Made by a program: the position numbers and the translations under genes
Notes under the pieces: generated by a model
Database searches by the model: none
Seen by the model: the letters and a program-made list of their open reading frames with translations, nothing else
What the model was told of the DNA's origin: nothing
Source of the DNA: a virus
Lineage: Duplodnaviria > Caudoviricetes
IMG/VR virus record: IMGVR_UViG_3300031953_000008
Span: 1 to 59,876 of that record
Reading direction: 5' to 3' (one strand)
DNA length: 59,876 nt
In this document: positions 1 to 59,876 of the stretch, piece by piece
Numbering within the stretch: position 1 is the first letter of the stretch
Layout: each line of letters starts with the position of its first letter

Positions 1-174
1 GTAATCTTTATCGACGGTAAAATAATCAAGCTCAATGCCCTTGAATGTGAACGACTCCAAACAATAGAAGATAATCACACCATGGGTTTCACGGAAGCAA
101 AACGTAAAAAGATGATAGGAAATGCTTGGCCTGTGGCTATGATGGCGCATATTTTCAAGAACATCCACCATTAA
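1..174 (+). CDS. C-terminus of the C5 cytosine methyltransferase continuing from 59014
   Basis: Frame reads ...KLNALECERLQT...RKKMIGNAWPVAMMAHIFKNIHH*, matching motifs IX/X (ERLQ, GNA) of C5 MTases. Confidence 0.9.
   Translation, partial: VIFIDGKIIKLNALECERLQTIEDNHTMGFTEAKRKKMIGNAWPVAMMAHIFKNIHH
3..128 (+). repeat. Terminal direct repeat (126 bp), copy 1; likely assembly circularisation overlap
   Basis: AATCTTTATCGACGG...GGAAATGCTTG is identical to 59751-59876; base 2 (T) differs from 59750 (G). Confidence 0.95.
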
Positions 175-365
175 CTTATTGGATTTTAGAATAGAACCTT
201 TAAAAGATTTGTAAACAATACGATAATCGAAAAGTAAATTGTTTGCATTTTTTGTGAACTTTAATGTATTTTAAAAAACAGTTTGTAGATAAATAGGCAG
301 TTTCCAAGCTAAAATTTGCAAGAAACTGAAAATGAACGAATCGAACCCAACAAAAAATTATAACT

Positions 366-545
366 ATGTTTGATAATATCAAGGTATTTAAAGTCAAGTT
401 AGTACACAAAACAAGAAGAATCCACCAATGCGTCAATTGCGGTCTTAAATTCCCGAAAGGCGCTGAACTGACAAACACCACATTTTCTTATGACGGAAGA
501 TTGGTGAGTATCTACCAATGCGAAAAATGCGAACCAATCAAATAA
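366..545 (+). CDS. Small zinc-ribbon protein
   Basis: 59 aa, not in the ORF track; CVNC...CEKC pairs. Confidence 0.65.
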   Translation: MFDNIKVFKVKLVHKTRRIHQCVNCGLKFPKGAELTNTTFSYDGRLVSIYQCEKCEPIK

Positions 546-558
546 CTCAACCCGCCCA

Positions 559-765
559 ATGCAATTAGAACAAGCAAGGCAATGCGCCATCAAGAACAGT
601 ATTCTCGACAACACCAAATGGTACGTGGCCACAAGCGATAAATTCGGTTTCACCGCCTCCAAGATAAAAGGGATAAACACCATCCATGTGTTCAACAAAG
701 GACAACCGTTTTCCCTGAGAAAATACCCGTTGATCTATAAACATAAAAACAAACTGAAATTATGA
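559..765 (+). CDS. Hypothetical protein
   Basis: ATG lies inside CCCGCCCAATG; ATGA-coupled to the next ORF. Confidence 0.6.
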   Translation: MQLEQARQCAIKNSILDNTKWYVATSDKFGFTASKIKGINTIHVFNKGQPFSLRKYPLIYKHKNKLKL

Positions 766-953
766 CTATTAAAGAATTAAGAGAAAAGATTAAAGACCTA
801 CCTGATACCATGGATGTTTTTATGGACGAAAGGTTGACTGAATTTAGGTACGGACTTGTAAACTCCGCCAATGTCCGTGAAATTGATTTTATGGAAGAAC
901 CGGGCAGGGAAATATTAGCAGAAGATACTGCTTTAATATTGAGCGAGGATTAA
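762..953 (+). CDS. Hypothetical phage protein (MTIKELREKIKDLPD type)
   Basis: Common small phage ORF N-terminus; coupled start. Confidence 0.65.
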   Translation: MTIKELREKIKDLPDTMDVFMDERLTEFRYGLVNSANVREIDFMEEPGREILAEDTALILSED

Positions 954-1540
954 AACCTGATCAAATCATAGCTAAGCCCAATGCCTATATAAGGATTTAA
1001 ACTAAAGTTAGAACCTATCCCATACCCCACTTGAAAACCAATGCCGAAACGCTTTATACGTGGTTTGAATGTATAAGTATCTAAGCCTACCGTGCGTATC
1101 ATTGGGCTTGAATTAACCGCCTTGATCTTGTATTCAGAATTAAAGAAGCCTTTTGTCTTACCGATAACAAACGAAAGCGTGTTGTCAAATTCAAAGGGTT
1201 TTCCGGAATATTCAGGCACGAAAATACTATCGATGGTAACTACCTGCGTAATATTCCCGGAAGCATCTACTTTTTTAAATCCCTTGACCAAACGTTTTAA
1301 TTGCTGGGTTGAATCGATTTGCTTGGATAGGAGTAATTCCAAGGCATCATTGTTTCCATTTAACGCAACTTTCTCAGCGACTTCCTGTCCCAATTCATTT
1401 TGATAATAGGAAATGGTATCGTTCAGAAACTCAATCTTTGAATCATTGGTCTGATTGTCGTATTTCCGCCCACTGCAATTATTCAGAAGCAGGAAAACAA
1501 GCAGAGCAATCACGATTAAATAAATAAAGTGGTTTTTCAT
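950..1540 (-). CDS. Lysis-module membrane/lipoprotein, possible spanin-like
   Basis: N-terminal hydrophobic helix then Cys (LLNNC), coiled-coil middle, beta-strand-like C-terminus (GIGLSYDLIRF); downstream of the endolysin. Confidence 0.6.
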   Translation of the reverse strand: MKNHFIYLIVIALLVFLLLNNCSGRKYDNQTNDSKIEFLNDTISYYQNELGQEVAEKVALNGNNDALELLLSKQIDSTQQLKRLVKGFKKVDASGNITQVVTIDSIFVPEYSGKPFEFDNTLSFVIGKTKGFFNSEYKIKAVNSSPMIRTVGLDTYTFKPRIKRFGIGFQVGYGIGSNFSLNPYIGIGLSYDLIRF

Positions 1541-1541
1541 A

Positions 1542-1637
1542 TCAAATATTTACATAATTAAGTATCATAACAGCTGTTAAAATCAGTACGATTAAAGTCA
1601 TTACGATAACGTATATCCTGAAATACAATTTTTTCAT
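1542..1637 (-). CDS. Small single-TM peptide in the lysis module
   Basis: MKKLYFRIYVIVMTLIVLILTAVMILNYVNI*. Confidence 0.45.
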   Translation of the reverse strand: MKKLYFRIYVIVMTLIVLILTAVMILNYVNI

Positions 1638-1683
1638 TTTAAAATTTATTTATTTTATTTAGAGCCATAAGAAGGTATTTTGT

Positions 1684-1691
1684 TATCTTTG
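1684..1691 (+). promoter_or_regulatory. Bacteroidota -7 promoter box for the HNH gene
   Basis: TATCTTTG matches TAnnTTTG, 22 nt before ATG 1714. Confidence 0.6.
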
Positions 1692-1713
1692 TTTTAAACA
1701 TTAAATATATAAT

Positions 1714-2235
1714 ATGGAAATTTGGAAAGACGTTATAAATTTTAAAGGGTTCTATCAAGTAAGTAATCTTGGAAATGTGCGTTCTGTTGATAGATGTGTT
1801 CATAATTCAGTTAACGGTGCAATTATTAAATTTAAATCACAAGAATTAAAGCAAACAAAAAACAATAAAGGATATTTGTACGTTTCATTATGCCGAAATT
1901 CTAAAGGACTTAAAAAATCAACTCATCAGCTTGTAGCCGAATCTTTCCTTAGTCACGTAAGCGATAAATATTCTAAAGTCGTCGATCATATTGATTCTAA
2001 CATTCTTAATAATTGCCTTGAAAATCTTAGAGTTATTTCTCACAGAAAAAATATTACAAGATCAATGAGTAATAAAACAGGCTTTGTTGGTGTTCATAAA
2101 AGTGGTAGGGGTTATAAATCCATTATAAGACTTAAAGGCAAAAGATATCATTTAGGGACTTTTAATACCCCTATAGAGGCTTCTATCGCTTACCAAAACT
2201 CCCTTAATAACCACAACTCTTTAACCAATCAATAA
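1714..2235 (+). mobile_element. NUMOD4-HNH-AP2 homing endonuclease, inserted antisense in the lysis cassette
   Basis: EIWKDV..F.G.YQVSNLGNVRS (NUMOD4); HQLVA..F..VVDHID.NILNN..ENL (HNH); C-terminal YHLGTF.TP.EA..AY (AP2-like). Confidence 0.9.
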
Positions 2236-2725
2236 TAACCCCTGCATACTCTTTTTGGTTTTTGAAAAGTAATGCTTCGGGGTGATCTCCAAAAAAACCT
2301 TCCAATATGATTGCTGGTGCTGGCATAAGAGACAAGAACCCCCAACCCCTTCCGCCTTTTTCACCTTCTTTAGCTCCACGGTTTTCGGTGCAATATTTAT
2401 TAGTGACCAATCGGCAATATTCAGCACCTAATTTCTTTGTAAAACTGTTACCGGGATATGATATGGTTTCACATCCATTGGCGGATTTGTTAAAGGAATT
2501 GAAATGGAGCTCTACGATCAAATCGTAATTTTTAGGCTTCAATTCGGCTGCAAGCGACCTCATTTGAGTAGTGTACCCACCTCCTAAAGGCCGTTTATAT
2601 ACATCAAATTGGTGCAGGTAGCTTGCAACTTCCGAATTGTACATATATTCCGAGGTATGCAATTCCTGTGAATATGCACCCGGTGACTTCATATCGTGAC
2701 CGATTATTATTGCTATTTTATTCAT
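2204..2725 (-). CDS. Endolysin, N-acetylmuramoyl-L-alanine amidase (Amidase_3-like)
   Basis: IIIGH...GA...E, ELHFNS...ANGCE, PAIILEGFF zinc-amidase motifs. Confidence 0.9.
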   Translation of the reverse strand: MNKIAIIIGHDMKSPGAYSQELHTSEYMYNSEVASYLHQFDVYKRPLGGGYTTQMRSLAAELKPKNYDLIVELHFNSFNKSANGCETISYPGNSFTKKLGAEYCRLVTNKYCTENRGAKEGEKGGRGWGFLSLMPAPAIILEGFFGDHPEALLFKNQKEYAGVIIDWLKSCGY

Positions 2726-3066
2726 TTTTTTTCTTTTTCTAATTCCTCTTTTCTTTTTCTATGGTTCCACATTAAAAATTGAGCTGCAACCCAAAAAGCG
2801 CCAATAGTACTAACAATTGCCATACCCTGCGTTAACCAAATAAAATCATACTCAAAGCCTTTTAATGCTTTTCCTGCTGTACTCAACAACATAAACCCAA
2901 CTGAAAAAAACGTTAAAGCACTAGCCCATCGAAACCACTTAGACGTATAATAACAGTAGTATATTAAAAATGAAAAAACTATGAACAGCACTCCTGATAT
3001 AAAGTATATAAGCACAAATCTTTGGTCATCGTATGACAACAAATCAAATAATTTAGTTAGTTCCAT
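2722..3066 (-). CDS. Membrane protein (3 TM), holin/antiholin candidate
   Basis: Likely start MELTKL at 3066; hydrophobic segments and a basic C-tail; adjacent to the endolysin. Confidence 0.55.
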   Translation of the reverse strand: MELTKLFDLLSYDDQRFVLIYFISGVLFIVFSFLIYYCYYTSKWFRWASALTFFSVGFMLLSTAGKALKGFEYDFIWLTQGMAIVSTIGAFWVAAQFLMWNHRKRKEELEKEKK

Positions 3067-3400
3067 CTTCTTCTTTTTTTCTGTTAGTAATCTTATTGAA
3101 CATTGATTCAAAAAATCGGTCTTGATTTTTGAAATTAGATATAAACTTAAACGCCCTTGGTGAAGCAATACTTATAACAATGGTATATGCCATAACTTTT
3201 CCAGGATTTTCTTCCGCAAATGAAAACCAACTGTATGCTAAGAACCCGCCAATGAAGCTCCACAAAAAACTAATAACCCAATCTGAACGCTCCAAAGTCA
3301 AATTAGGATCTGCATATTGTGTGTACATAGATGCCAAGTAGCTTATAGCGAAAACTGCGATAAGCGTAACATCTTCGGGGGAAATTGTCATTCTTTTCAA
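3053..3400 (-). CDS. Holin candidate
   Basis: 115 aa, 2-3 TM segments, charged C-terminus, upstream of the endolysin. Confidence 0.6.
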   Translation of the reverse strand: MKRMTISPEDVTLIAVFAISYLASMYTQYADPNLTLERSDWVISFLWSFIGGFLAYSWFSFAEENPGKVMAYTIVISIASPRAFKFISNFKNQDRFFESMFNKITNRKKEEDGTN

Positions 3401-3419
3401 TGTTGAGGGGTTTAAATCC

Positions 3420-3941
3420 TTATAATTTTATCCTAAATCTATATTCACTGCCACCACCTAATTGTATTGATATCCATTTGTTCGCATAACTGAATTGGCA
3501 GTATGTTTTACCATCAATTTGATATGCGATGAATTTGAGTCCATAAATTCCTTTGCGCTTGTCTGCCCGTGTCCATCTTCCGTATTTTTCAGTATCGGTT
3601 ACGGTGCTGTAAATTGTTTTAAATATATCAGCTTCACCATCTTTCCATCCCGGGATAAATCCCCTAATATAATTCCAAGAGTGGTTAATTCGCCACCAAT
3701 TAATTGCAGACCACAATCCTTTTTTATAACCATTGTCTTTTAACCATTTTTCATTCCCGTAGTCACCATCCTCTGTATCATTGAGCCACCAAAACTGAAA
3801 CTTCCAATTGCGTTTATGTTTCAGATAAAAAGCTATAAACAAACCACCGGAAAAGAATCCAAATAAGGAAACGCAAAGCCACCTTACCATCAGGGTAAAG
3901 TAGAATATCCAGAATCCGTATATTTTGGATTTAGCTATCAT
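3420..3941 (-). CDS. Hypothetical Trp-rich membrane protein
   Basis: 173 aa ORF in the late operon with an N-terminal TM. Confidence 0.7.
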   Translation of the reverse strand: MIAKSKIYGFWIFYFTLMVRWLCVSLFGFFSGGLFIAFYLKHKRNWKFQFWWLNDTEDGDYGNEKWLKDNGYKKGLWSAINWWRINHSWNYIRGFIPGWKDGEADIFKTIYSTVTDTEKYGRWTRADKRKGIYGLKFIAYQIDGKTYCQFSYANKWISIQLGGGSEYRFRIKL

Positions 3942-4447
3942 CCTAAAATAATACCTATTAAATTACCAACAATCACTCCTGCCAATGCAGCTACCAATAA
4001 TAAACCACCTCTTAACTTTTGTATTAACGGGGCATTTTTGATAGTTTCATCAGGAGTCTGTCCAGTAACATATTCCCATTTTGTAGATAGTTCTTCAAGT
4101 TTATATTCCCAATTTGGGTACATTAGTTTTTTCTGGAAGATATGTCCTTTGTTTTTTAATCTCCATAATTGAGATTTCCAGTAATATTCCTGAGTTTCTA
4201 TTGAAGCACTCTCGGCAAATAAAAAATAAAGAAGGTATTCTAAAATGAATATCCAGAAAGGTGCTACTAGAATTTGATAAACGATTCCAAAGTATGCTCC
4301 TGTTTGGTGTTCGTATCCTGTTCCTATACCTCCCAAGAAGGTTGCAGCGATCATAAGCATTAAGAATACTTCGAGTTTTAATAGTTTTCCATTTTTAAAG
4401 GTGTAAAACCAGGAAGTTGAATTGATGTTGTAAAGAAACTTTCTCAT
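3938..4447 (-). CDS. Hypothetical membrane protein
   Basis: 169 aa, three hydrophobic segments, ATGA coupling. Confidence 0.7.
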   Translation of the reverse strand: MRKFLYNINSTSWFYTFKNGKLLKLEVFLMLMIAATFLGGIGTGYEHQTGAYFGIVYQILVAPFWIFILEYLLYFLFAESASIETQEYYWKSQLWRLKNKGHIFQKKLMYPNWEYKLEELSTKWEYVTGQTPDETIKNAPLIQKLRGGLLLVAALAGVIVGNLIGIILG

Positions 4448-4544
4448 AATTTAAAGTATTGAATTAATATTAGTGCTATCTGATAGCCGGGCAAGCCTAT
4501 GATAAAGGCTGCGCATAAAATAAAATAAGGGTTCTTTAGTGTTT

Positions 4545-5399
4545 TCATACTTGCCTTCCTAAATCGGTTTGTAATTGTTGCACGGCTGCGATATGATCTG
4601 TCATTTGAGCTTGTGTCAATCCATCACCTATAAAAAAATAGCAATACTCCCGTTGTGAATAGTACCCAGGGGAATACGCCCTTGAGCCTAGCCAGAAATT
4701 ATCGGTTGAACCACCTGTAATATCAGCACTTACATCTGTAAATGTGGTGTTTGCGAATTTTTTATAGTAAAAGTTATCTTGCCTTGTAGCTCCGAACATT
4801 CCTAATGATGTGGTGTTTGAATTTGTAGATATCGGGCTCTGGCAAGATGTATAAAATAGGTTAGTTCCCCACCTCACATACATCACACTTTTAGCGCTCG
4901 CACCCATATCTATATAATTGGCGGCAATTTCCGTTCTTGAATAAACGCCGTAGCTTTGACTTCCTAAAGTATTGTTGTTCTCTGCAAAATTGGTATTCCC
5001 GTAAGACACCCCGCTTCCTTTATATCCATTAGCAGAAAATAGTCCGCCCGTCCACAACATCCTAAAGGCTGCATCGGTATCTTGCGGGTTCATGGCGTTC
5101 CATTTGTGGTTATCCGCAGTATTCCCTATGAACAAATAAACCGCTTTTAAAAGGGCTAAATAGCCGGCTGTTTTACCTGCTTTGAAATAGGTATCAACGG
5201 CATCGTACACCCCTTTATAGGTCAATCCGTTATGTGGGGAAACCGTCGCATCATCAGCCCAACCGATTGAAGCCATTAAAGCAACGGTTTCGGGTTCATA
5301 TCCTGCCGACCCCCCTCCAAATCTGTACGGATTCATTACATTCATAGTCGTATAGGTTTCATAGATATTAAATTTTGGGTCGATTTTTCGCTCTGCCAT
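4545..5399 (-). CDS. Virion/tail-associated protein (lectin-like beta sandwich suspected)
   Basis: MNPYRFGGG start motif (true start may be ~5346); Gly/Ser/Thr rich; ends LQTDLGRQV; distal tail position. Confidence 0.6.
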   Translation of the reverse strand: MAERKIDPKFNIYETYTTMNVMNPYRFGGGSAGYEPETVALMASIGWADDATVSPHNGLTYKGVYDAVDTYFKAGKTAGYLALLKAVYLFIGNTADNHKWNAMNPQDTDAAFRMLWTGGLFSANGYKGSGVSYGNTNFAENNNTLGSQSYGVYSRTEIAANYIDMGASAKSVMYVRWGTNLFYTSCQSPISTNSNTTSLGMFGATRQDNFYYKKFANTTFTDVSADITGGSTDNFWLGSRAYSPGYYSQREYCYFFIGDGLTQAQMTDHIAAVQQLQTDLGRQV

Positions 5400-5405
5400 A
5401 AGGCA

Positions 5406-6149
5406 TTATATTACATTTCCTGAATTGCCACGTTCCCATCCTGCATCTATATCTGGTTCTTGACCATTAGCGACTTGGTCTTTCTTGCTTTTTTTTGTGG
5501 CATCGTTTTTCCAGATGTTCACGTCAAATGCTAGTATCTGGTCTTCAATAGCAAGTTCGGCTGCATTTGGTTGTGTGCCCCTACTTCTTCTTACTTGAAT
5601 ACCTTGCGCCAACATAAACAGTTTTTCGTTGTTCCTATAATCTGTTAAGGTCGTATTGGCTGCTTCCTCTGCATTTTCAATAGCTAAATTAATATCGGCA
5701 TCAGGTCTTTTATTTTCTGCATAGGTACGTTTGTAAGTGTTGATAGTCGGATAATCGGGGTGTTTTTCCGTAGTTACATCTTCTGTAATTGCCAATATCC
5801 AAATCCTAGAATCGTATTCAGGGGATGGGAAAGGTTCGTATTTTAAGAACCATTCCAAATCAGGCTCCAATCCAATCACAGGACTCATATCAGCATTAGG
5901 CCATGGTGCGTGTTTTAAAACCCCACCTTCAACTACAAGGTTAACTGTATCACCGTCAACCAAAGTCTTTAATACCTCAATTTCATTGTAGGCTTTTACT
6001 TGCCAATCTGTTTCTAAAATATCAACTCCATTGACCTGCACCAATGTTATTTTTGCCGCTGCTTCTGCTGGGAATACCTGTGGTGTTCCTGTTGCCCAAT
6101 TAGAAGGTTGTTCTGAAAATTTCCTGATAAGTACTGATGGTAAACTCAT
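5406..6149 (-). CDS. Tail-fibre-associated protein
   Basis: 247 aa between tail fibre-like genes. Confidence 0.55.
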   Translation of the reverse strand: MSLPSVLIRKFSEQPSNWATGTPQVFPAEAAAKITLVQVNGVDILETDWQVKAYNEIEVLKTLVDGDTVNLVVEGGVLKHAPWPNADMSPVIGLEPDLEWFLKYEPFPSPEYDSRIWILAITEDVTTEKHPDYPTINTYKRTYAENKRPDADINLAIENAEEAANTTLTDYRNNEKLFMLAQGIQVRRSRGTQPNAAELAIEDQILAFDVNIWKNDATKKSKKDQVANGQEPDIDAGWERGNSGNVI

Positions 6150-6155
6150 AATATA

Positions 6156-7892
6156 TTAATTTTTGGTTATTTCTAAATAAAGTTTTAAACTCTTTCCTGT
6201 TTCTATACTCCCAACTTGGGAAATTACAGGGGTAATTTTATCCCCTTTTAAAAAAGTTGTTGTGGTCAATACGGGTGCAGTTCCGGTCAATGATGTAAAT
6301 TCCGCTGCATCTATAATCGCTTTTGAAGAGGTGATTGAAACACCCGCTTTTTTTACATCTGCCACTAATGCTGAACCCGTGGGTGCGGTGTTTACTCCTA
6401 CCCAAAAAGTGCTTAACGTGAAATTATAAGGTGCGTGAAAACTATCCACATCGCCTGCCACTAATGCGCTTGAAGTATCGCTTATTGCAAAGGAAATAGT
6501 ATCTGTCACCGCCCCCGCTACTTGGATATCATTTAAAGTAGCATAAGGACTGCTTCCGTCTTCTCCATCATTTTGCAGTTCAGAAGTCTTTGTGCGAACA
6601 TCTTGTAAAGCCCCAGAACCATCTGAAAGGTCAATGTATTTAATATCGTAAACGTCAAAAATAGAAAGTGTAATAAACAAATACAAATTTTCTGTTATAG
6701 CACCCATATTGCTGATCAGCGTGTTATTTTTGTATAAATACAACACGCCCGCAATACATCTATATTCAAATATATCTAAATTGTCTGCAAAATAAGCAGG
6801 GGAATTGGTTGATAAAATTCCTTTATTGGTTGATGCCACGCCATCAATAGATACCAAAAGGCTTAAAGATGTTGCGGATTGTGTGTAAAAATTAACATAC
6901 GTTCTTGAAACATCAGAAATATTCTTTAAGGATATGTTTCTCTGGTCATAATTTGAAGGGTAGGAATTACCTAGTGGAGTGGCTTTGATTCTCATTTTCA
7001 GAGACCAATTTATTGTAAAATCAAATAGTTTCGACCATTTGGCTGTTCCTGCACTATTCCAAGTTTGCACATTTACCTCTGAATCCGTTACATTAATCGG
7101 TTCGGTTAATGTCCAATCAGCCGTTACAGGTTTATAAACAGTGCCTTGAACCACTTGTAATCTGTCTAAAAATACAGCTTCTATTCCGTTGTTAAGTGTA
7201 ACATCATAAGTTCCCTCTGTTGCAGAAGTCGTGAGATTTATTAACACTCTACTATCCGATATAAACGTTTTATAATTAATGGTATGCCCTTCAACAACTA
7301 CTGTCATATTTGGAGTAAAGAAACTTCCATTAAGTATGAAATTTCCCGTTGTACTGGGCAGGTAAGTATCTGGTATCAATTCATTTAAAAAAGGCGCTTG
7401 CCATACACTAAAATCAGGCAATACAACCAACCCATTCGCATCTTTGGCTATTGGTGTGCCGTCAAACTTTTGAAGGCTCTTCACCACCTCTGCATCATTG
7501 GCTGGGGTGTAGCCTAAGGCATCCAATACGTTTTGTAAAGATACTTGGTTGAACTTAATCCATTTTCCACCTCGGTATTCCAATAAATCGTTTACAGATA
7601 AATTGATATTTCCATTGCCGAAATCCTTAGTTCCCGCCACTGATACCAAGTAGGAATCCCCTTCCACACCAGCACTATTGATAAGTGAAGGAGTATTTGT
7701 AGTAGCGTTATACGTTCCAAGTGCGCCACGTAGATTAGCAACACTGATCTTTTTAGCATCGTTCGTGCCGGATTGAATAACCACAAAATGCGTGGCACTC
7801 GGTGAGGTTAGAAGTTCACCTAGTTCAGAGGGCAGCTTGGATGCCGCCAATACCTCGAAAAATCTAGTAGTTTGATCTTGTAGTATGCTCAT
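6156..7892 (-). CDS. Tail fibre / receptor-binding protein (modular)
   Basis: Start MSILQDQ at 7892; GTYNATTNTP, ALGYTP and KTSELQNDG segments typical of fibre proteins. Confidence 0.7.
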   Translation of the reverse strand: MSILQDQTTRFFEVLAASKLPSELGELLTSPSATHFVVIQSGTNDAKKISVANLRGALGTYNATTNTPSLINSAGVEGDSYLVSVAGTKDFGNGNINLSVNDLLEYRGGKWIKFNQVSLQNVLDALGYTPANDAEVVKSLQKFDGTPIAKDANGLVVLPDFSVWQAPFLNELIPDTYLPSTTGNFILNGSFFTPNMTVVVEGHTINYKTFISDSRVLINLTTSATEGTYDVTLNNGIEAVFLDRLQVVQGTVYKPVTADWTLTEPINVTDSEVNVQTWNSAGTAKWSKLFDFTINWSLKMRIKATPLGNSYPSNYDQRNISLKNISDVSRTYVNFYTQSATSLSLLVSIDGVASTNKGILSTNSPAYFADNLDIFEYRCIAGVLYLYKNNTLISNMGAITENLYLFITLSIFDVYDIKYIDLSDGSGALQDVRTKTSELQNDGEDGSSPYATLNDIQVAGAVTDTISFAISDTSSALVAGDVDSFHAPYNFTLSTFWVGVNTAPTGSALVADVKKAGVSITSSKAIIDAAEFTSLTGTAPVLTTTTFLKGDKITPVISQVGSIETGKSLKLYLEITKN

Positions 7893-7899
7893 TGTGGGG

Positions 7900-9939
7900 T
7901 TATGATTTAGTCCAGAGTAAAAGAGATTTTCCTTTCGATGCTTCGATAGCACCGCTTATGGATTCAATTTCCGCCGAACCGCTAATGATTTCCTGACTGC
8001 TATCTAAGAACACATTACCACCACGTTTCAAATTTACGGAAAAAGTTTTAAGATTAGAATTAAAGCTCGGGCTTATTTCAGGAACATCGGCTAATTTATA
8101 GCCCAAACCGTTAATTATTAGCGAATCATGTGCTACAACACCTCTTAACATTCGTGCTACTTCGCTTGATAAATATTTAAACACGAAGCGTTGCGCATCA
8201 TAAATTGAGTTGTCTGTGACGTAAAACTCCTGATCGCCGTCGTAGCCTTCGGTTTCCTGATCGCCGTCGTCATCCTCAAAGCCTTCCAATCGTATCTTGT
8301 GAGAAATTCCAGTTTGATAAACCATATCACCTTTGTTTGACGAGTTTTTGTACTCAATTAAGTACAATTTGTCTGAATCAACAACTCGTTTGATTTTTTC
8401 TGAAATACGGGTGAATTGTATGTCATTGGCGGAAATCCCCACTTCCACGACGATGTTGAAGATTTCGGGTAATACGGACATATCTGCTGTAAACTCGTAA
8501 ACCTCGTAAGGCTGAATATTGTGAATAGCACTGATGAAACGTTGCTCGTCTGCCAATATGTTTATAAGGTTGAATATCAGAACAAAAGCATCACGTTCCT
8601 CGGAATACTGTATATCCAAGATCTTCACTTGTCCTACCCCGCTTATGGTAACGTAATTACCCACTTTGTTCGCCCATTCTGGCAATGAAAACCCGTAATC
8701 CACCGATCCAATAACAGCTTCGGTTGTATAATCCACCTCATCTACCACCCCGAAGTAAATCCCCATCAATCCGTTTGATGAAAACAGGGTAGCCGTGGTT
8801 TTGATTTGTTGGTTCGTGTTATTTGTCTGCTTAATAATAGAGAGTTGTGTTGTATTGAATTTGGAATCTATGGCATAAGCGTTCATATAAGCGGCATTGG
8901 TCTTGAACTGCGTGGTCAAACTATCTTCCAATAAATACTTGTGTGCGTAGGTATATTGCAGTCCTTTCAACTCATTTGAACTAAGTGTATTGAGATGGTT
9001 CTTTTTGCCTTCTTCCACATTGGCGTATCTAATGGCATTCAAATTCGACAAAGTAAAGATGGTCTGTGTCAATGTTGTGATACCATCGACATTGAATGTC
9101 TTTTCAACACTGCACCCGAAAGCATCTTTTACATATAAGGTATAATCTCCACTCGCTATTCCTGTGAAATAATTATCCGTCTTGTAGGTGATCCCGTCCA
9201 ATGAATATTCAAGCGGGTAGATCGAAGCTGATATAAAAGTATCTTCAATGGTCAGGGTAGCGCCAGAATCCAAATTATCAACCGAAACCGTTAGGTCGTT
9301 GGCGATCAGGTTTCTAGGTGGCTTAAAGGAAATGGTTTTGATGGTCATTCCTGCGCTGTCCACTACACGAATGGAATAATTTACCCCCCTGTTAAGGTTC
9401 AGGGAAAAGTTTGCTCCCTGCCCGGCCAATGTTAAAGAATTGTTTACGTAGATATCATAAATCCCTGTTCCACCTGCCGCACTAAAGTTGGCGACCAAAT
9501 TCCCACAGGTAGAGGTCGTCATATTATAATCTACAAAGGCAAGTGTGCTAACGGGTTGAAGGGTCGAATTGTTGAGTACGTAGCTTACTTTGCTCGCTGT
9601 GGGTAAACTGCCAGAAATAGGTGTGGAAGGATTAAATTCCCACGAATCATTTTCCATACTAAGAGTGACCTCCCATGTACTTTCGTTTATGGAAGCTGTA
9701 ATGTTGTTCGTACCACCCGTGTTTTTGTAATCGAGGTTCCAAGCGTTCACGTAGTTCAATGCCGAATAATACGCAGCCAATACACCTATATTGGGCGCGG
9801 TAACCTGCCCATTGGCTTGTCGCAGTGTTTTGTAAGTTTCGGTCAATACAATGCTGCCTGTCGGGGAGTTGATGTTTATCGAAAGCGTATCACCCACGTT
9901 CGCAGGGCTGCTGAAATTTAGTTTTAAGGTACTTGCCAT
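7900..9939 (-). CDS. Tail structural protein with Ig/SprB-like repeats
   Basis: GGTGIY and YSLDG...F.GI..GDYTLYVKDAFGC repeats; 679 aa downstream of the tape measure gene. Confidence 0.7.
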   Translation of the reverse strand: MASTLKLNFSSPANVGDTLSININSPTGSIVLTETYKTLRQANGQVTAPNIGVLAAYYSALNYVNAWNLDYKNTGGTNNITASINESTWEVTLSMENDSWEFNPSTPISGSLPTASKVSYVLNNSTLQPVSTLAFVDYNMTTSTCGNLVANFSAAGGTGIYDIYVNNSLTLAGQGANFSLNLNRGVNYSIRVVDSAGMTIKTISFKPPRNLIANDLTVSVDNLDSGATLTIEDTFISASIYPLEYSLDGITYKTDNYFTGIASGDYTLYVKDAFGCSVEKTFNVDGITTLTQTIFTLSNLNAIRYANVEEGKKNHLNTLSSNELKGLQYTYAHKYLLEDSLTTQFKTNAAYMNAYAIDSKFNTTQLSIIKQTNNTNQQIKTTATLFSSNGLMGIYFGVVDEVDYTTEAVIGSVDYGFSLPEWANKVGNYVTISGVGQVKILDIQYSEERDAFVLIFNLINILADEQRFISAIHNIQPYEVYEFTADMSVLPEIFNIVVEVGISANDIQFTRISEKIKRVVDSDKLYLIEYKNSSNKGDMVYQTGISHKIRLEGFEDDDGDQETEGYDGDQEFYVTDNSIYDAQRFVFKYLSSEVARMLRGVVAHDSLIINGLGYKLADVPEISPSFNSNLKTFSVNLKRGGNVFLDSSQEIISGSAEIESISGAIEASKGKSLLLWTKS

Positions 9940-12218
9940 TAGCTTTGTGCGTTAATTAATGTTAGTTTGCTTTTTTCACTTCCAGAGAGTTTGACTATCC
10001 GTCCGTATTTCAGGGTTCCTTCTTCCAAATATTCTATCAGTCCGAAATAATTAGGTATATCCTTGCCGTCCACTTTCATAAATCCGAAAAACTGCGCTTC
10101 AATGAGTTGGGTCATTTTAAAGGATAAAGTGGTTTTGTCTGCTTGCACCCTGTTCCTTCCAAGATCCTTTACTATGATAGTTCCGTTCTCGGCCAATGCC
10201 ACTCCATTCTTATACGTAACCAAATCCTGATTGGCATTGCTCGATGAAAAGTTGATAAGTTTGTCATTGAAATGATACAATCCCCTCTTGACAGAATAGC
10301 CGTGTCCGTACAATAATCTGTTCATTGGGCTTAAATTCAAATTCCAAGCACTCTCGGGGTCGAATATCCCTTTAGGCGCAGCGGAAAATTCATCTTGCCA
10401 TAATTTATGTGTAATGACCTCCTGTGATACAAATTCGTACATCTTGAAAGTTCCTGATGGTTTAGCTGCGTGCATCCAGATATTTTCGTCCCTTGGTGTA
10501 TCAGAGTTTGGGAAATTGGCAAATGTGATACGTCTTGTTATCTCATAGCCCGTGGAATCTATGTTATAATCACAGATAGCCTCGTAGGTTTCCCCTTTTC
10601 GGTTATGAGTGGATAGTTCAGAGAGTCCATTTGGCTCGTCCAGTCCGTTTATTTCCTCGTAGTCCAGGGGTTCTTTTTGCCCGATCTTTATCTTTTTGAA
10701 GTAATCTGATTTAGAACTTTCGGTTTCTATCTCGTCCACACTACCTAATCGGATGCCGATAAAATTCTGCATCGTATAGGTCGCTTTTTCTATCCTTAAA
10801 TATTGTTGTCCTTTATCGATTTCAACACCCCAATACAAAGGCTCTAAATATTCAAAAGCCTCGAAAGCCTCTTTGAACGAGGTGTTGAATTGTATGGTCA
10901 CTTCTTCGTCGTTTTCGTCCAAGAACGAATCTGGGAATCCACGTGCCCAAAACCCATTATCTACCACGGCAAATTCGTATTCTCCGCCAATGCCGAAAAT
11001 AGAAGATCTTACAAGTCCGGTCTTTCCAGTGATCTTGGCCGCCAACCTATCGAACAAATCCAAAGGTTTGATGCATCGGCTGACCGTTGGTGGGTATTCT
11101 GTTTTATCTATGACGTTTATTGTACCTGTCGAGTTGATATAAACCCGTTGATAGCCTGAATCGGTATGATATGACCTGTCAATGGCCGAATAGGAATAAA
11201 ATATAAGCGAAAGGCTTTCCCCTTTCAACAAATTGATTTCCCTGTCAAAAGGAACGGTAAATTCAGTTCCAATGTTCTGAGAGGCTTCAAATAAGGTGAT
11301 ACCTGACGGGTTGGAAGCAGAATACATCAGTAAATCCTCACCCTCTTTTATTACTTGTTCATTGTTGATCTTTTCGCTTTTTATGTATTGTACCCTGAAA
11401 TCCTCGCCCTGTACATATTTAGCATCGACCGAGTCTATCTTGAATTTTAGATTGAATTTAATTTGATATACCTTATCTTCTTCCGCTTCGAACAGGAATG
11501 GGAATCCTACATCAATATTGTTTCCAACACCCACATCTGCCGATGGACTTTCAACAGTGTTATTATAATCACCTATGGCATTGGTCGGGGTCTGTATGTC
11601 GGCTTTGTTCGAGGTATAGATAAGTTCCATTGGTATCGGGCGTCCTTTCTCGATCAATGCTGTATGGTAATACCCCGAATCTATCCTATAGTCGTTTCGG
11701 TCGCCCTTCAAGTAACTCTCCAAAAACAACTTACGTTCCTTGGGCTGGAATGGATGGGTTTTTAACTTTCCAATTGGGTCTAAATCTGCGGAGTTTTCTT
11801 CGATAAGGTCGTATTTGTCGTCATATCGGTCTTTGATATCCTCAAATAACCCTCCCTCGGTAGCTTTGATAGTAATCGCTCCTGTTTTTGATATTTCTTT
11901 ATAGGTAAATAAATCGAGTTCTTGTACGTATCTCAAAATCCACGCTTCGTCCAATGCATATTGTGATTTTTCGTATTTAGATATTAAGATACGTTCTGTA
12001 ATCCCAAAAGACTTGTAAATAGTACTGATGTATTCAGAGGCGTCCCCGTAAAAGGTTAAATCAACCTCTATTTTTTGAGTTACGAAACGTGAATCCTTGT
12101 CCCTATCCAAAGAACGATTGTCATTTCTCCATCCATCGGGTTTCTGTACTTCTTTAGTTCCAAGTACCCGTGTGGAAAGTATGTATTTAGAGGTGCGTGA
12201 TCGCTCGAATATATCCAT
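9939..12218 (-). CDS. Tail hub/baseplate-type protein
   Basis: 759 aa directly after the tape measure gene. Confidence 0.65.
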   Translation of the reverse strand: MDIFERSRTSKYILSTRVLGTKEVQKPDGWRNDNRSLDRDKDSRFVTQKIEVDLTFYGDASEYISTIYKSFGITERILISKYEKSQYALDEAWILRYVQELDLFTYKEISKTGAITIKATEGGLFEDIKDRYDDKYDLIEENSADLDPIGKLKTHPFQPKERKLFLESYLKGDRNDYRIDSGYYHTALIEKGRPIPMELIYTSNKADIQTPTNAIGDYNNTVESPSADVGVGNNIDVGFPFLFEAEEDKVYQIKFNLKFKIDSVDAKYVQGEDFRVQYIKSEKINNEQVIKEGEDLLMYSASNPSGITLFEASQNIGTEFTVPFDREINLLKGESLSLIFYSYSAIDRSYHTDSGYQRVYINSTGTINVIDKTEYPPTVSRCIKPLDLFDRLAAKITGKTGLVRSSIFGIGGEYEFAVVDNGFWARGFPDSFLDENDEEVTIQFNTSFKEAFEAFEYLEPLYWGVEIDKGQQYLRIEKATYTMQNFIGIRLGSVDEIETESSKSDYFKKIKIGQKEPLDYEEINGLDEPNGLSELSTHNRKGETYEAICDYNIDSTGYEITRRITFANFPNSDTPRDENIWMHAAKPSGTFKMYEFVSQEVITHKLWQDEFSAAPKGIFDPESAWNLNLSPMNRLLYGHGYSVKRGLYHFNDKLINFSSSNANQDLVTYKNGVALAENGTIIVKDLGRNRVQADKTTLSFKMTQLIEAQFFGFMKVDGKDIPNYFGLIEYLEEGTLKYGRIVKLSGSEKSKLTLINAQS

Positions 12219-15200
12219 TTAGTAAGACCTTTTATCTTCGTTTATCACTGTGACTTTATTATTTATTGGGCGGGATGCCAATTTCTTGACCTCTTTCCAA
12301 ACTTTTTCATTAGAGGTATTTAATCTTCTCATTTCATCCCGTAAAGCATTGTCGGTTTGGTGTCTTGAAATCTGCTCCCCGTTGCTCTGCATATTCAAAT
12401 TGAATACGGCTCGGTTGATTTCTTCTTCGTTGTTGCGTGAAAAGAAATCTTCGTGGGATTTAACGATCTTATCCCCTTTTTCAAGATACCTGTAATTAGG
12501 CTTGTCGCTACCGAATGTCTTTACATTCCCGTCCTTATCGGTGTGCACCTCGGGGCGTTTTTCATCGACCAATGCCCAACCTTCGGGAGCGTTGTCCGTA
12601 CCTCCTTCAAAGGCGGATATGGATTGTGCTACTACTGCACCTGCGGATGCTGCTGCCGTTGCAATGGCTACAGGAACTGCGCTCGCTGTGTATAATGCAG
12701 CATTAACCACCCCGAAAGGCCAAGGCGCAGACGCCGCAATGACCGCTGCTGCCGTTGTAATAGCTGATAAGGTACGTGCTAAGTTGATTCCAATCTCGGC
12801 CAATGCTATCGCCTGAGTAAACAAGAAAGCCTCGTTCTCACGTTTCTTTTTCTTCTTCTGTAATTCGAGTTCTTTTCGGTCACGTTCAGCTTCAATGGCC
12901 GATCGTTGTTCTTCACTTAAATTTTCATCGTCGAGTTTGGCGGCATAGAATCGTTTGTTTTCGTCGATTTCATCGTCCACCTTTGCTACCTGTGCATCTA
13001 AAATGGATTCCCCAAGATCAATGACCGAATCGGCCAAATCCCGCCTTAATTCTTTTTCGAGTTCAATAGCTTCTTCAATGATTTTCCTTCGGTGTTCCTG
13101 TTGTTTTTTAAGGGCATCGAGTTCTTCCTTGTTTTTGTCCTCAGCAGCCTTTAGTTCATCTTCCCCTAGTTTTTCGGCAATGGCCAATTGTTCCTCGGCA
13201 TTGGTTTTTAATCTCGCCAATTCATCGTTTTCAAGAAGCGCTATATAGGTGTAATCATCTTCCTTTATAGTCCTGATTACGGCACTGGCGGCTTTTTGAC
13301 CCTCGATCATATCGGTTAAATTCTCATTTCCAGTATCGGGCATTTCAGATGAAAAAGAAATAACTCCACCTGTTTCTATCTTCCCGATAGCCTCTAATCC
13401 TATTTTAAGATGTTCTATTTTAGCAGTAACCCCGTCTATTTGGGATTGATAATCTTTCCAAGCCTCGGTATTGGTAGCCAATCGGCTTTGTTCGTCTTCG
13501 AGTGCCGATTTCAGTTTTTCCAAGGCAGCGACAGAACCCGCTATGATCACTTTGGATTCTTTGGCAGTTTTGTTTTTGCGTTCCCAAAGTTCAAGTTCTT
13601 TCTCGGCTTGTTTTATTCTTTTGTCAGCATCTGCCCTTCCCTCGGTATCGGTTGTTTTTGTTGCGTTCCAATCTATTGTAGCCGCTTTTAATTGTTCTTC
13701 CCAGTATATCTTGTCCTTTATAAGTGTTATGCCATCTTCTGATCTTTTCTTTTCCTCGTCCAGACTTTTGCCGAAATACCAAGCGTTATTGACCGCCGTT
13801 GATTGATACCTGTTTAATGCTATAATGTTCTTTTCTATAATCCCTTTTTGCCGTAGCAATTCTTCTGATAAAACTCCTTTTTTTGCTACTTCATCAATCT
13901 TTTCGAGTTCTTTCTTCATATAAACAAGTGCGCTTGTCACCGTTTCATAATCGTTGGTGTCAAAGTTTTTTGCCGTAGCCACACCCGCATCACGTTCCAA
14001 TCCCATTGCTTCTCTTGCAACAGCGACCATTTCACGGTATTTGGCTACTTTTTTTCCATATAGTTTTATATTGTAATCAATTGCGGGGTTCAAGAGGGTA
14101 TATCCCATTAATTCCCAGCTTGGAAATCCTCTTACTTCGTTCTTTTTAAGATCTTGCATCCTCGCTTCCTTATCGGTAAGCGCTTTTAATTTTTGTTCGT
14201 AATCTTCCATTATAGCGATCAAAGAAGGCAACCTGTTTTTTGCCGCCAATTCGATACTACCTCCTAAATTGTCCACATCGTCCTGCAACATCTTGAACAT
14301 ACTTGCATTACCTGTGCTTTTACCAAGAGCAATGAATGTTTTAAATTCATCGTTCATATCGGCAATCCCATTGAATATCTTGGTAAGGGAATCAATAGTG
14401 CCCAAAAAGACTTTTCCCATCACCCCTTGACCTGATTTCAAGGACAAAATCCATTTTTCCCAAGCAGAGTTCAACATTTCCAACTTGGCATCGAAGGCTT
14501 CCATTTTTTGTTTTACCAAATCGTCTAACGCACCTCCGTTCGCCCTGATCTCGGCGGCGTTTTCCTGAATAAGATGTGAGTTATTGGCTAATACCACCCC
14601 TATTTTTCCCGCTTGCGCACCAAATAATTTAGAGGCAATGGCCAATTGTTCCTGACCCGTCTTGCCTTCTTCTGCGGCTTTGTTGACCAATTCCAAGGCT
14701 TCGGACAATGAGCGTCCTTCTTTTGCCAATTTTTGTTGTGCAGTACCCAGCAATCGACCTGCCTGTTGTGCTTTCAGACCGTTATCAGCTAAAATACCGA
14801 TAATAGCACCAGTATAAGCCAAATCCTCTCCCAAAACCCTTGAAATAGGTGATAAATATTGGAATGAATCCACCATTTTTTGGAAGTCCAGGGAAGTTGA
14901 AGTCCGAATCGTAGCAATCACATCGGCAAATTTTGCAGCTTCACGTGAACTTGCACCAAAAGAATTTAATGATTGAACCAAAAATTCCCCCGCAGCTTCA
15001 CTTGTGGTATTAAGTGCAATTCCTAAATCATTGGCGGGTTGCAACAATCTCTCAACATCCTCTTTCGACTTACCCAAAACAAGCAATGAGGTCGCTAATT
15101 TAGCAACATCGTTCGAGGTCATAATGGATTGTGAGGCAACGTCTTTTATCTTGGCTTCCAAAGATTCCAACTCTCCGCGGGTAGTCCTGAGCACCCCTGC

Positions 15201-15941
15201 CATTGTTTGCATTTCCTTGTCGAAATCCCGAACCCTTTGAATCGCATCTTTAATAGTGCTTGCAATCAAAAATATCGTCCCGAAAAAACCGAAGGCAACG
15301 GCCAATGATTTCAATCTTGAAACCGCCACTTGCATAATAGCGGTGGAACGTGCGGTAGCGGTTGCGGCTTGGTTTATTTTAAGTGAAAGCCTATCGTACT
15401 CTTTTTGAGCGACACGAATCGCTTTGGAGTTTTGGTTACGTGCGGCTATTTCATTTTGGAGTACTAATTTTGCTGCTTTTTGTTGCGCCAAAAGCGTAGC
15501 GTAGTTTCCCGATAATTTGTTAATGGCTGCGGCTTCCTTTTCTTTTGCTTTCGCAGCTTTTTCTTGTGATGCAAGTAATTTGTTATTTGCCTGTGTTGAT
15601 TTTTGTAATTGTTGAAATTCTTTTTCCTGTGCTTGAACTTTTTGTGTTGCAAAACGGTATTCAAGGTCGGCTTGGCGTTTCAATGCGGCTTCCCTTTTCT
15701 TCATTGCCGCATCCTGTTGTTTCGTGGATTGTGTAACCCCATCAAGTGCTTTCTTGGTCTGTTGTAGCATCTTGTTCAAATCCGCTGCCGAAGTCCCTTT
15801 AAAAGCCGTCCCTAAATGTTTGCGTATTGCCCCTGAGGACAGTTTTACCGCCTCGTCTATTTTCTTTATCTCTAAAACCAAAGCAGCAATTTCCCGCTTG
15901 GCCTGATCAATAGGTTCTTTATAACTATTCTCTCCTGGCAT
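12219..15941 (-). CDS. Tape measure protein
   Basis: 1240 aa, Ala/Glu/Lys coiled-coil; TP901-type core (DFDKEM...GILADNGLKAQQAG); AFEGGT...LVDE.RPE C-terminal motif. Confidence 0.92.
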   Translation of the reverse strand: MPGENSYKEPIDQAKREIAALVLEIKKIDEAVKLSSGAIRKHLGTAFKGTSAADLNKMLQQTKKALDGVTQSTKQQDAAMKKREAALKRQADLEYRFATQKVQAQEKEFQQLQKSTQANNKLLASQEKAAKAKEKEAAAINKLSGNYATLLAQQKAAKLVLQNEIAARNQNSKAIRVAQKEYDRLSLKINQAATATARSTAIMQVAVSRLKSLAVAFGFFGTIFLIASTIKDAIQRVRDFDKEMQTMAGVLRTTRGELESLEAKIKDVASQSIMTSNDVAKLATSLLVLGKSKEDVERLLQPANDLGIALNTTSEAAGEFLVQSLNSFGASSREAAKFADVIATIRTSTSLDFQKMVDSFQYLSPISRVLGEDLAYTGAIIGILADNGLKAQQAGRLLGTAQQKLAKEGRSLSEALELVNKAAEEGKTGQEQLAIASKLFGAQAGKIGVVLANNSHLIQENAAEIRANGGALDDLVKQKMEAFDAKLEMLNSAWEKWILSLKSGQGVMGKVFLGTIDSLTKIFNGIADMNDEFKTFIALGKSTGNASMFKMLQDDVDNLGGSIELAAKNRLPSLIAIMEDYEQKLKALTDKEARMQDLKKNEVRGFPSWELMGYTLLNPAIDYNIKLYGKKVAKYREMVAVAREAMGLERDAGVATAKNFDTNDYETVTSALVYMKKELEKIDEVAKKGVLSEELLRQKGIIEKNIIALNRYQSTAVNNAWYFGKSLDEEKKRSEDGITLIKDKIYWEEQLKAATIDWNATKTTDTEGRADADKRIKQAEKELELWERKNKTAKESKVIIAGSVAALEKLKSALEDEQSRLATNTEAWKDYQSQIDGVTAKIEHLKIGLEAIGKIETGGVISFSSEMPDTGNENLTDMIEGQKAASAVIRTIKEDDYTYIALLENDELARLKTNAEEQLAIAEKLGEDELKAAEDKNKEELDALKKQQEHRRKIIEEAIELEKELRRDLADSVIDLGESILDAQVAKVDDEIDENKRFYAAKLDDENLSEEQRSAIEAERDRKELELQKKKKKRENEAFLFTQAIALAEIGINLARTLSAITTAAAVIAASAPWPFGVVNAALYTASAVPVAIATAAASAGAVVAQSISAFEGGTDNAPEGWALVDEKRPEVHTDKDGNVKTFGSDKPNYRYLEKGDKIVKSHEDFFSRNNEEEINRAVFNLNMQSNGEQISRHQTDNALRDEMRRLNTSNEKVWKEVKKLASRPINNKVTVINEDKRSY

Positions 15942-16554
15942 GTCTTGATTTTTGGTCGTTTTGTTGTTTCAGTTTTTTGATCATCATCACGAATTTTTCA
16001 ACTGTTGTAGTACGTGGGTTTATTTCGTTCTTGCCCAATGCTAATTCTAAGGAAACGATCTGTTCGGTAATACTCATTGGCTCGGAATCATCGTCTGGTT
16101 TAAAACCGTCCAACTGATCGTTTTTCAACCGAATCTTATTTTTTGATTGTTTGAGTTGTTGGTACAATCGTTCGATTTCTTTTCCAACAGGTGCGTTTAG
16201 GTTCACACGGTACTTCCATTGCTTCAATTCCTCTGCGTATAGTTCTATTGCCTCTTTGTCGTCCAAACGCTTCTCGAGTTGTCCTATGAGCATCTCGGCG
16301 ACTTGATACCTTGTTTCTAAATACAATACTTCTGAAAAGACGGCAAAATACATCAGGGCGTCATTATCTCCACTTAATGTGCAGTATTCCTCGTAGATTT
16401 TTTCCCACTTTTCCTTTGCTTTTTTATCATCGATGGAAATCTTGGTTTCCTCGTCCCAACCCTTTACCAAATATCGATGGTCGTTTGTTTCCAAGACCTG
16501 AAAGAATTGGTATATGAATATGTCCTTGCAGGATTTGAAATAGCGGTTCTCCAT
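15925..16554 (-). CDS. Tail assembly chaperone candidate
   Basis: Immediately upstream of, and overlapping, the tape measure gene. Confidence 0.55.
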   Translation of the reverse strand: MENRYFKSCKDIFIYQFFQVLETNDHRYLVKGWDEETKISIDDKKAKEKWEKIYEEYCTLSGDNDALMYFAVFSEVLYLETRYQVAEMLIGQLEKRLDDKEAIELYAEELKQWKYRVNLNAPVGKEIERLYQQLKQSKNKIRLKNDQLDGFKPDDDSEPMSITEQIVSLELALGKNEINPRTTTVEKFVMMIKKLKQQNDQKSRHARRE

Positions 16555-16576
16555 TGAAATAGTAGTTTGGTAGTAA

Positions 16577-16660
16577 AAAGGCCAATGATAAAAGCGAAGT
16601 GTCGCTTCAAGACGAAATGTAGGTTTCCCGTGGGAATGTTCGTCTAATGGGGATGCCTTT
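16577..16660 (-). promoter_or_regulatory. Structured 5' leader of the chaperone/tape-measure transcript
   Basis: AAAGGC/GCCTTT closes AGACGAA/TTCGTCT (inner TTCCC/GGGAA) and GAAGCGA/TCGCTTT hairpins; TACATTTA box at 16668-16675. Confidence 0.5.
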
Positions 16661-16748
16661 GATACGGTAAATGTAATAAATAAAATCTATAACTAATTTG
16701 TTTTCTATCATATTTATTTATAGTATGTCGTATGTGTTAAGAATGATG

Positions 16749-16756
16749 TACATTTG
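16749..16756 (+). promoter_or_regulatory. -7 promoter box for the plus-strand accessory cluster
   Basis: TACATTTG, 20 nt upstream of ATG 16777. Confidence 0.65.
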
Positions 16757-16776
16757 GGGTAAGAAACAGAGAAATT

Positions 16777-17166
16777 ATGGAAGCAAAAGAACTTAGAATA
16801 GGAAATATTATTTGTTATAAAAACAAAGCAACTGTAACTTTGGATTTGTCGGATTTCAACGAGATATGTCAGAATGAGGAATTTCTTGATTTCATTTCAC
16901 CTGTTGCATTGACCGAAGATTGGTTGTTGAAATTCGGGTTTGAGAAAAACATAAATAAAGATCAAATAGACGGAATAGAAATGCATTTCCAAATAGATGA
17001 CAAAACGTATTTTTCGTCTTGTGGAAAGCTTGGAGGTGGATTAGTTGTTCTTTGCTTATGCCGTGGCAATTACTTTGCAAACAATTTAGAGTATGTCCAC
17101 CAATTACAGAATTTATGTTTTGCATTATCAGGAGAAGAACTTGAACTAGTAAAACCCGCCCAATGA
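16777..17166 (+). CDS. Conserved phage hypothetical (ELRIGN...PVALTEDWL.KFGF family); paralog of 31241-31639
   Basis: Shared RIGN, PVALTEDWL and VH.LQNL motifs; ends KPAQ*. Confidence 0.8.
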   Translation: MEAKELRIGNIICYKNKATVTLDLSDFNEICQNEEFLDFISPVALTEDWLLKFGFEKNINKDQIDGIEMHFQIDDKTYFSSCGKLGGGLVVLCLCRGNYFANNLEYVHQLQNLCFALSGEELELVKPAQ

Positions 17167-17669
17167 TGAAAAATAAAATTTTAAAATTAGTGGTACTACT
17201 ACTTTTCCCTATAATCACATTCGGACAATACCGATATAGCGATCACAAAGAAAGCTATCTTATTTTATCCACAGAATTTGACGTTAGGAATGCATTGGTC
17301 GGGAGTGATGTAAACCCACCTGCATACGATGGAGTATATAATATAGCATATCGAATAAAGGAATTTCACGCACAGGCATCATTTGAGAACTTTAGCGAGA
17401 TAGGATTTAAAAGTTATGCATTGGGACTTGGATATGTAATGAATCGTGAAAGCGCATTTCAATTAATGCTTATGGGTCAATTAGGACTTATAAACAGGGA
17501 TTCGGATTGGATTAAAAGAGATCACGATGTAATGATAAGTGGAAGCCTTCAATTAGAATACCATCTAAGGAATTTCTTTATCTTTGGACGAACTCAATTG
17601 AGATACCGTGGAGATTTAAGTAGAATAACAAACCCCGAAGGATATTTGGGGATAGCTATAAAATTATAA
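17163..17669 (+). CDS. Signal-peptide protein, outer-membrane beta-barrel-like
   Basis: Sec-type signal MKNKILKLVVLLLFPIITFG-Q; alternating aromatic strands; ends YLGIAIKL. Confidence 0.65.
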   Translation: MMKNKILKLVVLLLFPIITFGQYRYSDHKESYLILSTEFDVRNALVGSDVNPPAYDGVYNIAYRIKEFHAQASFENFSEIGFKSYALGLGYVMNRESAFQLMLMGQLGLINRDSDWIKRDHDVMISGSLQLEYHLRNFFIFGRTQLRYRGDLSRITNPEGYLGIAIKL

Positions 17670-17685
17670 AATAAATAGAGAAATT

Positions 17686-17946
17686 ATGAATTTTGAAGAA
17701 GCATTAAAAGCATTGGGCATAGAAGAATATTCAGAGCGGATATTTAATAGCAATTCCCACGGAGAGTTGATTCATTTGCCACAATACATTATTTTAGCAA
17801 AACATTTTGGTGGGCAAGAATGGTTTCCTGAATGGTTCAAAGAAACAGTTGAACTTGCTGAAAAGAATTGGGAAAGACCTGAAAGCGTTTTTCAGCATAT
17901 TGCAATGTTGTTACAAAAACAAATGAACGAAAAACCCGCCCAATGA
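17686..17946 (+). CDS. Hypothetical protein
   Basis: 86 aa; ends KPAQ*. Confidence 0.7.
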   Translation: MNFEEALKALGIEEYSERIFNSNSHGELIHLPQYIILAKHFGGQEWFPEWFKETVELAEKNWERPESVFQHIAMLLQKQMNEKPAQ

Positions 17947-18257
17947 ACCCACTAAAAAGAACAATCAAATTCATTTCAGACGTCACCAAGGAATTTAAGG
18001 CAATCACCAAGGAGCGAAAATTCTATTTTGAGTTAAAAAGCATCCTACCAAAATACCAGTTCGAGAATAAGTACGGACTAATGCAAACCATTCCACCAGA
18101 GCATTACGATTGTTTTCTTGAACTAATAAAATGGGGATGGGATTTTGATACCGCTTATGAGAACGTAGAAAACATCTTCGATTTGACTTGCAAAACAGAA
18201 AACACCATAAAAGATGTGGTTTTATCAATGGACAGGATGAAAGATTTTAAGATATGA
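17943..18257 (+). CDS. Hypothetical protein
   Basis: ATG inside CGCCCAATGA. Confidence 0.65.
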   Translation: MNPLKRTIKFISDVTKEFKAITKERKFYFELKSILPKYQFENKYGLMQTIPPEHYDCFLELIKWGWDFDTAYENVENIFDLTCKTENTIKDVVLSMDRMKDFKI

Positions 18258-18616
18258 TATTAACAGGAAAATGTTTACAGGATTTTTCGATATGGTATTT
18301 ACATAAAGAAGAATATTCAAACTATCAAATAATAGAGCCTTATCAGGAAGAAGTAAATATAGGTTTATATTTCTATGAAATGCCTAAATCTATGCAATAC
18401 GGGGTTTACGTAGATTTCTTTGATAGCGTAGGATTTGAACTACTTGTAGAAAGAAGTGTAGATGATGATTTGAATTTCATAAATGCCTTTGATTGGGTAG
18501 TATTGAATATTGAAAATGGGAACAACTATGGTGGCGGAGAAATTTCAGACACAAGGGAAGATGCCCGACATGAAGCTGTAAAATTAGCAAACGAAATATA
18601 TAATTTCGCCCAATGA
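18254..18616 (+). CDS. Hypothetical phage protein (LTGKC..DF...MQYGVYVDFFDS type)
   Basis: 120 aa; ends FAQ*. Confidence 0.7.
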   Translation: MILTGKCLQDFSIWYLHKEEYSNYQIIEPYQEEVNIGLYFYEMPKSMQYGVYVDFFDSVGFELLVERSVDDDLNFINAFDWVVLNIENGNNYGGGEISDTREDARHEAVKLANEIYNFAQ

Positions 18617-18768
18617 CTAAAGAAACAGAACGAGGAATCACCATAGCAGGAGAGCAAATGAAGAAAGCCTGTCAAGAAGCAGGTGAAGCAATGAGCGAAC
18701 TTTCAAAATCCCTCAAAGAACTCAAAAACAATAAAACCTTTGAAAACAAATCAAAATTCCACAAATAA
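18613..18768 (+). CDS. Small hypothetical protein
   Basis: 51 aa MTKETERG...SKFHK*, not in the ORF track. Confidence 0.55.
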   Translation: MTKETERGITIAGEQMKKACQEAGEAMSELSKSLKELKNNKTFENKSKFHK

Positions 18769-18775
18769 CCGCCCA

Positions 18776-19165
18776 ATGACCATAGAAAAACACAACCAAA
18801 ACCTGTACAGAGATTTAATAGATAGAGCAAAGAACAATCCGAACCAAATATTGTTCATTGGGTATTCATCTTACGAAGTATTAAAGAAAATGATACATAC
18901 ACATGTTGAATCAGTGGGCGGAACAGGATATTTCAATTGGAACTCAAGTGTTATGAGATTCAAAAACGGAAGCAAGATACTATGCGTTCCAATGTCCAAA
19001 ATGAAGGGAGAGGAAAACTACGAGCATCTTCATGGATTGCGTTTTAACGACCCGAGTTGCGGTTTTATGGCAGACAAAGGAATAGCCGATGAAGCCTTGG
19101 AGATTTTCAAATGTAGAATGAGGAAAATACCACCAATTGATTTTGATTTTAGAACGGTAGTTTAA
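18776..19165 (+). CDS. Hypothetical protein resembling a terminase ATPase fragment
   Basis: Start at CGCCCAATG; MRFKNGSKI...HLHGLRF...DEA-like segment. Confidence 0.5.
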   Translation: MTIEKHNQNLYRDLIDRAKNNPNQILFIGYSSYEVLKKMIHTHVESVGGTGYFNWNSSVMRFKNGSKILCVPMSKMKGEENYEHLHGLRFNDPSCGFMADKGIADEALEIFKCRMRKIPPIDFDFRTVV

Positions 19166-19626
19166 AACTTGAACATATTCTCTAAAATATATTTATATAA
19201 ATAGGGGAGTATCACGGTTTCGTTGATCATTTTGTTGTTTTCGTCGGTCAATGTCATTAATTCCTGACCAAACTCTTTTTCTAAGAACTTTCCTTTTCCA
19301 ACGCTCGAGTAAATAGAGAATGAATCCGCCTTTGCTTTTACCTGCATTGTTTCAAATAATTGACCACTCCAATCGAAATTCCAGTTTTGTCCACGTACTT
19401 TTGGACGTCTTGGCTTGTTGTATGGGTCACTTGCTTTTAAAGCCGTATAATCAGCGTAAGTACCCGCTACCGAACCTTTTGAGTTTAAGCCCAATGCTAA
19501 TTGTCGTTCTGTCAAAGTAAATATAATGAAATCAGCTTTCTCCATAACCGCTAACTGCCCAAGTTTCTCCAACTTGCTTTTCATCTTGATAAGATGATTG
19601 ATATAAGGCTCTACTAATTTGCTCAT
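19162..19626 (-). CDS. Neck/tail-completion-type protein
   Basis: 154 aa in the tail module; TATCTTTA box only 4 nt before ATG (possibly leaderless). Confidence 0.6.
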   Translation of the reverse strand: MSKLVEPYINHLIKMKSKLEKLGQLAVMEKADFIIFTLTERQLALGLNSKGSVAGTYADYTALKASDPYNKPRRPKVRGQNWNFDWSGQLFETMQVKAKADSFSIYSSVGKGKFLEKEFGQELMTLTDENNKMINETVILPYLYKYILENMFKF

Positions 19627-19640
19627 ACTATAAAGATATT

Positions 19641-19671
19641 AAAAAACCCCCTTCCACTGAGTGAAAGGAGG
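19641..19671 (-). terminator. Rho-independent terminator after the major tail gene
   Basis: CTCCTTTCAC-TCA-GTGGAAGGGG followed by T6 on the minus strand. Confidence 0.75.
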
Positions 19672-19697
19672 TGGGGTAAAAGTCAATAGATAGCTTC

Positions 19698-20621
19698 TTA
19701 TATAACAGTAGCAAAACTGGAATTTGACTTGAATAGCGTTGAATCCAAAGTGATCACTTCCACGCTGTCCACACTGTTGTAAAGTCCTACGGTCAAATCA
19801 TCATTGGTCGCCAAGGCCGCAACGGTAAAGGTATAAATACCGTTAGGAGATTCCACAACACCTGTTGGGGTGATGGTCGCTCCGTTCTTTTTCACCAAGA
19901 AATCAGCCAATAATGCTCCGATAAAGGCTTTCCCGTCTTGTTTTGTAACAGCTTTTACTACAATAGTAGTGGCAAGATCGGCCGGAACGGTCATATCCAA
20001 ACGAACCTCATTGATTCCTTCCATACTCTTGGGATTGAAATTCAATTCCAATTGCTTGATAAGGAAATAATTGGTGTCCAGTTCGGCACGTTCCAAGAAT
20101 TGCCATTTGATACCTTCTCTTTGAATTGTAGTATCGGTTGCCCAAGTAATTTTATTTTGTTGGATCATCCCTGTGGTAAATCCTTTCAATGAACCTGAAT
20201 TTGATTCAGTACCAAGAACGTTTCCCATTCGGTCAATGAAAAGGATGTCATAAGAACCAAAACCAGATACAGCCGCTAAAGCCGCGTTGAACATAAACCC
20301 GTTGATGAAATTGGCGGCAAAACCGTACTTCCCAAGTTTTGTTACAGAGATGGTTCCATCTTCCAATTCTTCGGTAGAATTGTCCTGAGATTCATCAGTA
20401 AATCCCCTGATCCCGTTAAGGATAACAAGGTTTCCCTCGGCTTGTAGTTGCAGCACGTATGCTTCGTCCAATGCCACATCGCCGTTAAGGGCAAATCCAG
20501 CAGGTAACAACCATAAGGCCGCTACTTTCTCCAAGAAAGGCTTGGCTCCTTTTGTTCCCGTTCCTAATACGGCGTTTGAGCCAAGGTTTACGAGGTTGCG
20601 TATATTTGTTATTGTAGCCAT
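19698..20621 (-). CDS. Major tail (tube) protein with C-terminal Ig-like domain
   Basis: 307 aa, position after head-tail genes, followed by a strong terminator. Confidence 0.7.
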   Translation of the reverse strand: MATITNIRNLVNLGSNAVLGTGTKGAKPFLEKVAALWLLPAGFALNGDVALDEAYVLQLQAEGNLVILNGIRGFTDESQDNSTEELEDGTISVTKLGKYGFAANFINGFMFNAALAAVSGFGSYDILFIDRMGNVLGTESNSGSLKGFTTGMIQQNKITWATDTTIQREGIKWQFLERAELDTNYFLIKQLELNFNPKSMEGINEVRLDMTVPADLATTIVVKAVTKQDGKAFIGALLADFLVKKNGATITPTGVVESPNGIYTFTVAALATNDDLTVGLYNSVDSVEVITLDSTLFKSNSSFATVI

Positions 20622-20806
20622 TAGTTAATGTAGTTTTGAAGTTTAAGAAAATATCTCCCTTTTTCGGTCAGCGGCACGGAGTCACCTTTTTTGTATTGAA
20701 CCTCACCAATCTTTATGTTCCTTTTCAGTACATGTAATTTGGTCTTGATCTTTGATTTTTGAGGCTCTTTTGTTCCCTTTTCAGGGGCTTTATCTTTGTC
20801 TGCCAT
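20621..20806 (-). CDS. Small basic virion-module protein
   Basis: Start MADKDK at 20806; YKKGDSV motif. Confidence 0.55.
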   Translation of the reverse strand: MADKDKAPEKGTKEPQKSKIKTKLHVLKRNIKIGEVQYKKGDSVPLTEKGRYFLKLQNYIN

Positions 20807-20817
20807 TGTCTTTGTTT

Positions 20818-21351
20818 TTATAAGTAATAGTACACGTTCATTTTCACACAAAAAGTATGGTATGGGTGCAAATCCAAGTCTTTGACGTTTCTTGTGTCCC
20901 AACCTAGGAACACAGCTTCAATGCCTTTAGCGATAGAGGTAATGTCATACATTCCACCTGCGTTTTCATTCAGGTATTGTACGATCGGAAGTCGTGCTTC
21001 TTCATCGGGACTGTGCCCGAATCCAGGAAGTATTCCTTCTAAATTTACCATAAAGCACAATTTCACCTTGGCCTCGTACACGACCCCGTCTGTTGTTTCG
21101 TGGGTCTTGTCCTCGGTATAGAAAAAATTGGCCGCATACATATCATCAAAGCGAACATCGGTATAATCAATGCCATTGAACCATTGTGGTACTGGCACAT
21201 CAATATCAGTTGGACTTCGGTGCGCCCTTCCAAATCCCTGTAAAGCGCCACTCCAAACGGTAGGCAGAAACCCGTACAATCCAATTTGGATGTCCTGTAA
21301 TACTTTATCAAGTCCTACGGGGGCTGTCTTTACGTGGTTCGTGCTTACCAT
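20818..21351 (-). CDS. Head-tail joining / tail terminator candidate
   Basis: 177 aa; synteny. Confidence 0.55.
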   Translation of the reverse strand: MVSTNHVKTAPVGLDKVLQDIQIGLYGFLPTVWSGALQGFGRAHRSPTDIDVPVPQWFNGIDYTDVRFDDMYAANFFYTEDKTHETTDGVVYEAKVKLCFMVNLEGILPGFGHSPDEEARLPIVQYLNENAGGMYDITSIAKGIEAVFLGWDTRNVKDLDLHPYHTFCVKMNVYYYL

Positions 21352-21914
21352 GGGTGGCTTTCTACAGTTAATTTATTGGGGAAAATGATTTCAGAGGCAT
21401 CTTTTAGGGCGTAATATTGTGCCCTTCTGATACCACCTGATTGAACTACTCCGTACATATCTTTTAAGCCCTCGAGTTCCATTCTCAGGTTCCCTACGGC
21501 AAGTTTCGCATTGCGTTCCTCGTTCCCGTGCCTGTTGGTGGACAACATTCCCTCAATGGCCGAAATCGCAAGGGTCAATCCTATTGCTTCGTCAAAGAGT
21601 TGTGGTCTGTCCAAGATCAGTTGGGAATAATCCGTCAACGGTACATAATGGGAATTTAAATCGAAAACCTTGTTCAATACGTGTTTTGTGGCATTGGTTT
21701 TTTCCTGTGCCAAATACAGATTGAAATTAGCTTCTGAGATAAAGTCCTTATCCACCGTGGCGTATATATTCACAAGGTTCGCAAGTTTGTGGAAGGAAGA
21801 TATGATCCGGCCACTGCCCCCCGAGATATGCTCAGGGGTAATGGTCACGGAAATATCCATCGTTCCAAAACCTATGCGGCTTTCAAGTGATGATATGGAG
21901 GTTTGGTCATACAT
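21345..21914 (-). CDS. Head-tail connector candidate
   Basis: 189 aa immediately after the capsid gene. Confidence 0.55.
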   Translation of the reverse strand: MYDQTSISSLESRIGFGTMDISVTITPEHISGGSGRIISSFHKLANLVNIYATVDKDFISEANFNLYLAQEKTNATKHVLNKVFDLNSHYVPLTDYSQLILDRPQLFDEAIGLTLAISAIEGMLSTNRHGNEERNAKLAVGNLRMELEGLKDMYGVVQSGGIRRAQYYALKDASEIIFPNKLTVESHPW

Positions 21915-23206
21915 TATATTCCACCTGCGATAAGTGCAGCTTCAAACGTAGCGATTCCTTCTTCAGATAATTTATCAATTTTACCTGCAAGGGTCGCATC
22001 CAATTGTGAAGTAGTAGATGTGGCAACTTCTTTAGTGGCGTTCAATCCATCAACTACGGAAGTTTTAAGGTATAAAGTTCCTTGGTATAGGTAACCTGTA
22101 TTTCCTTCTGTCTGAACATCAAGTGAAGCAGTGGCTTCCTCAGTGTTGATATAGAAAAACGATTCCACATTCTGCAAAATAGGGAAAACGATCGCAGAAG
22201 CAGCGGTCTGTTCTGAAACAGGATCGGTTGTTCCATTCTTAGCGACCAAGATGTAAGCGTTTGCTTTTGCATACTGAACACCTTCTTGTGGAAATTCTTC
22301 CTCAGCTAAAGTAGAGTAAGGCAATGAACCTACATTGGTTCCAGTAGTTAAAACCACCATGTCTTTAGTCCAACCTTGTGAAACAGTCCTTGTTTTATCA
22401 CGTTGTTCCGTGAATGATCGGTCAATGACTATACTGGAAAGCCCTAAAGCTCTTGATATAACTCCTTTTACCTGAGTATCGTCAAGAGTAGGAATAGTTG
22501 CTCCGACAAATCCTTGGTTAAAAGCAAATAAGCCTTTAATTTGAGTATTGGCGTAGAACTTAGCAACGATATCACTGTTCAACCACATCGTATCAGGGGT
22601 TTGTCCAGCATCGTTCGCTTTTTGTTTCACACGTTTTAAATCATCTATGATAAGGGCAGCAGGATCGCTCCAAGGTGTCACTACACCGAATTTGTTTGCA
22701 GCAGGAACACCGAAATCAATACGAATACCATAACCTGCGTTATCGGTATCTTGGATCAGTGTAACTCCTGAATTTGAGAATCCCAGAAGGAAGGCTTGCT
22801 CAACACGTTCTTTCACACCATAAATTACGGCCTCTGTATCGGCAAAGATTTTCTTCACCATCTCAAATTTAGCGCCTGGGGTTCTTCGCATAATACGAAG
22901 GGTATTCATTTGCTTTTCGTTCAAGGTCATTTTCATACCGATCTTTGGAATCTCTCCACTGGCCGATTTGATAGAACCTCTTGATTTGATAGGTAATGGA
23001 GAGTCAAACGCAACGATATCCGCAGCGATCCTCGTGTAATCCCCTGAAAGAGAATTGTAGGTCATATCCATACTGTACTCGGGAGTCAAGTATTGATCGT
23101 GGAAGTATTTCGGGGCTTCTTTTTGCCCGTTGATCTTCTCGTATTTTCCTGTGACCACGCCTTGAAATAAATCGGCGATAAGGTCTTTAAATATAGATAC
23201 TGCCAT
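21914..23206 (-). CDS. Major capsid protein (lambda gpE-like) with C-terminal extension
   Basis: AADIVAFDSPLP.K.RG...GEIPKIG, IDFGVP..NK and W.DP..II.DL motifs. Confidence 0.85.
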   Translation of the reverse strand: MAVSIFKDLIADLFQGVVTGKYEKINGQKEAPKYFHDQYLTPEYSMDMTYNSLSGDYTRIAADIVAFDSPLPIKSRGSIKSASGEIPKIGMKMTLNEKQMNTLRIMRRTPGAKFEMVKKIFADTEAVIYGVKERVEQAFLLGFSNSGVTLIQDTDNAGYGIRIDFGVPAANKFGVVTPWSDPAALIIDDLKRVKQKANDAGQTPDTMWLNSDIVAKFYANTQIKGLFAFNQGFVGATIPTLDDTQVKGVISRALGLSSIVIDRSFTEQRDKTRTVSQGWTKDMVVLTTGTNVGSLPYSTLAEEEFPQEGVQYAKANAYILVAKNGTTDPVSEQTAASAIVFPILQNVESFFYINTEEATASLDVQTEGNTGYLYQGTLYLKTSVVDGLNATKEVATSTTSQLDATLAGKIDKLSEEGIATFEAALIAGGI

Positions 23207-23586
23207 TAGTCAATTTGGTTATAAACGCCCTCAGCCTTTAATAGTAGCAAGTTTGCTGCACTAAAAGGATATTTAACGACGTTGTTGTTAATAGTTCCTT
23301 GTGTCATAATTCCAACTGCTGGTTTTGACGCAAGGGTAGTTGACCTAACCACACCTACTAAAGTGTGTGATGCTGGAATAGTCCCAGTGGTCGGAAGTGG
23401 TTTGTATTCCCCTGTGGAATCTTCCCGGATCACTCCGTGCCCTTCGTAAATCACGGCGTCTGCGAAACCCGTAACATTGAGCACGCCTCCACCTTCTATC
23501 CCGTGAACATAGTGCTTGATGGCTGTTCCATCAATGCCCTCGGAATATTCGACACCTGCTACGGTGCTTAAATCTAATATTGCCAT
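23206..23586 (-). CDS. Head decoration protein
   Basis: 126 aa upstream of the MCP; GG.L.V.GF...I..GH.VI pattern. Confidence 0.7.
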   Translation of the reverse strand: MAILDLSTVAGVEYSEGIDGTAIKHYVHGIEGGGVLNVTGFADAVIYEGHGVIREDSTGEYKPLPTTGTIPASHTLVGVVRSTTLASKPAVGIMTQGTINNNVVKYPFSAANLLLLKAEGVYNQID

Positions 23587-23632
23587 TTGTGTTTGGTTTA
23601 ATTGTTAATATTTGTTTTGGCCAGTGGCCGTA

Positions 23633-24262
23633 TTATCCAACCGCTGCTGCAATCATTTCCTTATTTGCCGCGTCCCCTGCTTTGCTCACAGGTGGTTTTC
23701 CCGTTGCGGGTACACCATCTGCTCTGCTTTGTAAGTTCTCTTTGTGAATTTCCTCTAAATTAGATATCTGTTCTGCAACAGGGGTATCTGAATTTACATC
23801 GATCTGCCCGAAGTAGAAGTTTCCTCCTTTTTCGGTCAATGCTTTAAAGGTTTCATTTTTGTCGAACTCGGTACGGGCAGCCTGTGTTTTTGACTCGGTT
23901 ACTTTTCCTTCCTTCATTCCTTTGATATCATCCATCAGGGTCTTTGCCCAAGAAGGGACATCGTCTGCTGGTGGTACTGGTGGAATAGCGGCTGGAGGTG
24001 TAGTTGTGTCTGCTGGCGCTGGTGCTGGCTTCGCTTTTGCTTTGTTCTCAGCGGCTACCAAGCGGTGTTCGTCTTTGACCATATCGTCAAATGGGTACAC
24101 ATCATTGGCATCGTTGAGAATTAGGTCAATGGCCGAATCCTCTGCATCGTCAGCTAGTTTCTTGTTAAGTCTTGCCGTAATTTCGTCAAGCCTTTTTGTG
24201 GACAAGTCAGCTTTAAAGAGTTCTTTAAATCTGCCTTTTATCCTTGTTACTTCTACAGGCAT
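23633..24262 (-). CDS. Capsid scaffolding protein
   Basis: Pro/Ala-rich linker, DDVPSWAK motif, position. Confidence 0.75.
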   Translation of the reverse strand: MPVEVTRIKGRFKELFKADLSTKRLDEITARLNKKLADDAEDSAIDLILNDANDVYPFDDMVKDEHRLVAAENKAKAKPAPAPADTTTPPAAIPPVPPADDVPSWAKTLMDDIKGMKEGKVTESKTQAARTEFDKNETFKALTEKGGNFYFGQIDVNSDTPVAEQISNLEEIHKENLQSRADGVPATGKPPVSKAGDAANKEMIAAAVG

Positions 24263-24298
24263 AAGTTATTTTGATTAAGTTAAAGGTGAATAATGCTT

Positions 24299-24344
24299 CA
24301 AAGTTATATAAAATTTTCTTAAACAATAGATTTTTTTTATAATA
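24299..24344 (-). promoter_or_regulatory. Late promoter candidate for the head genes
   Basis: TAACTTTG -7 box (24299-24306) plus an upstream element nearly identical to 28394-28422. Confidence 0.6.
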
Positions 24345-24379
24345 ATTGTTTTATTGATAGATTTTTGTTATGGAATTAA

Positions 24380-24599
24380 AAAAGTTCTTTGCCTTATTTC
24401 AGAAGGATAAGCTCCCGTCGCCGATGACCTTTTGCGGGATTAGGCTTTGTTCTGGTCATCACTTACATCTACAATAAACACAACCGCTGATACGGTTTAT
24501 AATAAAAGGCACGAACTTCTATCGACAATTTTAGGTGTACTATTATTCTACCTATCGTTAACTTGTTTATTACGTTTATCTTCAATTCAAAGAACTTTT
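24380..24599 (-). ncRNA. Candidate structured RNA between portal and scaffold
   Basis: 12-bp closing IR, extended GAAGATAA/TTATC-CTTC stem, pseudoknot GATGACC/GGTCATC with TCCCG/CGGGA. Confidence 0.5.
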
Positions 24600-24620
24600 A
24601 TTTATTTCAGTTGTAAAGGA

Positions 24621-26123
24621 TTACTTTACAACTGAATCATCTACTTTTTTCGGGTCAATGGTCGGGTCTATAACGGTGTCAGCTACCACAGGTTCTAAGC
24701 TCACTTTTGCTTCTTCCTGAATCTGATTCCATTCTTTTTGAACGTCCTCAGCCAACCCAATGTTCTTGATAGCCTCCTGCTTGCTCATTATTTTAGAGTT
24801 CACCGCAGCTACATAAGTGATAATATCTTCGTTGATTTCACTTGGCAATATAGAGTTGAACTTAATATCGAAAAAGGTTTCGTTGGCCTCTTTTTTCAAT
24901 CCAGTGCCAGTAGTGGTGACTATTCCAGAAATAAACACGTTGATCATACGCTCGATAGCGGTTCGGTTTTCTCCTTCGTTCATCTTGGACTTTATTATGG
25001 CGTCCATAAACATCAGGCGTATAGCTTTTCCTGAAATATCCCCTATTCCCTTCAAATTCTCTAAAGACAAATCAGGCGTTGAAGTAAGTGAATAAATATA
25101 TTTCTCCAATCGTTCGAGTTCGAGTTTTACCGCTTCCGGGGCATTGTCGTGCGTTAAGAATTTGGCGTCACCGTGGACTGCTTTACCTGAATTTGGGTCA
25201 ACCTTCATGTCGAATTTCAAGGCTTTTCCATCGGCGTCCTTGCTCGGTAAACTGCCCACTTCACCGTATAACATCAACATTGGGTGTCCTGAATAATCAT
25301 TGGCCGCTGCGAGTTTGCTCATTGCCACTTCAATTCTGTCTATCATAAGTTCAGCCTCGTACCATTCTGGATTGTCTTGATTTAGATATACGATAGGGAT
25401 CTTGTTGAAGCCATGGTCTTTTTTATCTATGAAGCCCATAGAACCCGAATCGCTGTCGTCGGAAAACTTGTAGATTTTGGTATCGGTATAGATCCAGATA
25501 TGGTTTACCTTGTCAGCATCCTCGGTGACGAATTGCCACGCAAAGGCTTTCATATCACCAGATCCGTCATTTATCGGGGTCATTACCCCATCTTTATTTT
25601 GTAAAAGATCAACCTTGATTTCTTTTTTGGCATTGATACCAATCATTTTGTTGAACATCGAGTTTTTGTCAATGTCCTTTGTATAAAACAATATGGCACA
25701 TTGCAACTCTGATTTCTTTAAAGTGATGGCTTTTTGGATCAGGGTGTCCATACGGTTCACTTTCCATAATCTGTAAACCTCCCGGGTTAGATTGTTTTCT
25801 TTCCTTGATTTGTTCTCACTTGCTGAATTTATAAAAGGAATGATAGTCACTGGCTCCCCGACCTCAAAGGCAGTTCCTGTACGCACGATTTTGTTTATCA
25901 TGGGTATTGGAACTCGAACCGCATCGATTATCTTGCTATTACCTTTTTCCCCTACTTCTTTGTCTTTCTGAACAAGTCCTATTTGGGTAGGGCGGTTGGA
26001 TCGGTAGGTTTCGTTGTATTCCCTTCGGATATCCTTGATCCTGTTTACATAGGCCGTGTCCACATCAAATTTCTCGAGTGCTTTTGTGGGGTCTGAGGAT
26101 TTAAGTAAATCTAGTAGTTCCAT
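24621..26123 (-). CDS. Portal protein (SPP1-like)
   Basis: 500 aa; KIPIVY, IDRIE..MS, TPDLS.ENL..G.ISGKAI motifs. Confidence 0.92.
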   Translation of the reverse strand: MELLDLLKSSDPTKALEKFDVDTAYVNRIKDIRREYNETYRSNRPTQIGLVQKDKEVGEKGNSKIIDAVRVPIPMINKIVRTGTAFEVGEPVTIIPFINSASENKSRKENNLTREVYRLWKVNRMDTLIQKAITLKKSELQCAILFYTKDIDKNSMFNKMIGINAKKEIKVDLLQNKDGVMTPINDGSGDMKAFAWQFVTEDADKVNHIWIYTDTKIYKFSDDSDSGSMGFIDKKDHGFNKIPIVYLNQDNPEWYEAELMIDRIEVAMSKLAAANDYSGHPMLMLYGEVGSLPSKDADGKALKFDMKVDPNSGKAVHGDAKFLTHDNAPEAVKLELERLEKYIYSLTSTPDLSLENLKGIGDISGKAIRLMFMDAIIKSKMNEGENRTAIERMINVFISGIVTTTGTGLKKEANETFFDIKFNSILPSEINEDIITYVAAVNSKIMSKQEAIKNIGLAEDVQKEWNQIQEEAKVSLEPVVADTVIDPTIDPKKVDDSVVK

Positions 26124-26126
26124 AGT

Positions 26127-26300
26127 TTAGTTGATTGAGGGTGCTTTTTTGTAGTGTTGTCCCAAAGAGTAGCCGAGTTTCTTTTTTGACTTGATGTATT
26201 TTTTGAGGTATTTTTTGGTGTAGGCTTCTTGGGTGATTGGTTTCTGTCCAGTGAAAATGAATTTTAAAATCAGGTACAGGTTGCGAAGGCGTCTTTTCAT
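26127..26300 (-). CDS. Small basic protein between terL and portal
   Basis: 57 aa MKRRLRNLYL...KKAPSIN*, not in the ORF track. Confidence 0.5.
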   Translation of the reverse strand: MKRRLRNLYLILKFIFTGQKPITQEAYTKKYLKKYIKSKKKLGYSLGQHYKKAPSIN

Positions 26301-26311
26301 AATCGAGGGGT

Positions 26312-27793
26312 TTACCAGTTAATACCGAGTTCTGCAAGTGTTTTCTTGGTTGTGTAAATTAAAGGCGAGGTGTGGAAAATATCGAAATACACCCTCATGA
26401 AGAGCGCATCCCTGTAATCAGGCGATCGTCCAATGTCTTGTTTTATTTCTGATTTCGGTTTGCAGTCCAGTTTCCCGTAATCACTCAACCGTGATTGTAT
26501 TTGGTCTAGTTCTGCTCTTATTTCCTCCTTGTTATCAGGCGTTAAATCACAATCAATCCAAAGCCCACCTTCGTTTATCTTATCAGCCAAATGATATAAA
26601 CACTGTACTTGCAGATTTCGGTAGTTTGGCATATCGCCATTCTCTTTTATAGCTGATGCGTTGTTTATAAATGGAAGGGCTCCTGTTTCATCTACGATTG
26701 ATCCTCCTATACCATCAGCATCTACTACGATATGATTCTTTGGTATTTGGTACTTTCTCCTGAATAAGTTTATCGTATAAGATATCTCCGTGGTAGCACT
26801 TGTGTCATAGGTTTTAATGTCGATAACCCTCCATCCTTTCCAAACCAAAATAACCGCTTTATCAGAACCCATTCTGGCAATATCGGCGGTGATGTAATGA
26901 ATGTCTTTTTCGTTGCCGACGTGATCGTTGTCAAATATCTGCTCGATCATCTGGTAGTCGCATAACGCATTTGGGTTTTCTTCGTAGTCCCAATTACCTT
27001 TAAATAGGCGCTCATAAAGTTGTTTATTCTTTTCGCCCATCCTGCGTAGTTTATCCACGTATTCCGGCTCAATGAACGGATTGTCAGTAACAAGCGAAGG
27101 CACGTAACATAAATTAGACGGTAAAGTGCCTCGTTTCCAAGGATCGTAAAAACGTGTTTTAACCCAATTCTTTTTTGGGTTGGTGGTCATTAGAATTGTG
27201 CCTTTCACCTTGTATTTTGAGTTCAGGTGACGCCCGACCCTTGATGATATAACGTTAATTCCCATTTCATTTTGCTCCGAAAGTTCCTCAGCCCATCCTC
27301 CCGTATATTCAGTGGATCCCAAATCTTCATACATAGGGTCGGATGGTTTGTATTTTAATTCTATAAAGTTGATATGGGAGGTGTTCCCTATTTGTATAAA
27401 ACTCTTTACAGCATTATACTTCCAGTCGGTGAACCCGTAGTATCTACACACCTTACTCCAAGTCACCAAAACAGAATCAACAATATCTTTCAATTCGTTA
27501 CGGGAAACAAACCATCGGGTTCCAGGGTAGTTGATACACATAAATAAAAGCCATACGCATCCAGCCCAACTCTTTCCATTACCTGCTGAACCACCCGCTA
27601 GAATTTCTTCGTATTGGTTAGACCAAAGTGCTTGCAGTACTTCCCTCATTTTATGGTGTTCTACATCTTCCCCAGCATCGTTCTTTCCTTTGACCACAAA
27701 ATCAAAATCGCCCTTTCTAAAAAGTTCTGCACGGATATCGATAGGTCTTAAACCATCTACGATTGTACTTAACTGTTTTGATGATTCACTCAT
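26312..27793 (-). CDS. terL: Terminase large subunit
   Basis: Walker A GGSAGNGKS, Walker B GGWAEE, motif TTNP, nuclease ADIARMGSD...DADG...SPDY.DA. Confidence 0.95.
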   Translation of the reverse strand: MSESSKQLSTIVDGLRPIDIRAELFRKGDFDFVVKGKNDAGEDVEHHKMREVLQALWSNQYEEILAGGSAGNGKSWAGCVWLLFMCINYPGTRWFVSRNELKDIVDSVLVTWSKVCRYYGFTDWKYNAVKSFIQIGNTSHINFIELKYKPSDPMYEDLGSTEYTGGWAEELSEQNEMGINVISSRVGRHLNSKYKVKGTILMTTNPKKNWVKTRFYDPWKRGTLPSNLCYVPSLVTDNPFIEPEYVDKLRRMGEKNKQLYERLFKGNWDYEENPNALCDYQMIEQIFDNDHVGNEKDIHYITADIARMGSDKAVILVWKGWRVIDIKTYDTSATTEISYTINLFRRKYQIPKNHIVVDADGIGGSIVDETGALPFINNASAIKENGDMPNYRNLQVQCLYHLADKINEGGLWIDCDLTPDNKEEIRAELDQIQSRLSDYGKLDCKPKSEIKQDIGRSPDYRDALFMRVYFDIFHTSPLIYTTKKTLAELGINW

Positions 27794-28374
27794 AAACTTA
27801 CTCCTTCTTGGTTAACGCCTTTTTCAATCCTTACGAAAGGCAAATTTTTAACCCTAATTCCTTTGAGTTGTTTTTCCAAACGACCAACTCCTACACAATG
27901 GGCGCGTGCTGCCTCAGCAATAGACTCATAGAATATTCCGGTTTCTTCATTCATCACCATCCATTTAACGGCGTTGAAACCAGTTTTTTGTTTCTTGTTG
28001 GTATTTTTGCATAGACCGCTTTGAAATGCGTGGATCATATTTTCTGAACGCGTGCAGTATTCAAGATTGCTTACTGAATTATTGGACTTATCGCCGTCAA
28101 TGTGATTGATGTCGTTTTTCAAGGGTCTTTCTCCGATAAATGCGTGAGCCACGACAATATGAACCATGGTCTTTTTGCATTTGCCGTCTTTATATAAGGA
28201 AATAGGACAATACCCAAATGTGCTTTGGTATTTAGCCATCATCTTTCCTTTCATATTCATATCTCCCTGCCCGTTACGAACAACAATTCTATCGCAACTT
28301 TGAACCCTTCCAAGATTGGAAACTTGGTAGAATCCCTCAAAATCAACAACGTCTTTCCAAATTTCAGTTTCCAT
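27790..28374 (-). mobile_element. NUMOD4-HNH homing endonuclease (NUMOD1-like C-terminus), coupled to terL
   Basis: EIWKDV..FEG.YQVSNLGRV; VHIVVA.AF...INHIDGDK.NN.VSNLE; YESIAEAAR. Confidence 0.9.
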
Positions 28375-28484
28375 AGTGTAAATGTATCAATAATTCTTTA
28401 ACAATAGATTTTATTTATAGTAGAATTGCGTTTTTGGGTAGAATATGATACCTATCTTGTATCTGGCAAGTGATTTTTAGGCAC

Positions 28485-28517
28485 AAAAAAAACCCGTAAG
28501 AACCTTAAACTTACGGG
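28485..28517 (-). terminator. Rho-independent terminator
   Basis: 8-bp perfect stem followed by T8. Confidence 0.85.
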
Positions 28518-28553
28518 CTAGAAACCTTAGAAATATGAAAGTAAAACATCAAG
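28485..28553 (-). ncRNA. Candidate sRNA antisense to the AACCTTA(A/G)A start-region motif
   Basis: TATATTTG box at 28558-28565; terminator CCCGTAAG/CTTACGGG + T8; loop TTTAAGGTT. Confidence 0.6.
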
Positions 28554-28587
28554 AGGTCAAATATAGGGATTATTTTTGAGAGTAAAT

Positions 28588-28827
28588 TTATTGTTTCTGT
28601 TTCAACGAAGGCTCCACGAACATTTCCATTAAATATTCCTTGATGTGAGGTTCCTGTTTTATGGAGAAACACTCTCCAGAGATGAATATATTGATCAGTT
28701 CTCCCAATTCTGTTTTGTTAGGGATGTACCAGCAGTCTATTTTTTCGGCATTGAAGTAGAAGTCCCTAAATTCTTCATCTTCATCATTGTCATCGGTGTA
28801 GGTAACGAGTTTTGCTTTTATTTTCAT
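28588..28827 (-). CDS. Hypothetical protein
   Basis: Start MKIKAK inside GCCCAATG. Confidence 0.6.
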   Translation of the reverse strand: MKIKAKLVTYTDDNDEDEEFRDFYFNAEKIDCWYIPNKTELGELINIFISGECFSIKQEPHIKEYLMEMFVEPSLKQKQ

Positions 28828-28986
28828 TGGGCTACTTTTTACGTTTCTTTTTCTTCGGCTGCAAATTCGTCTTGCGTTTCGGCTCGACATAACCGCTATG
28901 AAGTCTTTCTTGTTCCTGCTTATATTCTTCGATGGTCATTGGGGTTGTTGGACTCATAATTTAGTTTGCTAGTTTTAGGTCAATGT

Positions 28987-29133
28987 TTAAAAATCACGAT
29001 CTTCATCCTCTGGGTTTAGGTCAACTTCCAAATTACAGATCAGGTCATCCATAAAAGAAGCGTATTCATCGTCGGATAGTTCGTTTACATGTTCTATAAT
29101 GTGGTTGGTTGCGTGGCGCATTTTTCCTGTCAT
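28987..29133 (-). CDS. Small acidic protein
   Basis: Start MTGKMR inside CGCCCAATGA. Confidence 0.55.
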   Translation of the reverse strand: MTGKMRHATNHIIEHVNELSDDEYASFMDDLICNLEVDLNPEDEDRDF

Positions 29134-29258
29134 TGGGCGGATTTTAGGTAGTTGAAAACAATGTGGTGTTCGTTGGTCTTGACAATCTCGGCATTGAATT
29201 TCCAACGATTTGTTTTGTTTAACCAATCGATTGTTTTGTGCATCAGGATCAGTTTCAT
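29130..29258 (-). CDS. Small hypothetical protein
   Basis: MKLILMHK...YLKSAQ*, both ends in CAATGA junctions; not in the ORF track. Confidence 0.5.
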   Translation of the reverse strand: MKLILMHKTIDWLNKTNRWKFNAEIVKTNEHHIVFNYLKSAQ

Positions 29259-29503
29259 TGGTCGAAATATTCAAGTTGGATTTTGAACAAATCCGCTTTC
29301 TGGGTTTCAGAAACATATCCAGAGTAGTAGGAAAGCAGTTCGATGGCGTCGTTTATGGCAGAGGTGCGCATATCAGCCTTGTTCTTGTAGCCTTCGGTGG
29401 ATCGATAAGTGATGTTGGCGCTTCTGACTATTCGAATTTGGTGGTCGCCAGAGCTGTCCTTTAGTTCGGTTAAGCCTTCAGGGTATCGTGATTTTTTGCT
29501 CAT
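29255..29503 (-). CDS. YegP/DUF1508-like protein
   Basis: KDSSG...S.EGYKNK pattern. Confidence 0.55.
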   Translation of the reverse strand: MSKKSRYPEGLTELKDSSGDHQIRIVRSANITYRSTEGYKNKADMRTSAINDAIELLSYYSGYVSETQKADLFKIQLEYFDQ

Positions 29504-29554
29504 TGTGAGGGGATTTATCCAATAAATTTAGTGTTAATTTATGATAAAAAGGTT

Positions 29555-29845
29555 TTATCTGATATAAAAGTGATAAATAAAGGCCGCGAGTAAGGCTATT
29601 CCTGTAAATATCATCAAATAATTGACAGAACGGTTGCGCTCTAATCGCTCAACTTCATTATCGTATTCGATGCATTTGTTGGAGAGGATTTCGATTTCCT
29701 CTAATTGTCGTTTGCTTTCTTGCTCGTAGTGTTTTTCAGTGGCCGAAACCGCTTTCTCAACTTCGGCATCGAAATCCCGCTCAATGGCGAGCAGTTTATG
29801 GTATTTGTTCAGGGGTAAATTGGATATGATTGCTCTATTTTCCAT
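29555..29845 (-). CDS. Coiled-coil protein with C-terminal TM
   Basis: 96 aa. Confidence 0.6.
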   Translation of the reverse strand: MENRAIISNLPLNKYHKLLAIERDFDAEVEKAVSATEKHYEQESKRQLEEIEILSNKCIEYDNEVERLERNRSVNYLMIFTGIALLAAFIYHFYIR

Positions 29846-30068
29846 TTTGTTCGAGTTTTATGTTATTTTCAGTTGCCCATTTCTGCAATTCCTTTCTATC
29901 GTTTTCACGTACCAAAAATTCAGCTTTTTGTATTTTGTAGTGTTTTATTCTTGCAAGAAGTTCTTTTCTCATATCATCTAATCCCACTTTATCGTATTGG
30001 TCATTTCGGTAGGTCAATAATTGGCGAACTTGCAACTCTAGCATCTTTGGTAATTTGTTATTTTCCAT
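29835..30068 (-). CDS. Hypothetical protein
   Basis: 77 aa; AAACCCTCTAAAAATG leader. Confidence 0.6.
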   Translation of the reverse strand: MENNKLPKMLELQVRQLLTYRNDQYDKVGLDDMRKELLARIKHYKIQKAEFLVRENDRKELQKWATENNIKLEQNGK

Positions 30069-30346
30069 TTTTAGAGGGTTTTAGTATTGTTATTAAATAA
30101 TTTCCAGGTTCGGTTTCTTCAAACTTGGCATCGACCTGTTTACCGTTTTCTGTATAGATAAAGTCGTCCGAGTGCAAGCCTTCAATGCAAAGTTTATCAC
30201 CTGTTTTCATAATTTTGATTGTTTAAGTTTTAATTCGTATTCGGTTTCTGTTTCCTCTGCGGTCATATCGTAGCAAAACGCTTTTAAACTTAGGAGGTTC
30301 TTCTTTATATGGGGGTCTGATTCCATTATTTCCAACCAGCTTCGTT

Positions 30347-30550
30347 TCATTGGGGGATATTTGGTTTTTTAGGTTCAATATGCCCTAATTTTTTTGCTTG
30401 TTTCGGGTCAATGTCTATCATTCTGTTCATTAACCGATGGTCAATACCTCTATAAACGGCAATTTCTCCATTCATGATGATAATGTCCTTCCATATTCCG
30501 TTTTCCTTGGCGAATTTGACTTGCTTGTCGAATATTTCTTTGTCTGTCAT
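30347..30550 (-). CDS. Hypothetical protein
   Basis: 67 aa; ends IPQ* in a CCCCAATGA junction. Confidence 0.6.
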   Translation of the reverse strand: MTDKEIFDKQVKFAKENGIWKDIIIMNGEIAVYRGIDHRLMNRMIDIDPKQAKKLGHIEPKKPNIPQ

Positions 30551-31062
30551 TGGGCGGGGTCTAGGTTTTCCATGATGATTTGTTTCGGTAGAAAATCATA
30601 ACAATAATAACTGCTCGAAAAAGTGATTTTGTTGTTGTCGTCATATTTCATCCTTTTGTCGAACATCAACAACTGCAAATCCTTTTCCTTGAATAATTGT
30701 TTAGGCGCGGAATCATTGAGCCACGTATTGCTCATTATCAAAGCGAATGGGCGTCCGAATGAAAGTGCACGCTCGAATATCTTCCTTTTAGCGGTGAACG
30801 GCGGGTTCGATATGATAACGTCCCAAGGCTCGTTTGGCTCAAAGCGGTAGAAATCCTCTCCGTTGTCTATGTGGGAGAAAATAACCTTGTTGGTCTTGCT
30901 TATTTCCTTTACGAACTCGCTTTCTTCCGTATCAAAGGGACACCATACTACCGCATTTTCGGGGATGTACTTCAAAATGGGGATTACCCCATAATTAGGC
31001 GTGTAACATTCGTCGTTCTTTCCTTTTGGGTAGAGTATTTTTCTTGAATCCATAGTTTTCAT
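30547..31062 (-). CDS. Compact DNA adenine methyltransferase-like protein
   Basis: DECYTP, VWCPFD and ISNPPF motifs. Confidence 0.75.
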   Translation of the reverse strand: MKTMDSRKILYPKGKNDECYTPNYGVIPILKYIPENAVVWCPFDTEESEFVKEISKTNKVIFSHIDNGEDFYRFEPNEPWDVIISNPPFTAKRKIFERALSFGRPFALIMSNTWLNDSAPKQLFKEKDLQLLMFDKRMKYDDNNKITFSSSYYCYDFLPKQIIMENLDPAQ

Positions 31063-31244
31063 TGGGCGGAATTAACTTGTTTAAGTTCCATCTTAGAGAT
31101 GAGTTCTTTGGCAAGTCTTGTGGTTGCCTCGAAAAAGCAATACCTGTCCGTTTGGTAGCCCAAGAAATACCCATTGTTCTCGGTCAATGTCAATAATGTG
31201 TAATCGTCGTTGTATTCCACGATCCATTGTTCTTTTATTTTCAT
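31059..31244 (-). CDS. Hypothetical protein
   Basis: 61 aa; ends SAQ*. Confidence 0.55.
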   Translation of the reverse strand: MKIKEQWIVEYNDDYTLLTLTENNGYFLGYQTDRYCFFEATTRLAKELISKMELKQVNSAQ

Positions 31245-31639
31245 TGGGCGTAAAACTCAAGTTCTACTTCCGATATATCCAAAAATAGGTTTTGTAATTT
31301 ATGGACAAATCCTACTTTCTTCATCGGCATTTCCTGTGTTTCATCCACATTTAAATTTACAAATGAAAACCAAAATCCATCCAATCCTTTATAATTAAGA
31401 GTGACACTGTACCAAATATCATTGATTACAATCCTGTAATGGTTCAATGGTTCGTAATATTCAAATCCTAACTTTGGCAACCAATCCTCGGTCAATGCTA
31501 CGGGTTTGGCGCATTTTAGTAATACTGGATTTTCTACATCTTGTATGTAGAGGTAATTAAGATTTCTAATTCCGTCTACAATTACTATTTTGTCATTAAC
31601 TTCCACTAAATTCCCAATCCTAAATTCTTCTATTTTCAT
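31241..31639 (-). CDS. Paralog of 16777-17166
   Basis: EFRIGN...PVALTEDWL...VHKLQNL; ends YAQ*. Confidence 0.8.
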   Translation of the reverse strand: MKIEEFRIGNLVEVNDKIVIVDGIRNLNYLYIQDVENPVLLKCAKPVALTEDWLPKLGFEYYEPLNHYRIVINDIWYSVTLNYKGLDGFWFSFVNLNVDETQEMPMKKVGFVHKLQNLFLDISEVELEFYAQ

Positions 31640-31851
31640 TCCCCTTCGTATTTAGTAACATCAATATACCTATCGCTCATCTGTCCTACACGTACTCCAA
31701 GTGCAAAAGCCTTCATCCAGGAGGGAATGTGCATCTTTAATTTGTTCTTCGTGGTCATTGTCCGAAAACTCCCGTAGGTAATCCCTATTTCCTTTGAAAA
31801 TACCTTTTGTGGGATGTTTAGCGTAGATAGCATGTCTTTGAAATTGCTCAT
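31636..31851 (-). CDS. Small HTH-like protein
   Basis: LNIPQKVFSKEIGITYGSF pattern. Confidence 0.5.
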   Translation of the reverse strand: MSNFKDMLSTLNIPQKVFSKEIGITYGSFRTMTTKNKLKMHIPSWMKAFALGVRVGQMSDRYIDVTKYEGE

Positions 31852-32032
31852 AATCTATGTGTTTTTAGTCTGTTGTGTGTAATAGTAATAAATAATTCAG
31901 TGCCCATATCGAGGTGCAAATCCATCCACTCACTATATCCCATTCGCCCCAATGATCATACATAAGAACAATAGATATAGAAATACCTAACAATGATGTG
32001 ATTGACCCGAATAATTTGTAGAAATCCATACT

Positions 32033-33415
32033 TTACTTCTTTAGGTAGTTGAACAGTTGTTTGGTCTGCGCTTTGGAAACCTTTATTTTCTCTCCGTCCA
32101 CTTTTAGGTTGAACGAGGTGATGTTGATAGATTCCATACTCATAATGAAATCTTTATCCACGCAAAAGCATCCGTATTCTATATAACCACCTCCATTATC
32201 TACTCCTTGATAGCCGTTTATCTCGGGAAGGGTGTTTTGAGTGATTATTGTTGCCCAATTTCCGTCTGAAAATATCAAGCCATATCCTGAACCACAAAAA
32301 ATTTCGTTTGATTTTACATAAATTTTAACCGTATCACCTTTGAAAACAATTGCTTCTTTACTGTTTTTAGATGCCGAATAAAACTTCACTCCGTTTTTAT
32401 ACCCTTTTTTAATTACCTCAGCAGCGAAGGCGGTTTCAACTTCTTTATTAGTGGCGGGAATCAAGCCTTTGTTATTTTTCCAAGTCCATCTTTCACCATT
32501 CCAACCATCTTCCCAATGAAAACCGTAGCAAGCATTTCCTTTCTGATAGCAAAACAACGAGCCTTTAGGTGATTTATACCATTTCCCTACTTCCAATGCC
32601 ACTTCTTCTTTATAGACATGGGTAAAGAACAAATCTAAGATTCCTAATTTCTTTAATTTTTCTATCGGAATACAATCGGCAGGGAAGGTGCTTTCTAATC
32701 TCCAATATTTGCCTGAGTGAAGAAGTCCTACTATTTTATTTACGGCTTCTTTATGATTTTCATTGGTCAGTTTGTACTTGATGATCTCTTTGTTCATAGT
32801 GTTGGGAGTTTTTGATTTAAGTATTTCTAAAGTTTCGTTTGCTTCTTCTCGCAGTGTTTCTGCCCATCCTTTGAATATAACATCTACCTTGATATCTGTT
32901 TTAGGAATGACATTTATTCTAGGCTTTCCTAATTTTGGTATTTCCCCAAGAGTTCTTTTTTTAAGTGGCAATACCTCGTCCATAGGGTCTTTTATTTTAG
33001 GCATTGGGTGGATGTTCCCTTTTTTATCTACCATAACCTCGGGTCTTTCGTCACTGCATCTTGCTTTGACCTCTCCGCCCATCCATTCGTATTTATGAGG
33101 GTTTACATATTCAAGGCGTATTCCTGATTTTAATCCTGCAAGGCATAAATCAGGTGTCAGGGTAAAGTCTGGTATTGGGGTAAAGTCTGGAAATGTAAAT
33201 GATCTACGAATGGCATTTTCAAGTTTTTCATGTACGCTTTCTACTGCCCATCTTCGCATCAGGTTCTTGGCTTTTTCCCTACGCCCTTTTCCTTCTAATT
33301 TATCGTAATCGTGCGCGGTAATTCCTGTACAAATAAATTCCTTAAGCTCTTTCTTGCCCATTGAGCGGAACTTGCCCAATGTCAATAATTCTTCTAAGCT
33401 GGTGTAGTCTTTCAT
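32033..33415 (-). CDS. Large mosaic hypothetical protein
   Basis: 460 aa with small repeated modules (LEVGKWYK, GYKNGVKF). Confidence 0.75.
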   Translation of the reverse strand: MKDYTSLEELLTLGKFRSMGKKELKEFICTGITAHDYDKLEGKGRREKAKNLMRRWAVESVHEKLENAIRRSFTFPDFTPIPDFTLTPDLCLAGLKSGIRLEYVNPHKYEWMGGEVKARCSDERPEVMVDKKGNIHPMPKIKDPMDEVLPLKKRTLGEIPKLGKPRINVIPKTDIKVDVIFKGWAETLREEANETLEILKSKTPNTMNKEIIKYKLTNENHKEAVNKIVGLLHSGKYWRLESTFPADCIPIEKLKKLGILDLFFTHVYKEEVALEVGKWYKSPKGSLFCYQKGNACYGFHWEDGWNGERWTWKNNKGLIPATNKEVETAFAAEVIKKGYKNGVKFYSASKNSKEAIVFKGDTVKIYVKSNEIFCGSGYGLIFSDGNWATIITQNTLPEINGYQGVDNGGGYIEYGCFCVDKDFIMSMESINITSFNLKVDGEKIKVSKAQTKQLFNYLKK

Positions 33416-33420
33416 AGTCT

Positions 33421-33693
33421 TTAGTCTAAAGGGGTTTCAAGTATTGATTGTTTATGTTCATCCCATTCTGGTTGAACATCTGCATCAGCATAAACGCCTG
33501 ACGTTAATTTCCCGTATGAATTTTTGTAAAACAAACTAGGTGTTTTTTCCGAAGCTTCTTTTAAGGCTGTTTCCCATACTGATCTTAGAAGATTATCAAT
33601 ATCAAAATGGATTTCTTCGTCTGCTTCAAAAGTTGACCAATCATCTGAGCCTTGTTCTTTCGCGTATTCTTCTTTTATTTTCTGTAATGTCAT
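33421..33693 (-). CDS. Hypothetical protein
   Basis: 90 aa; AAACCTTA leader. Confidence 0.65.
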   Translation of the reverse strand: MTLQKIKEEYAKEQGSDDWSTFEADEEIHFDIDNLLRSVWETALKEASEKTPSLFYKNSYGKLTSGVYADADVQPEWDEHKQSILETPLD

Positions 33694-33715
33694 AGTGTCT
33701 AATATTAAGGTTTGG

Positions 33716-33922
33716 TTAGTTGTCGAAATAGTTTATGTCCTCACGGTATTGTTTTTCCAAGTCAGCTTTCACGACCTCCATTATCTTCTTGAATAATTCG
33801 GGGTCTATATCCTCTGAAATTCCCCTATAATGGATATGCTCTAATCTGCCTACCTTGTATTTGAGGTCGATTTTCAGGTCGATGCTCCCCGCTGCGTTTA
33901 TTAATTTTGTTATTCCGTTCAT
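33716..33922 (-). CDS. Hypothetical protein
   Basis: 68 aa; AACCTTAAA leader. Confidence 0.6.
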   Translation of the reverse strand: MNGITKLINAAGSIDLKIDLKYKVGRLEHIHYRGISEDIDPELFKKIMEVVKADLEKQYREDINYFDN

Positions 33923-33934
33923 AGTTATTTAAGG

Positions 33935-34171
33935 TTAAAGTTCTCTCGCTTTTAGCATTGCATCTGCAATATCATAGCTATCTTTCGCTATTCGGTGAGT
34001 GTAAATAATATCTTCTTGCCCACTAAAAGTTGAACATATTCCTTGCATTGCCTTGGCTGCGAAGTAATCCCTTAAACTCATTCCTGATGGGTGATCTTCT
34101 TCTCGCATATTACCCCTCTCTATTGCGTAGCTTGCTAATGGAAATGCGTTAGGGTTTTTTGGTGTACTCAT
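33935..34171 (-). CDS. GM(S/T)LRDYFAAKA family protein; paralog of 48959-49198
   Basis: Near-identical N-terminal half to 48959; promoter box TATCTTTG at 34196-34203. Confidence 0.8.
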   Translation of the reverse strand: MSTPKNPNAFPLASYAIERGNMREEDHPSGMSLRDYFAAKAMQGICSTFSGQEDIIYTHRIAKDSYDIADAMLKAREL

Positions 34172-34414
34172 ATCATTTTCCTTTTAAGGTTCCCCCAAAG
34201 ATACACAAAAGTACATTGTGATTGACAAAGTCAAGAGGTTTATTTTATATGATGGGGAAATTAACTAAGGAAGCGGCTTAATAAAGGATTCTGCCACAAC
34301 CTTAACTAAGAGAAGTACTATTTGATTTTATTCTAATAAATATCGGTCATTGACCCGAAACCCGCTGTTCGTAAGGGCTGCTTATTTGATGGTTATTTGA
34401 TTCCCGCCCAATGC

Positions 34415-34445
34415 AAAAAGAAAACCACCCTAATTAAAGAGTGGT
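34415..34445 (-). terminator. Rho-independent terminator
   Basis: ACCACTCT-TTAATT-AGGGTGGT followed by TTTCTTTTT. Confidence 0.7.
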
Positions 34446-34524
34446 AATGTAAAATACAACTAACAAAAAGTTTTGTATTTGTAAAATATATTTAATGTTA
34501 TGAGTGTTTTAGCAGGTGTAAGGG

Positions 34525-34842
34525 TTATGCATAAGGATAATTCGTTTTATCTGAACCGCAAGTGCTACAATAACCACTCGTTATTATATCTGCATTGTGA
34601 GATATAAGATCGCAAGACAATTCATTAAGTGGTGGTTCGGGCAATGGCATCCAATGGGTAACTTCATCGTCGTATTCCCATTCCATATCCACAAGGCTGT
34701 AGAACCCATCTACATCCATAGACCCGCCCCCGAAGTAATGGTGGCATCCAAACACAAACCCGTCCTTATCGCAGGTTATAAATACATTTGGATCGTTCGG
34801 CTTGTCCTCTGGTAATCGGTCGTTTACTGATATCCATTCCAT
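34525..34842 (-). CDS. DUF551-like protein with Cys-rich tail
   Basis: MEWISVNDRLPE...VTHWMPLPEPP; C-terminal CSTC. Confidence 0.8.
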   Translation of the reverse strand: MEWISVNDRLPEDKPNDPNVFITCDKDGFVFGCHHYFGGGSMDVDGFYSLVDMEWEYDDEVTHWMPLPEPPLNELSCDLISHNADIITSGYCSTCGSDKTNYPYA

Positions 34843-35010
34843 AGTTATAGTTTGTTTATAATTTGCTAAATGCTTTTACATTGCGTTCTGCTTCCTCGGC
34901 AGTTGCCCCAAATTTGCTCAGTGCCTTTGCGACCTCGAGAATCCTGTCGTGTGATTCCTCGGCGGTAATTGGCTCTTTGGTGATGCGATCGTAGTATATG
35001 GGTTCTTTGC

Positions 35011-35247
35011 TCATAGTTTAGAATAATGTTCGGTAAGTTGGTAAATCCTAAAATCGATCATCTCATTAATCTTCTTGATGCTCGGGTCGTTCTGCTCGGT
35101 GAACCATACCGTTTCCTCTTTCCCCTCCTGCAATATAATAGTGGGCGTTGCAAGCGAATATATATTGACCTTCTGAGCGGTTAGATATTGCAACTGCCTA
35201 TCCTCTGCAATGGCTCTCTTTAATTCTTTTCCTGATGTATCTTCCAT
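35011..35247 (-). CDS. Hypothetical protein
   Basis: 78 aa. Confidence 0.55.
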   Translation of the reverse strand: MEDTSGKELKRAIAEDRQLQYLTAQKVNIYSLATPTIILQEGKEETVWFTEQNDPSIKKINEMIDFRIYQLTEHYSKL

Positions 35248-35387
35248 AGTTCTTGATTGTGTTTTGATTCCTTATTTAGTTAATTCCCGCCCCTTGTTCC
35301 GCGCAACCCGAGTACCACAATATAACCAACTCGTTGGTCGATTTTTTTTCGGGGTTTTCACAGGTTGACATTCATCAGTGGCCTGGA

Positions 35388-35969
35388 TCAGTTGAACCAT
35401 TTGACCATTGTATTCCCTGTATATCCTTTTTCCCATACATACCAAGCATAACAATTCGCTGATGGCTTGTCGTATTTCTCGAAGTCGCCACCTTTAGCCA
35501 ACCTCAATCTCGAACTGCTCACATACACATATTTTGGTGGGTTTCTCTTTAAAAAAGGTTTGCGCTTTTTGCCCTCCAAAAACTGTATTCTCATAAGCAT
35601 TACAACCTTGCTTCCTTCATCCACACTATCCAACGAATGTTGGCAGAACTTCTGTGCATCCCCGTAAGGTGGGTTGGTGAGAATGTCGCCGTCCCAAATA
35701 TCACTCCTGAAATAGAAATCAAGCTCTCTCGCATCCTCATAACCTCGATCTATCACATCACTTGCTTGACCTAATAAGCCTCTTTCCTTTAAAACCTTAG
35801 CCAAATGACCTTCGCCACAAGCACACTCCCATACATTCCTTAATTCAATCCCGCTTTCATCTAAGAATTTCTCTAAAGCGATCGGATCAGTAGCGTAAAA
35901 ATCATTCACTTCCCTACTTTCTAATGCGTGAGCCGAAGCCCCTAATGTTCTAAAATCTCCTTTACTCAT
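35388..35969 (-). CDS. DNA adenine methyltransferase-like protein
   Basis: DFYATDP, WECACGEG (SAM binding), TNPPY; promoter box TACATTTG near 35997-36004. Confidence 0.8.
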   Translation of the reverse strand: MSKGDFRTLGASAHALESREVNDFYATDPIALEKFLDESGIELRNVWECACGEGHLAKVLKERGLLGQASDVIDRGYEDARELDFYFRSDIWDGDILTNPPYGDAQKFCQHSLDSVDEGSKVVMLMRIQFLEGKKRKPFLKRNPPKYVYVSSSRLRLAKGGDFEKYDKPSANCYAWYVWEKGYTGNTMVKWFN

Positions 35970-36502
35970 ATTATAGGTTTTAATTAATGTCAACCCAAAT
36001 GTACTACTTTATTCCTAAAGTCAACTCCCTTTTCCTATTTTCTTCCCGAAATTTTTTGGAGAAGCCTTTTTTAGAAAAGTCAACTTGGTGAATCTTTTGG
36101 AAAGTCAAATTGAAAAATTAAAAAGTCATTCTGACAAAGTGTTTCAGGGAAAAATTATTATATACAGTGGAATACTCCCATCTGCCCTGTGGCTGTAGGG
36201 GGTGTGCCCTCCTATCTATGCCAGTCGATAGCTTCTTGTTATGGGGTTATGGCCTTGTTATGTGGATCACTATAGCATCATAGACCTGTTATATGATAAG
36301 GCAGTAATACCAAGGGATTGCAGTATATTTTAAGCTATAGATTAAGCCTATTTATACTTTGTGCTATAACTTATATTATGTCAAATAGAACTTCATACTA
36401 TAGGCATCCTCTATTGATAGGTTGGGTTAGTGCTATCGTCGCTTAGAACGGCTTAAACTGGCTTTAATTTAAGCTATCAATTCTCCGCCAATGTTCAAAG
36501 GT

Positions 36503-37132
36503 TTAATTATTTTCAATACTATTTTGCTCTATTGTAGCGAGCAATGTGTTAAGTGTATCAGGGCTTGAATTCTTTAGTACGTTCAGGATATTGACTTTAG
36601 TAGCTTTTTGATCATTGTCTATTGAGTACATGCCTCGAAGCTTCGCAACCTCTTGCATCGCTCCCATGCTTGGCTTTAGCTTTACCTTTATCGTTGTCCC
36701 GGCTGGGTTGCCGTGCTTATCTACATGCTCGGTCATCTCATAGCTCTGTATCGTTCGCCTTATCTCTGCTGGTAGCTCCTTTATCTCCTGGGGTGTAAGT
36801 TCAATGAATCGCGTGATGTCACTGAATGCCCATTGTATAAGCTCCCTTTGTATATGCTCGCTCTTTATATCAGTCATAGCGCTGAGCCTTGTTTGGTGTT
36901 CCTCTATGTAAGCCTTGTTATGTGGACTGTTTTTAATTGCGTTCCACACAGTGGCCGAGCTGCTATTACTTAGATGTGGTCTGTACTCCTGGACTGCTAA
37001 TGGACCACTGAATCCGTTTGAGTAGAATTGCCCTATTATATCGCGGTGCTCTTGAATTACTTCCGGTGTTCGCCTGGTGGGTAATTTGTCCTTCTTTGGG
37101 GTCTTTTTATAGGTAGATTTTTTCTTTGTCAT
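36503..37132 (-). CDS. terS: Terminase small subunit
   Basis: I..E.I.REL..WAFSDI..F...IKVKL...AMQE.AKLRGMY pattern. Confidence 0.75.
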   Translation of the reverse strand: MTKKKSTYKKTPKKDKLPTRRTPEVIQEHRDIIGQFYSNGFSGPLAVQEYRPHLSNSSSATVWNAIKNSPHNKAYIEEHQTRLSAMTDIKSEHIQRELIQWAFSDITRFIELTPQEIKELPAEIRRTIQSYEMTEHVDKHGNPAGTTIKVKLKPSMGAMQEVAKLRGMYSIDNDQKATKVNILNVLKNSSPDTLNTLLATIEQNSIENN

Positions 37133-37920
37133 GGTTTGAGTTATTTGGTTTAACTGATTCCGGCCAATGTTCAGGGGTTAATTTAAGCCTGTTTTAGCCC
37201 TTTATTACATTATTATTAGTTTTTAGCCTGTTTTATTGCATTCCGTTTGTCTTGGCTCGGAGGCTCATTACGAATAATGTAATTTTATAGGCTGTTTTTT
37301 AGTCAAGTTGGGTAATTATTTAAATTATTTTTTTGTGTGTATGGCAGATTTTTACTACAATTTTACTAATATTCGTTAGATTAAGCATTTTACAGTTGTT
37401 TAAGTCTTAATTAAGTTATTTAGTTAGTGTTGGAATAGTCTTAACTATGCTTTGTTTCCCTGCTTCGCTGGTTCTGTTCCCTTTACTGTTTACTTGCTTC
37501 TCTTTCTATTATCATTGGCCGGGGATCGCTGTAATAAGCTGCAATTGCTTCGAGTCTTAATAGTTGTTAGCTGCATCGGGTTTAATTAATTAGTTGCTTT
37601 TTTTTATGATCTTAATACTTTAATTCCTTTGTCTTGCTTCCTTTGCTTTACTGCTCTCTTTCCCTTCTTTGCATTGGCGCGGATCGCATATAATTACTTT
37701 AATTTCCATCTTTCCAGATTTTGCAACCATTACACAAATTTAGTATTATTTATTTAGGAATTTAATTTTATTGTTATTTCCCTTTGTTTATAGGGCTTTC
37801 AAGCTGTTTCTAATATTATGCTTATATTCGTTTTACTATTATTAATACTTTCAATGTTAAACTTTTGTTAAGCTTTACCTTAATATGTTTGCAATGTTAG
37901 GATTACTGTACATTTTAGAT

Positions 37921-37928
37921 TACATTTA
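37921..37928 (+). promoter_or_regulatory. Early promoter candidate
   Basis: TACATTTA (-7-like) directly before the structured RNA. Confidence 0.5.
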
Positions 37929-37935
37929 CGGAGTC

Positions 37936-38143
37936 AATAAGGGAAAGCATTTTAATACTCTCTTATTAATAAGGAAGGTTTTACCTGAAAGCTGCGAAGC
38001 TTGGAAATTTTAACAACTTTATTAAGTTTTCTTTGAAATTTCGGAAATAGATTAAAGCAATTTAACGCCTTAATCGACTGCTACAGTTACAGGTCGCAGG
38101 TTTTGAGTTTAGCCACACTATTTTAAGATAGTTCGGAACTCCA
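37936..38143 (+). ncRNA. Candidate multi-stem, pseudoknotted ncRNA
   Basis: ACCTG/CAGGT closes four hairpins; loop TGCGA pairs with TCGCA; GAGTT/AACTC. Confidence 0.55.
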
Positions 38144-38168
38144 CGCATAAACAAAGTAACAATTTAAT

Positions 38169-38224
38169 TAACGGTCTGCAAAGGTTAGCAGTTTACAAAG
38201 GTTCGATTCCTTTACCGTTATCAA
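38169..38224 (+). ncRNA. Minimal tRNA-like element (acceptor stem + T-arm, single internal hairpin)
   Basis: TAACGGT/ACCGTTA 7 bp; AAAGG-TTCGATT-CCTTT; CTGC/GCAG. Confidence 0.7.
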
Positions 38225-38489
38225 CTGCAATATTGCAGGAAATTACAATATATTTAATTATGGAAATTACAACTTCTGAAGCTTTAAAGCTTTATACTAT
38301 CGCTGAATCAAGAGTAAAGAAGCTTAATACTAATTTAGGTTTAATTGAATCGGTTGAAATGATTGAAAACGGTTTAATAGCTTTACATGGCATTAAGAGA
38401 ACAGGTTTAATACTTGATCTTGTTTTTGAATCCATGTATGGAAATGAATAACCTTACTTGTTTACTACTAACTTTTAAACTTTTCAATT

Positions 38490-38636
38490 ATGAATGTATA
38501 TCTACTTACTTTAATTATCTCATCAGTGTTTTTCTTGGTCGTTGCTGCTCTTATTAATTCAGCTCTTCTTTTTACATTGGCCGCGCTCTTGCTGCTATTG
38601 TCTTTAGCAATTACCTTATTAACAAACAAATTTTAA
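38490..38636 (+). CDS. Very hydrophobic 48-aa membrane peptide
   Basis: MNVYLLTLII...LLTNKF*. Confidence 0.5.
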   Translation: MNVYLLTLIISSVFFLVVAALINSALLFTLAALLLLLSLAITLLTNKF

Positions 38637-39005
38637 TTTTAACCTTATAACCTTATAACATCATGAAAAATTTAGGACTTTTAACCGTTATTGCAATAGT
38701 GTTATTTTTAACCTATGCATTTTTAACTTTTGATCTTTCCCGCTTGGCTTTGTAGCATTGGCGCGAAATTTAATAAACTAAACTTTTAACTCTTAATCTT
38801 AATATCATGAAAATATTAATAGATTTTTATTCCTTAACTAATTGTTACGAGTTATGGGATTTAGATAATGATTGTAAATATAATTGCCGCGAATTTAAGA
38901 GCCTTAAAGCTGCGGAAAATTTTTGTAAAAGAAATAATCTTTCTTTTAAATTTGGCGTTGAGTGCGACGGCTAAAAATAACTTTTTAACTTTTAAATTTA
39001 TCATA

Positions 39006-39317
39006 ATGAAATACCCTTTAAAACAGTATCAAGAATTAACCGCAGTTTTAAAACAGTTAGCGGTTTGTATAGACCTTAGGACAATTAACCCAAGCGCGTT
39101 GCATTTTATAGCTTTTCAGCAATGTAGCGAAGGACAGAAACACAATTGGTTTATGGCAAAAGGAAACGAACTTAAAAAAGCCTATAAATTAGAAAATTTA
39201 GAAGGTTGGGTTAAGTGGATTGAAAACACGAACCCTGATTTTTTATTATATCCTGAAGGCTGCAATGATAACCACATAGAAACCGCAATAAAAAAAGCAA
39301 TGAAAGAACTATACTAA
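39006..39317 (+). CDS. Hypothetical early protein
   Basis: Start MKYPLK; LYPEGCNDNHIETA. Confidence 0.7.
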   Translation: MKYPLKQYQELTAVLKQLAVCIDLRTINPSALHFIAFQQCSEGQKHNWFMAKGNELKKAYKLENLEGWVKWIENTNPDFLLYPEGCNDNHIETAIKKAMKELY

Positions 39318-39357
39318 CAATTTTCGGCCAATGTTCAACAATAAAAAAACCTTAAAA

Positions 39358-39531
39358 ATGAGCAAAAAAATATATTCAACCGATAAAAACCTAAACTTTG
39401 GCAAAAGAAAAAGGATCATAAAACCCACAATTGAAACAAAAATAAACCGACTCAGGGCAAAAATGCCTGTCTGGGATGCAATAACCTTTGACTGTAAAAT
39501 GGCGCAAAAATACGGGCTTCAAATAGCCTAA
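39358..39531 (+). CDS. Small basic protein; paralog of 42529-42702
   Basis: KKIYSTDKNLN.GKRKRIIK...FDCKM.QKYG. Confidence 0.75.
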   Translation: MSKKIYSTDKNLNFGKRKRIIKPTIETKINRLRAKMPVWDAITFDCKMAQKYGLQIA

Positions 39532-39574
39532 AAAACTACTTTAAAACTCAATTAACAATTTAAAAATAAACATC

Positions 39575-40468
39575 ATGAAAACCTTTAAAAAAATATCAGA
39601 TTTAGAAATTACCGATTTTTTAACCTTAAACAGGTTTACAGAATCCTACAGGGGAATAAAACAAAGTGAGGGAGACTATAACCCATATTTGAGCCCGCGC
39701 GCTATTGATTTAAAAATACAACCCGATTATATAATAAATGACGCTATTCAGGACTTAAATATAATTTCTGAACGGGTTGTAAATTTTAACGCTCGCAAAG
39801 GTGCGCGGGTTGGGGATTATATAAGCCTGCCGGACGGTCAAATGGTTATTATCTCCCACAATTGGAACGAAAACCAAGTGCAAACAAGCGGCGGCGGATC
39901 AATGCATATGGGGCAAAGTGGTTTTTTAAGTTTCTCCGGTGGGATGGATAGCGGCTTAAAAGAAACTGATTTAATACCGACAAAAGAAACAAAAAAAGGT
40001 ACTATTTGGATTTTTCACGGTGGATTTAGCGGGGGCAATCGCGGGGTATATTCAAAAATAAACTTTAGAGTATTTAAAACAAGGCCGGGTGCGGATCTTT
40101 CGGGAATCCCACAAATATCGGCATTAAAAAAACAGAAATTAATTGAAAAAAGCGAAACAATTACCCGCATAAACGGAAACGGGAACGAATACACAATGCA
40201 CATGCCCGAAATTATGATCGTGGAACCGCATGACAGTTACAAAGATAAATTTGTAAAATTCAATACCTTCACTTTAGCAGGGTTAAAATTTAAAATAACT
40301 CACTGGAACATTGCCGCATCTCAGCCAATGACAAGGAAACAAATTAATGACATGTTAAAAATGTATGCTTTTAAAGGTACATTTTACAACAATGCCAACA
40401 ATAAAAACCAACTTTTTTTGGAAGCAACAACCCCGGACGACTTTAACAGAATCTTAGAATTAAAATAA
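39575..40468 (+). CDS. Hypothetical early protein (Gly-rich beta domain)
   Basis: 297 aa; RVGDYI...GGSMH...SFSGG. Confidence 0.8.
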   Translation: MKTFKKISDLEITDFLTLNRFTESYRGIKQSEGDYNPYLSPRAIDLKIQPDYIINDAIQDLNIISERVVNFNARKGARVGDYISLPDGQMVIISHNWNENQVQTSGGGSMHMGQSGFLSFSGGMDSGLKETDLIPTKETKKGTIWIFHGGFSGGNRGVYSKINFRVFKTRPGADLSGIPQISALKKQKLIEKSETITRINGNGNEYTMHMPEIMIVEPHDSYKDKFVKFNTFTLAGLKFKITHWNIAASQPMTRKQINDMLKMYAFKGTFYNNANNKNQLFLEATTPDDFNRILELK

Positions 40469-41325
40469 AATTAATCAGGAGGTTAAAATCCCCCTTTAAA
40501 CCTTACAAAATGAAAGTTAAAAAAGTGCATATTTCAACAATTAAAAGCGGTGATACCATTATTCATTTAGGGATAATTACAACCGTTTGCAATAACAATA
40601 TTAAAGGCGGCGGTTTTATGGGTGTTTCTTTGTTTGGGGACTCCTACAATTTAGGCCGCCAATTAGTTGAAAAAGTAATAATTTAAAACCTTATAAAATG
40701 AAATACGCAATAGAACAATTAAGAAGAAACGCGGCAAATTACAATACCTCCAAACATTTAAAAGATTTGGCGAATGATTGTAAAAACGCGTCCAATTATC
40801 TTGAAGATAAAAAGTTTAATCATTTTACAGTCGGTTTTATGATCGCCGAATTAAGCGAAATAAAAGCGGCCATTGTTAGCGGCCTTAATGGATGGGGCGA
40901 CAATTACCCGGAACAGAAAAAACGCCAGGAGAAGAAGTTAAAAGAAGTAACCGAAGCGATTGAAAAACTTAAAAATTACTAAAATGAAAACTACAATACA
41001 CTCAAACGGGTCAAAATGGAACGGGCAAGAACCTGACTCAATCGACTTTTTAATAAATGAAAGACTGAATAAATACACAATAGAAGAACGGTTTTTTTCA
41101 TTTTACGAAGAAACAACAAAAGAAAAGGGAAAAACAAAAGTTAATTTTTGCCCTATCACAGAAAAAGAAACGCACGTTAATTTCTTCGGTAATTTCGAGG
41201 AATATAGTCATGTATTTAGAATTGATACGGACGATCCTGAAATAATCAAAAAACTAACTCAGGCCATTAAAAACAATAAAGGATGGCTAAAATATTATAA
41301 TAAAAACCTATTAAAATAAAACATC

Positions 41326-41835
41326 ATGGAAGCTGAAATATTAGAACAAGAAGAAGCGCAAATTTTTGAAAGTTTGGAAGATCTGGATTTTAAAATTGAC
41401 TGCCTGAAGGATAAACTTTTAAAGATCAACAAGGCATCAAATTTTACGGACTCCCTTAACGATAGTTTTTACATGGGGCGCGTTGGATTTATGGGTAAAA
41501 AAGCGAACGCGAAGAAGGAAAGAGAACTAAATAAATTTATCGACTCCTGCAATAGCGAGCGAAAAATAAACGCGGAAATTTCAACCCTTGAAAAACGAAT
41601 TTCTAAATTAAAAACAGGCTATTATTTGATCAGGAAAAATAACTTATTGGTTGATTCCTATAAATGCCTAACAGAAAAACGCGAAGCATTTGAAACGATT
41701 TTAAAAAGCAATTTGCTGAAAGGAAAACCATTAACGGAAGAAAATAAAAGCATTGTTAAGGACTTAAAAAGAGAAAACCTAGCAAAGATACGGAAAACAG
41801 AAAAACAATATAAAACAACACTTTTAACCGCTTAA
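41326..41835 (+). CDS. Coiled-coil hypothetical protein
   Basis: 169 aa. Confidence 0.7.
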   Translation: MEAEILEQEEAQIFESLEDLDFKIDCLKDKLLKINKASNFTDSLNDSFYMGRVGFMGKKANAKKERELNKFIDSCNSERKINAEISTLEKRISKLKTGYYLIRKNNLLVDSYKCLTEKREAFETILKSNLLKGKPLTEENKSIVKDLKRENLAKIRKTEKQYKTTLLTA

Positions 41836-42528
41836 AACCCTTAAAATCTCCGGTCTAATTCCTTGAAAACAAAGGAAGGTTTGAAAGTTGAACTTTTGAC
41901 CGGAAACAACTTTAAAAATAAACATTAATTAAAAACCTTAAATTATGAAAACTCAAAAAATCCACATCTTTAAAAAATTGCAGTTTGGTACATTGGCTTT
42001 TGTTGCCTGTTACTTTGTTGCGCACTTGCTTTCTGCTTTGTTTTTTCTTTAGTCCGCTTATCATTGGCGGGAAACTGCCAAAACAACCTTAAAACCTATT
42101 AAAAACCTTTAAAATATACGATTATGGAAAATGTAAAATCAGCTCCGATAAATTACCCATGTGTTATGTTTGAGAAAAAAGACACTATAGGGATCAGCTT
42201 AACTGAAAAAGACTTAATGAAAAAATTTGCTCTAATAAATAATGTAGATGAGTATTTTACAAAAAAAGCAAGTTTTGAAAATCCTGTTATCTGCCATTAT
42301 TACTCTGTAATAAATGAAGCGTTAAGAATAAACAAAATGCTATAAATAAAAAACCTTAAAAATTATTGTTATGTGGAAAATAAAAACCTTTAAAACCTTG
42401 AAAGAGTTAAACAGGTTTAAAGATGCAAATAAAAATAAATTTCAGATGGTAGAGGTATTTTTAAATAACTCTTTTGGACTGGATTGTAAAAAACTTAAAA
42501 AAATAACCTTTTAAAAACCTTAGAAAAA

Positions 42529-42702
42529 ATGACCAAAAAAATATATTCCACCGATAAAAATTTGAATTACGGAAAAAGAAAGAGGATCATAAAAGCGACT
42601 GCCGAAATAAAAACGAACGCGTTAAAATCCACCTTTAGCACGTGGGAAAAAATCGTATTCGACTGTAAAATGGGGCAAAAATACGGCTTTCAACAGGCTT
42701 AA
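42529..42702 (+). CDS. Paralog of 39358-39531
   Basis: 57 aa MTKKIYSTDKNLNYGKRKRIIK...FDCKMGQKYGFQQA*, not in the ORF track. Confidence 0.75.
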   Translation: MTKKIYSTDKNLNYGKRKRIIKATAEIKTNALKSTFSTWEKIVFDCKMGQKYGFQQA

Positions 42703-45431
42703 AACTGAATTAAAAACCTAAAAATACAAGGAAATGAAAACAATAATAATTTTAGCTTCCACGAAAAAAGAAGCCTTAGAAATTGCGAACAGGGAAACAG
42801 AAAAATTAGAGTTTCAGTCTGTTTATAAATACAGTAAAGGAAAAGGAAATAATTTTTATCAATTTGTAATAAACCCATAAAAATATGGATATCTCGGTAA
42901 AAAAAGGGCATTTGACCCAAACGGAAAAAACCCACATTAAGGCTATTTTAGACGCCAATTTAAAAAGTGGTAAGATAGGGCGAAAAACATATTTTCTGTC
43001 CTTAAAAAATGACTTGTACACCGTAAAAATACGCCAAATGGGGCGCGGGCTTGGCTTTATAGGTTCTGAATTAAAAGAAGAAACAAACACACACCAATTC
43101 ACAATTTAAAAAATAAAATCATGGCAAATATAACAATAGAAAAAATCAGGCAATTACCTAAAGGTTTTCAAGAAAGCATTATTGAAAGAAGTCAGATAAA
43201 AGCGGCAATTTCAAACGCAAACCAGTTTAAAACCTATGCGAGATACTGCGCAAAAAAACACAAAGAATATCCCGGGCAATCCTGGGATATAGTTGGGGCA
43301 AATTCATTGATGCCTTATTATGAAAAACTTTTATCGGTTGAAGAATTGGCCAATAAATATAAAGAATTATGGGGCGAAAACTTTTATAAATGCAAGCTCC
43401 AATGCGAAAAAATACTATCAATTTAAAAACCCTTAAAAATGATCATAGATGCACAAATAAGAAGTTTACAGAACTTCGCAGACAACTTTGAATTGACCGT
43501 AAAATACTATCAATTTGATGATTTAAGAAAAAGAACAAAATTCATCCTTGTAAAAAATACCACTTCAATAACGCAACCTTTGAGTTATGAAGAAATGAAT
43601 ATTTTTTTACTGGGGATTAAAAGATGTAAGGAATTTAATATCTAAAATAAAAACCTCCCACCAATGAACAAAACAATTCAACATTTAAAAAATGGCGATT
43701 TTAAAACAGTAAACGCCGAAAATAAAAAGGAAATTATGAAAAGGAAATTTACAAAAGGTGATATGGTTGGGTGGAAATCCAATACTGAATTTACTAAAGA
43801 AAATAAAAACAAACCCGCGCAAAGAGTAATTGACTATAAAAAATGTATTGATGGCGAAGGGTGGGAATATAGAATAACAAATTGCATGGGATGGCAAATG
43901 CAGCACGAACTTGAAAACAGAATTTAAAAAACCTTAAAAAATGGAAGCACAAACAATCACAAACGCGATAAATTACGAACGTTTAAGGGAATTTGAAACC
44001 AAATTGCAAGGGGTTGAGTCTCTTTTGGTAGAAATGTACCCCGATGATTTTAAGGGGCAGAAAACCCTAGAAAAAAAGGTACGAAAAGCCCTGCAAACCG
44101 TTTGGGATATGCGAAGGGATTACGACGTTAAAAAACTAATGGAGAATAAAAAAGTACAAATTTAAAAAACCAAAAAATGGAAATCTTATCTGAAAAAATT
44201 AAAAAGAAATTCGACTACAACGGCATTGAATTAAAAATAGTGGAACGTGAGGAATACTATTTAAACTCAGGAGAAACAATGAAAATGATTCGAGTAATTG
44301 CACCAAGCGGGGGCGTGATCCCTGTAAAAATACGGCATAAACAAACCTTAAAAAGCATTATAGAAGATACTATTGAAACCCTTGATAATTTCAATAGTGT
44401 TGGTATGGATGTAAAAAACGAACTAACAAAAACAACGATTTAAAACAATAACCAATGGGAAATAAAAAAGGATTATTCAAAATGTTCACCAGCCTGTTCT
44501 CGGCCAATGAAACAAGTAAATTACCAACAGTAGAGGAAGCACTAAACAAATTAAAACGACGGGACGAAGCCGCAAAGGTACGCCAAAAACGAAATCAAGG
44601 ACTCACACGGTACTTTTTCGATAAGAACCACCTTTGGGCTTTGAACGAAAAGAACGCCACGGAAAAAGCCTTAAAATTGGGATGGATCAAACCACTTAAA
44701 AAATAGTTATGAAAAAAATAGCAATTATAGGATGTTCAAATTTAGGAACTTCAATGATAAAAAAATTAGAAATGGAAAGGGGAATTAAAATCGTGGAAGC
44801 GGAAAAACAAAACCCTTTTGATCCTGAGCCAATGTTGTTTACAAATCCTTATGTGGATATAGCCGACAACTTATTGGACGAAAAAATAATAACCAAAAAT
44901 TATTACCCGAACAAGGGTTCTAAATACCACAAATAAAAAGATGGACTTACGAGGAAATTCACGCAAAAACACATTGATAGCACTTGGCTGTCTTATTCTC
45001 TCGATGCTCGCTGGCATTGGCGGGATTCTACTGGTTATTTCTTAAAATAAAACGAACATTACTTGTATATTAATACAAAGTAAACTAAATTGGACACAAA
45101 TTAGAAACTTAGATTATGAAAACACCTAAACAAATAAAAGCAGAAATCTTAAATTGCACAGAAGAAATAAATTTCCTAAAGAAAGAAGCTGAAAGAGGAT
45201 ATATAAATTACGATATTAAGATTGGACAAGTAGAAGTCAAGAGTTTAGCTTTACAATGGACACTAAAACCCGCCAAATGAAACCCGATAAAAAAAACGTC
45301 TTTGAAACGGTTTTCCAGCCTAAAATAAAAAAAATGAGCCAATGGTATTCAGATAAAATAAACGACGGAATAGGGAAATGGCTCAAAGCAACTGGAACAA
45401 ATGAATAATTAAAACCTTAAAACCTTAGAAA

Positions 45432-45701
45432 ATGAAAACAATAAAAATACAGGTAATGGAAACCACCACCACTAAAAAAGAAGTGGAATTTGAAATCCCT
45501 TGTTTCAGAAAAGATGGAGTGCGATATTATAAGGTGCTCGACGAAAATAAAGCTATTGAAGTAGTTTTATTTAAGGCGTATAATGATTATATCTTACAAT
45601 CAAATACAGCCGAATCAGCTTTTAGGGACGGCTCAGAACCTTGCACCGAGGAAGAATTTAACACCGCTTTCGCCACTGCAATTAAAAACCTATCGATATG
45701 A
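45432..45701 (+). CDS. Hypothetical protein
   Basis: 89 aa; tandem AAAACCTTAAAACCTTAGAAAATG leader. Confidence 0.7.
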   Translation: MKTIKIQVMETTTTKKEVEFEIPCFRKDGVRYYKVLDENKAIEVVLFKAYNDYILQSNTAESAFRDGSEPCTEEEFNTAFATAIKNLSI

Positions 45702-45915
45702 AACACCACCGAACAGGAACAACGACCGTTGACCTTCAATTTGAAATGTGCGATGTATTAGAAATAGTGGTCGAGGAACTAAAAACCTTCAACAAAGACA
45801 ACCCGGACGATGATGAACTGCGGGAAAAATACGAAGGAGTACAAAAACAACTCAACCAGGCACTTCGCAGTATCATAGAAATCGAAATGTTCAACCTAAG
45901 TAAAAAACGAAAGAA

Positions 45916-46281
45916 ATGAGAACAATAAAATTCAGAGGAAAAAGAATTGACAATAGAGAATGGGTTTACGGTTTTTTAGTAAAAGACCCACAAGAAAAAT
46001 ATAGAATTTACTACCAACCATTTGAGGAGGCCACAAGTAATACATATCATTTTGTTGATCCTGAAACAGTAGGTCAGTACATAGGTAAAATTAAAACTGA
46101 ACAAGAAATTTACATTAACGACCTCGTTCAACACGGTGAAACTGTCAGAATTGTTGAATATAGAAATGGAAATACTTGCTTAATTAGGCAAAATAAACAA
46201 GACTCTATTTTATTGTCTTTTTCAGAAAACCCTAAAAAAGTGGGGAACATTTTTGATAACCCAGAACTTTTAACACCTTAA
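45916..46281 (+). CDS. YopX-family protein
   Basis: MRTIKFRGKRID..EWVYG...V.PETVGQY.G...VGNIFDNPELL. Confidence 0.9.
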   Translation: MRTIKFRGKRIDNREWVYGFLVKDPQEKYRIYYQPFEEATSNTYHFVDPETVGQYIGKIKTEQEIYINDLVQHGETVRIVEYRNGNTCLIRQNKQDSILLSFSENPKKVGNIFDNPELLTP

Positions 46282-47598
46282 AGCAATGAAACTCCACATA
46301 AAAATAAAAAACGGGCATTGGACGGTGAACGGTAAAAAATTTAACGAACTCGGTATGATGGAAACCGATTTTATGAACCGTTATTTTCAGGAGGTAAAAC
46401 TGAATAATGAATTAAAAAAACTTTAAAAAATGGACTACTCAAACATCAAAACAAGTACCGCAATGAATAAGTCGGTTAAAGAACAATTATTGCTCAGGGA
46501 TGACCACCTTTCCAAATACGCCGCAAAGCGAATTGAGGAATTAGAGATAGTTGCATCGCTAGCGTATGCAGCAATTAGGCATAATCCAGAACCATCTAGA
46601 TCTGAATTAAATGCTTATTTTGAATTAGAAAAAAATATTTAATTATGAATTACGAAAACATCGACAATATTGTAGTGAGCAAAACACCATCAGACGATCA
46701 GTGGGTAGAATCTGCTGACCGAAATGGAAAACCAATGGCACAGGAGGAAATCAACGCCCTGACCAATGAACAGCATTATGAACTGATCCTCAAATCAAGG
46801 GGGATATTGCAATAACCTAAAACCTTTAATTATGAAATTATTTGAATTAAGACCAAGAAAAGATTTACTTAAAAACGACAACCCATGGGAGCCTTGGTAC
46901 GATAAAACTTTTGGGTTTGTTGTTCGGGCAAAAACAGCCCAAAAAGCCAGAGAATATGCAGACGAGTACTCAAGTGAAGAAAATGATGGAGGTAAAAATC
47001 CTTGGTTACATGAAAAATATTCCACTTGTAATGAACTCACTAGAAACGGTGATGAATGTATAATTATGGCAGATACTCATTCCGCTTAACTAACAACTAA
47101 AAAAAAATAAAAAATGAACGTATATGTAGTAATAGATTTGGAACGCTTGGGAAAAGTAACCGACACCCCAAGTACTTACGGAAGTTTAAAAGAACTTGTT
47201 TCGGCCAATATCGAGGACAAAGGTAAAATCCTAACTTATTCAGGTCTATGGGAAAGGCTCTCTAAGAACTCAGATGTGCATTATTGGCGGAGCGAGAGGT
47301 ACATCATAAAACAATGTGAGGTACAACGCAGTAAACAGAAAAACCCTAAAAAGTAAGATATGGCACGATTAGACAAAGAAAGGCAAGATAAATTAGAGCC
47401 TAAAAGGAAAGATTTAGCATTGGGCAGAATCAAGGAATTGGGATTAGAAATACTTTTAGTAACCGATTCGAGAATTGATTTTCTGTTCAATGACAATAAA
47501 ATTTCTTACTATCCCTATTCAGGATGGCATACAGGAAAAGGAATTAGGGATGGTAGGGGATGGAGCAATTTAAAAAATCAATTAACAACTTAGAAATT

Positions 47599-47970
47599 AT
47601 GAAAAATCCAGGATTAGCACATAAAATGCCAGACGGGAGTCTTTTCTTGACGTACAAAGGTCTTTTGGAATTAGCGGACAGAAGCGGTAAATTTAAAGAG
47701 CATTTTGTCACCGAGGTAAAAATAGATGATGAAGTTAAAGGGTTTCTTTCTTATTTTAAATTGATCAGTGGTGAGGAACAATATTTATTTATGACCGTTG
47801 CCGAGATTACTGATCGGGTCAATAAAACAAACAAATCCTTTAACGAAGGGAAAGGTGTTTGGGTAGATTACTTTAATATTATGGCTTCAAAAATGGTTCA
47901 CAAAATGAATTTATTGAACCCCAAAAACAAATCACACGATATAATAATGAACGAATTAACAACTAAATAA
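47599..47970 (+). CDS. Short RecT-core paralog
   Basis: YKGLLELADRSGKFK, W...F..MA.K.V align with the adjacent RecT. Confidence 0.65.
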   Translation: MKNPGLAHKMPDGSLFLTYKGLLELADRSGKFKEHFVTEVKIDDEVKGFLSYFKLISGEEQYLFMTVAEITDRVNKTNKSFNEGKGVWVDYFNIMASKMVHKMNLLNPKNKSHDIIMNELTTK

Positions 47971-47978
47971 AAATAATT

Positions 47979-48947
47979 ATGGCAGACATTGTAAAAACAA
48001 CATCAGTAAAAAGTATTCTGGAATCTGAAAATGTAAAAGGTAGGCTTCAAGAAATACTTGGGAAAAATGCGGCGACTTTCGCAACTTCTGTAATACAGAT
48101 AGCGCAAACTCCTGCATTATCAAAATGCGAACCCGCCTCCATAGTTGGAGCCGCAATGACCGCAGCCACCTTGAATTTACCTATAAATAATATGCTTGGG
48201 TATAGTTATATTATACCTTTTGGGACTAAAGCCACCTACCAAATTGGGGTTAAAGGGTACGTACAATTGGCGCAGCGTTCCGGCCAATTCAAATTTTTAA
48301 AAACATCCGATGTTAAAGAAGGTGAAATGATCCACAGAAACCGATTGACAGGACAAATAGATTGGGATTGGATTCAGGACGACAAAGAACGCGCAAATAA
48401 AAAAACAATCGGTTACGTGGCGTTTATGAGCCTTATCAATGGATATGAAGATACGCATTATATGAGCCTTGATGAAGTCCAAGCGCACGGGAAAAAGTAT
48501 TCTCAAATGTACAAGAGAAATTCAGGTTTATGGGTTACAGAGTTTGATCTTATGGCTGAAAAAACGGTTTTAAAATTACTATTAAGCAAAAAAGCACCAC
48601 TTTCAACCGAGCTTCAAATCGCAGTAAGGAACGACCAAGCCGCGGTCAATGACCCCGAAAACATAGAAGATATTTCTTATTTGGACAATGAAGAACTTGA
48701 ACCCGAAGTCGACCACGAAGCAGAACGTCAGGCAGATGTAATGACCAATTTAAAAACAAGGGAAGATTTCGATTATGCGATAGGGGTTGTTGATAAAGAG
48801 GATTTGGTAAAAGAACTTCATTTGCAGATCGTGGCATTTGTCAGTGATGAAGAAAGCCTTATTTGGGCAAAAGAAATCGTAACAGATGAAGTCGCCAAGG
48901 CTAATCTGAAACTGAAAGAAATAAAAATCAAAAAAGAACTTAAATAA
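47979..48947 (+). CDS. recT: RecT-family single-strand annealing protein
   Basis: SIVGAAM.AA.LNL...LGYSYIIPF, KGYVQLAQRSGQ, W..EFD.MAEKTVLK. Confidence 0.92.
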   Translation: MADIVKTTSVKSILESENVKGRLQEILGKNAATFATSVIQIAQTPALSKCEPASIVGAAMTAATLNLPINNMLGYSYIIPFGTKATYQIGVKGYVQLAQRSGQFKFLKTSDVKEGEMIHRNRLTGQIDWDWIQDDKERANKKTIGYVAFMSLINGYEDTHYMSLDEVQAHGKKYSQMYKRNSGLWVTEFDLMAEKTVLKLLLSKKAPLSTELQIAVRNDQAAVNDPENIEDISYLDNEELEPEVDHEAERQADVMTNLKTREDFDYAIGVVDKEDLVKELHLQIVAFVSDEESLIWAKEIVTDEVAKANLKLKEIKIKKELK

Positions 48948-48958
48948 AAACCTGAATT

Positions 48959-49198
48959 ATGAGTGAAACTAAAAACCCAAACGCATTTCCATTATCAAGT
49001 TATGCTATTGAAAGAGGTGCTGTGCGAGAAGAAGATCACCCCTCAGGAATGACCCTTCGCGATTACTTCGCAGCTAAAGCATTGGCCGGGATTTTATCGG
49101 GAAATGAAATCATACGAACAGGCAAGAAAACAAGTAGTTCAATCGCATCATACGCATACTCAATAGCCGATGCAATGCTAAAACAACGAGAACTATGA
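48959..49198 (+). CDS. GMTLRDYFAAKA family protein
   Basis: Paralog of 33935-34171. Confidence 0.8.
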   Translation: MSETKNPNAFPLSSYAIERGAVREEDHPSGMTLRDYFAAKALAGILSGNEIIRTGKKTSSSIASYAYSIADAMLKQREL

Positions 49199-49649
49199 GC
49201 GTAAAATCCCCCTCAATGACCCACGCACAACGGACAATAATCATTGCCAAGGTGTGTAAATTATACAACGCAAGGGCAAAGAATATGACCTCGCCCACCC
49301 ATAAAACAAGGGAAGAAAAAGCACAACTTGAAGCGTTTTTGCGTGCCCAATGCCTATCGGAAGGACTTATTTACATTGGGATGAAACACATATTACTTAT
49401 TAACTATTAAAAATTATGGAAACGATACATCAAATTATACAGGAAAGTGTCAGTGGCGGATTTTGGAAGTTCGTAGGCTATTGGCTTATGGTTGCCCTTA
49501 TACTCGTAATACCCGCCCAAGTGATATTTATTGCCATCAACAGACCGCTCAGGCATTGGAATATCAGAAAACACGGTTATCCACCTGCTCATTGTGATGC
49601 GGATGGCGATTTTAAAAAAGATGAAGATTAACTATTAAACCTTAAAACA

Positions 49650-50642
49650 ATGAGAAAAATAGATTGGGACAAATACCGCTTTAGGTGCTCACAGTTATCG
49701 CTTATTATGGGCGGAAATATCGGGCTCACTGAAAAACAACTCTCCGATATGGAGGAGTTGAAAAACGAAAAGAAAACAGGGGTAAACATCAATAATAATA
49801 AAATAAAATGGACGGATGCAAAGGAAGAAAAACTTTCCGCCTTTATAAAAACCCACGAAGAACAAGAATTGCCTAAAGGGATGCAGACTGAATTACGTAA
49901 GATTTTCAGGGCAGAATCCGAGGACAGGAACTTCGTTATGACCACAAAATATTTGGTTAAGGGGTTACAACAGGAAGAAGAAAGTATCACTCTGTACCAA
50001 CAATACCGAAACTCAAATGGCATCAGAACGTATTTTAAAAAGAACGATGTGCGTTTGTACAATGAGTACCTTTCGGGAGAACCAGATATAAACCCACTTA
50101 TAGCAGAAATAGAGGGGGTCAACAAGAAAATCGGATTTGATACAAAAACCGCTTGGGAGTTAAAGACGATGCCTTTTCCTGACGACGCATTGTCAAAACC
50201 GAACGATTGGCAGAACCACGGCTATATCTTTTTGACAGGGGCGGATGAATGGTGGACGGTGAACGCTTTGGTAAACGCTACGGAAGATGCAGTTTTTAAG
50301 GAAAAACAAAAACATTACTTTGCCTTAAAAACGAAAGATCGTATGCCTGATGAAGAAGGAAGCAAATACTACGATGAGTACATTCGGTTGTGTCGGGATA
50401 TCGAGAAAATGATGATTTTTGATTATGACCGATTTGTAGATCAAAACGCGCATATTATGGAAATACAAAAAGAAGAATGGCACAGAAACCAATGGGATAT
50501 CATTATGAGCAGAAGAATTGTCGAGCGAGCCACCTATTATTCTGCTAAAAAACAACAAGAAATAATCGACCGTGTGCTTATCGGAAGAAAATATTTTAAA
50601 CAACTTCAATCACAAATAGACAGCCAAAAACTTTTGGTTTAA
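49650..50642 (+). CDS. Lambda-exo/YqaJ-like exonuclease
   Basis: FRCSQL, TKYL.KG...EE, SGEPD...DTKT (PD-D/ExK), WQ..GY. Confidence 0.75.
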   Translation: MRKIDWDKYRFRCSQLSLIMGGNIGLTEKQLSDMEELKNEKKTGVNINNNKIKWTDAKEEKLSAFIKTHEEQELPKGMQTELRKIFRAESEDRNFVMTTKYLVKGLQQEEESITLYQQYRNSNGIRTYFKKNDVRLYNEYLSGEPDINPLIAEIEGVNKKIGFDTKTAWELKTMPFPDDALSKPNDWQNHGYIFLTGADEWWTVNALVNATEDAVFKEKQKHYFALKTKDRMPDEEGSKYYDEYIRLCRDIEKMMIFDYDRFVDQNAHIMEIQKEEWHRNQWDIIMSRRIVERATYYSAKKQQEIIDRVLIGRKYFKQLQSQIDSQKLLV

Positions 50643-50953
50643 CGGAAAAATTAATGTCAATCTAAAAACGTAATTTTATGAACATTTTGAAACTATCAGA
50701 CGACAAAGAAAATCTTGAAGCCGACATCAGGCTTTTAATAATGGATTTTACGAACAAATATCCCGAAGTGGATTTAGAAATGAAAATAAGTAAACAATTT
50801 GAAACAATTGTAAACGGTATAGTAAACACAAGGGTTTTAACCCATATAGATGTAAAATTAAACGCAAAAATAATAATTTAATAAACGCTTCTAAATATCT
50901 TCTATTGGCAATAATTTATTACCTTTGGTAAATAATCTAAACAACAATATATT

Positions 50954-51241
50954 ATGGACTTAGGTAAATCAATTAAAATAATTAGAAAAGAAGGAGGGTT
51001 TAAACAAAATGAATTTTGCGAATTAGTAGGAATCACACAAAGTTATTTATCCTCCATTGAGAACAACAAAAAGAAACCGAGTATCGAGGTTCTTGAAAAA
51101 ATCACTAATGCTCTTAATATTCCTTTAGCGTTATTATTCTGGTTTACATTGACCGAAGATGATATTACAGAAAGCAAAAAAGAATCTTACAGATTAATAA
51201 AGCCGTCTATTGATGGATTGCTTAATGCTTTTTTTAATTGA
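50954..51241 (+). CDS. XRE-family HTH regulator
   Basis: IRKE.G.KQNEF.ELVGITQSYLSSIENNKKKPS; own TACCTTTG box. Confidence 0.9.
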   Translation: MDLGKSIKIIRKEGGFKQNEFCELVGITQSYLSSIENNKKKPSIEVLEKITNALNIPLALLFWFTLTEDDITESKKESYRLIKPSIDGLLNAFFN

Positions 51242-51246
51242 TTATT

Positions 51247-51708
51247 ATGGAAAGAATAGATAAAATTCATTTAGCGATTAAAAAAGGTATTACATACAAT
51301 CCATTAAGTGGAGAAATAATTGGTGTTAAGGGAAAGGTGTTAAAAGCAAAGGATAATCAAGGATATATTTACTTTGGTATTTGGGAAAATAACGTAACAT
51401 ACCGTCTTTATGGACATCAATTTGCTTGGTATTCGGTATATGGAGAATTGGTTAATACTTTAGACCATATAAACAGAATAAAAACAGATAATAGAATATC
51501 AAACTTAAGAGAAGCTAGCCGACAATTAAATGGATTGAATAGGGATTCTAAAGGATATTCTTTTGATAAAAATTCTAATAAGTTTATTTCTCAAATAATG
51601 GTTGATGGTAAAAATATCCATTTAGGAAGATATAACACATCAGCAGAAGCAGAAATAGCATATCAACAAAAGAAATTTAAATTAATAAGTAAAATAGTAA
51701 AACTATAA
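51247..51708 (+). mobile_element. HNH-AP2 homing endonuclease
   Basis: HQFAW...LDHINRIKTDNRISNLR; HLGRY.T..EA..AY. Confidence 0.88.
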
Positions 51709-51711
51709 ACT

Positions 51712-52023
51712 ATGACAATAGACGTAACAATTGAGAGTATCGGAGAAATTAACACTTACGGTGCAAACGGATTCAGAAAACGTGAAATGGTCGCATTGAC
51801 CCAAGAAGGAGAATATGCACAGCCTTTAATATTTGAGTTTGTTCAGGATAAATGCGAATTACTGGATAGTTTTTTGCCCGGTGAAGATGTTTCAATAGAT
51901 TTCAACTTGAAAGGAAATAGATGGCAACCAGAGGGAAAACCTGAACGTATATTTATATCAATTCAGGGATGGCGCATTGAGAAAAAACCATTGTCAGCGG
52001 CAGACCAATACGACCAAAAGTAA
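51712..52023 (+). CDS. DUF3127-like OB-fold (SSB-like) protein
   Basis: GF.KRE...EY.Q...FEF.QDK...G.V.I.FNL.G..W...F.SIQGWRI. Confidence 0.8.
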   Translation: MTIDVTIESIGEINTYGANGFRKREMVALTQEGEYAQPLIFEFVQDKCELLDSFLPGEDVSIDFNLKGNRWQPEGKPERIFISIQGWRIEKKPLSAADQYDQK

Positions 52024-52078
52024 ATAACAATATTACCAAGTGCCCTTAACCGAGGGATTCATTTAAAAACCCTCCTAA

Positions 52079-52705
52079 ATGGATTTTCCAAAATTAAAAA
52101 TCAAAACCTGTAAATGGTGCAAAGAAAAATACCAACCCACTAAACCACTTCAAATGGTCTGCTCTCCTAAATGCGCCTATGAATACACACAGGACGCACG
52201 GAAAAAGAAAGCTAAAAAGGATTGGAAAGTGGAAAAAGAGGAAATCAAAAAAGACATCACCAACTGGAAGAACAATCTCCAAACCGAAATTCAAAAGATA
52301 GCGAGGTATATAGACCATGGTCTTTTATGCTTGGCAAGGAACCAAAAAGGACAGATTCACGGGGGGCACGTATTCAGCAAAAAAAACAACCCGAACATTC
52401 GTTTTGACCTCAATAATATTCATCGCCAGTCAGCCCAATCGAATAAATGGGAACAGGATGACTCCTTGATACGTGAGAAATTGGTCGAAGAATACGGTCA
52501 GGAATACTACGACGGTCTGCTCGAAGCAAAAAACCACCGAGAACAGGTTAAATATGTAAATATCCAGTACCACGCATTTTATCTGAAAGCCCGAAAAATT
52601 TCCAATGCCCTTAAAAAAGAAAACGACAATCTTTTAGAGCCTCGAAGCGTGAAACAGCGGATAAAATTAAGAGAAGAAATCAACAACCAATTAGGAATTT
52701 ATTAA
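52079..52705 (+). CDS. NinG/Rap-like recombination nuclease
   Basis: CKWC...P...Q.VCS.KCA; HGGH.FS...RFDL.NIH.Q. Confidence 0.75.
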   Translation: MDFPKLKIKTCKWCKEKYQPTKPLQMVCSPKCAYEYTQDARKKKAKKDWKVEKEEIKKDITNWKNNLQTEIQKIARYIDHGLLCLARNQKGQIHGGHVFSKKNNPNIRFDLNNIHRQSAQSNKWEQDDSLIREKLVEEYGQEYYDGLLEAKNHREQVKYVNIQYHAFYLKARKISNALKKENDNLLEPRSVKQRIKLREEINNQLGIY

Positions 52706-52938
52706 AAACAATCAAAACCTTAAATTATGACACCAAAAGAAAAAGCAAAAGAATTGATTGAGAAATACAAAAATCAATTAGACACGGCAACACCAATCTT
52801 AAATAGACCATTTTATCAGGCAAGAGAGTGCGCTTTAATTGCAGTAGATGAAATAATATTAGATAATGAAAAACAGAATGATTTTGTAGGAATGACTTAT
52901 TGGCAAGAAGTTAAGGATGAATTGCAATATCCCACCCA

Positions 52939-53106
52939 ATGAGCCGCAAAGCACACCCTTTGGACAAGAAACTCCCCCAATGCTTCTCCCTCTCCCGAAG
53001 GACGAAGATAGCCTTTGAGAAATCCTGCGCATCATTGGGCGTTATTCCATCAAACATCATAGAGGGCTTGATGAAGGATTTTATAAATGATGTGAACAGC
53101 AAATAA
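52939..53106 (+). CDS. Ribbon-helix-helix-like small protein
   Basis: 55 aa, FEKSCASLGVIPSNIIEGLMKDFI; not in the ORF track. Confidence 0.5.
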   Translation: MSRKAHPLDKKLPQCFSLSRRTKIAFEKSCASLGVIPSNIIEGLMKDFINDVNSK

Positions 53107-53241
53107 CGCCTATTGTAAATGTCGGTAGCGTATATCCACGACATTGATGTCGGGAACATACCGTCAAAACGCTATTGCATTTACAAGATGTTATGTGGTT
53201 AAAAAACATTAAAGTAATATTTAAACCTTAAAAACTAAATT

Positions 53242-53520
53242 ATGAAAAACCTCCCCCTCCCCAATTCCCAATTACAGGAAGTATTTAGAGAGCTTCTGTT
53301 GAACGATTTTATTTCCGTGAGGCAAATGATGGCTGATACTGGCATCCTCAATATCAAGGCGAGGATCAGCGAATTGAGGCGCATTGGCCTGCCTATCGCA
53401 ACTGATATGGTGAGCGTAACAAACAAATACGGTAGATCGGCACGTTTCGGTCAATGGCATTTAAAACCAGAGGCTAAGCAAAAAGCCAAGGAAATTTACC
53501 TCAACCTCCTAAAAAATTAA
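53242..53520 (+). CDS. Winged-HTH protein
   Basis: GILNIKARISELRRIGLPI...VTNKYGR pattern. Confidence 0.7.
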   Translation: MKNLPLPNSQLQEVFRELLLNDFISVRQMMADTGILNIKARISELRRIGLPIATDMVSVTNKYGRSARFGQWHLKPEAKQKAKEIYLNLLKN

Positions 53521-53521
53521 A

Positions 53522-53890
53522 ATGAAGAAATCAAACAGAAAAATTGTTCACGATAAATATGATGGTCATTGTGCGTATTGCGGGGATGAAATTCCTTTAA
53601 AAAAAATGCAAATAGATCACATCGAACCATTGTACAGGAACGATACGGATTATCAATTGGACAGAATGGGAATAAAAAGAGGTGATGACACAATAGAAAA
53701 TTATAACCCATCTTGCAAACGATGTAACCTTTGGAAATCAACTTTTACTGTCGAGGGATTTAGGGAGCAGATACAATTACAAACGGAAAGGCTGAATAAT
53801 TATAGCAGTAATTACAGGATGGCAAAATCTTATGGATTGATTGAAGAAATCAATAGAACTGTAAAATTTTATTTTGAAACAATATCATAA
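53522..53890 (+). CDS. HNH endonuclease
   Basis: CAYCG...IDHIEP...N..PSCKRCN..K. Confidence 0.88.
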   Translation: MKKSNRKIVHDKYDGHCAYCGDEIPLKKMQIDHIEPLYRNDTDYQLDRMGIKRGDDTIENYNPSCKRCNLWKSTFTVEGFREQIQLQTERLNNYSSNYRMAKSYGLIEEINRTVKFYFETIS

Positions 53891-53908
53891 CCTTCAACTC
53901 CCTTAAAG

Positions 53909-54436
53909 ATGAAAAGCACTACAATAAAACACATCGTAGAAGAATATTTTGAAATTGACCTATCAGACCCATCGAGAAAAAGGGAATTTATATGCCCCAG
54001 GATGATTTATTACAAATTATGCAACTTGTATTGCAGGGAAGAAACAGAACTCAGTATCGCAGAAACCGTCAACAAAGACCGAGTAACTTACAGACACGGA
54101 CTAAAAACATTTGAATCCTCGTTAAACAAACATTATTTCAGGAACTATGCCATCACGTACATCGAATTAAAAGAATCCATAAAAAAAGTGTATAATTTCA
54201 AGACTTTTATGTCCGTAAATTCATTGGACGAGGTGAAGAACGAATACCGGGTGAAACTATTCGATGTCACCAAGAAGCACCAAAAAGAACTATCCGCACT
54301 CAAACAAAGGTTAGGAGTGGAACATGAGATTGTGGAGAAGGTTTTTATGCTTCCGCCCAATGACATTGAAGATTTCCTAAAATTGGCAAATGTATTCTAT
54401 AAACGCAAACAACGCGAACTAAAATACGCAAACTAA
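53909..54436 (+). CDS. DnaA C-terminal (domain IV)-like DNA-binding protein
   Basis: IVEEYFEIDL...SRKREF..PR...IAETVNKDR.T..HG. Confidence 0.65.
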   Translation: MKSTTIKHIVEEYFEIDLSDPSRKREFICPRMIYYKLCNLYCREETELSIAETVNKDRVTYRHGLKTFESSLNKHYFRNYAITYIELKESIKKVYNFKTFMSVNSLDEVKNEYRVKLFDVTKKHQKELSALKQRLGVEHEIVEKVFMLPPNDIEDFLKLANVFYKRKQRELKYAN

Positions 54437-54454
54437 AACCTTAAAATTATAATT

Positions 54455-55327
54455 ATGAATAAAGCATTGTTTGGCGATTGCCTTGAACTAATGAAAGATA
54501 TTCCATCAGGGAGTATTGATATGATACTTTGTGATTTGCCTTATGGTACGACTCAATGTAAGTGGGACACGGTAATTCCTTTTTGTGAGAATATAAATGG
54601 GGTTTATTTCGATGAATTTATTATTGATTGGTTTAAATCTGAAAAAGGGATTTATGCTGATGCTTTGTCACATTGGGCGGAATATAGTGAAGATGGTCTT
54701 TGGGAAAATTACAACAGGATAATTAAAGAGAATGGTGCTATTGTTTTATTTGGAAGTGAGCCTTTTTCATCTGCTTTGCGAATGAGTAATATCAAGAATT
54801 ATAAATATGATTGGATTTGGAATAAAAAAAAGGCAGGTAATTTTAGGGCAGTAAAATCTATGCCTTTGATTGATTATGAAAAAATATCTGTATTCAATCA
54901 CGATAAATCGCATTATTATCCTCAAATGACAAAAGGTAAAATGAGGAAAAAAGGGGGTTATTACTCTCCACATGAACAACCACTAAATAGCGGCACTAAA
55001 GAAAAATATAATGATGAATATTATCCTAAAGGAATTTTAGAATATACGAAAGCAAATAATGTAGATTCTAAATTACACCCCACGCAAAAACCCATTCCAT
55101 TAATGGAAAATTTAATAAAGACATACACCAATGAAGGAGAAACTGTTTTGGATAATTGCGCAGGAAGTTTCACTACCTCAATTGCTTGTTTGAATACAGA
55201 CCGAAAATATATTTGTATGGAGCAGGTACAGGAATATTTTGATAAAGGAACAGCAAGGATCGCCCAATGGCACAAGAACAAAGAATCAGAAATAGAAATC
55301 AAAAACAATAATTTAGAATTATTTTAA
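54455..55327 (+). CDS. N6/N4 DNA methyltransferase (beta type)
   Basis: GDCLELM, DLPY, HPTQKP, VLDNCAGS. Confidence 0.92.
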   Translation: MNKALFGDCLELMKDIPSGSIDMILCDLPYGTTQCKWDTVIPFCENINGVYFDEFIIDWFKSEKGIYADALSHWAEYSEDGLWENYNRIIKENGAIVLFGSEPFSSALRMSNIKNYKYDWIWNKKKAGNFRAVKSMPLIDYEKISVFNHDKSHYYPQMTKGKMRKKGGYYSPHEQPLNSGTKEKYNDEYYPKGILEYTKANNVDSKLHPTQKPIPLMENLIKTYTNEGETVLDNCAGSFTTSIACLNTDRKYICMEQVQEYFDKGTARIAQWHKNKESEIEIKNNNLELF

Positions 55328-55440
55328 CCTTAAAACTATGGACTTCATATCATACTGCCTTAAAACAATCACCGAACTTGAAGAAGAAAATGCCAGACTA
55401 CAAAAAGTAATATCTTCTTTCGATGAATTGTGTAAAAATT

Positions 55441-55522
55441 AAATAAAACCCAGTGGCAACCCCCCTCCAGAGAACCACTGGGAACACTTTCTAATAATTG
55501 TTGGAGCAATCCATAGGTGTGT
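55441..55522 (-). ncRNA. Candidate sRNA with G-rich terminator loop
   Basis: TATCTTTG box at 55528-55535; stem CCCAGTGG/CCACTGGG, loop GGAGGGGGGTTG, then TTTTATTT; no substantial minus-strand gene. Confidence 0.5.
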
Positions 55523-55645
55523 TTTGACAAAGATAATACTTGTTTTTTAAATTATTTGTAGGGGAAAATACTACTTTTTACCAAAAACAAAATTTTAACT
55601 AAAATAAATATTGTAGTTTAGCAATGCTAACATAGATTTAACAAT

Positions 55646-55683
55646 CCCTGTTTCTATCCCCCACATCGGAAGCAGGGTTTTTT
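55646..55683 (+). terminator. Leader terminator/attenuator before the replication genes
   Basis: CCCTGTTTC/GAAGCAGGG + T6; loop TATCCCCCACATCG. Confidence 0.65.
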
Positions 55684-55703
55684 AACAACGAATAACTGAC
55701 AGA

Positions 55704-55856
55704 ATGGAAAGTTTGAAAATTGATAGAACCACATTAAAAACCGTTGAGAACTACGCTCGACATTGGAATATGAGCAAGCCAACGGTATATAAAAAACTAA
55801 AGGAAGGAATGTTGAAAAAAGTGATTATTGACGGAGTTACCTTCGTCCAAGGATGA
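55704..55856 (+). CDS. Small excisionase/MerR-like HTH protein
   Basis: 50 aa TVENYARHWNMSKPTVYKKLKEG; not in the ORF track. Confidence 0.65.
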   Translation: MESLKIDRTTLKTVENYARHWNMSKPTVYKKLKEGMLKKVIIDGVTFVQG

Positions 55857-55928
55857 TTTTTTTTGGCATAAAAATTTAACAAATAGTAAAGATATAAACT
55901 ATGAACGAACCCCAACTCCCCCCGAATT

Positions 55929-56825
55929 ATGGCAGAAGGTAAAAACTCTTTTGTTTTATACACTGACCAAGACGAACTTTGGGATGAAGTTTCAGACGAA
56001 CAGGCAGGTAAACTTATCAAGCATATTTTCAAATATGTGTCCGATAAAAATCCTGAACCCCCTGACCAAATAACAAAATTATTGTTTATTCCGATTAAAC
56101 AAACCCTTAAAAGAGATTTAAGGAAGTACAAACACCGAATGGAAGGAAAAAGCAATGCGGCTGTTTTAGGTAATTTAAAGAGGTGGCAACCAGACCTTTA
56201 CCAACAATATTCAGAAGAAAAGATAACTTTGGAAGAAGCATTAAACATCGCAAAACATCGCAAAACATCGCAGTGCGATAATCCTGTCGCAAAAATCGCT
56301 GATAGTGTTACTGTTAGTGAGAGTGTAAGTGAGAGTGTTACTGTTAGTGATAATAATATAAATAATAAAACAAACAAACAAAAGCCCGAAACAAAAGTTT
56401 CGGACAACGAAGATTTTAAAGCCGAAGGGCTTAATGAATTAAAAAAACCAAAAAAACAAACCCTTCCAAAAGTTGCGCAAAAAGGTTTCAGCGAGGAAGT
56501 TTATAATTGTTACGAAAATTGCCTTAACTTTTTCCCTGAGCATTTACACCCAAACGGAAAACTCGAACAAGGATGGTTAGAAACTATCGAAAAATTGAAC
56601 AGGATAGAAAAAATACCTTTCGATGTCATTTCAGAAATAACGCAAAAAACAAGGGAAGATGATTTTTGGGCAAAAAATTTCCTGACAATGAATAAATTAA
56701 GGCAAAAAAACAAAGACGGAATTATGTATGTGGTTGTTTTCAATGAAAAAGCAAGACCGATTAAACAAATAAAAGTCGATAAAAGGTCGCTTGCCGCAGC
56801 AAACAACGCGAAGGGATGGGTTTAA
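55929..56825 (+). CDS. Replication initiator (DUF6291-like N-terminus)
   Basis: KNSFVLY...SDEQAGKL.K.IF.Y; low-complexity central linker containing iterons. Confidence 0.8.
   Translation: MAEGKNSFVLYTDQDELWDEVSDEQAGKLIKHIFKYVSDKNPEPPDQITKLLFIPIKQTLKRDLRKYKHRMEGKSNAAVLGNLKRWQPDLYQQYSEEKITLEEALNIAKHRKTSQCDNPVAKIADSVTVSESVSESVTVSDNNINNKTNKQKPETKVSDNEDFKAEGLNELKKPKKQTLPKVAQKGFSEEVYNCYENCLNFFPEHLHPNGKLEQGWLETIEKLNRIEKIPFDVISEITQKTREDDFWAKNFLTMNKLRQKNKDGIMYVVVFNEKARPIKQIKVDKRSLAAANNAKGWV
56243..56385 (+). repeat. Probable replication origin: iterons plus AT-rich tract
   Basis: AAAACATCGC x3 in tandem; AGTGTTACTGTTAGTGA x2; following AT-rich run. Confidence 0.65.
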
Positions 56826-56843
56826 TAAATTAAAAATAAAATT

Positions 56844-57644
56844 ATGAACAAATTACAGATTTACAGCGAGAACAAACAAACCTTATCAGGGATAGGATTT
56901 ATCAAGGACACGATCAACAATCAAATGAAAATCAGGGAAATTCCCGAGTATGATTTTTTAAGGCAATTAGCACAGATGGTAAGCGTGATTTCCTACGCGG
57001 CGGGAATCAAAGAAGATATTTCAGACTTCGACAAAAAAGACGTCAAGGATTTGATTTTAAGAAAATACAAAAACCTGTCATTGGACGAGCTTGCCTATGC
57101 CTTCAAATTAGAGAGGCACGGGGATTTAGGAGAAAAAACACAGCATTTCCAATTGTTCAACGCAGATTACGTCAATACGATTTTGACTAAGTGGGTAGAG
57201 CACAAACGCGAAATCAAAAGAATCCACAACATCTCCGCCACTGTAAAAACAGAAACTATTTCCGAAGAAGACAAAGCGAAGTCTGTTTCAAATGCCGTCA
57301 GGAATGTACTGGAACGTTTCTTAGAGCATCAAACCATCAATCGGGACTATGTGTTCGTTTATGAAGAATTGTACGAAAGAGGCTATTTAAATCAAGAAGT
57401 AGCTTACAAGAAAAAACTGATGGAATCTGCGGTAATTTTGTTGGAAATGGAGCTAAACGAGAAAAAGCCTGTTTCAAGGGAAGAATCATCTGGGATAAAG
57501 TTGGAATTAAAAAAACTAGTTGAGCCTAAAAACAAGAAGGTGATATTGAAAGCAAAGGAACTATCGATGCTAGATTTTCTTAGGAAATTGGTGAAGTCTG
57601 AAAGTGAATTGGAAGCTTTTAAAACTTTTTATAACATTAAATAA
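56844..57644 (+). CDS. Replication-associated protein (helicase-loader position)
   Basis: 266 aa following the initiator. Confidence 0.55.
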   Translation: MNKLQIYSENKQTLSGIGFIKDTINNQMKIREIPEYDFLRQLAQMVSVISYAAGIKEDISDFDKKDVKDLILRKYKNLSLDELAYAFKLERHGDLGEKTQHFQLFNADYVNTILTKWVEHKREIKRIHNISATVKTETISEEDKAKSVSNAVRNVLERFLEHQTINRDYVFVYEELYERGYLNQEVAYKKKLMESAVILLEMELNEKKPVSREESSGIKLELKKLVEPKNKKVILKAKELSMLDFLRKLVKSESELEAFKTFYNIK

Positions 57645-57646
57645 GT

Positions 57647-58195
57647 ATGAAATTAAGTAAAGAATGGGCAATGCCAAACGGAAACACGTTTGATATAAAA
57701 CCAATAAAGGAATTTATACAATTTTATAATTCAGAAAATTTAGAATCTGCCGACCCTTTCGCAAATAGAAACAGGATTGCTAAATATGTGAATGATTTAG
57801 ACCCTGAAATGGGAACTGAGTTTAATCTAGATGCGATAGACTTCTTAAAAACATTTGAAGATGAAAGTTTGGATTTGGTATTTTTTGACCCGCCATACAG
57901 TCCTAGGCAAGTAAGTGAGTGTTATAAAAAACTTGGAAAAACCGTGAATATGCAAACAACACAGGCGAGTTTTTGGTCGAATATGAAGATAGAAATAGCT
58001 AGGATTTTAAAACCTAACGGGATGGTACTTTGCTTCGGATGGAACTCACAAGGGATAGGTAAAACAAGGGGATTTGTTATGGAAGAAATTGTTTTGGTGG
58101 CTCACGGTGGACATCATAACGATACAATTTGCACGGCAGAAAGAAAAAGTGTATTACAATCCATAACCAAAATAGCCCAAGAACAATTATTTTAA
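57647..58195 (+). CDS. DNA adenine methyltransferase-like protein
   Basis: DPFA, DAIDFL, FDPPYS, EIARILKP.G. Confidence 0.85.
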   Translation: MKLSKEWAMPNGNTFDIKPIKEFIQFYNSENLESADPFANRNRIAKYVNDLDPEMGTEFNLDAIDFLKTFEDESLDLVFFDPPYSPRQVSECYKKLGKTVNMQTTQASFWSNMKIEIARILKPNGMVLCFGWNSQGIGKTRGFVMEEIVLVAHGGHHNDTICTAERKSVLQSITKIAQEQLF

Positions 58196-58491
58196 TAATT
58201 AAACATAATGAAAATAGAAAAGATTTTTGAAGGACTAAATATTGAGCCTGTACAGGACAGAAAAAAAGGAGGTGAACTTTGGAATAATTATGAATTGTTT
58301 ACATACGATGATGTAATTATAGCAATGAACGCAGTTAAAAACTTAGAATTAATGGTAGTTAACCACCAAATAAAACCATTAGTTTGTAATAGGATTAACG
58401 ATAACAATAGCAATAGGTGTATTACTTGCGGTGTGAAAGCAGGACATAACTGCGCTTTAATTTAAAATCAACCTTTAAAAACCCCTTAAAT

Positions 58492-58998
58492 ATGAAAACC
58501 ACAAAACAGATTAAAACACTCAGTTACAACGACCTTGCCTTCTTTTTGGGAATTTCAACACTGGACGCTAAATGGAAAATAGCGGAACATTTTTATAAGC
58601 CAAAAGATTTACCGTTGACCGCCAAGGGAACCCCGAAAATCAAGGTCAGTGACCAGATCGAGGTAGATAAAATAGATTTCACAATGCACTCAAATTCAGA
58701 TTTGGACGGCGGATGTAAGTTTACGTATTTGGTAAACTACTTTAACAATGGGGTTTCAATGGACTATTTAAGAGGTTTTGGAGAATCAAAGACCTTTATC
58801 AAGAAACTAAAATTCACGGGCAAACACGGGATTTTGAACGATATTATGAACGAGGAACAATATTTGAAATTGCAGAAAATCTGGCTCTATGCAAATATTT
58901 ACGGAAGATCAAGACCCACCAAAGAAGCTAGTGAGTTTATAAACAAGCACGATTGGGCAAAACTTTATTTAAAAACCAAAGGAATCGAATTTAACTAA
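58492..58998 (+). CDS. Hypothetical protein
   Basis: 168 aa. Confidence 0.65.
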   Translation: MKTTKQIKTLSYNDLAFFLGISTLDAKWKIAEHFYKPKDLPLTAKGTPKIKVSDQIEVDKIDFTMHSNSDLDGGCKFTYLVNYFNNGVSMDYLRGFGESKTFIKKLKFTGKHGILNDIMNEEQYLKLQKIWLYANIYGRSRPTKEASEFINKHDWAKLYLKTKGIEFN

Positions 58999-59013
58999 CA
59001 TTTAACCCCAAAT

Positions 59014-59876
59014 ATGAACAAACCTCCCATAAACGTAATATCCTTATTTGACGGGATAAGCTGCGGCCAATTAGCACTTGAAACAGCAGGTGTAAACGTA
59101 GGTAAATACCTCGCTTCTGAAATAGAAAAAGACCCCATCGAAGTCACCCAAAGACGTTTTCCCAACACATTGCAATTAGGTAACGTGAAAGACGTGGTAA
59201 CTGAAAATCTGCCTTTTGCTGATTTGTGCATAGGCGGATCCCCTTGCCAGAGTTTCAGCCGTTCGGGTGACAATTCGGGATTTGATGGAAAGTCGGGTTT
59301 GTTCTTCGAGTATGTGAGGATCTTGAAAGATTTAAAAGAAGTAAACCCCAATATCCAGTTCTTGCTCGAGAACGTGGTGATGAAAAAGGAATGGCAAAAT
59401 ATCATATCGGAACATATTGGACTAGAGCCTGTTTTGATGGATGCAAAGTATTTTTCCGCACAAAAAAGGCAGCGTTTGATATGGACTAACATTCCAATAG
59501 ATCCTTATGTGGACAAGGATATTTCAATCAAGGATGTCATGGACATGGACAATACCGATTTCGCCAATGTGGATAGTGATTTTATGTGGTTCGAGGATGG
59601 GGAATATCGTGTTCGAAACGCCACCAAAAAAGGGTATTTAACGGTTTCAAATTACGATGTGGTGAACCTTGATTTCCCTACTTCAAAAACACGCAGGGGG
59701 AGGGTGTCACATCAAAAATCGAACACCCTGAACACAGGATGTAACCAAGGAATCTTTATCGACGGTAAAATAATCAAGCTCAATGCCCTTGAATGTGAAC
59801 GACTCCAAACAATAGAAGATAATCACACCATGGGTTTCACGGAAGCAAAACGTAAAAAGATGATAGGAAATGCTTG
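59014..59876 (+). CDS. DNA (cytosine-5) methyltransferase, continues across the junction to 174
   Basis: SLFDGISCG, GGSPCQ, LLENV, Q.RQR motifs; absent from the ORF track because it has no stop before the window end. Confidence 0.92.
   Translation, partial: MNKPPINVISLFDGISCGQLALETAGVNVGKYLASEIEKDPIEVTQRRFPNTLQLGNVKDVVTENLPFADLCIGGSPCQSFSRSGDNSGFDGKSGLFFEYVRILKDLKEVNPNIQFLLENVVMKKEWQNIISEHIGLEPVLMDAKYFSAQKRQRLIWTNIPIDPYVDKDISIKDVMDMDNTDFANVDSDFMWFEDGEYRVRNATKKGYLTVSNYDVVNLDFPTSKTRRGRVSHQKSNTLNTGCNQGIFIDGKIIKLNALECERLQTIEDNHTMGFTEAKRKKMIGNA
59751..59876 (+). repeat. Terminal direct repeat, copy 2
   Basis: Identical to 3-128. Confidence 0.95.

Follow-up and report, generated by a model that had tools for sequence, protein, structure and literature searches.

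A dispersed CG-NN-CAATG word in a flavobacterial phage genome as a possible recognition site

What keeps the short word CG-NN-CAATG at about one copy per kilobase along the genome of a marine-type flavobacterial phage (59,876 nt, the whole of which is the window analysed here), and could the word serve as a DNA signal?

Results

A sequence-only reading had described a looser pattern, CG-N1-3-CAATG, and every position that it listed was reproduced exactly, including 14 copies of CGCCCAATG (8 forward, 6 reverse) at the places given. Recounting the related words gave 11 CGGCCAATG, 13 CGCCAATG, 11 CGGTCAATG, 7 CGTCCAATG and 5 CGACCAATG; the G+C content, put there at ~35%, was measured at 37.3%. 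The looser pattern has 93 matches (91 distinct CAATG sites, ~1.5/kb). CG lies exactly 4 bases 5' of CAATG at 57 of the 272 CAATG sites and at every other spacing at 5–20 sites each (~9.3 expected from CG frequency), and as only this one spacing stands out (57 vs 5–20), the signal is concentrated at CG-NN-CAATG. This core word, CGNNCAATG, ranks first among gapped words in a scan of the phage genome, with 57 copies against 5.6 expected (third-order Markov, whole genome). The variant CGNNCATTG is also over-represented (17 observed, 6.1 expected), which gives a combined consensus of CGSYCAWTG, and the strands are balanced for CGNNCAWTG (37:37). Flanking bases are preferentially pyrimidines on the CG side and A or C on the other side; the fullest form of the word is CCGCCCAATGA. 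Neighbours of CGNNCAATG with one mismatch are mildly enriched rather than depleted, a pattern that a graded binding site would produce.

The CG-NN-CAATG excess is a DNA-level signal under selection. Such a signal had been proposed, and the excess withstands Markov modelling, codon permutation and synonymous shuffling that keeps dipeptides. It shows in either orientation, in every frame and also in spacers, and is not lost after codon- or dipeptide-aware correction. For CG-N1-3-CAATG the expectation was 15.8 (first-order Markov), 17.5 (third-order Markov), 26.6 (codon permutation in genes) or 34.1 (synonymous permutation with proteins kept), the last two figures including ~19 copies from unshuffled parts. 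Within genes, CGNNCAATG stands 6- to 9-fold above synonymous-codon shuffles that keep every protein (sense, 14 vs 2.2; antisense, 30 vs 3.4), and the excess extends to both orientations and all three frames. Among the 193 peptide positions able to encode CGNNCAATG, 44 carry it (~5.7 expected), while spacers hold 4 copies vs 0.22 expected, or 10 vs 0.63 for CG-N1-3-CAATG. The antisense share in genes (30/44) is consistent with a coding-cost null (p = 0.36), and 23 of these 30 copies have the phase NCA-TTG-NNC-G, the accommodation already described from the letters.

CCGCCCAATGA occupies the places that are cheapest for coding, among them 6 of the 18 ATGA stop/start overlaps, all six of which read CGCCCAATGA. 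Copies at overlaps and start codons are:
17157..17166, + strand: CGCCCAATGA, within 16-mer AAAACCCGCCCAATGA (+ strand); 16777-17166 ends GCC CAA TGA and 17163-17669 starts at the ATGA overlap
17937..17946, + strand: CGCCCAATGA, second copy of 16-mer AAAACCCGCCCAATGA; ATGA overlap 17686-17946 / 17943-18257
18607..18616, + strand: CGCCCAATGA, ATGA overlap 18254-18616 / 18613-18768
30547..30556, - strand: CGCCCAATGA, ATGA overlap 30547-31062 / 30347-30550
31059..31068, - strand: CGCCCAATGA, ATGA overlap 31059-31244 / 30547-31062
31241..31250, - strand: CGCCCAATGA, ATGA overlap 31241-31639 / 31059-31244
553..561, + strand: CGCCCAATG, its ATG the start of ORF 559-765
18770..18778, + strand: CGCCCAATG, its ATG the start of ORF 18776-19165
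29131..29139, - strand: CGCCCAATG(A), sense, in frame in ORF 28987-29316, a possible internal or alternative start
42062..42069, - strand: CGCCAATG, spacer 41836-42123; ATG opens 50-codon minus-strand ORF 41912-42064
45015..45022, - strand: CGCCAATG, spacer 44937-45115; ATG opens 48-codon minus-strand ORF 44871-45017
53033..53041, - strand: CGCCCAATG(A), spacer 52943-53241; ATG opens 58-codon minus-strand ORF 52860-53035

The six GC islands reported in spacers are confirmed, each located at a gene start or beyond the called genes. The longest copies of the word flank the small-terminase-like gene 36503-37132 on both sides; the word is held in three 23-nt repeats, two of which bracket this gene exactly. 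Features of this region and other spacers are:
36475..36509, + strand: repeat copy 1 (TATCAATTCTCCGCCAATGTTCA...), just past the small-terminase-like gene stop, including CGCCAATG at 36486
37151..37185, + strand: repeat copy 2 (TAACTGATTCCGGCCAATGTTCA...), 19 nt upstream of that gene's start, including CGGCCAATG at 37161
39315..39338, + strand: repeat copy 3 (TAACAATTTTCGGCCAATGTTCA), including CGGCCAATG at 39325, whose ATG opens ORF 39331-39531
36538..36546, + strand: CGAGCAATG, antisense in small-terminase-like gene 36503-37132
37513..37521, - strand: CGGCCAATG, large divergent spacer, preceded by a 30-nt repeat (37481-37510)
37672..37679, - strand: CGCCAATG (spacing one base shorter), divergent spacer, preceded by the second 30-nt repeat copy (37646-37675)
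38575..38583, - strand: CGGCCAATG, small-ORF region 38468-38636
38756..38763, - strand: CGCCAATG, spacer
34405..34413, + strand: CGCCCAATG, spacer 34172-34524

Further copies, in genes, and the variant forms are:
6284..6292, + strand: CGGTCAATG, antisense, CDS 6156-7892, phase 1
9195..9203, + strand: CGTCCAATG, antisense, CDS 7900-9939, phase 1
9423..9431, + strand: CGGCCAATG, antisense, CDS 7900-9939, phase 1
10190..10198, + strand: CGGCCAATG, antisense, CDS 9939-12218, phase 1
10235..10243, - strand: CGAGCAATG, sense, CDS 9939-12218, phase 1
11579..11587, - strand: CGACCAATG, sense, CDS 9939-12218, phase 1
11651..11659, + strand: CGATCAATG, antisense, CDS 9939-12218
11948..11956, + strand: CGTCCAATG, antisense, CDS 9939-12218
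12566..12574, + strand: CGACCAATG, antisense, 1240-aa CDS 12219-15941
12797..12805, + strand: CGGCCAATG, antisense, CDS 12219-15941
14702..14710, + strand: CGGACAATG, antisense, CDS 12219-15941, within CGGACAATGAGCG, one of two two-sided copies
15299..15307, + strand: CGGCCAATG, antisense, CDS 12219-15941
16907..16915, - strand: CGGTCAATG, antisense, CDS 16777-17166
17293..17301, - strand: CGACCAATG, antisense, CDS 17163-17669
19245..19253, + strand: CGGTCAATG, antisense, CDS 19162-19626
19802..19810, - strand: CGACCAATG, sense, CDS 19698-20621
20230..20238, + strand: CGGTCAATG, antisense, CDS 19698-20621, phase 2
20465..20473, + strand: CGTCCAATG, antisense, CDS 19698-20621
22419..22427, + strand: CGGTCAATG, antisense, CDS 21914-23206, phase 2
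23833..23841, + strand: CGGTCAATG, antisense, CDS 23633-24262
25298..25306, - strand: CGGCCAATG, sense, portal gene 24621-26123
26427..26435, + strand: CGTCCAATG, antisense, large terminase gene 26312-27793
29256..29264, - strand: CGACCAATG(A), end of ORF 29255-29503
29778..29786, + strand: CGCTCAATG, antisense, CDS 29555-29845
31181..31189, + strand: CGGTCAATG, antisense, CDS 31059-31244
31489..31497, + strand: CGGTCAATG, antisense, CDS 31241-31639
31756..31764, - strand: CGGACAATG, sense, in frame, CDS 31636-31851
33359..33367, - strand: CGCTCAATG, sense, in frame, near the start of CDS 32033-33415
34638..34646, + strand: CGGGCAATG, antisense, CDS 34525-34842
44501..44509, + strand: CGGCCAATG, sense, CDS 44455-44706
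46316..46324, - strand: CGTCCAATG, antisense, CDS 46286-46426, within CGGGCATTGGACG, the second two-sided copy
48643..48651, + strand: CGGTCAATG, sense, RecT gene 47979-48947
49080..49088, - strand: CGGCCAATG, antisense, CDS 48959-49198
51147..51155, - strand: CGGTCAATG, antisense, HTH_3 gene 50954-51241
53448..53456, + strand: CGGTCAATG, sense, CDS 53242-53520
53567..53575, - strand: CGCACAATG, antisense, HNH gene 53522-53890
54222..54230, - strand: CGTCCAATG, antisense, CDS 53909-54436
54354..54362, + strand: CGCCCAATG(A), sense, CDS 53909-54436
54671..54679, - strand: CGCCCAATG, antisense, N6_N4 methyltransferase gene 54455-55327
55261..55269, + strand: CGCCCAATG, sense, N6_N4 methyltransferase gene 54455-55327
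57079..57087, - strand: CGTCCAATG, antisense, CDS 56844-57644
869..58331, both strands: 17 copies of CGNNCATTG, NN mostly GC or GT
CGNNCATTG on the - strand, + strand positions of the CAATG core: 869, 11180, 12737, 12893, 13019, 14706, 18689
CGNNCATTG on the - strand, further + strand positions of the core: 21554, 24127, 24656, 27070, 27896, 48154, 58323
+ strand CGNNCATTG, motif starts: 34344, 40867, 46312
866..59569, other CGCCAATG in genes (spacing one base shorter), forward: 866, 3247, 10985, 59562
Other CGCCAATG in genes (spacing one base shorter), reverse: 2476, 8424, 9018, 15029

The word is not a host word among the genomes searched. Among 201 Flavobacteriaceae genomes, CGNNCAATG is at most ~1.5 times as frequent as its same-phase control CGN5CAATG (a maximum read off two count tables), vs 57/6 in the phage, and across 401 Bacteroidia genomes the densest CGSCCAATG reaches 0.07/kb vs 0.42/kb in the phage. 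The earlier suggestion of a word shared with the host thus finds no support in either set. The reader may still be encoded by the true host, or the word may be common to that host.

Two distant relatives carry a weaker version of the word, Polaribacter phage P12002L (10 vs 2.1 expected, p = 7e-5) and the phage-like contig C23 of G001 (15 vs 4.2 expected, p = 3e-5). It is among the top words in both, their large terminases are only 50–56% identical to that of the phage, and sites in their terminase genes fall at non-homologous positions; this enrichment is barely above scan noise, as unrelated phages reach top z-scores of 7–8. C23 carries the word in the spacer upstream of its small-terminase-like homologue as well. 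The word is not enriched in three other flavobacterial phages, and contig L007, with an equally related terminase pair, has 0 copies in 17.5 kb (p = 0.018 if 5-fold enriched). The only non-structural protein common to all three motif-bearing phages, 56844-57644, is also present in Cellulophaga phage phi18:3, which is without the word; no reader protein was identified in this analysis.

Discussion

An analogy with Chi, DUS or HIP1 had been drawn, and it stands in part. The statistics resemble those of DUS and HIP1 (dense, frame-independent), whereas host sharing and palindromy are not matched; polarity separates the word from Chi, the phage word being orientation-free. We know of no precedent for packaging-enzyme sites spread genome-wide.

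Since chance, codon usage and protein sequence are insufficient to explain the word and it is not shared with the host-type bacterial genomes searched, it looks like a recognition site. We tentatively favour, as quite possible, a dispersed orientation-free recognition word for a putative protein, associated with the phage lineage, that binds or processes DNA sequence-specifically. Selection in this lineage would hold CGSYCAWTG (fullest CCGCCCAATGA) at ~1 copy per 0.8 kb of the double-stranded genome, in either orientation and regardless of reading frame. A single putative reader would contact CG and CAWTG, two bases apart, perhaps in the manner of a monomer that has two contact surfaces; it would be a product of the lineage itself or a protein that this lineage alone uses. 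Copies would gather at low-cost sites, namely spacers, the two final codons ahead of ATGA overlaps (GCC CAA TGA) and (S/P/T/A)-L-x-(acidic or small residue) peptides, written xCA TTG NNC Gxx, so that copy density would matter and exact position would not. The likeliest role, a more doubtful further step, would be to mark or load the phage's own genome from end to end for some DNA transaction, for which packaging-enzyme recognition, nuclease or nickase recognition and protection would be candidates.

The word and its spacing

Among the 5-mers of the genome, CAATG/CATTG is the most exceptional, with 272 occurrences on both strands against 179 predicted from the 4-mers it contains. The sequence-only reading had described the iterated motif as CG-N1-3-CAATG, and all of its coordinates were reproduced as correct. 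The iteration itself holds, but spacings of one to three bases are not equally represented: in 57 of the 272 cases CG precedes CAATG by exactly four bases, whereas every other spacing accounts for 5-20 (about 9.3 expected). When all dinucleotide-gap-pentamer combinations were scanned, this form (CG, two bases, CAATG; CGNNCAATG) ranked first, and the next entries were nearly all fragments of the same word. The CATTG variant, CGNNCATTG, is also over-represented (17 copies, 6.1 expected) and has the same NN preferences, and we therefore write the word as CGSYCAWTG. It occurs 74 times, 37 on each strand; CGNNCAATG by itself is split 34:23 (p = 0.18). The NN positions are CC in 14 copies, GC in 11, GT in 11, TC in 7 and AC in 5. 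The base ahead of CG tends to be a pyrimidine, and the base following the word tends to be A or C. The fullest form, CCGCCCAATGA, occurs seven times in the phage, and two-sided copies (CGNNCAWTGNNCG) only twice. Distances from copy to copy range from 45 to 5,731 bases, with a roughly random scatter.

Enrichment beyond composition, codons and protein sequence

Third-order Markov simulations yielded 5.6 copies of CGNNCAATG and 1.2 of CGNCCAATG, compared to 57 and 37 observed. For the interiors of 113 called genes (gene calls were from our own heuristic, with six manual additions), codon permutation gave 1.9 sense and 2.1 antisense copies. Permutation of synonymous codons, which keeps the proteins and hence their dipeptides, gave 2.2 and 3.4, while 14 and 30 were observed. 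All six orientation-by-frame classes were over-represented, and the excess over the protein-preserving shuffles is 6- to 9-fold. Among the 193 peptide positions able to encode the word, 44 do so. In the rare frames it is carried by 3/3 His-(Cys/Trp)-x and 3/4 Arg-x-Met peptides, which seem themselves to exist for the word's sake. The 6.4 kb of spacers hold four copies (0.22 expected, 18-fold), or ten with the looser CG-N1-3 spacing (0.63 expected). The antisense share within genes (30/44) is in line with the shuffle expectation (p = 0.36), and the preferred phase, xCA-TTG-NNC-G, is the one predicted by coding cost.

The motif had been proposed to be a selected DNA-level signal, with loss of enrichment after codon- or dipeptide-aware correction as the outcome that would count against it. 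Since the excess was kept under protein-preserving shuffles and in the spacers, that outcome was not observed, and the excess also outlasts the Markov and codon nulls. It is at the level of DNA, and not of protein or a single RNA strand, that the signal acts.

The phage genome and its relatives

The window of 59,876 bases spans the entire virus record. The record is one contig, rated 100% complete, without end repeats, and its genes are those of a siphophage of Bacteroidota type.

Features of the phage genome (strand where assigned)

1714-2235, HNH endonuclease
24621-26123, SPP1-type portal protein
26312-27793, minus strand, large terminase, 50% identical to the terminase of Polaribacter phage P12002L
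27790-28374, HNH endonuclease
30547-31062, DNA methyltransferase
35388-35969, DNA methyltransferase
36475, copy of a 23-nt repeat, on one side of the small-terminase-like gene
36503-37132, small-terminase-like gene
37151, copy of the 23-nt repeat, on the other side of that gene
47979-48947, RecT
49650-50642, exonuclease
51247-51708, HNH endonuclease
53522-53890, HNH endonuclease
54455-55327, DNA methyltransferase
57647-58195, DNA methyltransferase
59014-59874, DNA methyltransferase of the C-5 cytosine type
Among the recombination genes, a NinG/Rap-type nuclease

From about 37 kb the genes point left and from about 38 kb they point right; a small block at 16.8-19.2 kb also points right. One of the four HNH genes is joined to the adjoining large terminase gene by an ATGA overlap. 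The C-5 cytosine methyltransferase ORF extends past the window end; possible reasons are a record cut inside this gene and a circularly permuted genome. The window yielded no tRNA genes, and there was no Phage_integrase match for a tyrosine integrase in this record rated as complete.

Ten public runs, all labelled brine metagenome, contain the stretch 9001-19000. Over 9001-29000, the contigs of four such runs gave pieces almost all identical to the window, with one other letter in one piece. In these contigs, 18387-18433 and 24606-24637 are also flanked on both sides by other, unlike sequence, and depth in the bin 18339-19005 reaches 68, compared to about 1 in its neighbours. The two segments may be short conserved or mobile pieces common to other genomes of the brine habitat.

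Two relatives carry the word. P12002L has 10 copies (2.1 expected), and in its word ranking CATTGGTCG, the reverse of CGACCAATG, comes second. C23, a phage-like contig of 41.6 kb that was binned with an Aequorivita genome and encodes a 56% identical terminase, has 15 copies (4.2 expected), with TCATTGGCC/CCAATGA as its top words. By our calculation, the copies within the terminase genes of the three motif-bearing phages fall on different residues, and sites therefore turn over while density is kept. Flavobacterium phage 11b and Cellulophaga phages phi10:1 and phi18:3 (the latter two over their first 50 kb) have none or fall below expectation; phi18:3, for instance, has 1 copy against 2.4 expected in the first 50 kb of its 71.4 kb. 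No clear excess was seen in Bacteroidales prophages whose terminases are 44-47% identical, and 17.5 kb of a Saprospiraceae-binned contig (terminase 50% identical) held 0 copies.

Searches for closer relatives gave no match by megablast of 10 kb against phages, 46% identity at best for the portal protein against viral contigs, and nothing for the single terminase protein against genome contigs; against metagenome contigs, the terminase matched one 59% fragment. In C23, the counterpart of the small methyltransferase 57647-58195 (phrog_11619) is 77% identical, compared to 56% for the terminase, which suggests recent exchange or strong constraint. P12002L is described as having integron-type attC sites adjoining two methyltransferase genes (PMC9892861). 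The core of these sites (GTTRRRY in the same source) differs from the word, to which they are unrelated, but they are relevant to cassette exchange in the lineage.

Gene junctions, spacers and repeats

Most CGNNCAATG copies (44/57) lie inside genes, and 13/57 at gene starts, gene junctions or in spacers. The word's ATG serves as start codon at only 12 of 116 called starts, and this, together with the intragenic majority, distinguishes it from the start-associated sequences of Cluster K mycobacteriophages, which sit immediately before translation starts. The identical 10-mer CGCCCAATGA is present at six of the 18 same-strand ATGA stop/start overlaps, and six proteins consequently have a C-terminal Ala-Gln. 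NN is CC at 6/6 of these junctions but at 4/45 non-start sites, and two of the junctions have one 16-mer in common. Three small minus-strand ORFs (48-58 codons) in gaps of the rightward block also open at the word's ATG. A possible downstream partner, AGAAC/AAGAAC (12 within 60 nt, 2.7 expected), was rejected: its spacing is not fixed and it is mostly coding sequence after start codons.

From 39500 to 58500, most rightward genes have a AAACCTTAAAA-like sequence about 6-12 bases before their ATG; TAAAA is the reported ribosome-binding consensus of Flavobacterium. Starts bearing CGCCCAATG are without such an upstream element.

Three of the spacer copies are included in a 23-nt repeat (...CGSCCAATGTTCA), and two of these exactly flank the small-terminase-like gene. 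C23 also has a copy upstream of its small-terminase-like homologue. The pac sites of SPP1/P22-type phages, which are bound by the small terminase, likewise lie at the small terminase gene, and two of the three longest motif-bearing repeats have this location; pac boxes are confined to a single locus, however, whereas the word is genome-wide. Elsewhere in this region, a repeat of about 50 nt occurs twice in the divergent spacer (37481-37530 and 37646-37695; CTTTACTG...CATTGGC(C/G)GGGATCGC), each terminating in a copy of the word and then GGATCGC. Separately, four or five spaced copies of AAAGTCAA(C/A) lie at 36007-36130, in a 533-base non-coding stretch downstream of the small-terminase-like gene, and could be origin iterons or real pac boxes. 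A scan of 35900-39600 for sigma-70-type promoters and terminators found nothing above shuffles.

Across these locations, the word is longest and nearest to one consensus where constraint is weakest, and within genes it takes the variants permitted by common codons. A single graded site under coding constraints explains both the junction and spacer copies and the intragenic copies. We considered whether there are instead two things, with CGCCCAATGA at starts being either a translation signal at the RNA level, for coupling or re-initiation where genes overlap by ATGA in a host that does not use Shine-Dalgarno sequences, or a gene-boundary linker for module exchange, and the intragenic copies being something else. 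This appears unlikely. The 12 starts on the word's ATG, the identical 10-mer at a third of the ATGA overlaps, the exclusive use of CC there, the common 16-mer, the lack of a AAACCTTAAAA-type element at word-bearing starts, and the RecT and exonuclease encoded by the phage would all fit this reading. However, two thirds of the 44 intragenic copies are antisense, which excludes an RNA-level or boundary role for them, spacer copies are mostly antisense to local transcription, and the relatives' copies are mostly away from starts. The fullest form at junctions is already accounted for by the single graded site.

Candidate readers

We favour, at a little short of an even chance, the reading of the word as the recognition word of one sequence-specific protein. 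Such a protein would bind it through two contacted parts, selection would act on density along the whole chromosome, and the copies would have a marking or loading role in a DNA transaction. That the function is self-marking or loading, with the terminase or a nuclease as reader, is more tentative and rather unlikely.

The three motif-bearing phages have in common tail genes, a capsid-region gene, both terminase subunits and the replication-module protein 56844-57644 (phrog_26016). The last of these, as the sole non-structural protein common to all three, was tried as the reader and excluded because word-poor phi18:3 encodes a 40% identical homologue. It has no match in solved structures, and its Atlas matches are viral hypothetical clusters only. 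The single HTH_3 protein (50954-51241) has no homologue in P12002L or C23 at E <= 1e-4. Besides it, the small-terminase-like protein, the four HNH proteins and a DnaA-domain-IV-like protein (53909-54436) are candidate binders. The HNH endonucleases and the N6_N4 methyltransferase have homologues in P12002L; none were found on C23, a possibly incomplete contig.

As an alternative to a recognition word used for marking or loading, the copies could be targets of a phage-encoded site-specific nicking or cutting endonuclease, the mature DNA then having localized single-strand interruptions as in T5 and tf. The four HNH-type endonucleases, with their homologues in P12002L, make this conceivable, and there is a precedent in phage tf, for which 14 copies of the 9-base TACTRTGMC are described, all nicked (PMC3517423). 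Like the nick sites of tf, T5 and phiKMV-like phages, whose function is still open according to that source, the word is a short (7-9 bases in those phages) phage-specific consensus iterated far beyond chance. But those sites are confined to one strand (14/14 on the top strand in tf, as given in PMC3517423), while the word is split 37:37, and no HNH homologue was found on C23, which may be incomplete. We consider nicking an unlikely explanation.

Comparison with host-type genomes

The word could also be Chi-like or otherwise read by the host, with the host's AddAB/RecBCD or a defence nuclease recognising it and the phage accumulating it for protection. Chi is a host-genome word with strand polarity. 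The phage word resembles Chi-type words in being dense and blind to frame, and in keeping density rather than position, and a protective role for the phage would be plausible. In addition, the motif-bearing phages all appear in the flavobacterial branch of the terminase lineage, whereas the Bacteroidales prophages are without clear excess. The sequence-only reading had suggested that the motif is possibly shared with the host, which was not borne out in the genomes searched: no excess was found in 201 Flavobacteriaceae or 401 Bacteroidia genomes.

Raw counts of CGNNCAATG and of the same-phase control CGN5CAATG both vary widely among the 201 Flavobacteriaceae genomes, and their ratio is at most about 1.5 (read by eye from two tables; highest in genome G115, 553 vs 373), compared to 57 vs 6 in the phage. 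Samples of 200 kb from two genomes with high raw counts, G096 and G002, showed neither a peak at this spacing (42 vs 41 and 30 vs 30.5 expected) nor the phage's NN preference. In the 401 Bacteroidia genomes, CGSCCAATG reached at most 0.07 per kb (G468, 262 in 3.7 Mb), compared to 0.42 per kb in the phage, and CCGCCCAATGA was not iterated save for one tandem repeat in genome G486. Two of the 401 genomes carry an unpublished flag, and none of the conclusions depends on them. The apparent exception in G486 (24 copies) was set aside, as 15 of the copies belong to a repeat of 231 bp. The array (G486:C1:2099636-2103573) has at least 15 units with CCGCCCAATGA in each; it has no relation to the phage word and probably represents a gene for a repetitive protein.

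The word is also without the polarity of Chi, being balanced over strands (37:37, or 34:23 for CGNNCAATG) and following the coding-cost null in its orientation within genes (p = 0.36). No published Chi sequence for Bacteroidetes was found in the literature searched. A host-read word is an improbable explanation. DUS/USS differ similarly, as they are dense in the competent host species, while the phage word is not dense in the host-type genomes searched. What is kept by selection in the phage lineage, and not in host-type genomes, is a double-strand word blind to orientation and frame.

Methyltransferases

A further alternative is that the word is the target or by-product of one of the five phage methyltransferases, either through selection for methylation or through a methylation-linked repair bias, as proposed for HIP1. 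The core, CAWTG, reads as a 5-base palindrome around a central W, a form that is frequent in modification sites, and the strong identity of 57647-58195 to its C23 counterpart, exceeding that of the terminase, would also fit. To our knowledge, however, methyltransferase targets in phages are normally avoided or neutral, not enriched, and 11b, phi10:1 and phi18:3 encode several methyltransferases yet are without the word. For HIP1, a connection between abundance and cognate methyltransferases has been described (PMC4390886). A repair bias of the very-short-patch type predicts depletion of the T variants; as neither TGNNCAATG (13 vs 10.1 expected) nor CANNCAATG (10 vs 10.8) is depleted, this origin was rejected, and the expected pool of about 10 is too small to supply about 50 extra copies. 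Altogether, a methyltransferase target or by-product is slightly less probable than a host-read word.

Least probable is a compositional or codon-context artefact without function: a reversed-word control showed that words of such composition range from 0.3- to 5-fold among Flavobacteriaceae from composition alone, and our null was without codon-pair bias, but the 6- to 9-fold excess over protein-preserving shuffles in all frames and both orientations, the 18-fold excess in spacers, the 10-fold excess under the third-order Markov model, the specificity for a single spacing and the top rank among gapped words speak against it.

Comparison with known iterated words

In its statistics the word resembles Chi, DUS and HIP1; it departs from them in host sharing, polarity and palindromy. 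HIP1 and DUS/USS are hyper-abundant under selection in both coding and non-coding DNA, and the phage word, at about 10-fold, is likewise over-abundant in every frame and outside coding DNA, to a degree that codon usage does not explain, which is the behaviour of HIP1. These are, however, words of cellular genomes, found at most secondarily in their phages, whereas the phage word is unenriched in the bacterial genomes searched; HIP1 is also a full palindrome and the phage word is asymmetric. For HIP1, over-representation of 15- to 300-fold is described (PMC5861425).

The nearest known systems are other phage-specific, iterated, asymmetric words, namely stoperators and the phage nick sites, but the word fails their orientation or strand rule. 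Some stoperator copies overlap stop and start codons. The stoperators of Cluster A mycobacteriophages, as described in PMC6550527, resemble the word in being asymmetric and lineage-specific, with tens of copies genome-wide and a consensus that drifts between relatives, and their reader is described as a monomer with two DNA-contacting domains (PMC9283540). Stoperators mostly point one way with respect to transcription, and in lysogens they block elongation (PMC6550527), while the phage word is enriched within genes in both orientations (14 vs 2.2 and 30 vs 3.4 expected) and 44/57 copies are intragenic. The signs of a temperate phage with an immunity repressor also differ: there is no Phage_integrase match, and the HTH_3 protein is without a homologue in the relatives. 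We place the word among dispersed protein-recognition words. No prior description of it was found in the literature searched, most subscription journals being outside its coverage, and there is a fair chance that it is a virus-encoded self-marking system of a kind so far undescribed.

Implications for flavobacterial siphophages

The selected, highly iterated words known to date are mostly those of cellular genomes (Chi, DUS/USS, HIP1), and the iterated words of phages have so far been strand- or orientation-bound, as in stoperators and nick sites. The word described here is dense, blind to orientation and frame, and phage-specific, without enrichment in the host-type genomes searched. It recurs in relatives sharing only about half of their terminase residues, and this combination suggests that flavobacterial siphophages have a DNA-protein system not yet recognised. 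In practice, the word would serve as a metagenome marker for the phage lineage, and it calls for caution in analyses of codon usage and selection in the phage's genes.

More speculatively, and with the chances against it, the lineage may label its chromosome with a 9-base 'self word' that is dense, under positive selection and read by a lineage protein. If so, packaging, nicking, protection or recombination could tell phage DNA from that of the host or a competitor along its whole length, and the self word would dictate codon choice in a quarter of compatible peptides as well as the C-terminal Ala-Gln of several proteins. It would then be a virus-encoded counterpart of DUS or Chi.

Follow-up and report, generated by a model that had tools for sequence, protein, structure and literature searches.

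OxyS of Escherichia coli is a host stress sRNA that has its own mapped promoter and depends on Hfq, the c4 RNA of phages P1 and P7 acts through two short complementary sites, and for the enterobacterial 3'-UTR-derived sRNAs CpxQ, DapZ and SroC the regulatory RNA shares the terminator of an mRNA. The terminator loop of OxyS is described as forming a kissing complex with the initiation region of fhlA, with a second OxyS site pairing nearby (PMC11979758). For P1 and P7, c4 is presented as a phage small antisense RNA that blocks downstream genes via a binding site in the mRNA (PMC8198154). The translational repressor RegA and the endoribonuclease RegB of phage T4 are described as inactivating many early mRNAs via a short sequence shared by their initiation regions (PMC3014915).

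We analysed a candidate RNA element in the genome of an uncultured phage that resembles each of these systems in part. As in the OxyS/fhlA pair of E. coli, a terminator loop and a second site are set against a start region; in contrast to OxyS, the element would be one phage RNA with an uncertain promoter and ~20-37 candidate targets that have one common tag. Like c4, it would be a phage-encoded small antisense RNA, but c4 addresses a single operon (icd and ant) for immunity, whereas the candidate targets here are scattered over two genome arms. The likeness to RegA and RegB lies in a phage factor, many early mRNAs and a short common start-region sequence; the T4 effectors are proteins, while the candidate effector here is an RNA and the tag is not a Shine-Dalgarno (SD) sequence. 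Finally, as with CpxQ, DapZ and SroC, a candidate regulatory RNA and an mRNA share one terminator, with the differences that the element described here is known from sequence alone and that the host phylum, Bacteroidota, is not known to encode Hfq.

The window, that is, the whole stretch of DNA analysed, is the virus record IMGVR_UViG_3300031953_000008 at its full length (59,876 bases, estimated completeness 100%), and is a complete uncultured Bacteroidota-type phage. The DNA runs containing the phage carry the label brine metagenome. Its large terminase (TerL) shares 50% identity with those of the Polaribacter phages P12002L and P12002S and 56% with a copy from an Aequorivita MAG, and the remaining genome matches are nearly all to Bacteroidota. 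No integrase or repressor family was found among 20 proteins compared with PHROGs. Minus-strand genes run from ~37132 down to 19162 and from 16554 down to 950, and plus-strand genes from ~37885 to the genome end. The block at 950-28374 contains terL and the large structural ORFs. The right arm (37885-59876, plus strand) encodes RecT, an exonuclease, a DnaD-like loader, NinG and methyltransferases, and was assigned to the early or middle class because of these genes.

Around terL, several features were recorded in their own right. A small-terminase-like ORF at 36503-37132 on the minus strand (Pfam Terminase_2, E = 3e-7) lies ~9 kb from terL, with some twenty small genes between. The terL of the window has neither an intein nor a homing-endonuclease domain and stands just downstream of a free-standing NUMOD4-HNH gene, and several TerL relatives (L121, at 555-3083; P0008, P0012, P0017 and P0056) are 800-850 aa long with intein or homing-endonuclease domains (PF14528, PF14890). 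Four DNA runs covering 27600-29400 yielded contig pieces identical to the window, with zero variants. In run X4, a contig at 27930-28441, comprising the N-terminal part of the HNH gene and the region upstream, had a depth of 13 compared with 31-34 in its flanks, and the right-hand contig of that run continued, left of 28449, into sequence unlike the window. A sub-population seems to be without the 27930-28449 segment or to carry a replacement, with the terminator element in the shared part.

The element combines a terminator with two sequences complementary to a leader tag, AACCTTA, found before many start codons of the genome; we refer to these complements as anti-leaders.

28485-28519, minus strand: intrinsic terminator, with a stem, a 9-nt loop and U8 at 28485-28492
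28522-28540, minus strand: upstream anti-leader UUUCAUAUUUCUAAGGUUU, the complement of leader motif, spacer, AUG and AAA, 13 nt upstream of the loop copy

The perfect 8-bp terminator with U8 reported in the initial annotation is present at 28485-28517 on the minus strand. Its stem, CCCGTAAG/CTTACGGG, occupies 28510-28517 and 28493-28500 (RNA arms CCCGUAAG and CUUACGGG) and encloses the loop at 28501-28509, UUUAAGGUU, whose 9 nt are the exact complement of AACCUUAAA. That the loop is an exact anti-motif and that the unpaired 5' part carries an anti-leader as well had also been claimed, and both copies are real: the plus strand at 28522-28540 reads AAACCTTAGAAATATGAAA, a complete leader with ATG and AAA over 19 nt. 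In the predicted fold of a 68-nt RNA, the hairpin grows to 10 bp and the first 33 nt are unpaired (-13.8 kcal/mol, z = -2.5, equalled by 4 of 200 shuffles). The upstream anti-leader is predicted to be unpaired in this form and to be partly paired, with the coding-region sequence GGAGCCUU close to the ORF end, in a 136-nt 3'-UTR form, the loop still being exposed. A strict genome-wide scan for a perfect stem followed by a T run returned six hairpins; those at 28485-28517 and 19671 are the only intergenic ones in the minus-strand blocks. The terminator stands 71 nt past the stop codon, at 28588, of a co-oriented ORF; next come a promoter-like block that is found repeated, the HNH gene and terL. 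Its assignment as an intrinsic terminator, predicted from a GC-rich stem-loop and U tract at an operon boundary, is secure.

Of the four AACCTTA copies that are antisense to the local genes, two lie 22 nt apart within this terminator element, and the sole antisense copy of the 9-mer exactly fills the terminator loop. Joint placement of both anti-leaders by chance is very unlikely, at an estimated rate of roughly <1e-5 per genome that would still be small allowing for the many windows scanned, the element having been picked from many windows screened for exactly such patterns. Judged from its sequence, the arrangement of the anti-leaders is real and not random. A third copy in antisense orientation, an 8-mer of the tag, is present at 34298-34305 on the minus strand (TTAAGGTT), in the spacer between a terminator-like hairpin (34445-34424) and the promoter at 34203, and is in no obvious hairpin loop.

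Searching the whole window with Rfam at gathering score gave 0 matches. At E values up to 10, three sub-threshold sRNA-like matches appeared, the best of which was RybB (RF00110) at 28484-28550 on the minus strand (model positions 1-79; 22.2 bits where the gathering score is 40; E = 0.024 for 351 bases). RybB and the element have in common a 5' seed followed by a terminator, but with a score under the gathering threshold the element is not a member of that family.

The position of the element with respect to operons bears on what it could do.

28588-28890, minus strand: last ORF of the upstream operon, with a likely start at 28827 after AGCCCAATGA; its 3' UTR holds the element
28558-28565, minus strand: putative Bacteroidota -7 box TATATTTG, from which an RNA of about 62-68 nt would result
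34196-34240, minus strand: host-type promoter TTGACTTTG ... TATCTTTGGGGG, directly before a AACCTTAAA leader
28394-28440, minus strand: promoter-like block of ~35 nt, AATCTATTGTTWAAGAA, just downstream of the terminator; repeated at 24316-24345 (minus strand), upstream of the late gene 23633-24262

The initial annotation had placed the element at the entry to the late operon. We found instead that it closes an early/middle operon that probably starts at the host-type promoter near 34200. Between ~34200 and 28588 this operon consists of small genes, many of them chained by ATGA overlaps, and the sequence at 34196-34240 is the probable promoter for the transcript ending at the 28485 terminator. 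A second minus-strand promoter at 35996-36030 (near 36003) has TTGACTTT(G/A) ... TAnnTTTGGG in common with it, and the two are probably strong host-RNA-polymerase promoters of the minus-strand early/middle block. The block at 28394-28440 could serve the HNH gene and terL as a late promoter or regulator site. Since the element is outside the late operon, it has no built-in early-to-late timing; its RNA would be produced alongside the targets, a situation suggestive of delayed negative feedback and not of a switch triggered late.

A dedicated promoter for the element had been proposed from the -7 box. The box TATATTTG is there, but it is weak evidence for a promoter: TAnnTTTG occurs 68 times genome-wide compared with 81 expected, so that a -7 box by itself carries little weight, and a -33 TTTG was not found 17-23 nt upstream of 28558-28565.

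The leader tag occurs in both candidate target regions.

39348-55334, plus strand: right-arm early or middle region, with AACCTTAAA at 39348, 41934, 42085, 42352, 43930, 45413, 49638, 52716, 53224, 54437 and 55326, plus AACCTTA variants
33928-33936 and 34183-34191, minus strand: exact AACCTTAAA leaders of the first genes of the operon ending at the terminator

In total, AACCTTAAA is found in 16 exact copies where 1.92 are expected, a number reached by 0 of 100 shuffles. All 13 coordinates previously reported for it are occupied by the motif; the accompanying statement that it stands shortly before start codons fails at 42085, where the next ATG is 39 nt away. Two exact copies that had not been listed, at 39622 and 44344, both lie inside ORFs. 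Relative to the local genes, the shorter AACCTTA has 26 copies in the coding sense and 4 in antisense, where 5.8 +/- 2.3 would be expected on each strand. Followed by a spacer and a start codon (AACCTTA-N3-12-ATG) it is found 20 times, 18 of them in the coding sense and two antisense (28523 and 35793), and the ORFs opening at the coding-sense ATGs encode 30-330 aa. With ORFs called crudely at a minimum length of 40 aa, AACCTTA is present in the 30 nt upstream of 3/22 minus-strand early or middle genes, 10/59 right-arm genes and 0/33 late genes, in line with the initial observation that head, tail and terL leaders largely lack the motif. The data support a genuine leader motif with specificity for genes of the early or middle class.

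TAAGGTT and AAGGTT were both absent from the 16S genes of two genomes, one Tenacibaculum and one Putridiphycobacter, which served as Flavobacteriia stand-ins for the host; SD-like pairing of the tag with 16S rRNA is therefore not supported. Flavobacterium ribosomes are described as ignoring SD sequences, with A-rich positions upstream of the AUG tuning initiation (PMC6847099; PMC7797042). The A-rich flanks of the tag fit this published picture, and the CC core is a feature of this phage alone.

Other features of the leaders were noted. The sense strand of the right arm (37885-59876, plus strand) is without the anti-tag TAAGGTT, which is consistent with avoidance of self-pairing but not significant, because only ~2 copies are expected. 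Paralogous 57-aa genes at 39358-39531 and 42529-42702 on the plus strand (MSKKIYSTDKNLNFGKRKRIIK.. and MTKKIYSTDKNLNYGKRKRIIK..) each follow an AACCTTA leader. Another start-site motif, CGCCCAATGA, matches 32 times at up to one mismatch (3.0 expected), including 10 exact copies, and is placed where stop and start codons of chained small genes overlap (ATGA); its sites include 17157, 17937, 18607, 18770 and 54354 on the plus strand and 29130, 30547, 31059, 31241 and 53032 on the minus strand. The same word also precedes an ORF boundary in L121, a 76% TerL relative, at about 389-398, and it may be a termination-reinitiation signal.

Predicted pairing of the element with all start regions, compared with shuffled controls as had been proposed, exceeds what composition explains. 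The 22-nt 5' part reaches -9 kcal/mol or better at 37 of 130 start regions, against a shuffle mean of 11.3 and a maximum of 31 (0/200 shuffles reach 37), and the loop segment does so at 44 of 130, against a shuffle mean of 22.3 (7/200 reach 44); these duplex energies leave out accessibility, any U-rich RNA pairs with A-rich leaders, and a 9-nt loop cannot pair along its entire length. Seed-level tests were used because ranking of whole-RNA duplexes, whose energies are inflated by long interior loops, did not discriminate. When 26,956 68-nt windows were ranked by complementarity to start regions, with windows overlapping annotated start regions left out, the element took rank 25-30 (top 0.1%) at word sizes 7 and 8 and rank 62 at word size 9. 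This ranking used GC-containing words only, since a k-mer scan without a complexity filter had been swamped by poly-A/T. Those of the higher-ranked windows that were listed all lie in the right arm, the named ones opposite leaders of small ORFs, near 39348 and 41934, that the crude calls had missed. Complementarity of the element to start regions above the composition expectation is supported by these predictions.

The best predicted target lies in the right arm.

45413-45438, plus strand: tandem leader AACCTTAAAACCTTAGAAAATGAAA / AACCTTAAAACCTTAGAAAATG of the 89-aa gene at 45432-45701

The duplex suggested for this start region in the initial annotation, 18 bp with one bulge and with the AUG covered, was recovered at -19.0 kcal/mol. 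It makes 45432 the best partner of the 5' part, spans -13 to +6 and leaves the terminator hairpin folded. The two tags of the tandem leader match both anti-tags in colinear antiparallel order, and the leader fits best because both sites could pair colinearly. The gene encodes a viral hypothetical protein of 89 aa that falls into no Pfam or PHROG family; in the Atlas it matches viral hypothetical clusters only.

Taken as a whole, these features lead us to favour, tentatively and at a little under an even chance, a terminator whose RNA also acts by base-pairing as an anti-leader and occludes translation. The hairpin and U8 at 28485-28519 (minus strand) would end the early/middle operon begun near 34200, and the RNA closed in this way would be the operon 3' UTR, a processed 3' fragment or a separate ~65-nt transcript from the 28558 box. 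It would show two anti-leaders, one in the 9-nt loop and one in the unpaired stretch 13 nt upstream, which would pair with the AACCUUA(A) tag located 3-12 nt before the AUG of about 20-37 early/middle mRNAs. Such pairing would hide the ribosome landing site and the AUG, and in an SD-less Bacteroidota host the translation or stability of the message would fall as the RNA accumulates. Within this scheme we infer the stable RNA species, the pairing in vivo and the direction of the effect. The stronger proposal, an RNA counterpart of T4 RegA in which a two-seed phage RNA at the early-operon 3' end silences ~20-37 early/middle genes sharing an SD substitute, is rather unlikely.

A simpler reading is that of a plain intrinsic terminator with no regulatory role, its anti-leaders being a by-product, for example the relic of an inverted leader copy such as that of 45432, and its tag being read by a protein or the ribosome. 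We regard this as quite possible, if on balance doubtful. Terminator function requires nothing beyond the features present, there is no significant promoter, and in T4 the early start regions are described as being under the proteins RegA and RegB (PMC3014915). Comparison with relatives of up to 76% TerL identity points the same way, as neither the element nor the tag was found in them and they manage with generic A-rich leaders.

For this comparison, TerL was aligned with 80 IMG/VR loci and 80 metagenome loci (best identity 76%); the closest TerL proteins in a separate protein comparison were 68-69% identical. No anti-leader was found in L121 and L165, the closest loci with upstream sequence (76% and 72% TerL identity), in which the genes upstream of terL differ. 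Across 32 loci, the 1.5 kb upstream of terL contained unrelated terminators or none, and terminator loops of relatives were mostly 3-7 nt and unrelated. AACCTTA was at control level in five relatives with 51-61% TerL identity (three near-complete, two partial), and in three relatives compared whole, the enriched leader words were generic A-rich k-mers only. An IMG/VR scan for TAAGGTT..TTTAAGGTT..TTTTTT returned 23 stretches, none of them homologous, with the hairpin of the element or from a leader-enriched genome. Searches by neighbouring proteins gave seven loci with the HNH protein, none syntenic, and no loci with TerL alone or with the 100-aa upstream ORF; relatives of RecT were only 38% identical, and the 45432 protein had one 21-residue match.

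One of the relatives contained a feature of similar kind. In G001 (L111, a 60% TerL relative), a terminator loop at ~3995-4024 on the minus strand, UAGUUUU, is the complement of a weak leader word, AAAACUA. This is a faint parallel only, because AAAACUA is common there (31 and 23 copies, compared with ~14 expected per strand).

Set against a plain terminator is the arrangement of the anti-leaders themselves: chance is very unlikely when the sole antisense 9-mer fills the loop and a second copy, of 19 nt, lies 13 nt off. A relic would leave the perfect 8-bp arms around the motif unexplained, and the order of the two copies agrees with the tandem leader of 45432.

A base-pairing role could also be confined to one operon, the 3'-end anti-leaders pairing with the AACCUUAAA leaders (34183, 33928 and 33706) of their own mRNA; the icaR 3' UTR reportedly pairs with its own 5' UTR in this manner. 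The loop is indeed predicted to pair best (-13.1 kcal/mol) with the 34183 leader, which precedes 33935-34171 and would open the transcript that the 34203 promoter is predicted to give. Against this, the longer seed has its best partner, 45432, in the other arm, and the two ends are ~5.7 kb apart. Action in cis only is very improbable.

The opposite strand offers a further candidate.

28535-28579, plus strand: 14-aa ORF MKVKHQEVKYRDYF, behind the leader-like AAACCTTAGAAATATGAAA

The initial annotation had raised, as an alternative, a cis-antisense RNA to this ORF. The plus strand would then be the functional one, with a leader-like sequence driving a micro-ORF or a plus-strand RNA showing the tag in a hairpin loop, and the minus-strand RNA acting as in a type I toxin-antitoxin pair. 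Type I toxins are small and hydrophobic. AAACCTTAGAAATATGAAA, with its 5-nt spacer, has the full appearance of a true gene start, and ORFs of 30-35 aa with the same leader exist elsewhere in the genome, but this alternative is weak and the least probable of those considered: the nearest upstream plus-strand TAnnTTTG is at 28002 (none within about 480 nt), the site is deep within a minus-strand block, the peptide MKVKHQEVKYRDYF is 14 aa, charged, hydrophilic and unlike type I toxins, the plus-strand fold is unremarkable (z = -1.6), and no small hydrophobic toxin ORF with its own promoter is found at 28535-28579.

If the favoured reading, a terminator that doubles as an anti-leader RNA, holds, a single small phage RNA would govern a whole temporal gene class via a common start-site tag, a job that T4 does with proteins and that would be done here with RNA. 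If it does not, the leader tag remains a clear signal of the early class. How Bacteroidota select start sites without Shine-Dalgarno pairing is described as still being worked out (PMC6847099; PMC7797042). With the loop (9 nt), the seed (19 nt) and the leader all defined, the pair can be tested, and it may offer a handle for programmable silencing in Bacteroidota phages.
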